This document shows positions 1 through 64,000 of a DNA stretch of 64,000 nt, in pieces. Source of the stretch: Octopus sinensis (Eukaryota); contig NC_043014.1 of assembly GCF_006345805.1 (NCBI RefSeq), forward strand, positions 22,568,001 to 22,632,000, in the 5' to 3' direction. How positions within the stretch are numbered: position 1 is the first letter of the stretch; the number at the start of each line of letters is the position of its first letter. Below the pieces are notes generated by a model. The model was not told where the DNA came from and ran no database searches. It saw only the letters and a list, made by a program, of their open reading frames with translations. A program made the translations under genes and the position numbers.

Positions 1-3000
1 TGAGAGAGAAGAAGGCTTTATTTACAATTGTACAAAGAGTGGGTGTGAATGTTAGCAAAGTGTTGTGTCTGAATGCATGCGACAAATGTTTGTGTCTGTG
101 TGTTCATGTATGCGACAAATGTTTGTGTCTGTGTGTTCATGTATGCGACAGAGGTGTATGCGTATAACACAGAATACAGAGCATAAGATATGTTTCTCAG
201 CAAATTAAGTTAAAAATGGAATTTGAGGTACACAATAGCAAGTTCTATAACAAGATGTTGTGGACACGAGGCAGAGGCTGGTTGGGCACATGTTGTGCAG
301 TGGTTTGTGGCTTCAATGCCATGCTGAGTCTCTTGATACAGAAAGTTCTTTCAGGTAGACTGCAACTGTTTTACCTTGGTGAAATATTCACAAACAGCAT
401 GGAGTTTAAACCTGGATGATGTTGATGTGTACATATTTGAAGTTGACGGTGGTAATGATGATGGTGATGGAGACGTCCTATGCTGCTGGTGTACAGTAGT
501 GTTGTCATGGCTGAAGCAGGAGCATGGCTGGCTGGCTGGTCATCTGTCGATGGAACTGGAACATGGCTGAGTAGCTCAGTGGTCAGAGACTAGACCTTAG
601 AAGGTCTAGAGCCAAAGACCTGGAATAGTGAATGCTGGCATCTTATAAAGCCTGTGGTAGGCTCAAATGAAGCAGACCTTATCTGAAGGCCGTGATTGGT
701 TGGCTCACACACTGGCGCGAAACAAATCGAAAGACAAATTGCACCAAATGCCAACCAATCAGAACAGTGGACACAACAGGGTCAAACTAGCCAAAGATGG
801 TTGTTATCTACCACGAGATTATTCTTAATGTGTCTCTCAAACAGTGAGGATATCAGTTACGCTACATATGTAAGCTTTTATGTATATGTATATGTATATG
901 TGCCTATGCCCATGTACATGTGTATGTATATGTATGCGTATATGCAGACATATGTATCTTGTTATACATTTATCTACTTATTATTGAGGCTTTTACTTTT
1001 TCTTAGTTGTCTCTCTTCCATCTAACTCGTTTATAACTTGCCCTTCATAACACACATTCATGCTATTACTCTATGCTACTGTTATTCATATCTCTATCAT
1101 CCTTATTTTGTCATTGATGCTTGTAATTCTCATACCTCTATTGCTCATTTCCCAGTTACTCTCTCCTCACTATCATTGTAGTATGCTGATGATGTTATTA
1201 AGGATAATAATGGGTGTCTTCAGTTCACCTTACATTGCTTCCAGTGTAACCCAGGGATTCTTTATTCAATGCGTCCTTCTACACAACTAATCTTTCTCAC
1301 TGATTGAAACCCTTTCACTTCATATCCATCCTTCATCTTCTCCACCACCATATGTCTCTCACTCTCACCATGCACTTTCTCCCACCACACTCTTGCAACC
1401 TACCCCGGTACATGTCATCACTCTCTTATCCTTCTCCTGTCTGCTATATCATACATCCATACACTCTGGCAACCACCTCTTGCAACCATCCACACACTTA
1501 GTTCTTCTGTCCCCATTTGCATTTATCCATATTATACTTAGTGGTTCCATCCAGACACCTTTTCACCACAATTTTTATCTCTTTCTAGCTCTGCCATGAT
1601 AACTCTACCAAACCTTTCTTCTAAAATGTAGCTATGTAACCCCTTCACAGTAGTAAACCTGTTCTATTCTGGGCCTTTCTTTCATACTTTAACCCTTTCA
1701 TTTCCTAGCATAAAGCCCCCTTTCTTGGGGTTTGTAATCATGCAAGCTGCATGGCAACCTCACTAATATGAGAAATTTACTGGCATGAAAAAAGCACCCA
1801 CTACATACTGTAAAGTGGTTGACATTAGGAAGGGCATGCAGCCATAGAAACCATGCCAAACTAGACAGTGGAGCATGATGAAGTCTTTGGATCTATCAGA
1901 TCCTGTCAACCTGTCCAACATGGGACATGAACATTAAATGATATGTATATGTGTGTGTATATATATACATACATATGCCTATAAGAAGGGGAGAAAATTA
2001 CAAAAGTTTAGAATCCTCCAACTTTTGACATGCCATTAAGGAAAAGGGCTGGTTTGTTGTCTGGAGATAAAAAGAACAGTCGTATATGCATGTTTTGCCA
2101 CATTAGGCATCAGTAGTACACATGAAAATCCTCTTCTCTCTAGAAAATAAACCTGTTTTTTCCTTAATGGTGTGTCAATTTGATCCTTGATCTTCCTTCT
2201 CCATCTGAAGCTGGCCTCAATATGTCTCTGTTGAATACTTCCCCACAATATTTCCTCCTAGTGCCAACTTATAACATTCTCTCCATCTCCATCTCCCACA
2301 CTCCTTTTGCAACCGTGTGAGCTCACCCTCTCCACCCTCTCCAATCCTCAGTCCATATAACTATATACACCTCCCTATAACTTGGTTGTATGTCTCCTGT
2401 CCCCTCCCTGTCACATCTTCAATAGATTCTCTCTCCATCCAAGGTAGCATTATTTCTCTTCTAATGCAAGATACCTTTCTGTACAACAATACTCCCCACC
2501 CTCACCTTACTGCTATTGTTGCTCATGCTATGTAAAAAGCACCCATTACACTCTGTAAAGTGGTTGTCATTAGGAAGGATATCCAGCCATAGAAAACCAT
2601 GTGAAAATCAAACAGCAGGGCTTGGTGCAGTCTTCTGACTGGCCAGTTCCGGTCAAACTATCCAACCCATGCCAGCATGGAAAACAGTCATTGAATGATG
2701 ATGAAAGTTCTCTGAAATTAAACTGATTAAGGAAAAAGATATTAATTAGTAAATTGGTAGAAATAACTGAGGAATCGATAATTCTTTCTGTGTTTAAATA
2801 TGTTCCTCTAAGCTGTGGGGACTCATAAACAGAAAGTTGTTTCAAGTGAATGCTATCCTACCCTTAAAATGGGTAGTTTTCTTTTTTTTATATTCTTATA
2901 TAAATATAATAGAAACATCAAAGATTAAACTTATTTTCCACCATGCCTCAAGAAGCCTATGTGAGGTTTCTCTGCTGCACATGATATGTCAGTTCACTTC

Positions 3001-4770
3001 ATCATCATCTCACTTCACAAGACACTACACATGACATACCACAATGCATTACCTAAAACTATATGAGCCAAAAAGCTGAAAAGTTTGATGCAGATGCACA
3101 ATCTGCAAGAAATAGCAGTCAAATTTTCTCCAAACCCACTCTATCAACTTTCAACAGAGAGGTCACCTTGTTTAATCACCCTGATATACAGAAAGATGAG
3201 ATGGTCATAGCTTGAACACCTTTGATCAAAGATAAACTCAATCAAGGTTGACTCTAAATTAATTAACAACTCACCATACCACAACATAACACCACAATTA
3301 TATACCACACTGCAACATCACCACACCACAATATACAGCACAACATACACCAAACCATAATGGACACTACAACAAATACTGTTCAGGATACATCATCATC
3401 ATCATTATCATCATCATTTAGAGTCCATTTTCCATGTTGGCATGGGTAAAATGATTTGACTGGAGCTGGTAAGTCAGAGAGCTGTACCAGGCTCCAGTCT
3501 GTTTTGGCTTCTGCAGCTGGATGCCTTTCCTAATATCAAACCACTCGACAGAGTATACTGGGTGATTTCTACATGTCAGTCACATGAATGGTTTTCATGC
3601 ATCACCAGCACTGGCCATGACCACACTTTCACTTAGCTTGGCATGTCTTCTCAAGCACAGCAAATCACCATATATGATGGTGGTTTCTCATAGTTCAAGG
3701 AAGAGAGTTCTGCAATTTTTTGCTGAACAACCTGCACAAATGATTTGCTTATTGTGATCAAATGTTTGTGCTGCACATTGTTAATTCACTCTCTCCATTA
3801 AATTGATGTTGCTTGAATAGGTGCACAGTGTATCACACATCAGGTGTTGAAGTGATTGCAAAGCAATGTGAGATGAAGTGTTTTGCTTGAGAACACAGCG
3901 CACCACCCAGTCCAGGAACTGAAACCATAATCTTGTGATTATAAGTGTAACATTTTGGACATTAGGCCATGTGCCCTTGACCAGGATACCATTATACAAT
4001 AACATACACCACAACACACACTGCACTATAACTCAGCATTACGTTATAATCATACTACACAACATCATCATACCACAACACATTCAACAACACACCACAT
4101 CACAACACCACACCACAACATACAAAGCAGCATCCCACTACAACATACAGCTTGACATCACACCCCAGTTCACACCACTATACACTAAAATATGCATCAT
4201 ACAATAATTTACAAAACTGTACTGCATCTCCACCATACACACAGACATACTACTACATACACTACAATGTATACTATAACATACACCATGCCACAATATA
4301 TGGTATTACACTGCACTCTTACAATACTTTGCAAAACACATCAACCACATCACATCCCTCAACACAATGTACGGTAGTACATCACAACATGCTCACCACA
4401 ACATATACCAACAGTACATCACACCATTAAATGAAGGAGCTTCTATATGGTCACTTCATCTTCTAGAAATAGTTGCTAGATTCCTCTCAAACCATACAGT
4501 ACCATCTCAAAAAAGGAAGGCTGCAATTTGGAAGTTGGGTCCTGATGCATTGTTTGAAAATAAGATGGTTGGTTCTGGCTGTAGCCCTTTCATCATAGGT
4601 TTATTCAGTTAGGGTTGACCTGGTGTTAAACAATATTAATGTTGCATCAAATATTACAACTGAGATCCCCTCCTACTTGTTGAGAAAAAAACGACACATT
4701 GGAAAGTAAATGTCATCCAAAACATAAAACTAAATAAAAAAGAATGTTATGAATGGAATGTTTTTTCACC

Positions 4771-4990
4771 TTAACCCTTTAGCATTCAGATTCCTTTATC
4801 AAATGTAATGCTTATTTATTCACATTGTTTGAATTAATCATACATTACCTTGTACCTTCAAGATTTCATTAGTGTGTTCATATATTAGTGTGTTCATGAC
4901 ATTGTAGGGTAGGTGTGAAAGGTTGTATCTGGTCAGTTTTAACACAAAACAGATAGCATTTAAACTGACCATGTCTGGCATAAATATTCT
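4771..4990. mobile_element. piggyBac-like MITE fragment (TTAA-CCCTTTAGCATT terminus)
   Basis: ttaaccctttagcattcagatt start; related copies at ~28270-28480 and ~35170-35400 (the latter ends gatgctaaagggttaa). Confidence 0.5.
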
Positions 4991-5389
4991 AAAGTATTGA
5001 ATCTGCTGGATCAGGGTTGACTGGAGAGCTGGGGTACTAAATAACAACATCAAGAGAGTGATGTAAGAACTAAAATTCATGATTAAATATGATACTGGCA
5101 TAGTTATGTGGTAAGATGTTTCCTTTTCAGTCACATGGTTTTGGGTTCAGTCCCACTGCATAGCACCTTGAGTCTCAGGCCAATCAATGCCCAGTGAATG
5201 AATTTGTCAATGGAAATTGCATGGAAACCCACCATGTATATTTAGGAGCTCTGGTGGGATGGTATCCACTCCTGAGTATTTTCTATCTTTGAGCATGTGT
5301 ACAGCCTCTTTGACTTCTTCCTGAAGAATTGAAGTATCCCCAAGTTCACTAGTTCCCATCTAGTTCTGTAGCATGCCAACAGATGACAG

Positions 5390-6260
5390 CACACAATTGC
5401 GTACACAGGGAGAGCTAGCAGGAACATTCACAAGGTAGTGTGCTAAGTGACATTGCTGTGTTTACTTCACAAGTTGTGAAATTTGTATTTTTATGATCAT
5501 ATGTATGCTGTAGTCTGTGATTTTGTCTTGGACAGGAACAAAGAGCCAACGTGAAATTTTGCGTTAAACTTGGGAAGTCTGCAACAGGGACATTGAACAT
5601 GCTTTGGAAAAGCTTAGAGTGATGAAGCAATGAGTCATACACAATGTTTTCAGTTGTGCAGGTGCTTCAAAAGCAGAAGAACATCCCTGGAAGTCAATGA
5701 GTGATCTGGAAGACCTGCAACAAGCTTCACCCCTGGAAATGTGGTATGGTGCATCAAGAATTCATCCTCCAGGACCAGATCATCAATTGAGAGTTCTACT
5801 GTGATGTTTTGAAGTGTTTGAAGGAGGACATTCTATGAAAGCAACCAGATCTGTGGAGCGCAAAGAATTGGATTCTTCACAAGGACAATACGCCCTGTCA
5901 CCGAGCTCTCCTCACCTTGTGAGTTTCTTGCCAATAACAACACAGTATCACTTCCACATCTACCCTATTTAGCCAGATTTAGCTCCTGCGGACTTCCATC
6001 ACTTCCCTAAGATGAAAATGCAGCTCAAAGATCACTGTTTTAACACCATTGTCAAGATCCAGAATGAATCATATAAGCTCCTTGACTCACTTACAGAAAA
6101 CAACTTCTAGGCTAGATTCCAAAAGTAGCAGGAATGTCAGGACAGGTGTATTGCTGCATCAGGTGACTATTTCAAAAGAGACGAGATTAAAACTTAGGTA
6201 AATAAATTATTTCTTATTAAACAGGACTAGTACCAGAACATTTTGATACCACCTCATATG
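5390..6260 (+). mobile_element. Degenerate, internally deleted mariner transposon
   Basis: NVKFCVKLGKSAT N-terminal motif (~5548), decayed WILHxDN and YSPDLAP-like motifs (~5870-6010), 3' TIR-like ttttgataccacctcata. Confidence 0.75.
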
Positions 6261-7055
6261 TGTGGATATATATATATATTGTGCCAGTACCATAGTAAAG
6301 GCACCCAGCTTACACTGGCATTAGGAAGGGCACTCAGCCATAGAAACCAAGCCAAATCATATTGGAGCCTGGTGCAATTCCCTGGCTTGCTAGCTTTTGT
6401 CAAACCATCCAAACTATACCAGTGTAGAAAATGGACATTAAAGATGATGATGCTGATAATTGCAACACATTTTTTCTCTCTCTCTCCAATTTTTTTCTTC
6501 TCAGTCAAAGAGCGTAGGCTTGAAACGGCAAAGCTATTTCCGTTCTTTCAGAGTGTCAAACTAATACACCTGCTTGTTGTTCTCTCACCTGTCTTTATAG
6601 TTTATTTTCTGTACATTTAAACTCACAGAGACAATGTGGCTGATGTCAGTCTCATGTAACTAGCTCCTGTGCCAATGGCATGTAAAAAGCACTTTTTGAG
6701 CATTGGGCCTCACAGAGGCAATAACAAATGGCCAAGACCTTTGACAATATGCTATGCTTGAGAAGAAAACCCATCAAGCCAAGTGAAATTGTAGTCATGG
6801 CAGATACTGGTGTCACAAAACTGGCACCCATGCCAGTGGCATGTAAAAGTAACCATTACACTCTAGGAGCTGTTGGCGTTAAGAAAGACATCCAGCTATA
6901 GAAACTATGCAAAGTCAGATTGGACTCTGGTGTAACCCCTCAGCGTACCAGCTCTGGTCAAACCATCCAAACCATGCCAGCCTGGACAATCAATGTTAAA
7001 TGATGATGATGATATACATACATATAAATATATATATATGTATGTATGTATGTAA

Positions 7056-7089
<34 letters not shown>

Positions 7090-7095
<6 letters not shown>

Positions 7096-10000
7096 CTTTC
7101 AAACAACAATCAGTAATTCAATCCTCAATAGAAAATCTGGACGCAATCCTCAAGGCATCCTACATACAAATCAAAGATTCCATCGAAACCTCCAGACTAA
7201 CCTAAATTTTGGGGAACCAATTCCTACCAGGAAGAACTTACCTCTGAGACTTTACCCCCATCATGGCTACCTCAACTAGTCAACTAGACAAAACCTGACT
7301 AGACAACATAACCTCTCCCTCCACCCATATTACAATATTAAAAATCAATTTAACCCAAACCACATCAGCCACAGACGATATAACAACCCTCAGTACAACC
7401 ATAATCCAGTACACTACACAGCCACTCCACCACAAACACACTTTACACCCATTTTTTCCTCAGCAAACCAAACAAAATACAGACCTTCCACATTAATCCA
7501 CCTACTACAACCATTTTTTAGACCTAAATCAGAGAAACAGAGATGTGAAATGGAACAAAATACACACGAACAACTGAAAATAATCAACCTATCAAAGAAA
7601 ATCCTGACTATTACACAAACCAAAATTCTAGCAAGAGGTTTAAAATTTACTCCAGATTGGATCCAAATGAAATTAAGGACAATACTATGGATTTCTGCCG
7701 AAAATTACGCCTCACAGAAGCACTTCACAACTACACCAGCGAAAATGACTCAATAGTAAAAAACAAAAGTGAATACTGGCCTACAAAAGGCAGAAATAAA
7801 CCACTAGATGTTTTTTCTGAACACATAACCTGTTTTCCTTTTAATACCCTACAAAAACAACAAATTAATTCCAACCTTAATATAAATGAATGGAAAGATC
7901 TTGTCGAGTTAAAAAATGATATAAACCTCACTATTAAAGAAGCCGACAAAGGAAGTGCAGTAGTGGTGATGGACACAGAGTACTACAAAAATTTAATACT
8001 TTCCATGTTGTAAAATAATATTTACTATGAGAAGTTAAAACAATACAACCCACAGAAAACACTGAAAAACTTATCCTCCTTACTTCAATTTCATGGAAAG
8101 GGTCTCACTAAACATGAAATAAACTATTTATCCAATTTTAAATACAGTCTTAGTCTATTCTATGGATTCCCCAAAATACATAAAAATCCACGTATTTGTA
8201 AAGCCTGCAAAGTTTCTACAAGCCTAATTAATGTCCCTCCCCCTACTGACCTCAAACTGAGACCCATCATAGCTGGCCCTCTTTGTGAAACTCACCATTT
8301 GAGCAACTTCCTCAACATCTTACTCAAACCGTTTTTAAAATATGTGAAAAGCTTTATCAGGGATGACTTAGACATGCTGAATCACCTCCTGAAGACAGTA
8401 AAGGAGGAACCCTGCTAGTATCTTTCGATGTGGTGAATTTGTACACCAATATCTCACATGACAATGGTATAGAAGCAATCACCTTCTGGCTAGAAAAATA
8501 CCCAGAAGAGATCCCAGGACGCATTAACCACAGTTTCATAATCGAAGCACTCAAATTCACCCTGCTGAACAATTATTTCATGTTCGATACAACTTACTAT
8601 CAACAAAAATGTGGAATTGCAATGGGAACCAGAGCTGCTCCAGTAATTGCAAACCTTGTAATGGGCTACCTAGAACTCAAGTTATACCAATCATCACTAG
8701 AAAAATATGGCACCTCATTTAATTGCTATTTAAAGGAGAACTGGAAGAGGTATTTGGATGATTGCTTCATACTTTGGAAAGACAGCATGGATAAACTCCT
8801 TGATTTCAAAATAATGCTTAACAACATTAATAGCAACATACAATTCCCCATGGAACACAACAGTAAACAACTCCCTTTTCTTGACATCCTAATTAAAATA
8901 GTTAACCACATCGAAACAGACATCTTTTATAAACCCACTGATTCTAAACAATACCTATTATTTAACTCTTGCCACCCCAAACACATAAAAATTAATATAC
9001 ATTTTAATCTAGCGAAAAGAATCTGTACCATAGTTTCGGATACCCATACTCATGAACAAAGACTCCTTGAACTTAGAATCAACACTAATTAAAAGACATT
9101 ACCCAATCTCATTAATAAATGATGGCATTAAACGAGCTAAGGAAATAGATATACAAATATTAAGGGAAGCCATCCGAAATACTAAACCAGACTTCAAAAT
9201 ACTCCCGTACATTTCCACACATAACCCTAGAAACAACGAAGCCTTCAACATTATCACCCAAAATCTTCCCATCCTCACAGGAGACAAAACAATGAACGAA
9301 ATTTTAAGCTCATACAAAATTATAAAAAGGAAAATGCAACCGAAGTCACTAAAAAAATATTAACACTGACAACAGAGCCAAAAGTGAAAAAATGTGGTCG
9401 TCCTAACTGTGGAACATGCCCCTACCTTTTGGAGGGTTCAGAATTCCACTTTAAACAAGGTGAAATATTTAAGATCAAATCAAATTTCACCTGTGCCTCA
9501 GAAAATCTAATCTATGCCATGACATGCTTAGGATGTGGTAACAACTATATTGGACAAACAGGAATATCACTCCGTCGAAGAACCACTATCCACAAAGAAC
9601 AAATCTGCCACCCACAATACAGACAGTTACAGGTAAATGAACACATAGAAAGGTGTGCTAGGAATCTTAATCCTAATTTCCAAATTTTCCCCTTCTATCA
9701 ATGTTCACAGAACACCTCAATGCAACAAAGAATGAATAAAGAGGCAACTTCCATCAATAAATATCTTCCCCAACTAAATATGAACACATAACATAATACA
9801 GAACACTACTAACCCTTCATTTAATACCACTAACCCCATACATCCCTTACACCATTCTCATTACAATTCTATATCTAACCTAATTGCACAAAATCCAGAA
9901 CTACTTACCTCCCTTACAAATAACCTTTTTGCTCAGGAACTATTAGACCTGACACCATTCATTAGCCAGTGTTCATTCAAAGCAATGTATAGTATCTCAC

Positions 10001-10230
10001 GAAACTGCGGTATGTTTGAATCTCTTTAATAATCTCATAATAATGACTTTTATGACTTTTATTACTTTTATTCCTACCTCAGTTCATCTAATTGTATATA
10101 TCTGTTGTTACCTTTCATAAAAAGCCTTTACTTCTTTTATTTACAATGTGCATTTTCGTTGATTTTTCTTACTTTCCCCTTACATTACCACGTGTAGTTT
10201 CCATTTTCTTTTTATAACATATTTCTGTTA
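7090..10230 (+). mobile_element. Penelope-like retroelement (RT + Cys-rich linker + GIY-YIG, Neptune-like), frameshifted
   Basis: ORF pieces 7657-8013 (IKEADKGSAVVVMD), 8430-9092 (QKCGIAMGTRAAPVIANL, RYLDDCF, PFLDI, FYKPTDS), 9384-9791 (CGRPNCGTC, NLIYAMTC..C..NYIGQTG); starts right after a (TA)n tract. Confidence 0.93.
9976..10020 (+). ncRNA. Degenerate minimal hammerhead ribozyme in PLE 3' region
   Basis: ttcaaa(g)ca-[atgtata, decayed core]-gt atctc ac-GAAA-ctgcgg-TA-tgtttgaa; helix I and GAAA/GUA retained, CUGANGA core decayed. Confidence 0.45.
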
Positions 10231-10843
10231 TATATATGAAATACAAAAATGAGACAAGAATGCAAAACATCCAGACAGTTAGGTGAAACAAAAAAAGGAA
10301 AATAAAATATCCAGATAGACGATACAAGGAAAACAAGGATGGATCATTCAGTTTTCTATCCTCAGGCGAGTTCCAGATTATCTTTGCAATTGCTCCAATC
10401 TGGCCAGCCCCAAGGAAAAATAGAGCATTACATTCCTTGAAAGAAAGCAGCGAATGTATATGAAAACAAGGACGGAAAAAACCTCAGAAATGTTACACAA
10501 ATATAAATAACAGGACATAACAACCGGTGTATTTTGACTAAGGACAAATTGAATTAAGCTGGCATGTGTGGAAGTGAAGCTTTACTGCAGGGACATAACA
10601 TTTAACAAGCACAGGAAGGAATATACATTGAAATTTATAACCTGGTAGAGAACTCAATATATATATACTTCAAAACAAAGTGTTGGTCAAGTACACTTCA
10701 TATTCAAGGCTCCAATGAAGCTAGATGATGTTACTCAGGCACTTAACTGTAAGTCCACTGCACCTTACAGCAGAAACATCTGTAAGTCATGGAAGTTCAT
10801 AAGATAATCATTTATTCCTTTGTCACCTCATTTTCTTTTATAC

Positions 10844-10883
<40 letters not shown>

Positions 10884-10988
10884 TTTTGTGTCTGTTCCCC
10901 CACCACTATTTGATAACAGTGACACTGTGACCAGCAGTGTCAAATGGACGCCTGACGGACTGGTTGGTCAAGGTGATGTATATATATA

Positions 10989-11030
<42 letters not shown>

Positions 11031-11063
11031 TAAGAAAGTTTGTTTGGTAAAGCACGTGGGTGA

Positions 11064-11464
11064 ATATATAAGAAAATAGTAAAGTGTGAAAAAACGACAG
11101 AAGGCTTAAATGTTAAAAAATATATATATTTGTGTCAAAATGTCTGGAGAATATTGGAAAAATTTTTTTTTTTTTTTTTTCCCTTTCCTTAAAATGACAT
11201 AATTTTAAAATTTTTTAAAGAAATTACCGGTTTCGCGTGTAGCTTTTCAAATTTCTTGTGACGAACGTCACAAGAAATTTGAAAAGCTACACGCGAAACC
11301 GGTAATTTCTTTAAAAAATTTTAAAATTATGTCATTTTAAGGAAAGGGAAAAAAAAAAAAAAAAAAAAAAAAAATTTTTCCAATATTCTCCAGACATTTT
11401 GACACAAATATATATATTTTTTAACATTTAAGCCTTCTGTCGTTTTTTCACACTTTACTATTTT

Positions 11465-11473
<9 letters not shown>
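11064..11473. repeat. Near-perfect ~200-bp-arm fold-back palindrome between (TA)n tracts
   Basis: Arms are reverse complements apart from poly-T/A length; apex gtgacg-aa-cgtcac at 11258-11271. Confidence 0.95.
11272..11311 (+). ncRNA. Minimal type-I hammerhead, U3-A8 core variant (mirror copy on - strand ~11218-11257)
   Basis: aagaaat-TTGAAAA-gc tacac gc-GAAA-ccgg-TA-atttctt: 7-bp helix I, 2-bp helix II, palindromic ACCGGT helix III, GUA site. Confidence 0.7.
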
Positions 11474-11512
<39 letters not shown>

Positions 11513-11642
11513 TGTTAAAAGGTTGGGAGATGATGTACAGGTATTTTATATTAGAAGAAATGAGGTACTCAGAAATTCGGATGGTTTTATATTTACAAAT
11601 ATTTACATGCTTTTATACATCATATATTATATATCATATATC

Positions 11643-11721
11643 AGCGCTTTCGTCCATTCTAGTGGAGTTTTCAAATTGAACTGTTCAAGTAGAAAACTCC
11701 ACTAGAATGGACGAAAGCGCT
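11643..11721. repeat. 30-bp-arm inverted repeat carrying a hammerhead-like motif
   Basis: agcgctttcgtccattctagtggagttttc / gaaaactccactagaatggacgaaagcgct; motif TTGAAAA-c tcca ctagaa tgga c-GAAA-gcgc-T. Confidence 0.6.
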
Positions 11722-11896
11722 AATATATTCTTGACTGTTGTTGGTGGTGATGTAGGTGGCTGCTGAGGGTTTGTTTTGAAGAAGGAGGGTAGTATGAGTT
11801 GTTGTTGTCTTTATTGTTGTTGCTGCTGCTACTGATGTCTTATTGCTGTTATTGTTGTTAGTTAATGGTGGTGTAGTTAGTGATGTATTCAATGTT

Positions 11897-11928
<32 letters not shown>

Positions 11929-12099
11929 ACACATGCGCGCACACACACCTACATGTCTTAGATGGACATTTCAATTGTGTGGGAGTATCTGATAGGAGAG
12001 GGGGGATGCAAAAGCCTCACAAACCTGCTCAGATGTTTTCAATTGTCTGACAGGTACTGACTAGATTACCTGAATGTGCCAATGTGGACTTCGACAAAT

Positions 12100-13000
12100 C
12101 ACATCGGATCAACTAGATTGTATTTAGATAGAGTATTCTGTAGGCCAGCAGATAAAGATAGCATAGGTTGTCCATAATTTCACTTAGTCGGCTACATAGA
12201 CCACAAATTCATGATCTGTACGGTCCTGGTTACTGAAAGCTAAATATGTCATTACTGGCAAGCTTACAGAGACCAGATTAGCATTTTAGTTGATGGGCAC
12301 AGTCATCAACAACAACTGGTGGTTTGCTCTTAAAAGGGCAGTTAGAGTAGAATCAATTAGGTTTAGCAAGGCTTTAGCAGTAGAGAGAAATAGAATAGAG
12401 GGAGATTTCCTTAGAAATTTTCGATGAGGCGCTTAGGACAGGCATTGCAACTGACGTGTTGGCAGTGAGGTTGGCCCTCAATCAATTTTTCAATGTCAAG
12501 CACAAAGGCTGCATTGTTCACTAAGCAGGGAGTAAATGAAAGCCACCTGATGAGCCTGAGTAGCAGTGACAAAACATGACAACAAAGCCACTAGTTGGTC
12601 TTTGGTGGACCAGACCGGATGCGAGGTGTTCGAACTAAAACAGATGTGTGTGGCCTTTCAGCAGCATTTTGCTCGACTGTTCAGGATGAATGGTAGGACA
12701 GATAACAGGGCAGACTTTGGTGTCTACCTGGACAGCCTGCCACCACTCAGTGAGTGAAGCAGAGTGTTGCAAAAGGCCAATAACAGCTGCAGAGATACAG
12801 GAGGTGATGAAGAGCTGCACAAGAGACAGATCGCTGGGTTTAGATGGTCTGCTCTACAAGCTTTATATTTCAATGCCAGACTTGTTGGTGGGCCTCTTAG
12901 CAGACATCTACTGCAACTGGCAACGGAATGGGAGAATTCCCACTTTTGTCTGTCGATGGGTGGTGACACTGCTGAGAAAAGACCCAAACAAGAGTGGAAT
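12100..13000 (+). pseudogene. Degenerate L1/Tx1 ORF2 fragment
   Basis: ORF 12690-13019 SEAECCKRPITAAEIQEVM..SLGLDGLLYKLY..NWQRNGRIP..VVTLLRKDPNK parallels ORF 44538-46502. Confidence 0.85.
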
Positions 13001-13819
13001 TTGGTCATTCCATGTCTGATATTTTTTGGCCATAATTTCCACAGAGCACCCAATGGATAATTTTTGCCACATTGTCATGTCTTTTGTATTCACATTACGT
13101 CAATTTTGGGCATTCACTAACAATGTGCCACACTATTTTACCCCTCTCACCACACATTCTGCATTTGTCACTCTCGGTTGTTTTATCAATACTGCACTTC
13201 ATATAGTTTGTTATCAATGCCTGTTCTTGTCATTTCTTCTTTTGAGTTTTTTTTTGTTCTTTAAATTTTTCTTAACACAAGTTTCTTTCTTAACATCAGT
13301 TTTGATGATGCCAGACTTCTTTGTATGCATCAATAATGATTCCATGACATTTTTACACACTGTTTTCCTCTGATTCAGCACAATCCTGACAATTGATCAA
13401 ACCTCTCCCATCCTTTTTTTCTTGAAAAATACAACTGATCAGTGTCACTCTTGGGATGGAATACTCCATACAATGTCAATAATTTCCGTGTCTTCATATC
13501 TATACTCATTAGTTCATTCTTTTGCTAGCTTACAATTCCAGCTCCATACCAAAGTAATGCTATCACCTACGTATTTACTGTTTTGTCAGCATCATTATTA
13601 TTATTACATTTAACTTCTGTGGTATGAAGATGTTACCAAATGAAATTTTTATTGGATACTTGTAAAAACGACTACAGCTGTCTAAATGCCCTCAAAAGCC
13701 TCATATTATGCTCTACAACTAAATACTACAATGATACCGTCTCACCCCAAACAACACAAATCGAGGCACACAGCTGAATGTACAGGAAGAAGAAAATGAA
13801 CAAACAGTATAGTGAACAA

Positions 13820-14900
13820 TTCATCATCATCATCATCATTCATTTAGCGTCCGTTTTCCATGCTAGCATGGGTTGGACGGTTCAACTGGGGTCTGGGGAG
13901 CCCGAAGGCTGCACCAGGCCAGTCAGATCTGGCAGTGTTTCTACAGCTGGATGCCCTTCCTAACGCCAACCACTCCGAGAGTGTAGTGGGTGATTTTATG
14001 TGCCACCGACACAGGTGCCAGACGAGGCTGGCAAACGGCCACGCTCGGATGGTGTTTTTTATGTGCCACCGACACAGGTGCCAGACGAGGCTGGCAGACG
14101 GCCACGCTCGGATGGTGTTTTTATGTGCCACCGACACAGGTGCCAGATGAGGCTGGCGAACGGCCACGATCGGATGGTGTTTGTTACGTGCCCACAGCAC
14201 GGAGGCCAGTCGATGCGGTACTGGCTATGGTCACGTTCGGATGGTTTTCTTGTGTGCCACCGGCACTGGTACCACAAAGATACAAATTCCATTGATGTTC
14301 ATCTATTTTGATTTGTTTTGATTTGATTTGATTTGATTTTCACTTGCCTCAACAGGTCTTCACAGGTCTTCACAAGTGTCACAAGAAGGAAGGCTGGTAT
14401 GCACGGCCACGCTCGGATGGTGTTTTTATGTGCCACTGACACAGGTGCCAGATGAGGCTGGCGAACGGCCACGATCGGATGGTGTTTGTTACATGCCCAC
14501 AGCACGGAGGCCAGTCAATGCGGTACTGGCTACGGCCACGTTCGGATGGTTTTTTTGTGTGCCACAAAGATACAAATTCCATTGATGTTCATCTATTTTG
14601 ATTTGTTTTGATTGATTTTCACTTGCCTCAACAGGTCTTCACAAGTGTCACAAGAAGGAAGGTATGCACAGGTGGACTGACTACGTCCCAGGTAGGGGCC
14701 ACGGGTTATGGCCTGACTAGTCTTGCCGGGTATTCAGATGGTGTTTTTATGTGCCACCGACACAGGTGCCAGATGAGGCTGGCGAACGGCCACGGTCGGA
14801 TGGTGTTTGTTACTTGCCCACAGCATGGAGGCCAGTGGATGCGGTACTGGCTACCGCCACGTTCGGATGGTTTTCTTGTGTGCCACCATCACTGGTACCA
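13820..14900 (-). repeat. RTE-3'UTR/SINE-tail-related element with internal ~61-bp tandem units
   Basis: Repeated ggatggtgtttttatgtgccaccgacacaggtgccagacgaggctggc..cggccacgctc; similar units in the 3' region of the RTE at 58690-58900; (CAT)n tail. Confidence 0.75.
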
Positions 14901-15179
14901 CGAACAATTAATAGAAGAAAATGTCCCAAACGCATCTTTAAATGTATATTGTTATAATTATTGTTTTATCGTACTGTTTTTCTTTTTCTTTTTTATCTAT
15001 TTTCATGCAAGTATGTTGATTAGCCCTCATCTACTTTTGTGCCTGGTTAGATGCAGCCAGTCAATATCAACTTTGGAGCAGAATGCTACATTCAGTGTGA
15101 GTAGCTTTTCTCAATTTTGGTCTAGCCTCTGTAACTCCTTTTTCCTCCAACTGATAATATCTGCACCATACCTGAGTGG

Positions 15180-16100
15180 ATAACTATCGGACAAACAGTA
15201 CTGTGTTTGAAGGATGCTTTAAAAGGAAATGCCGTGGATAATTACAGACCCATTTCATGCCTCCCATTAACATGGAAGCTGCTCATTGGAATAATCACTG
15301 ATGAAATGTATACATATCTCAAGGATAACAGAATTCTAGTGGTTGAGCAGAAGGGCTGTAAACAGAACTGCAGGGAAAATAAAGACTAGCAGCTAAGAGA
15401 TAAAATGGCAATGAAAGAAATTTAGCAATAACCTAGACAGATTACCACAAGGCCTATGACATGATACCACATCAATGGATCATTGCATATTTGAATATGC
15501 TTTGGATTGCAAAGAATGTCAAGAGTTTTTTGAGAAAAGGCATTTTAAATTAGAAGACTAAGCTCATATCTTAAGAACAGAACCTAGAAACAAAGAATCA
15601 AGAGAGGAATTTTTCCAAGAGACAGCAGGTTTCCTTTACTGTTTGTTTTATGTGTGATTCCTTTAACATTGCTACTGAGCAAAAGTAACATCTGGATATC
15701 AGTTTAAAGGAAAATGTTAACAGATCAACCAGCTATTAGTTACGAATGATGTCAAGCTGTATAGTAAAGAGGAAGCTCAAATCAGTTCTTTAGTGTACAC
15801 AATCTATTGCTTTAGAAAGGACATCAAACTGGAATTTCACTTAAAAATATATGGAGCAATATTCCTGATGAGAGGGAAAGTCAAAAGATTTGAAGGTACA
15901 GAATTACCACCAGGAGAAGTCAAGAGAAGTATTTGTAATACTGGGTACAAATACCTGGGCATATTAGATGTGAACAAAGTGATGGAAGAAGAAGAAATGG
16001 AGAAAAGCTAAAGTATCTCTGAAGAGATAGATTAATGTTGTAGTCATAACTGAAGAGAAAAAATAAATTTCAAGCAATCAATACATGGGTGATTGGATTA
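15180..16100 (+). pseudogene. Degenerate R4/Dong-like non-LTR RT fragment
   Basis: [32 protein letters not shown]-like segment, GIFQxDS-like segment, YKYLGILD. Confidence 0.7.
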
Positions 16101-16141
16101 TTGAAGTTTATTACAGATATTATTATGATTATTATTATTAA

Positions 16142-16710
16142 GGTGGTGAGTTGGCAGAATCATTAGCACAGTGGGCAAAATGTTTAGTGGCATTTTGTCT
16201 GTTCTTATTTTCTAAGTTCAAATTCCACCAAGATTGACTTTTCTTTCATCCTTAGGGATCAATGAAATAAAGTACTAATCTAGTATCGGTGTTGATGTAA
16301 TCAACTTATCCCCTCCCTACAAATTACTAGTTTTGTGCCAAAATTTGAAACCATTATATTATTATTATTATTATTATTATTGAGTGAGAGAGCAAAGTGA
16401 CACTGGGGTACAATGACATGAAGCCCAATATAACCATCATGACTACCTGTGTGATAAGGGTATTATCATTATTATTATTATTATTATTATTATTTGGGTG
16501 TGAGCTGGCATATTATTAGCCCACTGGACAAGATGTTTAGCAATATTTCATTTGTTTTTATGTTCTGAGTTTAAATTCTGCCAAGGCTGACTTTGCCTTT
16601 CATCTTTTCGGGTTTGATGAAATAAGTACCAGTCAGGTATTGGGGTTGATGTAATCAACTAGCCACTTTATCTCCAAATTTCAGCCCTTGTGCCCATAGT
16701 GCAAAAGATT
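16142..16710 (+). mobile_element. Two SINE copies (ggtgagctggcagaatc...aaataagtaccag family)
   Basis: Same ~200-bp unit recurs at ~20473-20612 (+) and ~38715-39415, ~40660-40810 (-); B-box-like gagttcaaattc. Confidence 0.75.
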
Positions 16711-17168
16711 GTTGTTGTGTAATGGGTGTGTAGTTAAGAAGTTAGCTTCCCAACAACATGGTTGCCAAGTCTAATCCATGCTAATATGGAAAAAGGGCTG
16801 TAAAAACAAAGGAATTAAAAACAAAAAAAAATTAATCACATGCTTCCATGTCAATCCCACTCACTAAGCAACAGCAGCTATAATCCGAAAAGAAGAACAA
16901 GTCAACATCATCGATAACCACTGAGCCGCAGGTTTTATGTCGGAGTTATCCCAGTTACCTGAGTTACCTTCTCCTAGAAGGATGCCCTAACAAAGGCTAG
17001 GAGTCTTTCACTCCTAATGGTTTAACCGTGCGATCGGGTATTCAGTCCGATTATTTCTATGTCCCTGCGCATACATATATATATACATATATATATATAT
17101 GTATATATACATATATGTATATATATATGTATATATACATACATATATATATATACATACATACATAC

Positions 17169-18013
17169 AGGCTAAATTTGACGAATTTTTAATGCCTCCT
17201 TTATTCAGGAGCTGCTTGATGTATTGGTGAACAGCCAATAGTGTTGTACAGCATAACAATTAAAGCTGTAGTTGAGAAAAAGTTAGCTGACATGGAGGAC
17301 TGGAAGTTATCTGAATATTAGAAAACAGTTACCTGTATCAAGATGATTCCTGCTGGGCAACAAAATACTGACATCATGACTGCTGCTCAGTGCTTTGAAA
17401 ACATTCTGAAGGTTGTGAGACAAGACATTGACAGCTGCAACAGAGACTATGAAACAGGAAGGAACAAAGCAAAAGTTCTGACTGCATCCACTTGCCAAAA
17501 TTCATTCAACAACTGATGAACAGGACCTTAGACTCAATTTAGATGGTTATGTGAAACTACAAGAGACTGTGGTGAAATCTGGCTGGAGAAGGTTGCTGCC
17601 GGAAGCTCATGTATGTTGCAGCTTCTTGCCATAACTTCAGAAAGAGTCAGAAGTGGTTGTTGGATAATTTGTATGACTTCACCAGCCCTTATTTCTGGCC
17701 TCCTAATTCCCACAATTGTAATCTATGTGGGGCACAGTTGAGAAAGACACCAACCACTCTACTTGCAACACCAAGGTCGAGTTGGTGGCCAAGATCAAGA
17801 AGGAGTTTAGAGATCTTCCCAGGAACACAGTAAGGAATGCATGTTCCAGGTTCTGGAGCTGTCTTGATGCTGTGGTGGAAGCTGAGAGTGGCTACTTCAC
17901 ATAAACTGTTATCTTCTAACCATAATCTAGTTGATTTATTTTGATTTTTGGCATGAATATTGTATTTTATTTTCCTTTTGATGCAAACATTCAAATTAAG
18001 CCAGAACACCCTG
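17169..18013 (+). mobile_element. Degenerate Tc1/mariner (maT-like) element
   Basis: FWPPNS motif in ORF 17609-17833; terminus aagccagaacaccctgt; homologous to 36020-36805. Confidence 0.7.
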
Positions 18014-18642
18014 TGCACACATGCACACACATGCATGCATGCACACACATGCATGCATGCACACACACACGTACACACACGCACCCCCACACACATACAC
18101 ATGCATAATGGCAATTTCTGCATGCTTGAACACCCTCAAGTGGCTATGTAAACCAATCCTTGATACTGCAAGCCTTCTCTTTCAGCTTGCAGTTTGTAAT
18201 TTATAAAGGGAGAGTCAGTCTGTGCAACCTGATCCCTCTCTTTAGACTTGAAGGTCTGATCATAAGGGCTCAGCAAGCTGAAATGGCTATGCTGACCAGC
18301 AAGCAGTAGTGACCTTATAAGGTTGGAGAGCTCCACCTAACCTGGAGTTGCTGGAAGAGTGTCAATGAGGGCACTGAACCAGTTGGGGGACTCCACTTCT
18401 TGATTTGCTATCAAGGTTGATCCCGCTAGCCTTTTCCTTTCCCCTGGCACTCACAAGGCAGTGAGGGTTTGTACTTGGAGTTTCTTCCATATCATGCTAA
18501 TTTAACCTCTAGCTGGGACTTTGACAGGTGCTACTGTTCCAGGTCAGAGTAGATCTGGAAATAATAGGGGCTAAAAAGTGGTTCCACATTCCGAAAAACC
18601 CTGAAACTCCCACATAAGTTGCAGGTTAAAGTCATGTCTCGG

Positions 18643-18701
<59 letters not shown>

Positions 18702-18722
18702 ATGTGTATGTATACATATATA

Positions 18723-18762
<40 letters not shown>

Positions 18763-18835
18763 CCGGAGTAAACACATAAATGTGAAACAAGGTGGAAAAA
18801 AGAGTACTCAAATACCAGTGGTAGAGTAATATGCT

Positions 18836-18981
18836 TTATTTAAAGCAGCAGAAAATTCAACAAAATCTGTTACTCTGAGTTTCTCGTTGCCGTTCATCAG
18901 CTAGCAAAAACTGTCTGATGAATGGCAACGAGAAACTCAGAGTAACAGATTTTGTTGAATTTTCTGCTGCTTTAAATAAAG
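18836..18981. repeat. Fold-back palindrome (~65-bp arms) between (TA)n tracts
   Basis: tttatttaaagcagcagaaaattcaacaaaatctgttactctgagtttctcgttgccgttcatcag and its reverse complement with one mismatch. Confidence 0.95.
18905..18954 (+). ncRNA. Minimal type-I hammerhead ribozyme
   Basis: caaaaactgt-CTGATGA-a yg gcaa cg a-GAAA-ctcagag-TA-acagattttg: canonical core, palindromic ACTC-A-GAGT helix III, GUA site, ~9-bp helix I. Confidence 0.75.
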
Positions 18982-19326
18982 TATATATATATATATATAT
19001 TAAGGTTAATGAAATTGTCTTGCCCCTTCTATAAAATTTCAGGACTATTATTATTGTCAATCTACTTCATTTTGGTTAATATATAAAGGATTGAAGTAAC
19101 TCCTCCAGAAGATATAGAGTCAAAATTAAAAGAAGAATACCATTGTCATCTAGTGAATGATATTTCAATCCTTTCTATATTAACCAAAATGAAGTAGATT
19201 GACAAAATTATTTTTTGAACTTGTTGAAGACACACAAGATGTTGAAATATCGTTCACTAGATAACGATGGCACTCTTATTTTAATTTTGACTATATTTTC
19301 TGGAGGAGTTACCTCAATCCTTTATA

Positions 19327-19357
<31 letters not shown>

Positions 19358-19910
19358 GAGTGAGAGAGCAGTGCATGCCATCAAAGTGACACTGGGGTAA
19401 AATATATGAAGCCCAGTATACCCATCATGACTACCCGTCTGTTAAGGGTACGCCAGGCACATGCATCACAGCTATATGTGCACGACATGGTGATCTCATA
19501 TCAAGACAAACAGCACATGACCTCGCAGGTGGGGCCCAGTTAGAATTTTCTTCTGGCCGAGTAACCCATCCCACTCAAAAGGTCCTTGAATAAGGGTTGT
19601 TTAAGGATGTTGAATGAAACACCCATGTTTCCAGAGGTGAATTATTCAAGCCCCAAAGAATCCCTCTCAACACATGGCTATGATGCTCCCCCACTACTTC
19701 TGCTCATGATCAGAGATGCACATATCATCAGCCACTAAGGGACATGCTCAACTGGTTAAAGTCAAACAACTGACAAGCAAATCTGTGGTATGGAGCAGAA
19801 TATTTGCTGTAGCCCATCTTTTATACCAAGACAAAACAATGTACATGATAACACTTCCAATCAGTTAAGATCAGAAGCCATGAGAGCCACTGCCTGGTAC
19901 TGCATCAGGG
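19358..19910 (-). mobile_element. ~550-bp dispersed repeat (SINE-like) with (AAT)n tail
   Basis: Second copy at ~21565-22083 and partial copy at 16382-16462. Confidence 0.75.
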
Positions 19911-19942
19911 TATTCCTCCCCCTCTCCTCCTCCCTCCTCCTC

Positions 19943-19998
<56 letters not shown>

Positions 19999-20021
19999 AA
20001 TGATGAAGATGATGATGATGA

Positions 20022-20066
<45 letters not shown>

Positions 20067-20649
20067 TAATAATTTACCTTTAGAAGTTGAAATATGTTAC
20101 AAACATATTTTAACTAACCTAAAGTTCATTTATTCCTGTGTGGTGCTGATACAGCTGTTTTTATTCCAACCAGGCAGTCTAACAGCACAACTCAATCACT
20201 ATTGGTGATTGTTTTTAGATAAAGCTATAGCTTTAAATCTTCCCAGAGTTACTTTTCTTCAGTATTTCCCACCAAGGAAGGCTAAAGAGCCAGAAACGTC
20301 ATATCTGAGAATCTGATAGTGGGAACCACTGGACAGATATAGTGTTTTTCACCTTTGAGCATAAGAGAGAATTTTTCTTCATGGTAAATACAGTGAATTT
20401 GCCTTTAGAAGTTGCAATATGTCACAAACATATTTTAACAAGCCTAAAGTTTGATCACTGTCATTATTATTAAGGCAGTGAGCTGGCAGAATTGTTAGCA
20501 TGCCAGATAAAATGCTTAGTGGCATTTCTTCTGGCTTTATGATCTAAAATCAAATTCTGCCGAGATCAATTTTGCCATTCATCATTTCAGGGTCGATAAA
20601 ATAAAGTATCAGTCAAATACTAATAAATAATGGAAGTCTGTCGGGGTTC

Positions 20650-21450
20650 GACAATGACACTCGTGACGCCGGAGGTGTGAGCGAAATCCAAAGGCGGACG
20701 TGCAGACACGGCCACATGTTGGGCATGTAACAGCAGAAGTAGGGTTGGGGATCCTCTCTTTTCGGGCTAGTCGTTTCTGGTCCAGGCTCTTGAGGTACTT
20801 TTCCTTGAACAGCTTAACATCCTTTTGGACAGCTGGACACCAGGTGCTGTGGCCAAAGGCAAGCAATTCCCAGCCACGAGCTGAAATGCCACAGCCCTCA
20901 AAGGAAGTTTTCAGGCTGTCCTTGTATTGCCTCAGTGGCCTTCCAGGATTTCTTGCTCCAGAAGCCAGCTTAGAGAAGATCATCTTTGGTAGACGCTCAT
21001 CATCCATTTGGACTACATGTTCGACCCACCCGAGCTGGGCCTTTATGACGAGGGCCTTCAATCCCAGGCATTTCGGCTCTGTGAAGCACCTCAGTGTTGG
21101 AGGCTCTGTCCTCCCAGGAAATTCCCATGATTCGTCGCAAGTAGCAGAAGTGGAACTGGTCAAGTACTCGCATTTGCCTCCTATACAGCATCCACATCCC
21201 ACAGTCATAGATCAGAGAGGTGATGACGACTGACTTATATACTATCAGCTTGGTGGAAAGTCTGATGCCTCATTCGGCCCACACATGTGTCCAAAGTCTG
21301 CCAAACAAAGCTCCTGCTTTTGCAAACATCATAGTGACATCTTTGTCCATGCTGCAGTTTGAGGACAGGCAGCTTCCCAGATATGTAATGCTCTCCACCT
21401 TGTTCAGAGTTGTACCGTCAATCTCAATCTGAGGCTCAGGAGGTGTTAGG
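20650..21450 (-). pseudogene. RTE-clade LINE 3' fragment
   Basis: TYLGSCLS, LRRIMGISWEDR.SNTEVL, QLGWVEHVVQMDDERLPK, terminal C2H2 CPTCGRVC..FRSHLRRH. Confidence 0.88.
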
Positions 21451-21529
21451 CCAGTCAAGCACTAGGGTCAATGTAATTGACTTACCTCATTCCCACAGAA
21501 TTTCAGGCCTTGTGCCTATTGAAGAAGGG

Positions 21530-21564
<35 letters not shown>

Positions 21565-22098
21565 TGAATGAGAGAACAGTGCATGCCATCAAAGTGAGAC
21601 TGGGGTAAAATATGTAAAGCCTAGTATACCCATCATGACTGATTAGGGTACACCAGGCACATGCATCACATGCATATGTTCGCAGCATGGTGATCTCATA
21701 TCAAGATAAACAGTGCATGACCTTGCAGGTGGAACCCGTTAGAATTTTCTTTAGGTCGAGTAACCCATTCCACTCCAAAGGTCTCTGGATAAGGTTGTTT
21801 AAGGATGTTGAACCCATGTTTCCAGAGGTGAATTATTCAAATCTCAAAGAATTCCTCTTGACACATTGCTATCATACTCCCCCACTACTTCTGCTTATGA
21901 TCAGAGATGCGCATATTTTCAGCCACCATGGGACATGCTCAACTGGTTAAGGTCAAACAACTGACAAGCAAATCTGTAGTATTGTGCAGAATATTTGCAA
22001 GACAAAACAATGTACATGATAACACTTCCAATCAGTTAAGATCAGAAGTCATGAGAGCCACTGCCTGGTATTGCATCAGGGCACTTATTATTATTATT

Positions 22099-23963
22099 TG
22101 TGGTGTTATGAGCCAGGCTGTGTTGTACGGAAGGATCAGAAGTGAGGGAGTAGACATGTTCTGTCGGAAGTGTCCCCGGTGGGTCCCACAGGAAGTACTG
22201 CAGTGGGCATGTGGCATCAGTGCAGTGCAAGGGGTCAGTTGATGGTGGACAGTGCATCGGAGCAGATGTGTGAGACTGTACAGTGATGGATAGCACACGA
22301 GGATGTGGAGTGAACCTTGCAGATCAAGACAGCATGTGGACATTAAAGTGACCCTTTTTCTGGACTTGCAGGTAGGACTACCGTAACTCTCTCTTCACTT
22401 TCGTCTTTTACTTCCTTTACATCACAAGCTATTTCAGCAGGTAGTCTCGTCCGAGTCGAGGGCAGCCCTGAGTGGTTTCATGGTCTTTTGAACTCTCTCC
22501 CCAAAGTTCTTTACAACTTTCCCTTGCGGTACTTGTTGGTTATTGGACTTGTCCCCGTATTTAGCCTTGGAGTAAGGAGTGGCTGTGGTGTGTCGACTGA
22601 GTGACTTGGAGCTGAGGAGATTGCATACCATGCATTACATGGGGGTGGACAGGACCCCGTTCCTAGCCAGGAAAGTTGACTCTTACATGATCCGGCAGAG
22701 TGTGCAAAGAGTAGTTGGGAGCTGCGACAGATGCCAGTCCACTGACCCCACTCTGAGTGTGCATGAGGCAGGAAGCATTCCAGTGGAACACAATTGGAAA
22801 TGACTGGTAGTGGACATGATGCACTACCGGCAGGGAACATACCTCTTGATGGTCAGCTGTGGACTGGGATGGTTGGCCATATGGAGGGAGATGAAGACAG
22901 GGATCGCGGAAGAAATTACAAGAATATTGATTGAGATATTCCTAGAATGAGGACCCGTGGATGAGCTGCTTATAGACAATGGCACTGTGTTTCACTCGGA
23001 GGTGTTGGGGAAATTCTCGACAAGTGGCATGTCAGCCATTTCTTCAGGGTGGCATACCAGCCAAGTGGCAATGGGGTTGTGGAGAGGTGTTATTGTACCA
23101 TCAAGATCATAGCAGAGAGGGGCCACATCTCACCAGTTGAGGCTGTTTTTTGGTATATGTCACCCAGGATGGGACAAGCTGAAGAGTCAGTGCCACACAC
23201 GGCAATATTCAAGTACAAGCAGAGACATCTGTGTACTGCATTGCCGCATCTCACAGAAGAGAAAGAGCATGCCTTTGTGCAGGTCAGAGAAGAAGTCTAG
23301 GTTAAACCTCCAAATGTGTGGTGCACATGTCAGTGGGGAAAGGGGACAATAATCTCTGTGAATTCAAGGAACAATGTGTTGGTAGATGGCATGCCATAAC
23401 ATGTTTTGGATGTGCACAGAATCAACACTGACGGAGGATGGGGCCAACAGTAATGGACAAGGGGATGAAGCTGGTGGCAACATGCCAGGAACTGAGACCA
23501 GTCCTGAAGTCACAGAGGGAGCAGTGCCCTTCTCACTGGTTGGCTGATTATGAGACAAGTTAAGGCTTGTGGTTGGGGTTGAGAAGAGGGTGTGGGCAGG
23601 TTGGTTGAATGATCTTCAGATCAGGGGTGTGTGTGTGGTGTTATGAGCCAGGCTGTGTTGTAGGGAAGGATTGGAAGTGAGGGAGTAGGCATGCCCTGTC
23701 AGAAGTGGGGTCAGTGGGCCCCACTGGAAGTGCTGTGGTGGGCACGCAGCATCAGTGAAGTGCGAGGAATCAGTTGGCAGTGGATAGCACATCAGAGCAG
23801 ATGTTTGAGAGTGTACAGCAACAGATAAGCGCACATGGACATGGAGTGAACCTTGCAGATCGAGACAGCATGTGAACATTGAAAGTGACCCTTTTTCTGG
23901 ACTTACAGGTAAGACTACCATAATTCTCTCTTCACTTCCATCTTTTTCTTCCTTTACATCACA
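22099..23963 (+). mobile_element. Internally deleted Ty3/Gypsy LTR element with integrase remnant
   Basis: LTRs 22099-22426 and 23634-23963 (TG...CA, diverged), ttatt on both flanks, HHCC-like LHTMHYMG..SCDRCQ, GNGVVER, purine-rich tract before 3' LTR. Confidence 0.9.
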
Positions 23964-24548
23964 TTATTATTACCCACAATGAGGCTTTATAATATTGAAA
24001 TTATTTCCGTTCTGATTCATACTGTGCTGTGTGTAAGTAAATATTGTTCAATTAATAACAAGCGATCAAAAGCTTAAAAATGCAAACTAGATTATCTATC
24101 ACAGTGCTAACCTAACTCATGATTGTTTTATGAGCAGCTGATCTATCCAATTGAATGGTGAAAGATTCTTTGTGTCCCTTCTGACGTGCATTCAACAAAC
24201 TGGAAAATGATTTGACAGGAGACTTACATTTTTTCTGCACATGATTAATATAGAAAAAATCTGTTTACATTCTTATTTAACCCCTTATGAGGCTATTAAA
24301 TTCTTCTAATTTACAGTGTGTTGTGCATATGTATGTATGCATGTATGCATACGAAAAGATGTGTGTGTGTGTGTGTGTATATTCTTTTACTGTCTTTTAG
24401 TCAACAGACTATGTTATGCTGGGACACTCACACGTAGTGTCTTAGTGAATCACGTCAATCCTAGTACTTAGTCTGGTTATTATATCGATCTCTAACAAAT
24501 GCCTCTGCTACTTGTTTTTTTACATAATGAAAATAAATTGATAAACTA

Positions 24549-25828
24549 GAAGGGGAAGTCAAAAATTATCTGTACTTTTGCCATATATCTTTATTATTGT
24601 CACACTGCTTTCTGTACATGCATGTTTATAGTTGGTACTATTGTGGTCATATGATCGCACCCTAACCCATTTTTCTTTCTGGTCTTTCTGTGTAAGCATG
24701 GCCACTCCACTAGCAATGTGAACCAAAGAAGATCAAAGAGCAGTGATCCAATTTCTCTGGTTGGAAGGTATGTCAGGTGCTGAAATTCATTGGAAGCTTT
24801 TAGCACAATATGGGGACAGTGCACTACCACATAGAAGTGTGTATGAGTAAATCGAGAAGTTTAAAAGTGGCTGGACAAGCATGATGCACAAAGAGGGAGA
24901 AGGACGTCTGTCAACCTTCACTACTGATGAGAAGATTCAGCAAACTTGAAAGATGTTAATGGTGAGCTGGTGAGTTATCATTGATGAGTTATCATCTGCA
25001 GATTAGTCATGGTTCTGCCTATCAAATCAACTACAATGAGCTCAGATTCCATAAAGTGCAAGATGGATGCTAAGAAATCTTTCTGCAGAGCACAAGTGCA
25101 AACATCTTCAGGTCTGCCAACATTTATTTAATCACTAAAACGAGGGTAAGCAATTTTTGAGCAGAATAGTCACAGGAGATGAAACGTGGGTCCATCATTA
25201 TGAGGCAGAATCCAAAAAACAAAGTATGGTGTGAAAACATTCTGGCTTATGAGCAACAAAGAAATTCAAAACTCTGTCTTCCACAGGAAAAGTGATATGA
25301 ACCCTTTTTTGGAATTCAAAAGGGCTTATACTCAAAGACTACCTGGAAAAGGGGTGTACAATCAACAGTACAAGACACACTGCTTTGCTTGCCAACAAAC
25401 TGAATCCAGCAATTTGCACCAAATGCCAAAGCCTGTTGTTGAAGAGAGTTTTGTTGCTGCATGACAATGCACACACACACATGGCTGCCCAAACTGTTGA
25501 AATCATTAACCAATTGGGTTTTGAGTTGTTGGAACACTCTGCCTACAGCCAAGATCAGGCTTCTTCCAACTATCATATCTTTGGACCGCTCAAAGATAGT
25601 TTATAAGGTCATCGATTTCCTATGGATGAAGATGTGAAGGAAGTGGTGCATAAATGGTTGCACAACCAACCGTAAACCTTCTTCTTGGAAGGGATATGCA
25701 AACTTGTGGACCACTGGACCAAGTGCAGGAAGGAGACTATATAGAAAAATGACATACTTGTTTATCCCTTGCTTTTGTGTAAATACTTTGAAAAAACAAG
25801 AGTGTGTATAATTTTTGACTCTCCCTCG
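24549..25828 (+). mobile_element. Full-length degenerate mariner transposon
   Basis: TA flanks, TIRs gaaggggaagtcaaaaattat / ataatttttgactctccctcg, IVTGDETWVHHY, LLHDNA, decayed YSPDLAP (YSQDQASSNYHIFGPLK); ~1.28 kb. Confidence 0.92.
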
Positions 25829-26616
25829 TAGTTTACATTGGTGTACACAAAAAGAGACATTCACTGAAATACATGTGTGCTTTCACGCAGTTTCCATTCA
25901 CCAAATATCACTTGCAAAGCAAGTTTTGTTGTTGCATGATATTTGCCTGTGATGCTGCAGTTGTAGTTTTAAACATAGACAACATGGTTGCAAAATGAAC
26001 TTCTTAAACCATATTTCTATGTTTATGAATATATGTGCAAAGCCTATGTCTTTCTTCTAGAAGGAATAACAATAAGAGAATGTGAGAAGGAAGCAGATGA
26101 AATATTGGCCCAGTAATGGGCTGGTACATTCTTTATTTACTCAACAAAAATGAGAGGATGAAATGTATTTGACTGTATCATCCAAGACAGCTATAGAAAA
26201 AGACACTTGCCCAAGATGCCATACAGTTAGTTTGAACTTAGGACTATATGATGGTGAAACATTCTTCTGAAACAACTGGCCATGCTGCATCTTACACATG
26301 TATGTGTGTATGTATTTAAGTATATAATCATATATACATATGCATTGGAGAATTTTATTTTTGTGTAGTTATTTATTTGAAGTGTGCGCGCGCGCGCGTG
26401 TGTGTGTGTGTGTGTGTGTGGTGTGTGTGTGTGTGAGTTAGGGTGCATTGGGGCTTCTTAAATGAATTTTCTTGAAAAGTTTCTGAATAAATAATTGAAT
26501 TTGTAAAATACCAAATATACTTATACTCTATATGTGTATGTATACACACACACACACACATATATATATATTTGATAGCTAAACATAGATATATATACAT
26601 ATACGGATATATTTAT

Positions 26617-26667
<51 letters not shown>

Positions 26668-27085
26668 AATATATATATGAGAGGGAGGGGAAAGAGAGGA
26701 GAGAGAAGAATGTGAAAAGGAAAAATATGGGGAGAGAGAGAGGAGAGAGAAGGGGAGGGGAAAGAACCCATAGATGTGAAATATTATCTGAGATTTTGAG
26801 AAGTAATTAGTGTAAATAGAAATCTGATGAAAATGAGGTTGGAGCAATATTGGGTGTTATGCACTGGAATATAATGTGTGGATGTATGTATGAATATAAG
26901 CACACACACACACGCGCGCGCACACACACACACACGCGCGCGCACACACACACACGCACGCGCGTGCACACACACACACACACACACCCAGTTGCCACCA
27001 ATATGACCTGTTCTACTTAAAGGAATGATCAAGCTGCTCTGGGTGTGTGTCATGTTATGTGTGTGTACAGCTGTGAATATGAGAA

Positions 27086-27116
<31 letters not shown>

Positions 27117-27257
27117 ATGTGTGTAAAAGTGATGGAATGTATGGGATAAAAATGAGGTGTGAGAGAGAGGGAGAAATAGGGAGGAGCTGTAAAATTGCTC
27201 AGTAACCCCATAACGCTGTACCTGCTTCTAATTAAGGTCACTTCTTTATGGACACTT

Positions 27258-27292
<35 letters not shown>

Positions 27293-27296
27293 ACTG

Positions 27297-27337
<41 letters not shown>

Positions 27338-28002
27338 TCCTCTTTTCTCTGCCCAGCCCCCCCTTCTTTTTCCTCATCATCACCCCCATCCTCCTTTTCC
27401 TTCTCCTCATCATAATTCTCTTTCTCTCTCTTTTACTCCATCATAATCTTCATTTCCATTTATTTTTTCTATTCACTTTCTGTTTCCTCTTCCTCACCAT
27501 TAACAGTCTTCACGGCTTTCTCTCTTTCCTTCTTTTCTTCCTATTTATTTACTTAGACATATCATCCTCCCGATACTCTGTAAGAAGTAAGTGATGGTTG
27601 GCCCAGTGTCCACACTAACATCTAAAAGGTCCATAGTCCAGTGAGTGGGGATGGTAATGCTTGTTGTTTCAGCTCTACCAATGATATATCACCACTAGTA
27701 TTGTCCTGTGGTTGTAGCAAATACGTTTAAGTGACAATGGCTCAGCCTATGCACCTGTAAATAAGTATAGTGAGTGTGTAAAGGTTAAGTTAGTTGGGTA
27801 CCACAGTAGAAAAGGATAGATTATTGTTGTCAACAGTGAGTAAAACTAATGAGTGTTACACTAGCTTGCAACCAATGTTTAGTTAAAAATCTTTTCGTGA
27901 CCAGCATTACTTTGAGAAACATAACCAGTTTAATAAGTCCTTTACAGATTTGCAGCTAGAAACTGGACAAAGAAGGGGTTAGTGATAGAAAGGGGATTGA
28001 AA

Positions 28003-28245
28003 GAGTCAGTAAGGAGGAGTCAATGTAAAAGTCAATCTGGGAGTCAGTATGGGAGATAATGTGAGAGTCTGCATTGGAGTCAATGTGAGATCAAATAAGG
28101 GATTCAATGAGGGTAAAACAATCAATAAGGGAGTCAATTTAGGAGGCAATGTAGAAATCTGTGTATGAGTCAACAAGAGTAAGGTAGTCAATGAGGGAGT
28201 CAATATGAAAATCATTGTGAGAGTTAGTGCAGAAGTCAATGAGGG
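28003..28245. repeat. Degenerate 12-bp minisatellite (GAGTCAATNNNN)
   Basis: gagtcaat-like motifs at ~12-bp spacing (28017, 28029, 28041, 28077...). Confidence 0.7.
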
Positions 28246-28916
28246 AACAGTTGTATCCTGGCCTCAATCTCTAACCCTTTAGTATTTAAACCAGCCTTAT
28301 CCAGCCTAAATATTCAACATGTTTTACGTCTCAACTGGCCAGATCTCACTTCTCACACACAATGTCATTCTAATATTAAACTATCAAATCATTGAAATTT
28401 CAAAGCCACAGGATAATACATAATTAATTCAAAATAATGTGAATAAATATTACATTTGACTGACAAATCTGTGTTAAAAAGCTAAATATGAAGGTATATC
28501 CTAATTGGGTAACTCTGAGAGTTGATTTAAAGTAACAGGTATGATCATTAGATGAAAAAATAAGAAAAGGAAGAGAAGGGAGATGAAGAAAAGTGAGAAG
28601 AGGAGATTAAAATAAGAGGCAGCAGAATGGAAAGATGAAAAGATGGGGGTCAGAAGAAAGAGCCATCTTAATCATCATCATCATCATCACCATCATTAGC
28701 TGATGATGATGAAAGGATAGCTGGATGGGTAAATGGAGAAAAGAAGTCATTTCACTGTGGTAATGAATGGATAGGTGAAGTGAGTTTGGTTATTCTTTTG
28801 GAGATGTATTTATTGCCAGGTGAAGAGCAAACACTAACATATAACAACATATATTGGTGAAGTTATAGACTAGTTTTTATGTGTGTGTGTGTGTGTGTGT
28901 GTTTGAATATATTTGT

Positions 28917-29482
28917 ACAAGTGCTAATAAAAATATATCAGGACTGTTGCTATTTTAATGGAGCTAAAGTATGCAGAGGGAAGCTGCTCGGCACAGACTA
29001 ACCTTGAACTCTGTCATGCATGAACACTAAGTTATAATGTTCTTGCTCATTTCCATTGTTTATAACAATGCTTGGAAGTCAAGTATGTTGAGTGTGGTCG
29101 TCTTGAAAAGAAGATCAGGTTTCAACTGCATGGGATTTTCTTGACTGTGCTGAAGAGGAGGCAAAGTTTTTGGAAACAGTCATAATAGGAAATGAATTGA
29201 GGGTCTATGGCTATGACCCCAAAATCAAGGTTCAGTTTTTGCTGTGGAAAGCCCCACTAACATGATTTCAAAATGTCAAGGAAATCCAAGAGAATGTGAC
29301 AAGGCAGCTGCTAGCTGTCCCCCAAAAGGAGTTCCAGGAATATTTTCATCAATGAAAATGATGCTGGATAAAGTGTGTGGCTTCAGAAGAGGATTCTTTG
29401 AAATAGATTAAATGCCGAATTGATCCGTGTTGAAGTTTCCTTTTTGTTACACCAGTCCTGATACTTTTTCATCAGATCTCAT
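28917..29482 (+). mobile_element. Non-autonomous mariner derivative
   Basis: Inverted ends aaaatatatcaggactg / cagtcctgatactttt; internal decayed GDExWVYGYDP-like segment (~29185-29225). Confidence 0.65.
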
Positions 29483-29635
29483 ATGTGTGTGTATGCCAGA
29501 TGTGCATGGGTGTTCAGATATGTGTGTACATTTGTGCGCGTGTGTGTGTGTGTGTGTACATTTACACATTTGAACGACCATTTATGTGTGTATGTCTGTG
29601 TGTCTGTTTGCAGATGTTCCCTGTATGCATACAGA

Positions 29636-29668
<33 letters not shown>

Positions 29669-30280
29669 GTGTACAGATATTCAAACTGAAGCTGGTATGA
29701 TGATATTACTGCATATGTTGTTATTGGAAGTTGATATTGTTTTTTCAGATGGGAAGCTCTTGTCAGTTTCATCCAGTTTCATTCCTGTTTTGGCCTGACA
29801 CATAGGATGTTCCTACTTAACCCTAGGCTGGTCCCCATTCAGTATACCTAAGATCAAAAGTCTATTAACCATGACCACCCTTTCTTTATTTTGATTTTAG
29901 GGAGACTTAGCTCTTATTTCTAAAGGGGATCTGGGATGTAGTTTGAATTTTTCAAACTTTTGACACCAAACATGTCTAAGAGACTGTCTGTCATTTGGTT
30001 CCTGTTATACAAAACTGTTTTATATTTCTTTTAAATCTGGTTCATCAATAATTTAAATGCAAGAATCTTTTAACAGAATCTTAATTCTCAGTGTTTGATC
30101 TCCTTTCCTGGCAATATATCATTATTACTCATAAATGATATCCACAGTACAATGTCCAATTTGCTGTTATTAGACGTCTCTGAATGAGTCTTGGAACAGC
30201 TCATGTAAAGCAGCAGCAGTAGCAGTAGCAACAGCAACAACAACAAGTTCCACATACATACATACATACATACATACATA

Positions 30281-30749
30281 CAGGGCTATTCAAAAAGAAC
30301 GAACCGATTTCATTACACAATATTTTAATAAGAAAAAGCAATAGAAAACTCCAGCTAAGTCACAAGTATTTACTCACAATCAACTTTTATTTCCTGTCTT
30401 ATAAGTGTTCAATACGGCCACCACCTGCAGCATGGGTAACATCAATGCGATAAGAGAATTCCTCCCAGACGCGTATCAGCATATCACAATCCACTGAGTT
30501 GATCACTGTTGTTATTCAATGTTTAAGCTCATCAAGGTTAGTGGATTGCAGTGGAACATAAATGCAATCCACTAACCTTGATGAGCTTAAACATTGAATA
30601 ACAACAGTGATCAACTCAGTGGATTGTGATATGCTGATATGCTTCTGGGAGGAATTCTCTTATCACATTGATATTACCCGTGCTGCAGGGAGTGGCCACA
30701 TTAAATACTTGTAAGATATGAAATAAAAGTTGATTGTGAGTAAATACTT
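30281..30749. mobile_element. Fold-back element made of two inverted copies of a Tc1/mariner transposase 3' end; right end truncated by RTE
   Basis: Arms ~30364-30549 / 30564-30749; + arm reads TNLDELKH*ITTVINSVDCDML..WEEFSYHIDITRAAGSGHIKYL*; left end cagggctattcaaaaagaac after TA. Confidence 0.8.
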
Positions 30750-33142
30750 GGTCACCTAGGTAGCGGAGGCTATCAACTACTTCTAGTTTGTCTCCCTGGA
30801 ACGTGGTAGAAGTTGGTCTCTGCACATTTCCAGTGTTTATTGCTCCTGAGCATCTGCCACAGACAAAAACTATTTTCCTAGTTAGCCTTCCTTTGACATT
30901 GCTGCACCTCTTATGTGTCCATAGCTTACACTTGGTGCACCTTATAGAGTTTCTACCTACACCTTTTTTTACAGATCGAGCGGGGCCATCTACCTGAAGT
31001 CGTTTGTGATTGGTCTACCTTCCTAATTATTAGGACTTTGGTTTTGACTAGGTTGATTCTAAGGCCCTTCGATTCTAATCCTTGTTTCCACACCTGAAAC
31101 TTCTCCTCCAGTTCTGATAGTGACTCAGCAATTAGAGCACGGTCATCAGCATAGAAGAGCTCCCAGGGGCATCCTGTCTTGAATTCCTCTGTTATTGCCT
31201 GGAGGACTATGATAAATAGGAGGGGACTGAGGACTGAACCTTGGTGGACCCCCAACCTCTACCCGGAATTCTTCACTGTACTCGTTGCCAACCCTCACCT
31301 TACTAGCAGCGTCTCTGTACATGGCTCGCACAGCTCTCACTAACCATTCATCTATCCCTAGTTTCCTCATTGACCACCAGATAAGGGATCGGGGGACCCT
31401 GTCAAAGGCTTTCTCCATGTCAACAAAAGCCAGGTTCAGGGGCTTATCTTTGGCTAGGTATTTCTCCTGCAGCTGTCTTACCAGGAAAATAGCATCAGTA
31501 GTACTTTTCCCTGGCACGAACCCAAATTGCATCTTATCTAAGCTAACTCTCTCTCTAATTAATTGGGCTATAACCCTCTCCGTAACCTTCATTATCTGAT
31601 CCAGCAGCTTGATACCCCTGTAGTTATTTGTATCTAGGGCGTCACCTTTACCTTTGTAGCAGTTGACTATTATGCTGCTACACCAGTCATTGGGTATGAC
31701 TCCTTCGTGTATCACCTGGTTAACTATACGGGTGACTAGGCTATAGCCGACACTACCAGATATTTTGAGCATCTCTGCAGTAATTCCTGATGGGCCTGGG
31801 GCTTTCCCTGTTTTCATGCTTGTAATTGCCTTAACTACTAAGGAACTGTTAACTCGGATTGCTGGTCCCTCTGTTGGGTCGACATTCAGCAGACTCTCTT
31901 TATCCCATTTATTTTCTTCATTCAGCAACCTTTCATAGTGGCGTCTCCAAGCCTCTCTCTTTGCATCCTCATTTAGCGCAAGTGAACCGTCATCCTTGCA
32001 AACACATTTCTCTCCTACCACGTCACGATTCTCTCTCACACACTGTCTTGCAACATGAAATACCTCAAGTCTTTCATCCTCACGGCGCAGAACATTGTCA
32101 AATTTTTTCTTATCTGCTTCCCCTCTGGCTAGATAGACCTGTCTCCTAGCTTCCCTTCTGGCAGTCTGATACACTTCCCTGCTATCACCGTTCTTCCAGT
32201 CCTTCCAAGCCTGTTTCTTTTGTCTAATAGCCCTGTCAACAATATTGTTCCACCACCACGTTATTTTGGGTCTTAAGGGGACTTTGCACCAGCCACAGAT
32301 CTGGTCAGTGGCTTTCAGCAGGTTGTCCCTCAGAAGCGTCCAGTTGTCTTCTACCCCATGTGTAGCTATACCCCCTTCCATTTCGTCAAAGGCTTCAAGT
32401 AACATGTCTCTAAATCTCTGTCCATTCACAGGGTCTTTAAGCTTCCAGACCTTTCTTCTCCATGTTGGTCGTCTTCTAGTCGTCCTCTTAGTCCTGATCC
32501 TAAAGTCACTAACTACCAGTCTATGTTGTGGGGTGCATTCTTCGCCTGGGAAGGTTTTGGCATTTATAAGCAGCCATCTTTCCCTTTTTCTGGCAAGGAT
32601 GTAGTCGATTTGGCTAGTATGCCGGCCTGATCAGTAGGTGACCAGGTGGCTTGTCGGTTTCCTGAAGTTAGTGTTGCAAACCATAAGACTATTCGCATCG
32701 CAGAACTCCAGCAGCCTGGTTCCCTCCTCGTTGCAGGAACCATAACCGTAGCCTCCATGTACGCCATGGAAGACCCCAGCATGTCGTCCAATATGCCCAT
32801 TGAAGTCACCAGCCACAAAGAGAAGGTCCCTGTCGTTCGTCAATGAGGTGGTCTGCAGTAGGGTGTCATAGAAACTGTCTTTCTGTCCATCGGGTAGCCC
32901 TGGCTGAGGGGCATAGGCCGATATAATGGTTGCTAATCAATGATGAAGCACTATTCTAATCTTAAGTATTCTGTCACATACTCTGATTACCTCAATTACT
33001 TTATCTACCCATTTCTCAGCGATAAGTATACCCACGCCACCAACCCCGTCAGTATTCCCTGCCCAGAAAATCTTGTACCTGTGTTCCTTGCCTGTGAGGA
33101 ACCTAGCAGATCCTCCTCTCCACCTTATTTCTTGCATGCAAC
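30750..33142 (-). mobile_element. RTE-clade LINE (APE + RT), truncated at both ends
   Basis: QEIRWRG, VAGDFNGH, NYRGIKLL, FVDMEKAFDRV, GVHQGSVLSPLLF, YADD. Confidence 0.95.
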
Positions 33143-33621
33143 ATATTCCTCGTTAGATGGGACACTGGTATGTTGCAGGATTACTATTGCCAGCTGAGTG
33201 GACTGGAGTAACCAAGAACACAACATAGTACCCAGTCACTGAATCAAAACCACAATCTTATGATCAGAAGTGTAACACTCTGACCACTAAGCCATGCACT
33301 TCTACTCACACACACACACACACACACATACAGGTTTGTTTACATGGAGGTGTATGCATGTATGCATGTAAGTGTGTTTGTGTGTACCGTTGTCTTGATG
33401 TCATGGTTGTAAAAGAACCTCACCATCATACTAACAATGTTGTTCGTTTCTAGTCTTCAATGAAAAATATGTCTGGCCATAGGGAAATGTTACTTTGCTC
33501 GGAAACAGCTGAGAGTTGGTGACAGGAAGGTCTGCCTCAACAAATTCTATTTGGTACATGCAACCATGGAAAAGTGGATGTTAAATGATGATATATATAC
33601 AAATATACAAATATATATATT

Positions 33622-34483
33622 TATGAGGTGTAGTTAAAATGTATCTGACCTTGACTTTTTTGCACAAAATAATAATGCAGGAGCAAAATCTGCATGTCTT
33701 TCTTGAGCATGCGCAAAAATTTTTGTGTCTGTAGGTTGCACCATTCATCCACAGTGATGCTTTGAGTACAGATGTGAAGAGTGTGCTGTGTGATTTTTCT
33801 TTTTGAGTCAATGTGATCGAGTGCATTGAGCAAAGCTACTGTATCAAATTCTGCCTAAAACTTGGTGATATGCAAGCCCTGATTATCGAGAAGATTCAGA
33901 AGGCCTTTGGAGATGATGTTATGGGAAAAACACAAATAAAGGAGTGGTACAACTAGTTCAAAGATGGCTGCACCTCAGTGGACAGTGAGCCATGTTGTGT
34001 CCAGACAGTTAACAAAGAATACTACCTGGGGGTCCTTCGTCACCTTCATGAAGCTGTGGCAAAAATGACCTGACTTGTGGGAAACAAAGAACTGGAAGCT
34101 CTACCATGACAATGTACCTGCTCATTCCGCCCATGTTGTCCAAGCATTCCTCGTCAAACAAAACATACCACTTGTTTGTCAGGCTTCCTACTCCTCAGAC
34201 TTGGCTTCGTGTGACTTTTAGCTATTCCTAAATCTCAAAAAACACTCAAAGGGAGAAGATTTGAGTTAACAGGGGACATTAAGCAAAAGTCAATGGTACA
34301 GCTCTACAGCATTCCAAACAGTGACTTCCAGAAATATTTCCAGCAGTGGCAGGAAAACTAGCAGTTTACTAGTGTAAATTCCCAAGGTGAATACTTTGAA
34401 GGAGACTAAATCAAAATGGTGAGTTTTTTTAATATTATTTGTTTTTTGGCCAAAGGTTGGATACTTTTTGACTATACTTTGTA
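33622..34483 (+). mobile_element. Internally deleted mariner
   Basis: TA-flanked TIRs tgaggtgtagttaaaatgtatc / gatactttttgactatactttg; CIKFCLKLG, LYHDNVPAH, YSSDLASCDF. Confidence 0.85.
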
Positions 34484-34487
34484 TATG

Positions 34488-34518
<31 letters not shown>

Positions 34519-36019
34519 GAACACACACACACACATGCACACAAATGTAAGTACAAGAACAGGGAGAGAGGAAATGACAGCTGACATTATTGATAGACAA
34601 AGAGTGAGGTGGAGAAAGAGACAGTAATACCCAGAGAGAAGGAGTTACAAGTGACTTAATTCAATTTCTTAGTCCATAAATACTTGTGTATGTCCATGTG
34701 AATATTTAGTGCAACTTGGATTATGTATAATGATAATCATCACAGCCAATATAATTAAAAATACTAAAGTTTTACATCAGAATATTATTTTCCCTTCTGG
34801 TTTTAATAAATTTTTCCATTTAAAGTGATTGACCTGTGAACCTACAAACATTGCTGACTAATTGCTATTACAGATTATTTAATTAAAAATATACGCATAT
34901 CAAGGAATATAAACCATCTGAATGGATAATTAAACTTTTCTACATTTCTTATTGTAATTTTTTGTGACAAGAGAATTTGTCAGCAGACATTGTTCAATGT
35001 CTGCTGACACTTATTAACCCACTCATAAAAGTTAATGACCAGCATGTCTCCGCACCAAATGTACTTTGTGACACTGTTTTATTTTTCATCTTGTAGTTTT
35101 TTAGATCCAGGTCAATCCTGATCCATCAAATCTAGGATTGTACTCCACTTGCAGCAGTTATTCTGACTGTTTAATACTTTAGCATTTAAACTGGCCACAT
35201 TTGCCCCAAATATTCTACTTGTTTTATGTTCAAACTGGCCATATCTGACCTCTCACATATATCCTACCATGTCATTCTAAAAATAAATAATCACATCATT
35301 GAAATCTCAAAGCTATGAGATAATGCATGATTAATTCAAACCAATGTGAGTAAATAAGCATTATATTTAAACAAAGTAATCTGGATGCTAAAGGGTTAAC
35401 CCTAGGTCTAGTCCCCTACAAATAAACCTATAATCAAATATGCTCCAATTGTGCCATTCCATCTTTTCTTATTACATCAAAGATTTCACTATGGAATACT
35501 CCACTCACACTCTAGGTGTGATTGGAGGGAGATTTGATTGCTATTTTTATCACTCAGTCAAGTGACAATGTAAAGGTTCACTTGCTGACTTGGCTACATT
35601 TCATTTGCTAATAGTAAGATGTTCTTAAAACCCATACTAGTTAATTCAAACAATTAAGGATTGAGAGATTAGGGTCCTATACTTCTGTCAACTACATAAA
35701 GTGTCAAAAAATGTTACCAATAGAAAATGTAGCTGTTATTGCAGCTGTTTAGCTACAGGTCAGACTTGATCAGGCAGGCTTGTCATAAAAGGAATTCCAC
35801 TCATTGATCATCCATCTGTTATTAAGGAACAATATCTCAAGCATTAAATTATTCAATGTATCCTTTCTTTTGTAAGATGGTAATGTGGGATTTGTATGGG
35901 ATTTAGATCTATTTCAAAGCAGGTACAGTAATCACATAGAGAGGTTCTTTTATAAGCTTACATGCACGCACACACACGCACACACACACACACAAAGTTT
36001 GACAGTTTGCATAAAAGGA

Positions 36020-36805
36020 AAAGAAAACAATATTTCATCCAAAAATAAAAGTATTTTAAAATATCAAAAAATATCAACATCATATATTATGGCTGGGAGA
36101 TAACAGTTTACTCAAAATAGCCACCCTCAGCTTCCACCACAGCCTCAAGACAGCTCCAGAACCTGGTGCATGCATTTCTCATTGTGTCCATTGGAAGATC
36201 TTCGAATACCTTCTTGATTTTGGCCACCAGTGCCACCATGGTGTTGTGGGCCGAGCAGTTGGTGTCTATCTCAACTGTGCCACACATGGTAATCCATGAG
36301 ATTAGAGTCAGGGGAATTAGGAGGCCAGAAACTGGTGCTGGGTGAGTTGCAGAAATTCTCCAAAAACCACTTCTGATACTTTCTGAAAGTATAGCAAGGA
36401 GCCAAATCCTGCTGCCATATATATGGCGGCAACCGTCTCCAGCTAGGGTCTGACCACAGTCTCTGCATCTTTACATAATTGCCTGAATTGAGCTTAAGAG
36501 TCTGTCCAAAGATGTGCAGATGCAGCTAGACTGCCTGCAAGCCATGGCTTCATAATCTCCATTGCAGCTATCCATGTCATCTTTACAGTGTTTGCAAAGC
36601 ACTGAGCAGCCATGATGTCAGCATTTTGATACGCAGTATGAATCCTCATGATACAAGTAAATCTTTCCCAATATTCAGATGGCTTCCAGTCCTCCATGTC
36701 AGTTAATGTTTTCTCAACTACAACTTTAATCATTATGATCTATTCAGCAATCTATCAAGCTGTTCCTGAAAACGAAGAGAGACATATTTAACCCAAACAT
36801 CTTGT
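36020..36805 (-). mobile_element. Degenerate Tc1/mariner (maT-like) element
   Basis: WQQDLAPCY..FWPPNSPDSNLMDYHVW (ORF 36271-36468). Confidence 0.75.
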
Positions 36806-37146
36806 ATATATACATACATAAATACACACACACACATAATGTATGTACAAACACACAGGCACATATACATGTGTATGTACACACACACACACACACATAT
36901 GTATGTACACACACACAGGCACATATACATATGCATGTACAGAGAGACACACACACACACCACTGTAAACTGTCATTTTAAAATTGCCTAATCAGCTTTA
37001 AATAATTATTTGCTGAGCGGACCTTGAACCTAACAATGGACTGGGATGTTTGGTGATATGTGGTTCTTGAGAAGACTCACCCAACTCAACGAAAGTAAGT
37101 TCTGAATGTGCTGTGTATGTGTACTAAGTGCAAAACTAGGTTTTGC

Positions 37147-37700
37147 CTAATTTTCTCCACCATTCATCTCAACGATTACAAAGGTGATTTTCTGAGCAAG
37201 ACTTCTCCAAGTTCCTCTCCACCTGGTAGTCTTGACCAAACTGGACACCAAGAAACTTAACAGGATCATCTCTCCAACACCCCACCACACTTTTCGAGGA
37301 TGTAGACTTACCTCTCCAGGTGCTGGGCTTGAGCCCACCATCTTGTCCTGCTTAACTTTTGCTCCTGTCAAAGACTCATATTTCTTTAGAATGGTACCAA
37401 CCACCTTGATTTCCATTTAGTTTGACACCATTACTATGACTTCTGCATATGCCAATACACCCAAGTTCACAATGCCCCTCAATAACTCCAATTTCCATAA
37501 TAGTGGTTCAAGAATCAGTATATAGAAGAGATGACAGAAGACACTTTTGATGAATGCCTGTTCTGATAGGTGGCCATTTGCTCTCACCACCAAGCCGATG
37601 CCACTGTGCAGTGAAGTGATTTAGCCTCTGAAGATGAGACTGACTACCCAAGAACACTTCCAGATGCCAGAAGAAATCCAACTACTTTTCCCCTATTGGA
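37147..37700 (-). pseudogene. Degenerate L1/Tx1 RT fragment
   Basis: KYESLTGAKVKQDK similar to RYEAVAGAKVNRDK of ORF 44538-46502. Confidence 0.65.
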
Positions 37701-39699
37701 GCATAGAAGGTCAATAGTCTGAGAGCATCAACTTTGTTGCTGCTCACATCTATCTAGGATCATCAACTTACCATCTGGATCCGGGGTAGTTTGGGGGTTG
37801 GTGATAATCTTGATATCTTTTACTTGTTTCAGTCGTTAGATTGCAATCATGCTGGGGCACTGCCTCAAAGAATTTTTAGTCATATGAATCAACTCCTGCA
37901 CTTATTTTTTGCTAAGCCTGGTACTTATTCTATTAGTTACTTTTGCCAAGCTGCTAAGTTGGATGTAAACACACAAACATCAGTTGTCAAGTGGTGGTGA
38001 GGGACAAACATAGATATGAAGACATACACACATACATGCATCCCCCCACCACATGTATATACATATATTTACCAAGGTCATCTTTCAGTTTCTATCCACC
38101 AAATCCACTTACATGGTTATGGTCAGCCCAAGGCTATAGTAGAAAACACTTGCTCAAGGTGCCACATAGTGGGACTGAACCCAGAACCATGTGGTTAAGA
38201 AGCAAGTGTCTTACCATGCAGCTTGCACCTAGGTCTAAATCTTTCCAAAGCAACACTGTTGCTAATCCTTCTGATCCAGACTAGCTAAAAGATGGATGCT
38301 AGTGTGTGAGAATCAGAAATCTTAGTTTTGCTGTCTGCTACCACACCTGTGACTTGAGATCAAGATAACATTAAGTCATGTACATGTATGCCACCTATTC
38401 TGAATAAAGCTCTGTTGGCTGGAAAGGTGAAAGTTAGAAAGTTTACTTATCCAATTCCTGTGGAGGACAGGTGATCAAACTTTCCAGTTAGATGTAGGTG
38501 TTCCCTCAAGCAACACTTTGTAGAGTCTTTCATTCACTCTTCCTCTTAAAACTGCTATGTCTTTGGAGAATTGTTTTGAGACTGCTAGAGATCTCTTGAG
38601 TAGTTTCTGTGAAGTGTTTATGGGGTGGTATATTGCACCATTGTGTTATGATGGACTTCTGTGTCTATTGATGGTACTGTTGTGGTTTAAATAGCAACAA
38701 CAAGAATCCTTTCTGTTATAGGCACAAAGCCTAAAAGTTTGGAGGGATGGGGCTTGTTGATTACATCAATCCCAGTATTTGACTGGTACTTATTTCATTG
38801 ACCCCAAAAGAATGAAAGGCAAAGTCGACCTTGGTGATATTTGAACTAGGAATGTAAAGACTGACGGCATGCTGCTAAACATTTTGTCTAGTGCACTAAT
38901 GATTCTGCCAGCTTGTCACCTTAACAACAGACACAACAACAAAAACAACAATAATCCTTTCTACTAAAGACACAAGGCCTAAAATTTTGGGGGAGGGGAC
39001 TGGTCGATTACATCGACTCCAGTGTTTCACTGGTACTTAATTTATCAACTCTAAAAGGATGAAAGGCAAAGCTGACCTCAACAGAATTTGAACTCAGAAC
39101 ATAGCAACAGGCGAAATCCTGCTAAGTATTTCATCCAGCATGCTAATGATTCTGCCAGCTTGCTGCTTTAACAACAGCAACAATAATAACAACAATAATA
39201 ATGGTTTCAAATTTTGGGCACAAAGCCAACAATTTCAGGGAGGAGTTAAGTCAATTACATCGACCCCAGGGCTTAACTGCTACTTATTTCATTGACTCTC
39301 TAAAAGGATGAAAGGCAAAGTCAACCTCGGTGGAATTTGAACTCAGAACATGAACACATGAAATGCTGCTAATCCTTTTTCCTGGTGTGCTGACAATCCT
39401 GCCATCTCACCACTTCAATAATATAATAATATAGTTAGTTAGTTCTCTCTGTGTCATGAGGCACAAAAGGTCGCAATACAGTTTCTCTGACCAGCTCTGT
39501 TTTCTACAATTGTTCTTGTGTCATTCCAGTTTCTCCACCCTTTTATCTTTTTTCCATGTCAATGGTCCTTCACCATGTGGTTTTAGGACATCCTGCTGCT
39601 CTTTATCTCCCAAGCTGCCACTTAGTTGCTACCATACAATTGCCTTCTTGAGCTTGTCTGAGGACCTACCTGACCCAATTCCAGCAACTTAATCTTATT

Positions 39700-40200
39700 T
39701 CATCACTGATCCTGTTGATGCCCATTTTCATCTCAATTGTGTAATTTCAGACTCTTTGCAACCACTTGGTGTTGAGTATTCTCCTTAAGCATGTGAATTG
39801 GAAGCTGTCCATCGTTTTTTCTTCCATTTTTGTCACTTTCCAGTTTTCATATCCGTAGAGTAATACTGGCCAGACCAATGTCTTGAACAGCATCAGCTTC
39901 ATTTTGCTGCCTATACCTTTGCTGCTCCATACCTTTGTTAGATTGTAGAATGCTCTCCAGGCTTCGGATATCCTGTTCTTTATATTTGCCATTCCCCCTC
40001 CATCATTCTTTTTGATATCACTGATTCTCACACAAGCTTGTTGTTTGGCATTAATCCTTAGTGTTTTACATTTTTCTGTGTCTTGCTCTGGATACGTCCG
40101 TAGGTGGATGATAGCAAATCTACATCATCCACAAATTGAGATCTTCCATCTAATGCCATTCCTATGCCTTTCTGTTGTTCTTCACATGACCTAGTCTATC
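39700..40200 (-). pseudogene. RTE-clade LINE fragment
   Basis: IKNRISEAWRAF..LFKTLVWPVLLYGYENW..CLRRIL. Confidence 0.8.
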
Positions 40201-40874
40201 ACCATGAGAAACAGGAAGCTTGACATAACATATCACTTGACTTCAGTTGAGACTATTTCAAGGTCCCTGAAATAGAGGTCTCAAAAATGCGGCAGCTAAG
40301 AACAACAACTGTACCTGTAATCATTGGAGCTTTTGGAGCAATACCAAATGGTACTCTTGAAAACTATGGTCAAATATCAGATAATGTGTTGTCCACATCC
40401 TAAGAAAGACATTGTTAACTTGAAAATAGCCGAGTCTCTTAAAAGTATTCCAAAACTGAAATATTAGAAATTTAAAAGAATCTTAGTTCTCATATTCTTG
40501 TCTCCTTCCCTTATCATTATTACACATATGCAATATCCTCAGTACAATGTTCATCTTTCTATTACAATAGGTCTTTGGGTGAGACTTGGAACAATTCATA
40601 TAAAATAAAGCAACAACAATGTAAATAGATAAATAAATAAATAAATAATCACAATAATAATCCTTTCTACTAAAGGTACAAGGCCTGAAATATGTGGGGA
40701 GGGGACTAGTTGATTACATCAACCCCAGTGTTTCAACCCTGAAAGGATGGAAGGCAAAATCAACCTCAGCAGAAATTGGACACAGAATGTAGCAATGTGT
40801 GAAATACTGCTACCTTAATGATAATGATGATGATCCTTTCGACTACAGACACAAAACCCTGAAATTTTGCAGCC

Positions 40875-41168
40875 AGCTGTTCCTGCAGGGATAAAAATTT
40901 GTGCCTGCTAAATGGAGCTTGCATGTCCGAGATAATCATTTATAAAGCCACCATAGACTCTACAACCATTAATGGCACAGTTTCGACAAAGAAATATGTG
41001 GGCCTTACTGAGGGGAATTTCAAGGCCAGGTTCAATAATCACACCTTGAGCTTCAGGCACTGGGATAAAAGGAAAACGACCAAATTATCCAGTTACATAT
41101 GGTCCTTAAAAGATAAAGGTGTCAGTTACAACATCCATTGGAAGATCTTAGACAAGTTTAAGCCCTAA
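40875..41168 (+). pseudogene. Penelope-like GIY-YIG endonuclease fragment
   Basis: CSCRDKNLCLLNGAC..IIYKATI..YVGLTEGNFKARFNNH..SF..TKLSSYIWSLK. Confidence 0.88.
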
Positions 41169-41198
41169 TAATAATAAAAACGTATATATTAGGTAGAA

Positions 41199-41302
41199 TA
41201 ACAACACGTGTTTCGTGGCTATATTTAAGAAATGATTATAGTAAAAAAATTAATAGTAGTAGTAAAATCACTTCGATATAGATATAGCCACTCATCAGGT
41301 TA
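41199..41302 (-). ncRNA. Hammerhead ribozyme with ~77-nt stem II domain
   Basis: taac-CTGATGA-gtggctatat...atatagccac-GAAA-cacgtg-TT-gtta; 10-bp base of helix II plus gaagtgatt/aatcatttc; palindromic helix III; GUU site. Confidence 0.75.
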
Positions 41303-41377
41303 AAAATAAGCTAGAATAATAAAATAATTAATTAATAAATTAATAAATAAATATACTTTAAAATATATATATATACT

Positions 41378-41775
41378 CTTTTACTTGTTTCAGTCATTTG
41401 ACTGCGGCCATGCTGGAGCACCGCCTTTAGTCGAGCAAATCGACCCCGGGACTTATTCTTTGTAAGCCCAGTACTTATTCTATCGGTCTCTTTTGCCGAA
41501 CCGCTAAATGACAGGAACGTAAACACACCAGCATCGGTTGTCAAGCAGTGCTCGGGGGACAAACACAGACACTCAAACATATACACACACACTTATATAT
41601 ATATATATACATATATACGACAGGCTTCTTTCAGTTTCCGTCTACCAAATCCACTCACAAGGCATTGGTCGGCCCGGGACTATAGCAGAAGACACTTGCC
41701 CAAGATGCCACACAGTGGGACTGAACCTGGAACCATGTGGTTGGTTAGCAAACTACTTACCACACAGCCACTCCT
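41378..41775 (-). mobile_element. tRNA-derived SINE (octopus OK/OR-like)
   Basis: Head aggagtggctgtgtgg (A box), ggttcagtccc (B box), CORE-like cttgggcaagtgtc; related copies ~37820-38230 and ~5090-5240. Confidence 0.8.
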
Positions 41776-41808
<33 letters not shown>

Positions 41809-43294
41809 AAAGGGAAGGTTTACGAAACTAAACAAAAGACGAAGGCAGGTTTACGAAAATAAACAAAAGATGAAGGCAGGTGGAGTACAAACAAAATGTA
41901 TTAGTATGGCGCTCAGGAATAGAAATAAAACAAGTCTTTTACATTTCAAGCCTACGCTCTTCGACAGAAAGATACACAGAAAAGAAACAAGGAGAGAAAC
42001 AAGGAGAGAAAAAAATTCCGTGTAGGGGCTAACGATCCAAAATATATATAAGATACTAAATATACATTAAGTGAAAACTAAAAACAATACTTAAATTATA
42101 CAATACTTTAAAATTAATTAATATACACAATGCTAGTACAAGCCATTAATATTGTAATCAAAATAAGAAATGGTTCAAATATAAACAAACTCATTAAATA
42201 AGCTAACTATATAATTAATATATATGTGTAGTTTCTATAGATTTAATATATCACTCAATAATATAGTTGACTAAATATCAATTAATATAATACCTAATTT
42301 ACTTAAATTTAATACTACTTAATAAATATACCACCTAATTATTAAATAATATATTGTCTAACAAAATTAATTCTCAAATTAAATTAAATGTAATACATTA
42401 GATCCCTTTATAAAAATAATAATTAATCATTCTAAATAAATAGATATAATAATTAATAACTATCATAACTTTTAACTATCAATATATATAATGGCGAAAA
42501 ATTATTTACTAATGGAAAGTAAGAAACATTTAAGCTCTATAAATTAAAGAAAGGTGCAAAAAAATTAGAACAAATGAACAATACACTATGAAAATATTCA
42601 ACTACAACCGACAGTCCATGACAAATTCAGTCAATAACAATAATAATAATAACAACAATCAAACTCAAAATAATACAAGATCCAAATAGTATTGATAAAC
42701 AAACTATGTTACAAAGTTCAACGATTAAATTAATCTATCTGGATTTTAAATGTATAAAAATATATGTTTTAGTGTCTTATTAATATACCCAATGCTATTA
42801 CTAGTCATGAATAATACAATCAAAATTAGGAAATGGTTCAAATATACACAAATCCATTATATAAACTAACTTTTTTATTAATCTATATGTGTAATATCTA
42901 TAGATTTAATATTTCACACGATAATAAAGTTGAACATAATATTAATTAAAATAAAAACAAATTTACTTAAATGTAATACTACTTAATAAAAATATTATCT
43001 AATTAATAAATAATGTATAGTCTAATGAAACTAATTCTCAAATTAAATTATATGTAAAACGTTAAATCCCCTTATGAAAATGAATAGATATCATAACTAA
43101 TAACGATCGTAAATAATAACTATCTAGAAACTATAAATAAATAATAATATTTCAACAACAATAATAATAACAATAATAATAATAATTTCAAACCCAAAAC
43201 GATTCAAAATCCAAATGAAATAGATAAACAATAAAACAGAAGATTATTTTCGTATATTTATTAATTAATCATTTTTATTATTGTAGTTTATTTT

Positions 43295-43396
43295 TAATCT
43301 GATGGGTGGCTATATTTATATCGAAGTGATTTTACTACTATTAATTTTTTTACTATAAAACATTTCTTAAATATAGCCACAAAACACATGTCGTTA
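43295..43396 (+). ncRNA. Decayed inverted copy of the long-stem-II hammerhead
   Basis: CTGATGG-gtggctatat...atatagccac-AAAA-cacatg-TC-gtta; core substitutions relative to the 41199-41302 copy. Confidence 0.6.
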
Positions 43397-43652
43397 TTCT
43401 ACCTAATATATACGTTATTATTATTATTATTTTACAATAATAAATCTCTGAACGAGATATAAACAGTAACCGCTCGACAACGTAAGGTGTATTAGCCATC
43501 TGAATGTGGCTAGCCACTGGGGGTGGGGTGGGGTGTTACTGATGCTTTTAGCCCCAGGCGATCAACGTCACCAGAAGGACTTTAGACACTATCTCAGTGC
43601 CCTTGTGTTATTTGCAAAGGGAGGTCATCCTCCCTCGAAGACCCGAGTACTA

Positions 43653-43697
43653 CATACGGACTATAGTTTCAAGGTAATTGCCTCTCGTCAACGCATG
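43653..43697 (-). ncRNA. Minimal type-I hammerhead ribozyme
   Basis: catgcg-TTGACGA-gagg caatta cctt-GAAA-ctatag-TC-cgtatg; palindromic ACTATAGT helix III, GUC site, position 3 is U instead of C. Confidence 0.75.
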
Positions 43698-44051
43698 GTA
43701 AGCACCGGTCTTCGATGAAATTTTCTTTATTATGATCAATAGATCTAACATAGAATGGGTACATTACAGGACAAAACAATTACAAAAATGCTATGCGAGT
43801 TTGAATGAAATTTAAAAATTACAAAAATTACAAAATTAAAATTTTATGTCACTTGAACGAAAACTTGGCTTACTTTTGCCTTTATCACGAGAACTTTTAG
43901 TGCGTATGTTTTCTTTTCATTTCTTTTTTATTATTATTAATTCTTTATTTTAAACAGTTATGTACAGTGAAAGGTAATGGGAGGTACCAGTTTCAATTTT
44001 GAACCCGGCAGCCTATAAATCCCAGCAGCTGATTTTTCCGTTCCTCGATGA

Positions 44052-47000
44052 TTAAGCTGGGTTACTCTCACCCACCTTTCTCATCACATCCTTCCAACGT
44101 TCCATATACTCTTTCTGTGGCAAGCTCCTCTTCTCCAACCCCATCTTGCTCTTCAGATGATATCCGAAGTATTTTAACAAACCGGGGCCAGAGATAAAGG
44201 ACCCTTTCACTAGACCTTCCACTCTAGTTCTCCATACACACTCTTTCAATACTGCCACCGTACAGTAAAAACAAGCCTTACCTTCCTTTGAGAGTCCAGT
44301 TGGCGGTATCATCTTAATCATAGATCCAGCCGACAGCTGTACTCATCCCTGATGCGACAACACGTGTTCCACGTAACTTATCAAGCCTGACAGCTCCCGA
44401 CATTGTACAAAAGCGTGTTGGACGGTTTCATCGTCCAACCCACATCTTGGACACGTCGGTGGCACTGACATTCCGTGCCTGGATAACTTCTCGCGAACAG
44501 GTAATGCATTCCTATAGCACTGCCAGGTCAGGGATTTTTAGTAATTATCCAAATACCCCGGCCTGAAAGTCTTCTTAAACAGGTTGGAGAGTTGATCCTC
44601 ATCGAACCCCAGAGCCCTTCCTAGGACGTCGTCATTTTTTCCTCCTACCAGCCCTTTATAGAACACCGAGGTGGTATTCCCGCTGCCGGCCTTACCCATC
44701 TTGTGGATCAGCCAGAGTGCCTGTCGGCACTCCTTCTGCCATGAAGTCAGTTTACGTCCTTTAATGAGACCGGGTGTAAATCCCTCCATAGAGGCCGGTC
44801 GCGGGAAGAATTCCTCTGCCAGCGAACTCCACACCTTATCATCCTCCAGGTAACACCAGAGGTGTCTCAGCCTCAACGCGTGTTTGCGCATCATTAGCCA
44901 AGGCATCCCCAGTCCACCCTTTAGCGGTTCCTGGCAACACACGGAGCGTCTCACAAGTGGCTTTCCTCCTTTCCACAAAAAGCGGAAAAGGAGTCGTTCC
45001 AACTTGTTTAACCACGAATCGGGGCAAGGCACGACGGTCAGGCGGTAGGTGACGACAGAGGCTATAAACATCTGTGCCACCTCCGCCCTCCCTTTCAAGG
45101 AAAGATGCCTTCCGGACCACTTCCGTACTATGGCATCTACCTTGCTCGTTACCTCGCTCCAATTCTTCTCCGTCTGGGAGTCTGGACCAAACCAGACTCC
45201 TAGCAATTTAACAGGACCATCCGTCCAGTGTCCAACAACACTGGACGGTATCTGCTTGTTCCTCCAGGTGCCGAGGCGCAAACCGATGGACTTGTCCCTG
45301 TTAACTTTTGCCCCTGCCACCGCTTCGTATCTATGGAGAGCACCTACTACCCGAGGTAGCTGTGTTCCGTTGGACACGATGAGGGTGACGTCATCCGCAT
45401 AGGCAGAAACAGGCTTACCGCATCCGATTTCATTAGGGTTGCCTCCCAACTTCTCCAGCTTCCGCAGCAATGGCTCAAGAGCCAAAACATACAGGAGCGG
45501 GGACAAGGGGCACCCTTGACGAACTGAACGCTTGATCGAAAACGGCTCCGTTAGGTAACCGTTTATCTGGACTGTGGACTTGATGCCGCTGTACATAGCT
45601 GAGATCCACCCGCAGAAGCCAGGGCCCAGCCCAGCCGCTTCGAGATTCGCCGCCAAGTACCGATGGTCTACCCTATCAAACGCTTTACTTTGGTCTAAAT
45701 GGACCAATGCCCCTCCTTTGCCGTCTAATTTCCCGACCCTATCTATAGTGTAGCGGAGAAGGTGAAGATTATCCTGGATCGATCTGCCTGGGATTGCACA
45801 TGTCTGTGCCTTCCCGACAAGTTTCTCCACGACAGCCGTCAACCTTTTTGCTAACACCTTGGCTAAAATCTTAAACTCTACATTAAGTAGAGTCATGGGC
45901 CTGTAATTACTAATACTGTCCCCCTTGCTTGGGTCTTTCTGGACCAGCGTCACAACTCCCCGACTCACAGAGCTGGGAATCCTCCCATTCTGTTGCCAGT
46001 TTGCATAGACGCTTGCCAGTATGTCCCCGAACAAGTCCGGCATACAACAATAAAATTTATAGGGTAGACCATCCAATCCCGGCGACTTTTCCCCAGCGCA
46101 CTCGGCCATAACCCCTCTTACCTCTGCGGGAGAGATCGATCCTTCACAGCACTCCGCCTCACCTGCCGAGAGCCGAGGCCCACCAGCTAGGAAGTCCTTT
46201 AAGGTCTCCCCACGCTCGAGCGGACCACCGCCCCCAAACAGCCGTGCGTAATGCTGGCGAAGGACCTTCTGCATCTCCCACTGTCCATAGATCTTGCGGT
46301 CCTGCTCGTCAGTTAAGGACATAATACAGGACTTTTTGCCCTTCTGACTCTCCTCACGACGGGCCCATCCGGCAACGTTAATACCTTCTCGTTTTCCTGC
46401 ACGTAACTTAGCTCTGACTCTACACCCCTCGTGCTTGGCGTTGAGGTGACGGTACAATACCGCTCTCGCTGCCAACACTCCGGATGCACAGCCAGATTCC
46501 ATAGCCTCGTCTAAGTTCTTAACTAATTCGCCCTCTATTCTAGTCCTATCTAAACTTAGCTACTTGCTAAATCTAATGGACTCCAAACGGATGGCTCTTT
46601 TGAGGGCGAGCCACCATCTATTATTAATGATGGTGCCACATAATGCCCTCTGTACTAATTCCTTAATCCGGGTACGGAAAGCTTCACAGGTCAAAATAGA
46701 CTTGTTCATCTTCCAGTACCCGGGACCTTGTCTATGGCATTTATCTACATGTACCTCACACGTTACAAGTTTGTGATCCGTGTAAGGCACAACAGAGAAT
46801 TGTGGACAGCTAACACTATTCCTATCTCGTTCCTTAACAAATACTCTATCTATGTACGATCTGTGTGAGCCGTCGTTATTACTCCACGTCCACTGTGGAA
46901 CGTTCGGCTCATCCAGTCGAAAACGGTCTACTAGATTAAAGCTCGCTAGTAGAGCCTTGAGGCCAGGATTCCCCTTCCTATCGCTCGAGCCTACACCATC

Positions 47001-47441
47001 CACCCGCGCATCGAGAATGGTGTTGAAATCCCCTACCAAGACTACCGTTTTGGACGTCACTAGAAAGTGCTCCAGTTCCCGATAAAAACCGGTCTGCCCA
47101 CGTCCGTTAGGAGCGTAGACAGCCACCAACCTGAAGGACTGCTTACTCACGTGCGTCACATCTAGGACAACCAGCCTACCTTCTGGGTCCAAAAAGACAG
47201 TACTTACCTGTAAGTCCAAGTTCTTCCTGAAAAGAACTGCCACGCCTGCACCTCCCCCTCGGCTAGGAGAAATAAATTTCTCGTAACCATTGAGAAGTGG
47301 TGAGAACGCTTGGGGTCCCTTCATCTTGGACTCGGTAACAATAGCTACTTCGATTCTATGTGAAATGAGGTCGTCACGAAAACAAGCCTGTTTCCATTTC
47401 GATCCCATTCCACGCACATTTATACAACCTAACTTAATCAT
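44052..47441 (-). pseudogene. Tx1 ORF2: APE endonuclease, RT and C-terminal Zn finger; three in-frame stops, no frameshift
   Basis: CINVRG, VYAPN, VGDFN, SYIDRV, TDHK; KSPGLDG, LDQSKAFDRV, VRQGCPLSP, YADD; CPRC..ETVQHAFVQC; ORFs 46560-47441, 44538-46502 and 44052-44321 share one frame. Confidence 0.93.
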
Positions 47442-47460
47442 CGAGAAAAAAGAAAATTAT

Positions 47461-48969
47461 TTACTCACGGTTGCGAGAGGGAGCCTGACAGATTCTTTCT
47501 GCCTGTCTCCCCCCACTCGCCGTTGCTGTTGGGTGTTTCACCGGCGTTGCCACCGGGCTCTGGGTTGGTGTGGCTGCCGGGCTAACGGGTAATTTCCCAG
47601 TTGTCACCTCCTGGGTGACATCCTTAATGAAGCCGGCTTTTACGTGGCTTTGTAAGGTTTTGTCTTTCCATCCTTCTTCGCCGACCCTTCCATATCGCCA
47701 CTCCGCTTCCTTCTCGGTCGCTTTGTAGCACCTGATCAGCGTCCTTGCTTTCACCCATGTTTCTACTCTCACGTTCTTTGTGGTGTATGCAATAATTTTT
47801 TCGTTGGGTTTAAACCCTTTTACAGTTGGGGGGTGGGGTTTGTTAAAGTGCTGGCCTATAAGTGTAGTACCGCCGGGGTGGGATTGGAGAATATTTTTAA
47901 TTTGTTCGTCTGCGTTGTTTTTTTTTTTTATACGGGTGGGGAGTCAGGGGTGATGGATTTTTTCCTTTTGTTGGACACGTTCGTAAATTCCATGTCTTCT
48001 TGTTTATTTGTTTTTGTTGCATTATTTTCCTCATCCTTTCCTTTCTCATTTTGCATTTCGTTCTTGTCTTCCTCCTTTTTGGAGTTCGACCTGTTATTTT
48101 TTCCTCCTTGTTTTCGCCAGCCGTTACTTTTTTCTCCACTTTGCTGCTTTCTGCGTTCTTCACAGCGTTTTGTGGGGGGGCGTTGCCCGCATTATTTTTT
48201 TTGTGCAAACGGAGCGAACGTGGCCCTTTTGCCCGCACTTAAAACATCTGGGCCTGCGTCCTTCCACCGAAACTCGTATGGAGTGCCCCTCCCCCACGAA
48301 GACTCTGTCTGGTAGGCTTTCCAACGTCGCATTTTCCGCCTGGATTATCATCTCCAGCTGCTGGCCTCTCCAGTGTTTTGCAATTTTTCTCTTCATACTT
48401 AAAATTGTCAATTTTGATTCAACATCAAAAATGACCGCTGTTGCCGCCCACATCACGTCGTAGCCCGTTGGTATATCTTCTAGGGTCACTTTTGCGGTTC
48501 TGCATCCTAAATATAAGGGTAGCAGTATTATACTCTCGTTTTTCAACGTTTGTGTCGAAATTTGCCTTGCTACTTCCGCCGTTTCAAAATGCGCCTCCAC
48601 TGTAGCGCTTCTTGCACCTCGGTTGACATGACTAACTTTACTCCATATTGGAGCCATACACTTTTCGACCATTTCGTTTTTCACGTCGGTCATTCGTTTT
48701 TCCTTGATATTGTACACCCTGTAGGTGACCATTTTTTCCTTTATTGCTTGTATAGTTTCGGGGGGCGGTACCAATCGTGTTTCTTCGCCACTTTTTTGCA
48801 CCAGCGATCTAAACTTGAATAATCTTTCCATTGATACCTCCATTTCTTCGACTTCGCCACCTACGGCGTCTGAAAAACTGGGTTTTGTCTGTGTTTCCTT
48901 TTGTTTAACAGTTGTTATACTTTCTCCCATCTCGGGAAAGTCTTTTTTTGAACTTAAGTCTAATTCCAT
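47461..48969 (-). pseudogene. Tx1 ORF1 (gag-like, CCHC zinc knuckle), frameshifted
   Basis: RPRCFKCGQKGHVRSVC knuckle, followed by a K/E-rich tail broken at homopolymer runs. Confidence 0.85.
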
Positions 48970-50161
48970 ATTAGACAACACAAACTTGTCACAAATGACA
49001 AGAGAATTTTTTTTTTTCCAAAAATAACCTATACAGGTTAAGAGTTCACACAAAACAGCACACAGAAATTTTCTACCCCGAAGGGCGAAAATTACTGGGT
49101 CAAAAACAGTTCAACAATGATATTACTTGTAACACGACAGAGTAGACAAACGGAAACGAACTCACACAACGATTTGCAGCAACAGAAAAATATTGGTATA
49201 CTCAGAGGAAAAATTAAAAAAACACCGGTCTTCGATGAAGGAGTCCCCTTGCAAATAAATATATAACGTTTTTCACAGCAACCACTGTCACTGATTTAGA
49301 AAAACTGTCTGAAAACAATAATAAATCTCTGAACGAGATATAAACAGTAACCGCTCGACAACGTAAGGTGTATTAGCCATCTGAATGTGGCTAGCCACTG
49401 GGGGGGGGGGGGTACTGATGCTTTTAGCCCCAGGCGATCACAGTGGTTGCTGTGAAAAACGTTATATATTTATTTGCAAGGGGACTCCTTCATCTCTCTG
49501 CTCCTTACCACTCTCTGTTCTTCCCATATGACTGGTACTTGACCAAGCATGATCTTTCTTGGCCTGACCACCACTCACACAACACCTTGTTTTCCTGTTT
49601 CCTGACTTTCATATTTGTAACCGCAAGGCTTCCACTTCACACGTCAGTTTAATTTAACTTGTCCTTTTAGTCAAAAGACACCTGTAGTTATTCTTGTTGT
49701 TTGTATTTGTAATCATATAACATTTTCTCTGTTTTCTCATTGTTTTTGTCCATGTTGTCATTCGCTTCCTTTCTTCCAAAAATTTAATGCCCTTAACTTA
49801 GATTTTTGGGACCTACCAATTTTGAACAGTCTCAAGTGTAACAGGCCAAAACTATAATGATTGGAAGCTTGACTGATGAATAGAAAGCCATGAATATTCC
49901 ATCCTGGTTTTCCTGTCTGTTTTTGTATCGTCCATCTGTCTGTATGTTTTCACTGTCATCTGTTATGTTCTTGTTCCATTTATATATATATATATATATT
50001 TGTTTATGTATTCGTTTTGCAAGATTCTTGATGTGAACTCATGTGTTGAAACAGATATTGTATTTGGGGAGGGTTATGTTGCCAGTTTAGCCAATGAAAA
50101 CACACACACTATTCATTCAGTGTTCGCTTGCTTCAGTTTTATTTCATATTAATTATATTTT

Positions 50162-50206
50162 GGCCAGAGTTCTTTCATCACACTCCCATGACCTCATCAG
50201 TGGTCC
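50162..50206 (-). ncRNA. Minimal hammerhead ribozyme downstream of PLE GIY-YIG fragment
   Basis: ggacca-CTGATGA-g gtcat gggagt gtgat-GAAA-gaac-TC-tggcc. Confidence 0.65.
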
Positions 50207-50492
50207 TTTGCTTTCTTCTTTCTTTTTTGTGTCTCCCCTTCCTAACAATCTGCCATTTTGTGTTCCTATTGTATGTGTCTTTATTTGCACATGCTTATAT
50301 CCCTGTATGTGTCTATGTTTGGTAAGTGTGTGTGTGGGGGAATGTGTATGGTACCTGCATAATTAATATCTCTTGTTTATTCATGTTCATTTTATTTTAT
50401 TTTATTTATTTTATTTATTTGTTTTGCTCATGTATTTAATTACTTAATTTCATTTATTTATCTATCTATTGTATTAGTTTTATATTATTAGT

Positions 50493-50960
50493 TTATGGGG
50501 ATCTTATTCTGTCATCAGGTTGTGGTGTGTATGTGTGGGAGGGATGAGTGCAAGTGTTCCATTCTAGTTTTCTATTTAGACTAGGTTTATCTTCTATTAT
50601 GTGTGTGACTTCTGTAATTTGTCTAAGTGTTGTGCCTGTTCTATGTGTAGACAAGATTTTTACTTCTATGTTGTTGAGTGAGCCCCCGTGTTCCTGCTTG
50701 GCATGTTGGTATAGTATTGATGAACTCTTCTCTTCCTTGAGTTCCCTCCAGTGCTCATTAACCGTCTTTCCTAAACTACATGCTGTCTTGCTTACGTATG
50801 TTGTTGTCTTGTTTCTGCACTGTCTCTCAGTACATCTTATTCTATAGACTATGTTCCTAGCTTTACAGTTTGTTTGTGGGCTAACTCTACACACCACACA
50901 GTTCTTATCAGTAAAGGGATTCTATTAAAAGGGTGGGTTCTACCGAATAGGGATTTAATA
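50493..50960 (-). pseudogene. Penelope-like GIY-YIG endonuclease fragment
   Basis: CVVC..NCKARNIVYRIRC..C..TYVSKT..VNEH..ILYQHAKQEH..LRQITE..PSLNRKLEW. Confidence 0.85.
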
Positions 50961-52123
50961 GGGTTACCTAATCTTTCTACAACCACTTTCCGTGTTGGCA
51001 TGGGCAAAACAGTTTGACTGGAACAGGTAAGCAGGAGAGCTGCACTAGGTTCAAATCTGATTTGGTGTGATTTCTATGGCTGGATGCTATTCCTAATGCC
51101 ATCCACTCCAAGAGTGCAATAGGTACTTTTTACATCCCACTGGCATGGGTGCCATTTACATGATGGCATTAATGGCTATGATTACGATTTCATAGGTGCC
51201 ATTTAAATGGCACTGGAAATGGCCGCAACTACGATTTCACCTGGCTTAACAAGCCTTCTCAAGCACAGCATATTGCCAATGGTCTCAGTCACTTGTCATC
51301 GTTCCCATGAGGCCCAACATTTGAAGATTATGCTACTGGCTACAAGATTATACACAATAAAGACGAGAAGAGATGATTAGGATATGATTGCTTAAGTAGA
51401 GGTGGAGTAGGAGCCATTACAGTTGCTGTAGGAAGACAGAAAGATGAAACTGTGTGCTTGTGGATCTGAGGCTGGAACATTTCTGTGAGTGGCTTTATAA
51501 CAATCTGCTAGAAAGCTCATTTCTGAAAGTGATCTAGGAATGTTGGTGTGTGCAGCAATGACACCATATTGGGTGAGAGAGCAATGCTCTATTGTGGGTC
51601 CTGGGCTCATCAGAACATTGATAACTGTTGGGGGCTGAAGTATCTTCTGGTCTTGAAGATGACAGCCAGTCATTGGGTTACAGTCCTAGATATGTTAAAG
51701 ATAAGTTTTCACTGAGAGACCCAGTAATAGACCCAACAACTGGAGTGAGTGTGAGGGCTCTAGCTGAGTGTGGCTCCTGATTAAGAGAAATGTAGTGTGA
51801 TAATGTTTCTCTCTCAATATATATGATTGATTGATTGATTCTAGTTTCAGCTTATGAGCTGTGGCCATGCTGGGGCACCGCCATATTATATATTTATGTA
51901 TTCATGCATGCATGTATATATGTATGTATGTGTGTGTGTATATATATATATATATGAGTATATGTAAATATATATATATATTTATGTGTATATATATATG
52001 TGTGTGTATGTATATGTGTATATATGTCTGAATGGGCATATATATATATATATATTGATAGAAATGGTAAGACAACAAAAGAATGAAAGAGACCTTGATA
52101 TTATGTAAATAGAGGAATTTATC

Positions 52124-52307
52124 TGTAAATGTAATATGTGACAATCATTCGGTAACCATGATAAAACTCCGAGTTTTGGATGTCAGGACGGAAATCCACA
52201 CTCCCATCTCTTTAACTGAAGAGATGGTGGTATGGATTTCCGCCCCGATATCCGAAACTCGGAGTTTTATCATGGCTACCGAATAATTGTCACATATTAC
52301 ATTTACA
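52124..52307. repeat. Diverged fold-back palindrome with hammerhead-like motif at apex
   Basis: ~88-bp arms; + strand taa-CTGAAGA(52216)-gatgg...atcc-GAAA-ctcggag-TT-tta. Confidence 0.75.
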
Positions 52308-52324
52308 TATATATATATATATAT

Positions 52325-54892
52325 GAATAAAAAAATGGAGTTAACGCAGGTGTAATCAAATATTTTTACTTTCGACACATGTTTCGAAAATTCCACTGAT
52401 ACTATTCAAAAGAATAAATGGTATAAACAATGCAATCTTCTCCTCAGGAAAGTGAAAAAAAACGAAACTTGTCAATAAGACATTTTAGCAAAAAATGATG
52501 GATTTGTATAGTGATAGACAGAACGCTATTAATATTGTTTAAAAAAACGTTATATGATATAACGTCATAAGTAGCTAACAGAAAGAGTAAGGATATTAAT
52601 AGTGAATGTTAAATATAAAGGAAATTAAAGTTTAAACTATATATAATGATAGAGACTACTTATATGCACTAAATGTATGTTTTTGCCAATGCTTACATCT
52701 GTATGCTCGCTCTATAACCATGTTTACTAGAGTATTTAAAAAAAAAATAATGAAAAATAGCTCAGAATTACAGAGAAGACAGAATTTCTTGCCTTTGTCA
52801 TATGGTATCGAAATTGAGAGGATCAACCATTCTAAATGAAATTGTTTATTGTGGTCTTTTAAATCCCAAATCAGTTTGCTGAGACCGGTACTATTCCGTT
52901 TATTTCAATCCCTAAATGTTGAGTAATGGATAGAAATTCTTTTAGATAACTCTAACGATGTGCTTCCAATGTAAAATCGTACTTTATTACGAGTACTGAT
53001 TATACATTGGTATATAGAATTTTTAATCTTAGAGTTACTTGACATAAACTTAATTCTATTGGAATTGACTTCAGATACAATAACCTTGTTATTAATATTT
53101 CTAGAGGGTTGGATGGTATTAGCTAAAATTAATGTTAGTATTAGTAAATGTATTAATATTTAACAGTTTGTTATTATGAGAAGATATGATTTGCAAGAGA
53201 TTTTTTTGTGTTTGAAAAACCTATCCTAACCTTATGTGAATTGATTATAGAGTAATATCTAGAATTGTTTGGAAAATTCCTAGCAATAGCTTGACGAAAC
53301 AGCAGTGGGAGTTTAGATTTAATTTGCCTCCCGTAAGGAATTATTAACCAAATATTTTTACTAGTATTCATAGCGTAATTACTTTTGAAGGTGTTATATT
53401 TACTTTTAGATCGATAATAGGGGATTAAATAAGGGTTATCTGCTTTCATTCGCTTTGTATCGGTGCGTAAGTTATGTTTGTTATCAATAATTCTTTTACG
53501 ACTAGAAATCTTATCTACATTATTGAATTTACAATTAGACTGAGCAGAATCAATGTAGAAAATTTTTTCTGTATAACCTGTTTTGATTAAGGCAGAGTTA
53601 TAGAATTCAGCGTTATTATTGAAAATATCAACATTAGCAGATAATTTAGATAATCTAAATGAAATATTCTTAACTAAGTTCTTAGTAATTGCTCCAGGAT
53701 GATTACTAAATTTGCTAATGTACTTAAGATTGGTCAACGGTTTATGATATGGGAAGTAAGAGTCACTGTGTAAATTAAGCGTAATATCTAAAAAGTTGGC
53801 CTTCGTCAGATCGTCATCAAAAACGATTTTTAAGCCCATTCTACTGAAAAAATTAACTAAACTATTCTTAACTTTTTGTACCTTTTGGTTGGAAACATTT
53901 TGGAGGTAAAGTAAACAATTATCACGATATAGACCTCCATAAATTTTAGAGAACTCTTCAGCCATTTCAAAAAGAATATATATACAGACCAAATCAGCTA
54001 TCTGAGCTGAATCAGAACTTCACATTGGTATATCAAAACTATCTGGTGTGTCTTTACGGACCCACAACTTATCATCAAATTTAATAATAGATCTTCTGGC
54101 TGCCAACACAACATTAATTTCTTCTCGGGTGAGACCAGCTTTGTTATGAGCAAGCCAAAGTGCCTTATTAAGTACTATTGGATTAATAGCTGAATAAAAA
54201 TTGGAAATATCAAACTGGATAAACTTTGTACTCACCTTATTGTTAATAGAACTAAACCAGTCAACTACTTCAAATGAATTAGTCCATAAACTAAGTTTTA
54301 ATGTTTTGATTAAATTAGGAATATATTTATTTAGTTTATTTTTACTAAGGATACCGATGTCAGAGCTAGAAGGGCAGATAAGCCTTAATGATGGGTTAGT
54401 AAAAAAATTTGGTTTGTGATCCTTCAAAATGAACTGAAGTTGCTTAGGAACAAGTGGTTCTGTCTTCATTTGTAGGTTATATTTCTCCATGATTTTCATA
54501 GCCTCAATGTTGGCTTTCTTAAGGATTCTTTTATCAGCAGTTTTATACTTTTTCTGAATTTCTTTTTTAAGTAATTCCAAATAATAATCTTTATAAAGTT
54601 TGTACAGATTTCCAGTCTTATCAGATTGAACCAACATAATATCCATAGAATTGATTTCCTTGGTGATGTTGCGAAGATACCTCAGATGTTTATTTCTTAG
54701 TGGTGGTCGTTGAAATTTTACATTTCTCACAATAGACCAGAGATCATCTTCAAATTGCTTCAATCTTGGGTTAGGCAGCGGACTATTTTTAGATTTAAAT
54801 AACTTGTTAAACTCAGATGTTTTATCATTAGTGTGTTGTTGAGTGTCATTTTTGTCAAAGAAAAAGGTAAGCCATCTTATATATATATGCAT
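52325..54892 (-). mobile_element. Penelope-like retroelement (YRDD-type RT + GIY-YIG), degenerate
   Basis: LKDHKPNF..RLICP, FIQFDISNFY, FDIPM*S.DSAQIADLV, GLYRDNCL, NFLDITLNL, PYHKP; C-terminal FYIGST..STGLSKLIWDLK..CLLC (~52690-53000). Confidence 0.92.
52368..52453 (-). ncRNA. Canonical-core type-I hammerhead with long stem II in PLE 3' region
   Basis: actttc-CTGAGGA-gaagatt g cattg...cagtg g aattttc-GAAA-catgtg-TC-gaaagt; 6-bp helix I, GUC site. Confidence 0.85.
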
Positions 54893-55059
54893 ATTATATT
54901 ATCTATCTATTTCTTTATCACGTAAACATAGTACCGATAGCTTCATCTTCCTGTTTGTCTTAAGATCATGCATATCTGTTAATTGCAATGTTTTATTTAT
55001 TTTTCCTAATCAAGGTTATCATTTCGTTCATTCATTCTCTCTAAATTTCTTTAACCATA

Positions 55060-58000
55060 GTATACAAGGGCAGAAGACGATGCACTACTCTAAACTTGCT
55101 GGTTCGCGGTGCACCTGCCCTCCCATCCCCTCCACCTTAACCGGAAGTCCCTAACCTGTCTTCCTCGTTTACCTCCCACGAACACTTCTAAGGGTCAAAT
55201 GCCACCCCACCCCAATGTAGGGTCTATTTAATCATATAGCGCATGAAAATGGTGTAGTGTCCGTAGATTGTAGTCTAGTGTTTCTTATGAATTCTGCCAA
55301 ATGTAAGCTTTCTTTTCAGGTACATGACACTGCTGTCCCTCATCCCAGGGTCTCACAGGCCCACACCTCCCACACCCTCAGAGTTGGTACACTCAAGGTT
55401 GGCACACTGTAAGGTAGGTCTGGTGAGATTGTTGAGTGGAGACGTGTAGATTTGTGCTGCATCCAAGAACTAAGGTGGAGAGAAGGTTCCGCTAGGTTCC
55501 TCACAGGCAAAGAACACAGGTACAAGATTTTCTGGACAGGGAACACTGATGGGGTCAGGGGCGTGGGTATACTTCTTGCGGAGAATTGGGTTGATAAGGT
55601 AATCGAGGTAGTCAGAGTATGTGACAGAGTACTTAAGATTAGATTAGTGCTTCACCATAGGTCAGTTACCATTATATTGGCCTATGCCCCTCAGCCGGGG
55701 CTACCGGAGGGGCAGAAAGACCGATTCTATGATGCCCTATTGCAGACTACCTCGTTGACGAATGACAGAGACCTTCTTTTTGTGGCTGGTGATTTCAATG
55801 GACATGTTGGACAACGTTCAGGGGGCTTCCATGGCATACATGGAGGCTATGGTTTTGGTTTCCACAATGAGGGGGGAACCAGACTGCTGGAGTTCTGTGG
55901 TGCAAATGATCGTATGGTTTGCAATACCAACTTCAGGAAACCCGCCCATCACCTAGTCACCTATCATTCTGGCAGACACACTAGTCAAATTAACTATATC
56001 CTCGCCAGAAAAAGGGAAAGAGGGCTGCTTATAAATGCCAAAGCCTTCCCAGGCAAAGAATGTACTCCTCAACATAGATTAGTAGTTATCGACTTCAGGA
56101 TCAGGGCTGAATGGATGCCCAGAAGAAAACCAGCCTGGAGGAGAAGGGTCTGGAAACTTAAAGATTCTGCAAATGGGCAGAGATTTAGAAACGTATTACT
56201 CGAAGCCTTTGATGAAATAGAAGGGGATGTAGCATCACATAATGTGGAAGACAACTGGAAGTTTCTACGGGACAACCTGCTGAGAGACACTTACCAGATC
56301 TGTGGCTGGTGCAAAGTCCCCACTCGACCCAAGGTAACGTGGTGGTGGAACAATGAGGTTGACAGGGCTATTAGACAAAAGAAACAGGCTTGGAAGGACT
56401 GGAAGAATGGAGGGAACTGTATCAGACTGCCAGAAGGGAAGCTAAGAGACAGTTTATTTAGCCAGAGGGGAAGCAGATAAGAAAAAATTTGCCAATGTTC
56501 TGCGCTGTGAGGACCAAAGACTTGAGGTATTTCGTGTTGCAAGACAGTGTGTGAGAGAGAATCGTGATGTGGTAGGAGAGAAATGTGTTCGCATGGATGA
56601 TGGTTCACTTGCGCTAAATGAGGATGCAAAGAGAGAGGTTTGGAGATGCCACTGTGAAAGGTTGCTGAATAAAGAAAATGAATGGGATAAAGAGAGTCTG
56701 CCGAATGTCAACCCAACAGAGGGACCAGCTATCCGAGTTGACAGTTCTTTGGTAGTTAAGGCAATTAGAAGCATGAAGACAGGGAAAGCCCCAGGCCCAT
56801 CAGGAATTACTGCAGAGATGCTCAAAATATCTGGCAGTGTAGCAGCATAATAGTCAACTGCTACAAAGGTAAAAGTGACGCCCTAGATACAAATTGTTAC
56901 AGAGGTATCAAGCTGTTGGATCAGGTAATGAGAGGATCATAACACAACTGATTAGGGAGAGAGTCAACTTGGATGAGATACAGTTTGGTTTTGTGCCAGG
57001 GAAAAGCACCACTGATGCCATATTTCTGGTGAGACAGCTGCAGGAGAAATACCTAGCCAAAGATAAGCCCCTGTACCTGGCTTTCGTTGACATGGAGAAA
57101 GCCTTCGACAGGGTCCCCTGATCCCTTATCTGGTGGTCAATGAGGAAACTAGGGATAGATGAATGGCTAGTGAGAGCTGTGCAAGCCATGTACAGGGACA
57201 CTGTAAATAAAGTAAGGGTTGGCAACGTGTACACTGAAGAATTCAAGGTAGAGGTTGAGGTCCACCAGGGTTCAGTCCTCAGCCCCCTCCTATTTATCAT
57301 AGTCCTCCAGGCAATTACGGAGGAATTCAAGACAGGATGCCCCTGGGAGCTCCTCTATGCTGACAACCTTGCTCTAATTGCTGAGTCACTATCAGAACTG
57401 GAGGAGAAGTTTCAGGTGTGGAAGCAAGGATTAGAATCGAAGGGCCTTAGAGTCAACCTAGCTAAAACCAAAGTCCTAATAAGTAGGAAGGTAGCCAAAC
57501 CACAAACGCCTTCAGGTAGATGGCCCTGCTCAATCTGTAGAAAAGGCATAGGTAGAAACTCTATAAGATGTACCCAGTGTAAGCTATGGACACATAAGAG
57601 ATGCAGCAATGCCAAAGGAAGGCTAACTAGGAAGATAGTTTTTGTATGTGGCAGATGCTCAGGAGCAATAAACACTGAAAATGTGCAGAAAACAACTTCC
57701 GTCACTTTCCAGGGGGAAAAATTAGAAGGAGTTGATAGCTTCCATTACCGAGGTGACCAAGTCAGTAGCGGGGGTGGGTGTGCTGAAAGTGTAACTGCTA
57801 GAGTAAGAATAGCCTGGGCAAGGTTCAGAGAGCTCTTACCCCTGCTGGTGACAAAAGGCCTCTCGCCCAGAGTAAAAGGCAGACTGTATGATGCATGTGT
57901 ACGAACAGCCATGCTACATGGCAGTGAAACATGGGCCATGACTGCTGAGGACATGCATAAGCTCACGAGGAATAAAGCCAGTATGCTTCGATGGATGTGT

Positions 58001-58960
58001 AATGTCAGTGTACATACTCAACAGTGTGTAAGTACCTTGAGAGAAAAGTTGGACCTAAGAAGCATCAGCTGTGGTGTGCAAGAGAGACGATTGCGCTGGT
58101 ATGGTCATGTGGCGAGAATGGATGAAGATAGGTGTGTGAAAAAGTGCCAATCCCTAGCAGTTGAGGGAACCCGTGGAAGAGGTAGACCCAGGAAAACCTA
58201 GGACGAGGTGGTGAAGCACGACCTTTGAACTTTAGGCCTCACGGAGGCAGTGACTAGTGACCGAGACATTTGGAAATATGCTGTGTGTGAGAAGACCCGA
58301 CAGGACAAGTGAGTCCATCCTGTGTCCTTTGCCAGGGATGTAGCCAGCCCACTTATGCATGCCTTTCCTTCCTTGGACACGCGAAGACCTGTTGAGGCAA
58401 ACGAAGTCGAAATCGAATTCAAAATCGAACCTCATCCCACGACAGGCACCCATGCCAACTCCCTCCGTTGGACACTAAACTCTGCTTGTAAAGACCTGTT
58501 GGGGCAAGTGAAATCGGAATCGAAATTGAACCAATCCTATGACTGGCACCCAGCAGTTGCCAGGGCCACTGGACTGACTCCTGTGCAGGTGGCAAGTAAA
58601 GAAACACCGTTTCGACCCTGTTCTTGAGGAGATCCATTGAGTCAAGTACACCAACATCAAAAATCAATGGAAACTGCAGTTGTGATCCCTGTGCCGGTGG
58701 CACATAAAAAGCACCATCCAAACGTGGCCGATGCCAGCGCTGCTTAGACTGGCTTCTGTGCTGGTTGCACGTAAAAAGCACCATCCGAATGTGGCCGATG
58801 CCAGCGCTGCCTTGACTGGCTTCCATACGGTGGCATGTAAAAAGCACCAATCCGATTGTGGCCATTGCCATCCTCGCCTGGCACATAAAAAGCACCCACT
58901 ACACACACGGAGTGGTTGGCGTTAGGAAGGGCATCCAGCTGTAGAAACACTGCCAGATCA
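55060..58960 (+). mobile_element. Near full-length RTE-clade LINE with UTRs, degenerate
   Basis: APE 55452-56480 (CCIQE, YAPQ, GDFNGH), RT 56551-58201 (DMEKAFD, HQGSVLSP, YADN, RLRWYGHV); 3' UTR with ~57-bp repeats. Confidence 0.95.
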
Positions 58961-59259
58961 TATATATATATATCATCATCATCATCATCATTTAATGTTC
59001 GTTTTCCATGCTAGCATGGGTTGGACGGTTTGACTGGGGACTGGGAAGCCCTTCTTAACGCCAACCACTCCGTGAGTGTAGTGGGTGCTTTTTACGTGCC
59101 ACTGGCACAGGTATCACAGTTACAATTTCCATAGGTCTCCTCATGCACAGCAGGTCGCCCTACAATCCAAGGTAAGCAGAGCATGCCGTCCTGTGATCCA
59201 AAGCACTTTGCATGGGCTGGGGCTTCTATGTAAAGCTGGTGCAGTAAACAGCCATGAAC

Positions 59260-61428
59260 TCACATTATTTGTTGGATCTTCGCAGTCACAGCATATCTCC
59301 ACAGGTCTCGGTCTTTCGTCATGGCCTCTGTGAGACTCAATGTTCGATGGTCATGCTTGACTACCTCATCCTGTATCTTCCTGGGTCTACCTCTACCCCG
59401 GATTCCTTCAACTGTTTGGAAGTGGCACTTCTTCACACATCTCTCTCCATCCATCTGTAGTACATGACCATACCAGCGCAGACGTCTCTCTTGCATGCCA
59501 CATCCAATGCTTTTTACGTCCAGTATTTCTCTCAGGGCACTTACACTCTGTCGTGTGGACACACTGACATTACACATCCAGCGGATCATGCTAGCTTCAT
59601 ATCTTTCAAGCCTACGCATGTCCTCTGCAGTCACAGCCTATGTTTCACTACCATGAAGCATGGCAGTTTGTACACAATCTACCTTTCACTCTGAGCAAGA
59701 GACTCTTTGTCAACAGTAGGGGTAGGAGCTTTCTAAACTTTGCCCAGGCTATTCGAATTCTAGTGGTAAGACTCTCTGAGCATCCACCCCCACTACTAAC
59801 TTGGTCACCTAGGGAGCAGACACTATCAACTACTTCTAGTTTCTCACCCAGGAGTGTAATGGAATCTGTTTTCTCAGTATCAATGATGTCTATTGCCCCT
59901 GCACATGAAAGCTATCTTCTCAGTTAATTTTCCTTTGATGTTGCTGCACCTCTTATGTGTCCATAACTTACACTAGGTACATGTTATGGAGTTTCTACCT
60001 ACACCTTTTCTACAGATCGAGCAGGGCCACCTACCTGAAGTGGTGTGTGGTGTGTTTGCCTTCCTACTTACTAGAACTTTGGTCTTTGCTGCATTGACTC
60101 TAAGGCCTTTTGATTCTAAACCTAGCTTCCACATACAAAATTTCTTTTCTAAACCCTCCTTCCACACCTGGAACTTCTCCTCCAGTTCTGATAGTGACTC
60201 AGCAATTAGAGCGAGGTCGTCAGCATAGAGGAGCTCCCAGGGGTAACCTGTCTTGAATTCCTCCACAATTGCCTGGAGGACTATGATAAATAGGAGGGGG
60301 CTGAGTACTGAAACCTGGTGGACCCCAACCTCTACTTTGAATTCTTCTGTGTACATGTTGCCAACCCTAACCTTACTTACGGCATCTCTGTACATGGCTT
60401 GCACAGCCCTCACCAGCCATTCATCTATCCCTAGTTTCCTCATTGACCACCAGATGAGGGATTGGGGGACCCTATCAAAGGCTTTCTCCATGTCAACGAA
60501 AGCCAGGTACAGGGGCTTATCTTTGGCAAGGTATTTCTCCTGCAGCTGCCTTACCAGGAATATAGCATCAGTGGTGCTTTTCCCTGGCACAAACCCAAAC
60601 TGCATCTCATCTAAACTAACTCTCTCTCTAATTAGTTGGGCTATGACCCTCTCCGTAACCTTCATTACCTGATCCAACAGCTTGATACCTCTGTAATTAT
60701 TTGTATCTAGGGCATCACCTTTACCTTTGTAGCAGTTGACTAGTATGCTGCTACACCAGTCATTGGGTATGACTCCTTCGTGTATCACCTGGTTGACTAT
60801 ACGGGTGACTAGGTTATAGCCGACACTGCCAGATATTTTGAGCATCTCTGCAGTAATTCCTGATGGGCCTGGGGCTTTCCCTGTCTTCATGCTTCTAATT
60901 GCCTTAGCTACCACGGAACTATCAACTCGGATAGCTGGTCCCTCTGTTGGGTCAACATTCGGCAGACTCTCTTTATCCCATTCATTTTCTTTATTCAGCA
61001 ACCTTTCATAGTGGCATCTCCAAACCTCTCTCTTTGCATCCTCATTTAGCGCAAGTGAACCATCATCCATGCGAACACACTTCTCTCCTACCACATCACG
61101 ATTCTCTCTCACACACTGTCTTGCAACACGAAATACCTCAAGTCTTTTATCTTCATGGCTCAGAACATTGGCAAATTTTTTCTTATCCGCTTCTCCTCTG
61201 GCTAAATAAACCTGTCTCCTTGCTTCCCTTTTGGCTGTCTGATACAATTCCCTGCTACCACCGTTCTTCCAGTCCTTCCAAGCCTGTCTCTTTTGTCTAA
61301 TAGCCCTGTCAACCACAGTGTTCCACCACCATGTTACTCTGGGTCGAGATGGTACTTTGCTCCATCCACAGATCTGGTCAGTGGCTGTCAGCAGATTGTC
61401 CCGTAGGAATCTCCAGTTGTCTTCCACA
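59260..61428 (-). mobile_element. RTE-clade LINE, composite of two subfamily segments
   Basis: ORF 59973-61427 (484 aa, YADD); more diverged 3' part 59260-60140. Confidence 0.92.
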
Positions 61429-62280
61429 TTAAGTGAAGCTATTACTGTTATTTTCTACTTGAAAGTCAACAATCGTTGCTATCCTTGTCGTCTGTCTCCA
61501 TTCACACAGCATCTCACTGCAGACATCAGTTACCTTGCCACCTGTGTGGCACAATACATGGCCATTCATCTCTTGAAAGTCCGGTACCAGCCTGACTTTA
61601 TCCTTTGTTGGCTGCACCACTGCAATTAGTGGTTGCACTCTGCTTATCACCTCCTCCCTCCATGGGATAAGGACACCCTCCTTAAACCCACCTCTCTACC
61701 TCTCCTTCAAAATCATTCTTGGCATATCTCTTCAAGGTATGCAGATAGCAGCTCACCCTGTTCTTCAGCATCGGGAGCTCTCCTTTCCAGTGTCACACTA
61801 CCATCCACTACTGACCGTTGATCACTGGCTGAAAATCCTGAGCAGAGCTTTGCTCCCTCTCATGTTGCAGACTAACAGTACTTGACGTCCCTGCACCACC
61901 AAATGAAACCACATCTCCACCAACAATGACAACTCCAAGGTGGTTGATTGTGTCCATGTCCATCGCCACATCAATTCTGTCGACCACATGGGCAATCACA
62001 ATCGCCCAAAGCCTCAGTATTGTACTCCACACCACTATCCCCACATCACTGCTACCCTTACATCTAATTTTGCTGTCAACAACCACCCAAATACTACACG
62101 TCCCATTCAATTTTTCAGTCATCATTGGGGCTCATGAGAGACGTTGAACAGCCTGTATCCATGAGGGCTTTGAATGCCTTTCCCCCAACCAGGACTTCAA
62201 GTACATGCAGTGCTTCTACTTGCTTGTGGGGGAAGTTTGAGAGGTAGCAACTTCTCCATGGCCTTTTCTCTGGCTGCAGT
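61429..62280 (-). pseudogene. Gypsy pol fragment (aspartic protease + RT start)
   Basis: [21 protein letters not shown]; PLIAVVQPTKDKVRLVPDF. Confidence 0.75.
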
Positions 62281-62395
62281 TTATATAAATATATATATAT
62301 GCAGTTTATATATACATATATATATGTATATGTATATGTATATGTATATATATATGTATATGTATATGTATATATATATGTACATGTATATGTAT

Positions 62396-62429
<34 letters not shown>

Positions 62430-62537
62430 ATATCTATGTATATATGTATATATATATATGTATATATATATATATGTATATATATATGATATATATATAT
62501 GTATATACATATGTGTATATATGTATATGTATATATG

Positions 62538-62579
<42 letters not shown>

Positions 62580-62614
62580 TATGTATATATGTAATATATA
62601 TATATGTATATATG

Positions 62615-62645
<31 letters not shown>

Positions 62646-62676
62646 TATATATGTAATATGTATATATATATATGTA

Positions 62677-62720
<44 letters not shown>

Positions 62721-62757
62721 ATGTATATATGTATATATATATATGTATATATGTATG

Positions 62758-62788
<31 letters not shown>

Positions 62789-63403
62789 GTAATATATATA
62801 TATATATATATATAATATATATATATATATGTATATATGTATAATATATATATATATGTATATATGCATATATGTATATATATATAGATATATATGTATA
62901 TATGTATATATATATAGATATATATGTATATATGTATATATATATAGATATATGTATATATGTATATAGATATGTATATATGTATATATATATAGATATG
63001 TATATATATGTATATATGTATATATATATATGTATATAAATATGCATATATATATATGTATATAAATATATATATATATATATGTATTATATATATATAT
63101 GTATGTATATATATGTAATATATATATATATGTATATTATATATATATATGTATATATATGTATATATGTATATTATATATATATGTATATATATGTATA
63201 TATGTATATATATATATATGTATATATATATATACATATATACATATATATACATATATACATATAATGTATATATATATATACATATATATACATATAT
63301 ACATATAATGTATATATATACATATATACATATATATACATATATACATATAATGTATATATATATATACATATATACATATATATACATATATACATAT
63401 AAT

Positions 63404-63441
<38 letters not shown>

Positions 63442-63442
63442 A

Positions 63443-63487
<45 letters not shown>

Positions 63488-63503
63488 TATATATATATAT
63501 ATG
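62281..63503. repeat. ~1.2-kb (TA)n/(TATG)n microsatellite
   Basis: Direct inspection. Confidence 0.98.
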
Positions 63504-64000
63504 TAAAGACAGAAAACAGGCAGTTGTGAGCAATGGAGCCACCTCCAAGGAAACGCAAATAACAAGCGGTGTCCCACAGGGCACTGTCTTGGGGCCACTG
63601 ATGTTCATAGTGGCCCTTTCAGACATGCCTTCAGTTGCTACGATGACCACCCTTGCTAGCTATGCAGATGACACAAAAGTCTCCCACACAATACAAAACC
63701 CTGAAAATATTGCGCATCTGCAATATACAGGTGGGCTGAGGACAACAACATGCAGTTTAATGCAGGTAAGTTCCAGGCCCTGCGCTACTGGCACACAAAG
63801 GTAAATGACGTGAAGACTGGATACACTGGCCCAGGAAGAATTGCAATCCCTGAGTCAAAATCAGTGCGTGACCTGGGCATTGACATGAGCAATGATGCAT
63901 CTTTCCAAATGCATATTGCTAATCTGGTGATAAAATGCAGACGGCTAGCTGGATGGATTCTCCGAACTTTCAGAACAAGAGAGAAGGAGACACTGATGGT
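63504..64000 (+). pseudogene. CR1/L2/Jockey-group RT fragment
   Basis: [31 protein letters not shown]; runs off the window end. Confidence 0.85.

What the first reader, a model, noticed from the sequence alone, without database searches (positions are those of the whole stretch)
11064..52307. Shared architecture: four unrelated fold-back palindromes all turn around just upstream of a hammerhead core
Seen: palindromes at 11064-11473, 11643-11721, 18836-18981 and 52124-52307 differ in sequence. In each, the apex lies about 3-14 nt 5' of a CUGANGA/UUGAAAA-type core, so both strands carry an HHR motif facing outward. All lie in or next to (TA)n tracts, with extra unique sequence on the left arm only. 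Known: PLEs carry minimal HHRs and often have inverted partial terminal repeats. Inference: the inversion point is set by the ribozyme's 5' boundary rather than its cleavage site. That implies cDNA made from uncleaved or religated RNA that stalls and snaps back at the ribozyme, a mechanistic signature of PLE integration.
Basis: partly seen in the sequence, partly recalled or inferred. Interest (0 to 1): 0.75.

Follow-up and report, generated by a model that had tools for sequence, protein, structure and literature searches.

The report
Back-to-back Penelope retroelement end insertions
The four mirror-image stretches are real but are ordinary dead insertions of four Penelope-like jumping genes, a shape already described; their joints pile up just before the ribozyme in three of the four families, likely because the copied RNA begins there rather than because the ribozyme makes the copying enzyme turn back.

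Summary
All four palindromes are real. Each is a 5'-truncated insertion of a different endonuclease-positive Penelope-like element (PLE), with the published inverted pLTR plus tail. Only palindrome 1 has an intact hammerhead (HHR) on both strands. In 276 tail-anchored copies, 162 have an inverted arm. The farther arm end lies 3-14 nt before the HHR core in only 37 of 162 (1/52, 6/21, 23/50, 7/39); in family 1, 41 of 52 lie over 100 nt away. A pile-up 0-40 nt before the core is real in families 2-4, with family-specific edges near -9, -17 and -26. Copies without an inversion stop there too, and long copies mostly run through the same ribozyme (10 of 12), so stalling and snap-back fits poorly. 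Most likely two cDNAs, primed from both target strands at the two tail ends on uncleaved RNA, are joined head-to-head, and the edge marks the template's 5' end. A transcription start is plausible but unproven; my subfamily test was not significant. Earlier notes of this scan reached the twin-priming reading on other DNA.

The parts
11030..11263 (-). Family 1 tail-bearing arm (element -13 to +207; 0 = first base of HHR core)
   Evidence: blastn to read-through copy L324
11030..11063 (-). Family 1 tail (between the two fixed 3' ends, +173 and about +209)
   Evidence: runs into the ORF start in 5' pLTR copies
11264..11473 (+). Family 1 tail-less arm (-15 to +173)
11272..11311 (+). Type I minimal HHR, U3-A8 core at 11279-11285, 7-bp helix I, palindromic helix III
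11218..11257 (-). Mirror copy of the same HHR, core 11250-11244
11515..11682 (-). Family 2 tail-bearing arm (about -8 to +163); tail 11515-11550; core 11674-11668; cleavage position mutated to G
11682..11728 (+). Family 2 tail-less arm, core mutated (11690-11696), broken off at +38
18763..18900 (-). Family 3 tail-bearing arm (0 to +136); tail 18763-18835; core 18900-18894 without 5' helix-I strand
18901..18981 (+). Family 3 tail-less arm (-14 to about +71) with complete minimal HHR, core 18915-18921
52054..52212 (-). Family 4 tail-bearing arm (+3 to +161); tail about 52054-52123; core destroyed by the junction
52213..52307 (+). Family 4 tail-less arm (-3 to about +98) with HHR, core 52216-52222

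Best explanation
The four palindromes are short insertions of four Penelope-like retroelement families, each made of two back-to-back copies of the element's hammerhead-bearing end, likely produced as two cDNAs primed from the two cut target strands and joined at their far ends, which likely pile up just before the ribozyme because short template RNAs begin there. Shown: family identity and structure; fixed outer ends of the two arms; varied inner ends; shared subfamily letters on both arms; (TA)n targets. Inferred: (1) the endonuclease cuts both strands of a (TA)n tract; (2) each 3' end primes reverse transcription at one of two sites 33-66 nt apart, which gives the tail; (3) both cDNAs copy the same or a sister uncleaved RNA; (4) their 3' ends are joined head-to-head, often over 1-12 nt of microhomology; (5) on short templates both run off the RNA's 5' end, 2-26 nt before the core. 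That end is most likely the pLTR transcription start (about 45%), or an end trimmed or spliced back to helix I (about 30%). My odds: PLE identity 0.97, two-cDNA joining 0.65, edge = template end 0.75.
For: Parents: tail-anchored copies run upstream into RT and GIY-YIG-type ORFs (Pfam RVT_1 for the family-1 ORF). The tail-less arm has a fixed outer end: +173 in 37/45, +131 in 10/17, +71 in 35/50, +98 or +117 in 22/40, matching the two RT start sites shown in vitro, with both strands cut and extended (PMC11167929). Inner ends vary: 52/52, 21/21, 45/50 and 38/39 junctions are distinct, so insertions form one by one. The tail-less arm is longer by over 30 nt in 44 copies and the tail arm in 30; 21 of 41 long family-1 pairs differ by over 500 nt, and in 4 family-3 copies the tail arm barely overlaps the other arm or not at all. 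Arms share diagnostic letters: 552/585, 180/203, 180/187, 349/452 against 412, 113, 104, 278 by random pairing. Arms ending in [-40,0): 25/45, 62/80, 46/61 in families 2-4 against 4/20, 4/18, 1/15 in the next 40 nt (p 0.014, 2e-5, 1e-6). Copies without inversion end there too (9/47, 7/19, 12/30). Two full-length family-3 elements start at -16 and -17, the same edge, while 10 of 12 run through (p 8e-5 against the 62/80 stop rate). An initiator-like YYANWYY sits at -17 in 5/5 family-3 references; a TATA box sits at -34 to -40 in 7/7 family-2 references, with initiator-like matches at -3 (7/7) and -8 (2/7).
Against: 10 of 41 long family-1 junctions are near-symmetric (within 40 nt) against 1.7 expected (0 of 5000 shuffles); fold-back predicts this too. 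Unequal arms could also come from later deletions at the centre of a perfect palindrome; I could not exclude that. Identical arms are equally predicted by fold-back. For a transcription start: the family-2 subfamily test (TATA 5 nt closer to the core) gave no significant shift of arm ends (p 0.17 and 0.51); family 1 has no initiator match and no clear edge (10/101; p 0.09); the family-2 and family-4 edges move with the end-calling rule (-9 or -15; -38 or -26); only 2 of 12 long family-3 arms stop at the edge, so long templates mostly start farther upstream. The edges also lie within a few nt of the predicted 5' end of extended helix I (-17 in family 3, -23 in one of two family-4 copies), so position alone does not separate promoter from ribozyme boundary. 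No RNA 5' ends could be read.
Confidence: 0.6

Rival explanations
1. One reading: one cDNA stalls at the ribozyme's 5' boundary, folds back on a micro-palindrome and copies itself.
For: Pile-ups coincide with the extended helix-I boundary in families 3 and 4; common apices sit on 4-nt palindromes 12 nt before the core in families 1 and 3; arms share variants; self-priming was proposed in PMC3846280.
Against: Family 1, with the strongest plain helix I, lets 91 of 101 arms through; 10 of 12 long family-3 arms pass; non-inverted copies stop at the same place; a tail cannot be copied from a tail-less strand, yet the tail-less arm is often longer; an RT reaching the 5' strand has already unwound helix I (inference); helix-I-guided junctions are 1 of 50.
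Confidence: 0.15
2. One cDNA folds back wherever it ends (template end or break), giving a perfect palindrome that later loses part of one arm by central deletion; the ribozyme plays no part.
For: Excess of near-symmetric junctions far from the HHR (10 of 41); microhomology at junctions; central deletion of long palindromes is general knowledge (recalled).
Against: Does not explain why the second arm stops at one fixed site that is an RT start in vitro (PMC11167929); needs deletions over 500 nt in about half of long family-1 copies, while symmetric arms over 1 kb persist.
Confidence: 0.2
3. A few palindromic master elements are transcribed whole and copied as non-autonomous units.
For: Similarity-ranked hits share one apex in families 1 and 3.
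Against: Those hits were selected by the query. In tail-anchored samples 156 of 162 junctions are distinct, and arms match within each subfamily.
Confidence: 0.03
4. Assembly or amplification artefacts.
For: No listed contig bridged the window's own apices; raw long reads were not available.
Against: Fixed outer ends, arm-specific decay mutations, and head-to-head joints of family 3 at many positions in contigs of DNA runs from two studies and two organisms.
Confidence: 0.02

Closest known systems
EN+ PLE insertions with inverted pLTR and tail, e.g. Pen2a_Av (Arkhipova et al. 2013, PMC3846280; passages and Discussion seen) and the general scheme in Craig et al. 2021 (PMC8557442; passages seen)
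   Same: Head-to-head inverted 5'-truncated copy, 30-40 nt tail on one end, palindromes at the inverted junction, microsatellite targets.
   Different: That paper reads the palindromes as self-priming on an antisense template; the unequal arms here favour two cDNAs. Tails in families 3 and 4 reach 45-66 nt.
PAc (Poseidon) in vitro mechanism (Frangieh et al. 2024, PMC11167929; main text seen)
   Same: Two RT start sites define the tail; both target strands are cut and extended; unprocessed RNA is the dominant template; the pLTR runs into the ORF start.
   Different: It does not address how inverted ends are joined. Both family-1 start sites lie at TATAT-like sequence that could pair with a (TA)n target, whereas PAc starts without homology.
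Minimal PLE hammerheads (Cervera and de la Pena 2014, PMC4209133; Results and Discussion seen)
   Same: Type I minimal HHR, palindromic helix III, U3-A8 core variant, pairs of motifs on opposite strands 100-700 bp apart.
   Different: Junction positions relative to the core are not mapped in the parts I read. It notes that the D. virilis intron ends at the 5' end of helix I, which bears on the edge found here.
L1 twin priming (recalled, no call)
   Same: Both target strands prime cDNA; ends are joined by microhomology; an inversion results.
   Different: In L1 the two cDNAs cover different parts of the RNA; here both start at the same end and overlap, which gives a palindrome.

Membership tests
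EN+ Penelope-like element | Single ORF with RT followed by C-terminal GIY-YIG endonuclease | tested here: met
   Family 1: 837-aa frame with RVT_1 above cut-off and a C-terminal EN-like part by eye. Families 2-4: RT and EN fragments upstream, recognised by recalled motifs; the family-3 frame had no Pfam hit.
EN+ Penelope-like element | pLTR: 3' end repeated before the ORF in partial tandem | tested here: met
   Family 1: 46 genomic pLTR-ORF junctions. Family 3: 12 of 25 long loci. Not seen for families 2 and 4, where no copy reached the ORF start.
EN+ Penelope-like element | Inverted truncated copy with tail on one end | tested here: met
   162 of 276 copies; fixed outer ends.
EN+ Penelope-like element | HHR within the pLTR | tested here: met
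Neptune/Nematis-type PLE clade | CX2-5CxxC linker between RT and EN; (TA)n targeting | tested here: inconclusive
   Linker present in family 1 and a decayed form in family 2; families 3 and 4 have a different cysteine pattern. No tree was built.
Type I minimal hammerhead ribozyme | Core with 3-8 pair, helices I-III, UH cleavage site | tested here: met
   Cores are C3-G8 in families 3 and 4, mostly U3-A8 in family 1, mixed in family 2; many family-3 copies carry U4C and many family-2 copies U3.G8. Met for 4 of the 8 window arms.
Type I minimal hammerhead ribozyme | Self-cleavage activity | not testable with these tools
   Needs an in vitro assay.
Non-LTR retrozyme | Tandem ORF-less units, each with an HHR | tested here: not met
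   Window copies are single head-to-head pairs of ORF-linked families; definition from bioRxiv 10.64898/2026.07.22.740005 (part 1 of 5 seen).
MITE / fold-back DNA transposon | Equal terminal inverted repeats with a fixed internal structure | tested here: not met
   Ends are unequal by a fixed tail and centres vary copy by copy.

The most novel reading that the evidence does not exclude
PLEs insert by priming two cDNAs on one uncleaved RNA from both target strands, and each family makes a short pLTR RNA whose 5' end is set within a few nucleotides of the hammerhead's helix I (a promoter, splice acceptor or protected end tied to the ribozyme). Junction pile-ups would then map PLE RNA 5' ends from DNA alone and give the ribozyme a role at the RNA's 5' end that does not need cleavage.
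Probability: 0.35. Interest if true: 0.6.

Novelty: new member of a known kind. Interest (0 to 1): 0.36.

Why it matters
The shape is known, so the four loci are ordinary. What the copies add is a measured map of junctions. How PLEs form inverted ends and what their hammerhead does are open questions (PMC11167929, PMC8557442). The data give sharp predictions: RNA 5' ends near -2 to -9, -17 and -20 to -35 in three families, and both target strands extended at one insertion. Both can be tested with 5'-end sequencing and the existing in vitro assay.

Tried and rejected
Rfam scan: no hammerhead among the best 150 matches, only microsatellite and hairpin noise. Similarity-ranked searches suggested one fixed apex per family; rejected as query bias once tail-anchored samples were read. 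Subfamily test of the promoter idea: TATA spacing does track the subfamily (11/14 at 34-35 nt against 10/11 at 38-40 nt), but arm ends did not differ significantly; a split by core variant looked better by eye but was after the fact and is not used. Arm ends at the cleavage site: 3/122, 3/119 and 3/108 within 2 nt, no excess; 10/89 in family 2 is confounded by TA-like sequence there and shrank on trimming. Target-site duplications: one convincing case (L139) among 142 copies, because targets are (TA)n. Sequencing runs: no RNA holder listed and only contigs, so no RNA ends could be read; no listed contig bridged the window's own apices. A cap-derived extra base before the edge was looked for by eye and not found. 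First end-calling over-extended through helix-I self-similarity and A/T runs; fixed, and both callings are reported. Pfam gave no hit for the fifth palindrome's short frame or for three other PLE-like frames in the window.

Full report
Observation. A scan for hairpin palindromes outside simple repeats found five in the window: the four named and one at 30363-30750. In the four, the apex lies 14, 8, 7 and about 3 nt before an HHR-like core. A complete type I minimal hammerhead is present on both strands only in palindrome 1, on one strand in palindromes 3 and 4, and on neither in palindrome 2. The motif score alone is not decisive for 3 and 4 (reached in 7 of 20 shuffles), but the core is conserved across each family. 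Positions below count from the first base of the core (0); negative is upstream.

What they are. Each palindrome belongs to a large family in this 2.7-Gb animal genome: exact tail motifs occur 447, 430, 3966 and 576 times. Copies that extend upstream run into a 3' UTR and a reverse transcriptase-endonuclease frame; the family-1 frame of 837 aa hits Pfam RVT_1. In families 1 and 3 the same end recurs before the ORF, as a pLTR. These are EN+ Penelope-like elements. The inverted truncated copy with a tail on one end is their published structure (PMC8557442, passages; PMC3846280, passages and Discussion). Palindromes at the inverted junction are described in PMC3846280, and paired minimal HHRs on opposite strands in PMC4209133 (parts 1-2 of 4).

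The test. Similarity searches favour copies like the query, so I anchored on the tail, which says nothing about the junction. I took 70 copies per family in genome order (the first 30, then 40 of the next listed places, skipping a few close neighbours) and dropped 4 of 280 as tandem duplicates or the same insertion counted twice. Three family-3 ends were corrected by eye for (TA)n over-extension. Of 276 copies, 162 have an adjacent inverted arm (52/70, 21/68, 50/69, 39/69); short or diverged inverted arms can be missed, most likely in family 2. The farther of the two inner ends lies in -14 to -3 in 1/52, 6/21, 23/50 and 7/39 (37 of 162; 29 of 162 with untrimmed calling). In family 1, 41 of 52 lie beyond -100, spread through the ORF. 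The four window copies look alike partly because only short insertions show up as compact hairpins.

The pile-up is real in three families. Of arms that reach the core, 25/45, 62/80 and 46/61 end within the next 40 nt in families 2-4, against 4/20, 4/18 and 1/15 in the 40 nt after that and 23/68, 28/108 and 24/85 in the 40 nt before; family 1 shows 10/101. The edge is -17 in family 3 under both callings, -9 or -15 in family 2 and -26 or -38 in family 4. Arms rarely end at the cleavage site and mostly span it, in line with unprocessed RNA being the dominant template in vitro (PMC11167929, main text).

Why not stall and snap-back. Copies with no inversion end at the same place (9/47, 7/19, 12/30), so the stop does not need a fold-back. 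Among long family-3 copies that reach a 5' pLTR, 10 of 12 run through the same ribozyme and 2 start at -16 and -17; a structural stall at the 62/80 rate would rarely allow that (p 8e-5). In family 1, 13 of 30 such copies run beyond -120 and 10 end between -57 and +47 (by eye). An RT arriving at the 5' strand of helix I has already displaced its partner (inference). The simplest reading is two classes of template: short RNAs that begin just before the HHR, and long tandem RNAs.

How the two arms arise. The tail-less arm has a fixed outer end (+173 in 37/45, +131 in 10/17, +71 in 35/50, +98 or +117 in 22/40), as expected if both tail ends are RT start sites and both strands are primed (PMC11167929). 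Inner ends are nearly all different (156 of 162 distinct). Either arm can be much the longer (44 against 30 by over 30 nt). Junctions show 1-12 nt of overlap in 25/52 and 27/50 cases in families 1 and 3. Both arms carry the same subfamily letters far above chance, so they come from one RNA or one source locus. This fits two cDNAs joined head-to-head. Against it, 10 of 41 long family-1 junctions are near-symmetric (1.7 expected). That suits fold-back, or two cDNAs running off one broken RNA. Later central deletion remains a live alternative for unequal arms.

What sets the RNA's 5' end. For a promoter: an initiator-like motif at -17 in 5/5 family-3 references, at -32 to -34 in 5/5 family-4 references, and a TATA box at -34 to -40 with initiator-like matches at -3 or -8 in family 2; D. 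virilis Penelope has an internal pLTR promoter with initiator (PMC2377424, passages). Against: the subfamily test was not significant, and family 1 has no match. For a ribozyme-linked end: folding puts the 5' end of an extended helix I at -17 in family 3 and -23 in one family-4 copy. An AG also lies at -12/-11, -24/-23, -8/-7 and -6/-5 in families 3, 4, 2 and 1 (sequences), recalling the D. virilis intron that ends at helix I (PMC4209133); but arm ends run past the AG and no shared upstream exon was seen. DNA alone cannot separate these.

Artefact check. Contigs of DNA runs from two studies and two coded organisms hold head-to-head joints of family 3 at many positions, several ending at -14 (15 of 37 joints shown). 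None listed bridged the window's own apices, so the four loci are not confirmed individually.

Novelty. Searches found no paper mapping junctions against the HHR or proposing twin priming for PLEs. The library lacks most subscription papers (Arkhipova 2006 and Evgen'ev and Arkhipova 2005 were not seen), and no supplements were read; they may bear on this. Earlier notes of this scan report the twin-primed reading in other genomes and in this one. I had reached it before looking, and they are not independent support. Verdict: real, ordinary in kind, with a modest mechanistic lead.

Noticed in passing
window 30281-30750: Fifth palindrome, 188-bp arms with a 12-nt spacer and no HHR. It belongs to a multi-copy family in which many copies have the second inverted arm. 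The arm translates to a stop-broken frame resembling a Tc1/mariner transposase C-terminus (recalled resemblance, no Pfam hit), so it is likely a fold-back MITE whose right end is cut by a LINE.
   Followed up: partly
window 7549-9791 (+): Frameshifted PLE ORF with RVT_1 and weak GIY-YIG hits and a CX4CxxC linker; related to but distinct from family 1; no HHR found after it.
   Followed up: partly
window 53174-54898 (-) and 50493-50921 (-): Two more PLE-like ORF fragments by eye; no Pfam hit.
   Followed up: no
window 44538-49110 (-): Long LINE-like element with RT, endonuclease and an upstream zinc-knuckle ORF, apparently little decayed.
   Followed up: no
window 30746-33143, 55413-58201, 59260-61454: Three related LINE copies in mixed orientation that form the long inverted repeats I1-I8.
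   Followed up: no
L154 and family 1: Both fixed 3' ends of family 1 lie at TATAT-like sequence in the element, which could pair with a nicked (TA)n target.
   Followed up: partly
L139: Family-4 insertion flanked by a direct repeat of at least 27 bp, a possible long target-site duplication.
   Followed up: no
L422, L430: Family-1 variant with short palindromes whose two arms both carry the tail region.
   Followed up: no
family 3 loci: About a third of held family-3 HHRs carry U4C, and a minor cluster of arm ends lies at -23 to -46.
   Followed up: no

Follow-up and report, generated by a model that had tools for sequence, protein, structure and literature searches.

Results

A Tx1-like LINE inserted in a retrozyme

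We analyzed a window of 64,000 nucleotides from Octopus sinensis (contig NC_043014.1, positions 22,568,001 to 22,632,000; coordinates below are those of the window), in which a non-LTR retrotransposon interrupts a short tandem repeat carrying a predicted hammerhead ribozyme. The locus contains the following features:

43434..43719, minus strand: part of a retrozyme Rz1 unit (286 of 361 bp) that follows the LINE
43653..43697, minus strand: minimal type I hammerhead with a U3.G8 core and palindromic helix III; predicted cleavage after 43659 (+58)
43703..43719, minus strand: 3′ copy of the target site duplication (TSD), 17 bp, spanning −3 to +14 relative to the predicted start at 43716
43720..49222, minus strand: Tx1-like LINE of family A, full-length with broken coding frames, 5503 bp; siblings are mostly 93–98% identical over the full length
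43726..43731, minus strand: terminal AATAAA of the LINE, which sister families conserve as well
44538..46559, minus strand: reverse transcriptase (RT) part of ORF2 (PF00078, E = 1 × 10−31)
46560..47441, minus strand: APE-type endonuclease part of ORF2 (PF03372, E = 2 × 10−12; best PDB matches L1 ORF2p/EN)
48160..48969, minus strand: N-terminal part of ORF1 with a CCHC knuckle, frame broken past the knuckle (zf-CCHC, E = 5 × 10−4, just under the curated cut-off)
49223..49239, minus strand: 5′ copy of the TSD, 17 bp, whose +1 to +14 part (from 49236) would serve as the RNA leader
49240..49440, minus strand: upstream retrozyme part, 5′-truncated, with a PSE-like motif and without a hammerhead
49289..49295, minus strand: ATCAGTG core of a PSE-like motif of U1/U2 type, 59 nt before the predicted start; highest-scoring site of the unit (12.3 bits)
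49440..49494, plus strand: inverted arm of the retrozyme insertion, perfect, 55 bp (Penelope-type 5′ inversion)

The first-pass annotation had described a nearly intact 5.5-kb LINE with a perfect TSD and no poly(A) tail. Its extent was confirmed, with 5503 bp lying between identical 17-mers, and the 3′ end of this copy bears AATAAA instead of poly(A). "Nearly intact" holds for the colinear structure and not for the coding sequence, as ORF2 is interrupted by four or more in-frame stops and the ORF1 frame breaks after its CCHC knuckle. The element starts with a T7 run and has two ORFs, the second combining an APE endonuclease with an RT, as in the Tx1 clade; downstream of the RT part, ORF2 ends in a cysteine-rich tail with additional stops.

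The RT scored 245 bits against the Xenopus Tx1 149-kDa protein and 175 bits against human L1 ORF2p, these bit scores coming from different databases, and its nearest named homologue was an Argonauta protein (60%). A quick RT tree, built from a non-exhaustive search and without Repbase references, joined the LINE to the Argonauta protein outside the L1-like rows and left an open fork between this pair and the Tx1L group. On this sequence evidence the element is best labelled a Tx1-like LINE.

The target retrozyme and its hammerhead

Removal of the LINE restores 487 bp of a ~361-bp unit, or 1.35 copies (487/361), as the first-pass annotation had stated. That annotation had also correctly placed a hammerhead on the same strand as the LINE, at a distance of 5 nt from the TSD and with the predicted GUC site ~60 nt past the LINE end: helix I runs from 43697 and the core occupies 43691–43685. 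The stem enclosing the hammerhead folds with z = −3.8, none of 200 shuffles being equally good, and an Rfam search of the window at the gathering score returned no matches. The core is a U3.G8 variant, and its self-cleavage activity is putative.

Across the genome, Rz1 is a young, dispersed, non-coding repeat forming short tandem and inverted arrays, many of which end on (TA)n. Each unit carries a type I hammerhead, as expected of a non-LTR retrozyme. Subfamilies are 70–87% identical, and they retain the paired helices, with compensatory changes visible by eye, and a helix III that is palindromic throughout. Animal non-LTR retrozymes are known as tandem, non-coding units of 350–360 bp with a type I hammerhead and a Penelope-like footprint (PMC7229834; bioRxiv 10.64898/2026.07.22.740005), and Rz1 fits this description; its array pattern fits the Penelope-type insertion footprint described in PMC8557442. 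In loci L031–L060, arrays stop at either of two constant places in the unit, near positions 1 and 46, and the two arms of an inverted insertion often have one each.

No RT or GIY-YIG ORF adjoined an Rz1 unit in 30 loci, and one locus had a Penelope-like (PLE) RT about 1 kb away. We considered whether Rz1 is the pLTR of a GIY-YIG remnant in the window (40890–41166) and rejected this, as the remnant runs into other sequence in 20 loci. Propagation of the retrozyme likely relies on Penelope enzymes. The same remnant, which is of Penelope type, is interrupted by a 2.3-kb AT-rich insert (41166–43429) that is bounded by 177-bp inverted repeats (91%), contains a 351-bp internal direct repeat and abuts the Rz1 array at its right end. 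Three more decayed Penelope-like RT or GIY-YIG remnants were seen in ORF translations at 7280–9791 (plus strand), 50493–50921 (minus) and 53174–54898 (minus).

Family A inserts at one position of the retrozyme

The first-pass annotation had suggested that this LINE family targets a hammerhead retrozyme and had proposed tabulating the flanks of its 3′ ends. The family A 3′-terminus pattern has exactly 40 matches in the 2.72-Gb assembly, and examination of all 40 bore the suggestion out: 29 are followed by Rz1 at the same position, 10 lie in stacks at a regenerated target, a single end lies at a U2 snRNA gene start, and no unrelated flank occurs. Each of the 10 stacked ends comes from a stack that is bordered by Rz1 on at least one side. 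A BLAST-defined set of 45 3′ ends gave the same picture (34 Rz1, 10 stacked, 1 U2). These flank counts omit L126, a 3′-end match without the terminus. A non-LTR element has been regarded as sequence-specific when more than 20% of its flanks fall in one repeat (PMC4494074), a proportion exceeded by the direct insertions (29/40) and by direct and stacked insertions together (39/40). The flank sequence predicted from the window was right in naming a fixed retrozyme site and too narrow in its letters, since most copies lie in a sister subfamily ~70% identical to the window unit. At single-base precision, the 17-bp duplication at the Rz1 site spans −3 to +14.

Random insertion into an abundant repeat had also been raised as an explanation. 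Exact target sites number only ~1,195 (859 + 336) in 2.72 Gb, with 7 and 0 matches to reversed-pattern controls, so that a random insertion would meet an exact target with a probability of roughly 2 × 10−7. We are therefore all but certain that the family targets the retrozyme site.

A few insertions might instead have been amplified along with the retrozyme, through Penelope machinery or duplication, and many flanks do come from one subfamily that is about 96% identical. Against such hitchhiking, distances between LINEs do not correlate with those between their flanks (Mantel r = 0.05, p = 0.37, n = 21); at least four retrozyme subfamilies host insertions, three different elements share the Rz1 site and stacks mix families; and junctions of the same types occur in contigs from independent runs under three organism labels. 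The window LINE itself diverges by 0.8% from copies with flanks that are 23–27% different. This reading is largely refuted, and we consider it highly improbable.

Related elements at retrozymes and snRNA genes

The Rz1 site is also hit by family B, whose RT is ~80% identical, and by a short element of 1.6 kb with an ORF1-like frame alone, both in mixed stacks. The latter, a non-autonomous element, was seen stacked with full-length copies at L128:6932-8553 (G000:C10) and also at L216 and L220; its single frame of 444 aa is 29% identical to the window ORF1.

In a sister group, 30 of the 40 scored matches were sampled and comprised 20 insertions in a second retrozyme (Rz2), two stacked on Rz2, one at a U1 gene start and seven at dispersed sites sharing ATA(C). 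Rz2 is 362 bp long, has a U3-A8 core and could not be aligned to Rz1 by BLAST, and its specific LINE family also creates a 17-bp duplication. In a tree of the ORF2 3′ region, the Rz2 family is nested within the U1/dispersed group, to which its endonuclease is 94.6% identical. That tree omits the 5′-truncated rows L228–L231 as well as L158, all of which contained non-homologous DNA, and the one-clade test (p-AU = 2 × 10−7) concerns a hypothesis named after the first tree was seen, in families that recombine. Because of such recombination, exemplified by L225 (G000:C4:76433000-76441500), a mosaic of a family B 5′ end and endonuclease with a family A RT and 3′ end, the nesting holds for the ORF2 3′ region only.

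Other arrangements were seen in passing. Another sister LINE family (L274, L279, L283–L285) forms stacks at a different target, TACGACGAATTCTACGG, in a repeat without the U1/U2-type motif. At L276 (G000:C15, in a U1 cluster) and L286, sister LINE 5′ ends stand right after a U1-type promoter and another PSE-like motif, respectively; these are possibly additional start-site targets. The 5′ ends of L269 and L270 (G000:C7) are the first 14 nt of U2, about 20 nt past a U2-type PSE core, which suggests a family targeting the U2 start.

A putative snRNA-type promoter motif upstream of the target

The motif ATCA[GT][TC] lies 56–61 nt upstream of +1 in 56 of the 59 U1/U2 loci of this genome and was not found at this spacing in the U6 upstream regions inspected, four of which were scored and reached at most 4.9 bits. 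We take it to be the PSE from its position and from general knowledge of snRNA promoters. The upstream elements of U1/U2 and U6 differ visibly at L161–L210, with an ATCAGT core at about −58 in the former and a GCAAAT-type element at about −75 plus a TATA in the latter. Insect snRNA promoters likewise have different upstream elements for U1/U2 and U6.

In Rz1, ATCAGTG stands 59 nt upstream of the target A, and by hand count the motif is present in 28 of 31 retrozyme-side 5′ junctions (L128 omitted). We scored both strands of the retrozyme units with a promoter matrix trained only on eight non-redundant U1/U2 promoters and anchored on the motif itself. The site at −56 to −60 came top in 10 of 11 retrozyme rows, or 9 of 10 distinct units, and the six Rz2 rows were all among them; the matrix background of the window at 12 bits is 1.6 × 10−5. 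The motif and its spacing from +1 match those of the genome's own U1/U2 genes and not those of U6. Its score is high in the window's subfamily (12.3 bits) and low in the most-used subfamily, Rz1b (4.3–5.3 bits), where it ranked second in one unit. It is absent from three of the 31 5′ junctions, and the seven dispersed sister insertions have in common only the short ATA(C) match with no evident PSE; a PSE is therefore not strictly required for insertion.

A Pol III promoter of U6 type was rejected as unlikely for the unit, given that U6 regions lack the motif and that both the unit and the LINE contain T-runs; T4 and T5 runs fall at +283 and +294 of the retrozyme unit, before a full monomer is completed. 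Judged from the sequence, the target site is likely the start of an internal U1/U2-type (PSE, Pol II) promoter of the retrozyme.

Foreign leaders at off-target insertions

Insertions away from the usual host carry short 5′ sequences from elsewhere. The family A insertion at U2 shows the U2 duplication followed by an Rz1b leader; a sister copy at a non-U1 site has the 5′ end of U1 as its own; and a further element starts with the 5′ end of U2. At the U2 insertion, the junction is compatible with a leader of 14 nt as well as one of 17 nt, so +1 is located only to within about 3 nt. Among 24 non-tandem TSD pairs, 16 are identical and uninformative on leader origin and eight differ, four of these at the same polymorphic +6 and one across the entire distal half. 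The paired 5′ end is retained in 38 of 45 copies; seven of eight non-retrozyme sister insertions are 5′-truncated. The motif upstream of the target, taken together with off-target leaders that start at the donor +1, makes it likely that this lineage inserts at snRNA-type start sites, borrows the promoter and joins its 5′ end via the leader.

Could endonuclease sequence preference alone account for these patterns? The LINE would then have its own promoter, the retrozymes would merely resemble U1/U2 5′ ends, and the motif would be incidental. Consistent with this, the Rz1b target is like both the U2 (ATCGCT) and U1 (TACCTGG) starts, the dispersed sister insertions have ATA(C) in common but no evident PSE, and 21 of the 29 direct insertions fall in the Rz1 subfamily that has fewer sites. 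Such a preference leaves unexplained why the motif occurs at equal spacing in two unalignable retrozyme families and why foreign leaders start at the U1/U2 +1, and the near-identity of endonucleases serving the Rz2 and the U1/dispersed targets also speaks against it. We judge it quite unlikely.

Discussion

We propose that this LINE family inserts at the start site of the retrozyme and captures the promoter there for its own RNA, a reading to which we give a probability of about 0.7 on the sequence evidence. RNA would be initiated at +1 by the host promoter and would thereby acquire a host leader of ~14 nt. The endonuclease would nick the bottom strand at about −3 and the top strand at about +14, reverse transcription would be primed at the LINE end, and the leader cDNA would pair with the top-strand overhang to give a precise, full-length 5′ junction. 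Where donor and recipient differ, a foreign leader would be left at the junction. The RNA 3′ end would most likely form via the terminal AATAAA and not the hammerhead. To such an element the retrozyme would offer over a thousand renewable, probably dispensable landing sites that bear a promoter.

The hammerhead invites a different life cycle, in which the site is chosen so that the downstream ribozyme cuts read-through RNA ~60 nt past the LINE end, as the first-pass annotation had supposed. The hammerhead core starts 24–25 nt after +1 in all 22 pattern-matched flanks (of 29), Rz2 places its hammerhead at a similar distance, the helices carry the compensatory changes and palindromic helix III described above, and the 3′ junctions shown lack poly(A). 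Yet AATAAAGA, or a close variant of it, terminates all families examined, with or without a hammerhead downstream, and U1, U2 and dispersed copies have this tail-less end with no hammerhead there. In 27 of the 29 direct insertions the LINE is followed by a single retrozyme unit, and hammerheads with short helix III cleave poorly as monomers (PMC4209133). The U2 insertion brought only the leader with it, and neither a 58-nt 3′ nor a 300-nt 5′ piece of the retrozyme; at the window locus, the upstream hammerhead is missing. A ribozyme-dependent cycle is thus unlikely, and a ribozyme role in 3′-end formation is possible but unsupported. The hammerhead is near +1 because it is part of the host unit.

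Target-specific Tx1-clade LINEs are known in other repeats, namely Xenopus Tx1L in Tx1D and crocodilian Tx1-Mar in Mariner-N4, and the tree in the same source lists satellite targets for some elements (PMC4494074). As far as that source describes them, the present family differs in having a hammerhead retrozyme as its target, hit at single-base precision with a 17-bp TSD, and in having a short head set by the donor copy's host rather than a fixed, acquired one. Keno, of the Tx1 clade, and Utopia are specific for U2 snRNA genes, with a 3′ flank beginning at U2 nucleotide 39 (PMC4640811). The octopus family shares insertion in a U2 gene and the presence of tandem insertions with these elements, but its one U2 insertion lies at the gene start, without a flank starting at nucleotide 39, and U2 is a rare target (1/40). 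R2 is co-transcribed with 28S rRNA, and target sequence at the 5′ end of its RNA anneals to the target, giving uniform 5′ junctions or short duplications (PMC3774820). The junctions described here resemble that heteroduplex model, with a start site replacing the ribozyme cut, and the family would likewise rely on a host transcription unit; R2 forms its 5′ end by its own HDV-like ribozyme and uses a restriction-like endonuclease, whereas here the 5′ end is the predicted start of a host promoter.

For known retrozymes, the available portions of PMC7229834 and bioRxiv 10.64898/2026.07.22.740005 mention neither LINE targeting nor a promoter in invertebrate retrozymes. An snRNA-type Pol II promoter has been reported for newt satellite 2 (Coats 1994, cited in PMC2220036). 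Within the openly searchable literature, judged mainly by titles and abstracts, we found no description of a LINE that targets either retrozymes or snRNA start sites.

More tentatively, the lineage may retarget through its own RNA ends. A copy landing at an snRNA-type start would then produce RNA whose ends carry sequence of the new host, and would thereby found a subfamily specific for that host. The Rz2 family, nested as it is and with so similar an endonuclease, would then be a recent switch of this kind. In that case, which we regard as possible though doubtful, the LINEs would also map a hidden snRNA-type promoter common to unrelated invertebrate retrozymes.

The start of an snRNA-type promoter on a ribozyme parasite would be a new class of target for site-specific retrotransposons. 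It would also offer a testable account of retrozyme transcription in animals, carrying the finding on newt satellite 2 over to a mollusc, and suggests a possible origin for the U1/U2 heads on Tx1-Mar and SINEU. Precise and mostly full-length insertion by an APE-type element is of interest for gene-insertion tools, and the natural series of closely related endonucleases with U1, U2 and two retrozymes as targets would allow protein-based targeting to be separated from RNA-assisted targeting.

What the first reader, a model, noticed from the sequence alone, without database searches (positions are those of the whole stretch)
43608..43719. ~361-nt hammerhead unit folds into a long rod: candidate circRNA-forming non-LTR retrozyme
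Seen on the - strand of the reconstituted empty site: helix I of the HHR (catgcg/cgtatg) continues through ggtgct/agtact, tcgaagacc/ggtcttcga, ctcct/gggag and ttatttgcaa/ttgcaaataa. This gives an imperfect rod capped by the ribozyme. The unit is non-coding, tandemly repeated and ends in a 55-bp inverted piece (49440-49494), resembling PLE-type insertions. Known: metazoan non-LTR retrozymes are tandem few-hundred-bp type-I HHR units that yield circular RNAs and are thought to be PLE-mobilised. Inference: a cephalopod retrozyme family. The core here is UUGACGA, so this copy may be impaired.
Basis: partly seen in the sequence, partly recalled or inferred. Interest (0 to 1): 0.75.

Follow-up and report, generated by a model that had tools for sequence, protein, structure and literature searches.

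The report
Broken ribozyme-carrying repeat in a cephalopod
This is a damaged copy of a small non-coding jumping element that carries a self-cutting RNA motif, a kind already known in corals, mussels and salamanders and here apparently seen in an octopus-like animal, split in two by a larger retrotransposon.

Summary
Real, but a known kind. A 5.5-kb L1/Tx1-type LINE with a 17-bp target duplication splits a 361-nt non-coding unit; contigs from two other DNA runs skip the LINE, confirming the empty site. The minus strand carries a canonical metazoan type I hammerhead (6-bp helix I, 4-bp helix II, palindromic helix III; 0 hits in 40 shuffled windows). All five stems named are there (z -7.1). Two claims are overstated: the rod is 131 of 361 nt and the rest folds no better than shuffles; and the locus holds 1.35 units with one ribozyme, not an array. 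The partial tandem, 55-bp inverted end and (ATT)n target match Penelope-like (PLE) insertions. Variants occur across 12 studies and 7 organism labels. Best reading: a dead copy of a non-autonomous, PLE-mobilised repeat that works like a non-LTR retrozyme; two core pairs are wobbles. Circles, cleavage, arrays and covariation were not shown. No cephalopod retrozyme turned up in two literature searches. The scan noted a rotifer hammerhead pair before, not this family. Open lead: whether the LINE targets the ribozyme stem.

The parts
43434..43719 (-). 3' 286 nt of the 361-nt unit; the insertion's 3' end is at about 43434
   Evidence: variants laid in four runs
49240..49314 (-). 5' 75 nt of the 361-nt unit, beyond the LINE; holds the outer 5' arm of the rod (49240-49258)
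   Evidence: joint across the LINE
43653..43697 (-). type I hammerhead: helix I 6 bp, core U3 U4 G5 A6 C7 G8 A9, helix II 4 bp with G10.1.U11.1, helix III 2 bp plus palindromic loop; predicted cut between 43659 and 43658
   Evidence: geometry compared with PMC4209133
43608..43719 (-). long imperfect hairpin extending helix I, together with 49240-49258; 131 nt in the empty site; 39 Watson-Crick, 3 G.U, 0 A.C, 3 other mismatches and 8 gaps between the arms
49315..49440 (-). upstream, 5'-truncated second copy (0.35 unit), equal to 43434-43564 except in the G-tract; no hammerhead
49440..49494 (+). 55-bp perfect inverted piece of 49234-49288 at the 5' end of the insertion
43703..43719 (.). left copy of the LINE's 17-bp target-site duplication, in the 5' arm of the rod
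49223..49239 (.). right copy of the 17-bp target-site duplication
43720..49222 (-). apparently full-length L1/Tx1-type LINE: ORF1 with CCHC knuckle (48160-49110), AP endonuclease (46560-47456), RT (44538-46559); in-frame stops; same orientation as the ribozyme, 3' end 61 nt upstream of the predicted cut
   Evidence: the Tx1 label is recalled from the domain layout and not tested by a tree
43410..43433 (.). (ATT)n tract at the 3' junction, the end of a neighbouring inverted-repeat element; probable target site
   Evidence: ATT preference of a PLE enzyme in PMC11167929

Best explanation
A dead genomic copy of a multicopy, non-autonomous, hammerhead-bearing repeat that works like a metazoan non-LTR retrozyme and is moved by Penelope-like (PLE) enzymes. 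SHOWN: 361-nt non-coding period, canonical type I hammerhead geometry on the minus strand, a 131-nt hairpin extending helix I, a 1.35-unit partial tandem, an inverted 5' piece, an (ATT)n junction, variant copies in other runs, PLE remnants in the same window, and a later LINE insertion. INFERRED from the known class: source arrays elsewhere are transcribed as multimers; two ribozymes pair through the palindromic helix III and cut after GUC; the 361-nt monomer is closed by a host RtcB-type ligase; a PLE RT/GIY-YIG protein nicks AT-rich DNA and starts reverse transcription inside the RNA near 43434. INFERRED from this locus: the template was longer than one cut monomer, because the insert runs 487 nt across the cut site. 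It was an uncut multimer or a circle copied more than once round. If the inverted piece came from second-strand priming on the same linear RNA, the template spanned about 696 nt. This copy is inactive: one ribozyme, U3.G8 and G10.1.U11.1 wobbles, and a LINE in the stem.
For: Descriptor hit with 0 of 40 shuffles at this geometry. The geometry equals the 'canonical' metazoan type of PMC4209133, not the PLE minimal type, an example of which lies at 52447. Strand-biased fold, G.U 3 against A.C 0. Helix III self-dimer at -8.6 kcal/mol, while the monomeric active fold costs 5.7 kcal/mol. Size and GC match the class (150-450 bp, under 50% GC; mussel 350-390 bp). Partial tandem plus inverted 5' copy is the PLE signature. 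A PLE enzyme cuts at ATT, extends both strands, starts internally and uses uncut RNA. No PLE coding match in the unit (best E 0.14). 20 of 24 listed runs hold the stretch, in 12 studies (10 without the two best-holder studies) and 7 organism labels. Indel variants inside the unit appear in 2 to 12 separate contigs per DNA run, and one empty-site contig has depth 2856 where listed long contigs of that run have 29-53.
Against: No array or second ribozyme at this locus, and no head-to-tail joint among the 15 of 253 joints displayed (the aligner skipped 43380-43444 as repeat). The core is non-canonical here and I could not see the family's letter at 43691 (1494 variant rows not displayed). Rfam is blank. 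Covariation is unshown: a relative's 3' arm seen as loose ends has, by eye, 5 changes in paired positions, 3 tolerated and 2 needing unseen partner changes, and the second run's version has 2 more breaks. In Xenopus only 1 of 9 predicted retrozyme dimers cleaved in vitro. The G-tract difference between the two copies fits a mixed multimer better than a single circle.
Confidence: 0.68

Rival explanations
1. The unit is a pseudo-LTR (or internally deleted derivative) of an autonomous PLE, spread as linear partial tandems, with no circular RNA stage; the ribozyme is inherited and dispensable.
For: Ends and target are PLE-like. In Xenopus, 24 of 57 retrozyme families match Repbase elements, mostly PLE ends, so the two classes grade into each other. 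Cleavage is not needed for PLE insertion in vitro. A 22-codon ATG frame runs from 43499 to the 3' end, as pLTRs often include the first codons of the ORF (read by eye, not significant). Only one ribozyme here.
Against: Only 230 non-coding nt lie between the two repeats; no similarity to any PLE remnant in the window by blastn or tblastn. The ribozyme has the canonical geometry, not the PLE minimal one, whereas the PLE remnant at 52330-54898 has a long helix II.
Confidence: 0.22
2. A SINE-like or MITE-like linear repeat whose hairpin arose as a DNA inverted duplication around a vestigial ribozyme, with no RNA function.
For: The same insertion made a 55-bp inverted piece. The arms share 39 Watson-Crick matches. 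Two conserved pairs are wobbles. Some contigs stop matching at 43606 or 43629, as 5'-truncated copies would.
Against: The hairpin is centred exactly on the ribozyme and is strand-biased. No tRNA-like head or Pol III B box. The head-to-tail partial tandem is not a SINE feature (recalled).
Confidence: 0.08
3. Chance motif or assembly artefact.
For: Rfam blank; the G-tract difference could be a consensus error.
Against: 0 of 40 shuffles; z -7.1 across a join whose arms lie 5.5 kb apart; the empty site exists in two other DNA runs.
Confidence: 0.02

Closest known systems
Metazoan non-LTR retrozymes (Cervera and de la Pena 2020, PMC7229834; abstract passages and sections 13, 14, 17 read; supplement not readable), especially the Mytilus galloprovincialis family
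   Same: Mollusc host, unit 361 nt against 350-390 bp, GC under 50%, non-coding, canonical type I hammerhead, self-paired circle model, PLEs in the same genome.
   Different: This copy has one ribozyme with two wobbles and is LINE-split; circles and cleavage are unshown; helix III is the weak, palindromic, dimer-requiring kind described there for amphibians; no sequence comparison with the mussel family was possible.
Vertebrate non-LTR retrozymes as non-autonomous PLE derivatives (bioRxiv 10.64898/2026.07.22.740005; parts 1-3 of 5 read, supplements closed)
   Same: Few-hundred-bp unit with a type I hammerhead; solo 'monomer' copies are a recognised class; proposed PLE origin and mobilisation.
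   Different: That survey has 35 species and no mollusc among the classes listed. Its 'active' definition needs two consecutive units with ribozymes, which this locus lacks.
Pseudo-LTRs of endonuclease-bearing Penelope-like elements (PMC4209133 parts 1-2 read; PMC8557442, PMC11167929 and PMC3846280 passages read)
   Same: Partial tandem, inverted 5'-truncated copy, AT-rich/ATT target, type I hammerhead with palindromic helix III.
   Different: No RT/GIY-YIG ORF between the repeats; helix I 6 bp, helix II 4 bp and no bulge, against 4-5 bp, 7-8 bp and a bulge in PLE minimal hammerheads.
Newt satellite 2 hammerhead repeats (as described in PMC6155905, passages read)
   Same: Tandem unit of similar size, unstable helix III, dimer mechanism, internally looped extension of helix I.
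   Different: Amphibian; large arrays shown and transcribed; the helix I extension here reaches about 50 bp.

Membership tests
metazoan non-LTR retrozyme | canonical type I hammerhead geometry (helix I 6 bp, II 4 bp, III 1-2 bp with palindromic loop) | tested here: met
   definition
metazoan non-LTR retrozyme | intact catalytic core (C3-G8 or U3-A8; G10.1-C11.1) | tested here: not met
   This copy has U3.G8 and G10.1.U11.1; the natural variant described is U3-A8. The family consensus was not visible.
metazoan non-LTR retrozyme | non-coding unit of 150-450 bp, GC under 50% | tested here: met
   361 nt, 45% GC, longest ATG frame 30 aa (minus) and 58 aa (plus)
metazoan non-LTR retrozyme | tandem units with at least two ribozymes | tested here: not met
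   1.35 units and one ribozyme at this locus. Other loci could not be read: no genome held; head-to-tail joint not among displayed rows.
metazoan non-LTR retrozyme | multicopy family in the genome | tested here: met
   Indirect: variant contigs and a depth-2856 empty-site contig; 12 studies, 7 organism labels. No copy number can be given.
metazoan non-LTR retrozyme | stable self-paired circle in which the ribozyme is not blocked | tested here: inconclusive
   Circle z -4.7, but 64% paired against 61% in shuffles; helices I and II form in the MFE, and the full active fold costs 5.7 kcal/mol.
metazoan non-LTR retrozyme | expressed as linear and circular monomer RNA | not testable with these tools
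   Only contigs were available, and no holder is on record as RNA.
metazoan non-LTR retrozyme | self-cleavage in vitro (monomer or dimer) | not testable with these tools
   needs a bench assay
metazoan non-LTR retrozyme | covariation supporting the stems | tested here: inconclusive
   Only one arm of a relative was seen, as 30-nt loose ends; no homologs in six collection scans.
metazoan non-LTR retrozyme | no LTR, primer-binding site or polypurine tract | not tested
   No long terminal repeat is apparent and no tRNA was found; PBS and PPT were not searched.
metazoan non-LTR retrozyme | PLEs present in the same genome | tested here: met
   RT and GIY-YIG remnants at 52689-54637 and 40872-41156 (tblastn E 1e-35, 1e-9, 2e-12)
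autonomous Penelope-like element | RT and GIY-YIG ORF between the pseudo-LTRs | tested here: not met
   230 non-coding nt between the repeats; tblastn best E 0.14
autonomous Penelope-like element | partial tandem with inverted 5'-truncated copy | tested here: met
   definition
autonomous Penelope-like element | minimal hammerhead (helix II 7-8 bp, helix I 4-5 bp, bulge before helix II) | tested here: not met
autonomous Penelope-like element | AT-rich or ATT insertion site | tested here: met
   The 3' junction abuts (ATT)n; no target duplication seen by eye between the flanks.
target-specific Tx1-clade LINE (the inserted element) | placement in the Tx1 clade by RT phylogeny | not tested
   Domain layout only; hits are unnamed.
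target-specific Tx1-clade LINE (the inserted element) | independent copies inserted at the same target site | not testable with these tools

The most novel reading that the evidence does not exclude
The inserted LINE is a target-specific Tx1-type element that homes to the ribozyme stem of this repeat family. It sits in the same orientation, with a 17-bp duplication, 61 nt upstream of the cut site. In an array it would lie between two hammerheads, so it could be co-transcribed with the array and released, perhaps circularised, by the host repeat's ribozymes: a retrotransposon parasitising a retrozyme. Tx1-clade elements are one of the three groups known for target specificity, and transposons are among known targets of site-specific elements (PMC4640811, passages). 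The evidence is a single insertion.
Probability: 0.07. Interest if true: 0.72.

Novelty: new member of a known kind. Interest (0 to 1): 0.32.

Why it matters
If the family proves active it extends ribozyme-made small circular RNAs to cephalopods; I found no report of this in two full-text searches, though the supplement of PMC7229834, which shows other invertebrate examples, could not be read. This locus is also a tidy footprint: a protein-free hammerhead unit with PLE-type ends in an invertebrate, which bears on the open question of which enzyme moves retrozymes (the 2026 preprint says it did not test non-vertebrates). A hairpin of about 50 bp in an animal with heavy A-to-I editing (recalled) would be a natural place to look for editing of retrozyme RNA. 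None of this changes the class.

Tried and rejected
No genome is held for this window, so arrays, consensus and covariation could not be computed. Rfam: 0 hits at gathering score in 64 kb; 4 unrelated weak hits up to E 10 in 43400-43760. Two DNA patterns, each scanned in metagenome, genome and viral collections: 0 matches in 6 scans. The LINE RT in viral contigs: none. No RNA holder listed. X12 and X18 are only guessed RNA and are contigs, so they say nothing on expression, strand, ends or circles. Summed contig depth is 10-30 times lower over 49240-49314 than over 43434-43719; I do not use this, since contig depth cannot rank parts and the stretch lies at the edge of the reference, but it would matter if real. 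Tandem Repeats Finder does not report the unit (it is split by the LINE). No tRNA, no Pol III B box, and a bacterial promoter scan at chance level and not relevant. The effect of a lone C3U change: no paper with data was found, so 'impaired' rests on the C3-G8 pair being required. Literature on Tx1 targets in octopus: nothing relevant. The join was one base off; all folds quoted come. I considered that ACAATAATAAATCT at 43434 continues the GIY-YIG frame broken at 41166 (a microhomology); I dropped it because the same letters lie inside the unit at 49315 and the right flank does not continue that frame. Earlier findings by sequence and by place: none.

Full report
WHAT IS THERE. The stretch 43434-49494 is a nested insertion. 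A minus-strand LINE occupies 43720-49222, with ORF1 (CCHC knuckle, E 0.0005, just under the Pfam cut-off), AP endonuclease and RT, broken by stops. It is flanked by an exact 17-bp duplication at 43703-43719 and 49223-49239. Its RT's best named relative is from Argonauta hians at 60% identity, so the host is probably an octopod; no genome is held. Removing the LINE leaves, on the minus strand, a 55-bp inverted piece (49494-49440), 126 nt that repeat the unit's 3' end (49440-49315), and one full 361-nt unit (49314-49240 plus 43719-43434) ending at an (ATT)n tract. The empty site is not just a reconstruction: of 4 runs laid, both DNA runs have a contig that skips the 5520 nt (depth 83.5 in X2, 2856 in X4).

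THE RIBOZYME. The motif at 43697-43653 has helix I of 6 bp, helix II of 4 bp with a 6-nt loop, and helix III of 2 bp closed by a palindromic tetraloop. It is the only hit of a tight descriptor in the window; 40 shuffled windows gave a mean of 0.05 relaxed hits and none with this geometry. Cervera and de la Pena 2014 (PMC4209133, parts 1-2 of 4 read) call exactly this the canonical metazoan type I form, active as a dimer, and distinguish it from the minimal form of PLEs. The helix III palindrome self-pairs at -8.6 kcal/mol, while forcing the monomeric active fold costs 5.7 kcal/mol. Two conserved pairs are wobbles in this copy: U3.G8 and G10.1.U11.1. The natural variant in the papers read is U3-A8, and breaking C3-G8 abolishes cleavage in a PLE ribozyme. 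I found no data on C3U alone, so impairment is inferred. Rfam does not detect the motif.

THE ROD. All five stems are present. The hairpin is far beyond chance (z -7.1, 0 of 300) and favours the minus strand (plus z -4.2), with 3 G.U and no A.C mismatches (small numbers). It covers 131 of 361 nt. The remaining 230 nt are not distinguishable from shuffles (z -1.4, 10 of 150), and the circle model is branched, with 9 hairpin loops and 64% pairing against 61% in shuffles. The title's whole-unit rod is therefore not supported. [quoted passage not shown]

THE FAMILY. 20 of 24 listed runs hold 43434-43719 (15 with half the words or more), from 12 studies and 7 organism labels; the two best-holding studies may include the source. 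Within the unit, the DNA runs show indel variants in several separate contigs each (for example 7 and 10 contigs at 43560, 10 and 12 at 43520). Runs X12 and X18, of two organism labels, share a diverged version that matches 43580-43630 and remains recognisable on both sides. This shows a multicopy family with subfamilies but gives no copy number. By eye, that relative's 3' arm has 7 substitutions, 5 of them at paired positions; 3 are tolerated and 2 need partner changes that I could not see. Covariation is open. No head-to-tail joint appears among the 15 of 253 joints displayed, and the aligner skipped 43380-43444, so arrays are neither shown nor excluded. Six pattern scans of public collections found nothing, as expected for collections of microbes.

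HOW IT GOT THERE. A partial tandem with an inverted 5'-truncated copy is the described PLE signature (PMC8557442, passages; also PMC3846280). The one PLE protein studied in vitro cuts at ATT, extends both strands, starts inside the RNA and uses uncut RNA (PMC11167929, passages); each point matches this locus. PLE remnants lie nearby, one with its own long-helix-II hammerhead at 52447 and no DNA similarity to the unit. The insert spans the cut site and is 487 nt long, so its template was not a single cut monomer. The inverted piece starts 149 nt beyond the point where the direct part stops, counted in the next turn of the unit. That is the geometry of twin priming on a multimer of about 696 nt or on a circle, though fold-back of the cDNA end gives the same picture (inference). 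The two copies of the overlap are identical except in a G-tract, where they differ by 5 nt and by internal Ts. A 5-nt length variant there is seen in other contigs. This slightly favours a mixed linear multimer over one circle.

WORKS LIKE versus IS. It works like a non-LTR retrozyme in ribozyme type, size, GC, absence of coding and PLE association (PMC7229834, sections 13, 14, 17 and passages). This copy fails two tests: an intact core and two ribozymes in tandem. I therefore do not file the locus as an active retrozyme. It corresponds to the solo 'monomer' class of the 2026 preprint (10.64898/2026.07.22.740005, parts 1-3 of 5), which also argues that retrozymes are non-autonomous PLE derivatives and found cleavage in only 1 of 9 dimers. 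It is not an autonomous PLE: only 230 non-coding nt separate the repeats. Probabilities: retrozyme-like family 0.68, pLTR derivative without circles 0.22, vestigial 0.08, chance 0.02.

NOVELTY. Searches for octopus with hammerhead ribozyme (4 papers listed of 5) and retrozyme with cephalopod (1 listed of 2) gave no report of such a family. The library lacks most subscription papers, and the supplement of PMC7229834 with further invertebrate examples could not be read. A mollusc family of the same size is published, so this is a new member of a known kind. The one bold reading left open is that the LINE targets the ribozyme stem. Tx1-clade elements are known for target specificity (PMC4640811, passages), but the clade label here is recalled from domain layout and only one insertion is seen, so I give it 0.07.

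VERDICT. Observation partly confirmed; interpretation partly supported; interest 0.32.

Noticed in passing
window 52330-54898 (-): Broken Penelope-like element (RT and GIY-YIG) with its own hammerhead at about 52453-52368: intact CUGAGGA core, long helix II, palindromic helix III. 0 hits of that descriptor in 30 shuffles.
   Followed up: partly
window about 11040-11470: Long inverted repeat inserted in (TA)n with a central palindrome; each arm carries the same 40-nt hammerhead-like motif with a U3-A8 core and 2-bp helix II (11279 +, 11250 -). Possibly a head-to-head pLTR pair or a MITE.
   Followed up: partly
window 41166-41340 and 43256-43429: 91% identical inverted repeats of about 175 bp around an AT-rich interior with 663-nt direct repeats; the element interrupts a GIY-YIG remnant (40863-41168), and its (ATT)n end is the junction of the ribozyme unit.
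   Followed up: partly
window 50493-50921 (-): A second GIY-YIG-like remnant of a different type, followed near 50520 by CTGATGA, perhaps the start of a truncated hammerhead (read by eye).
   Followed up: no
window 43720-49222 (-): The LINE begins with a T-run, ends without poly(A) just after AATAAA, and belongs to a large diverged family; the stop at 46560 differs from most relatives.
   Followed up: partly
window 38696-39372 and 40644-40812: Tandem copies (period 247) of a SINE-like repeat; family not identified by any search.
   Followed up: no
window 52101-52330: Inverted repeat with 112-nt arms, 84% complementary, 6 nt apart, next to the PLE remnant's 3' end.
   Followed up: no
window 43434-43499 (-): An ATG frame of 22 codons runs to the unit's 3' end (30 codons in the tandem); it could be a relic PLE ORF start but is within chance.
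   Followed up: no
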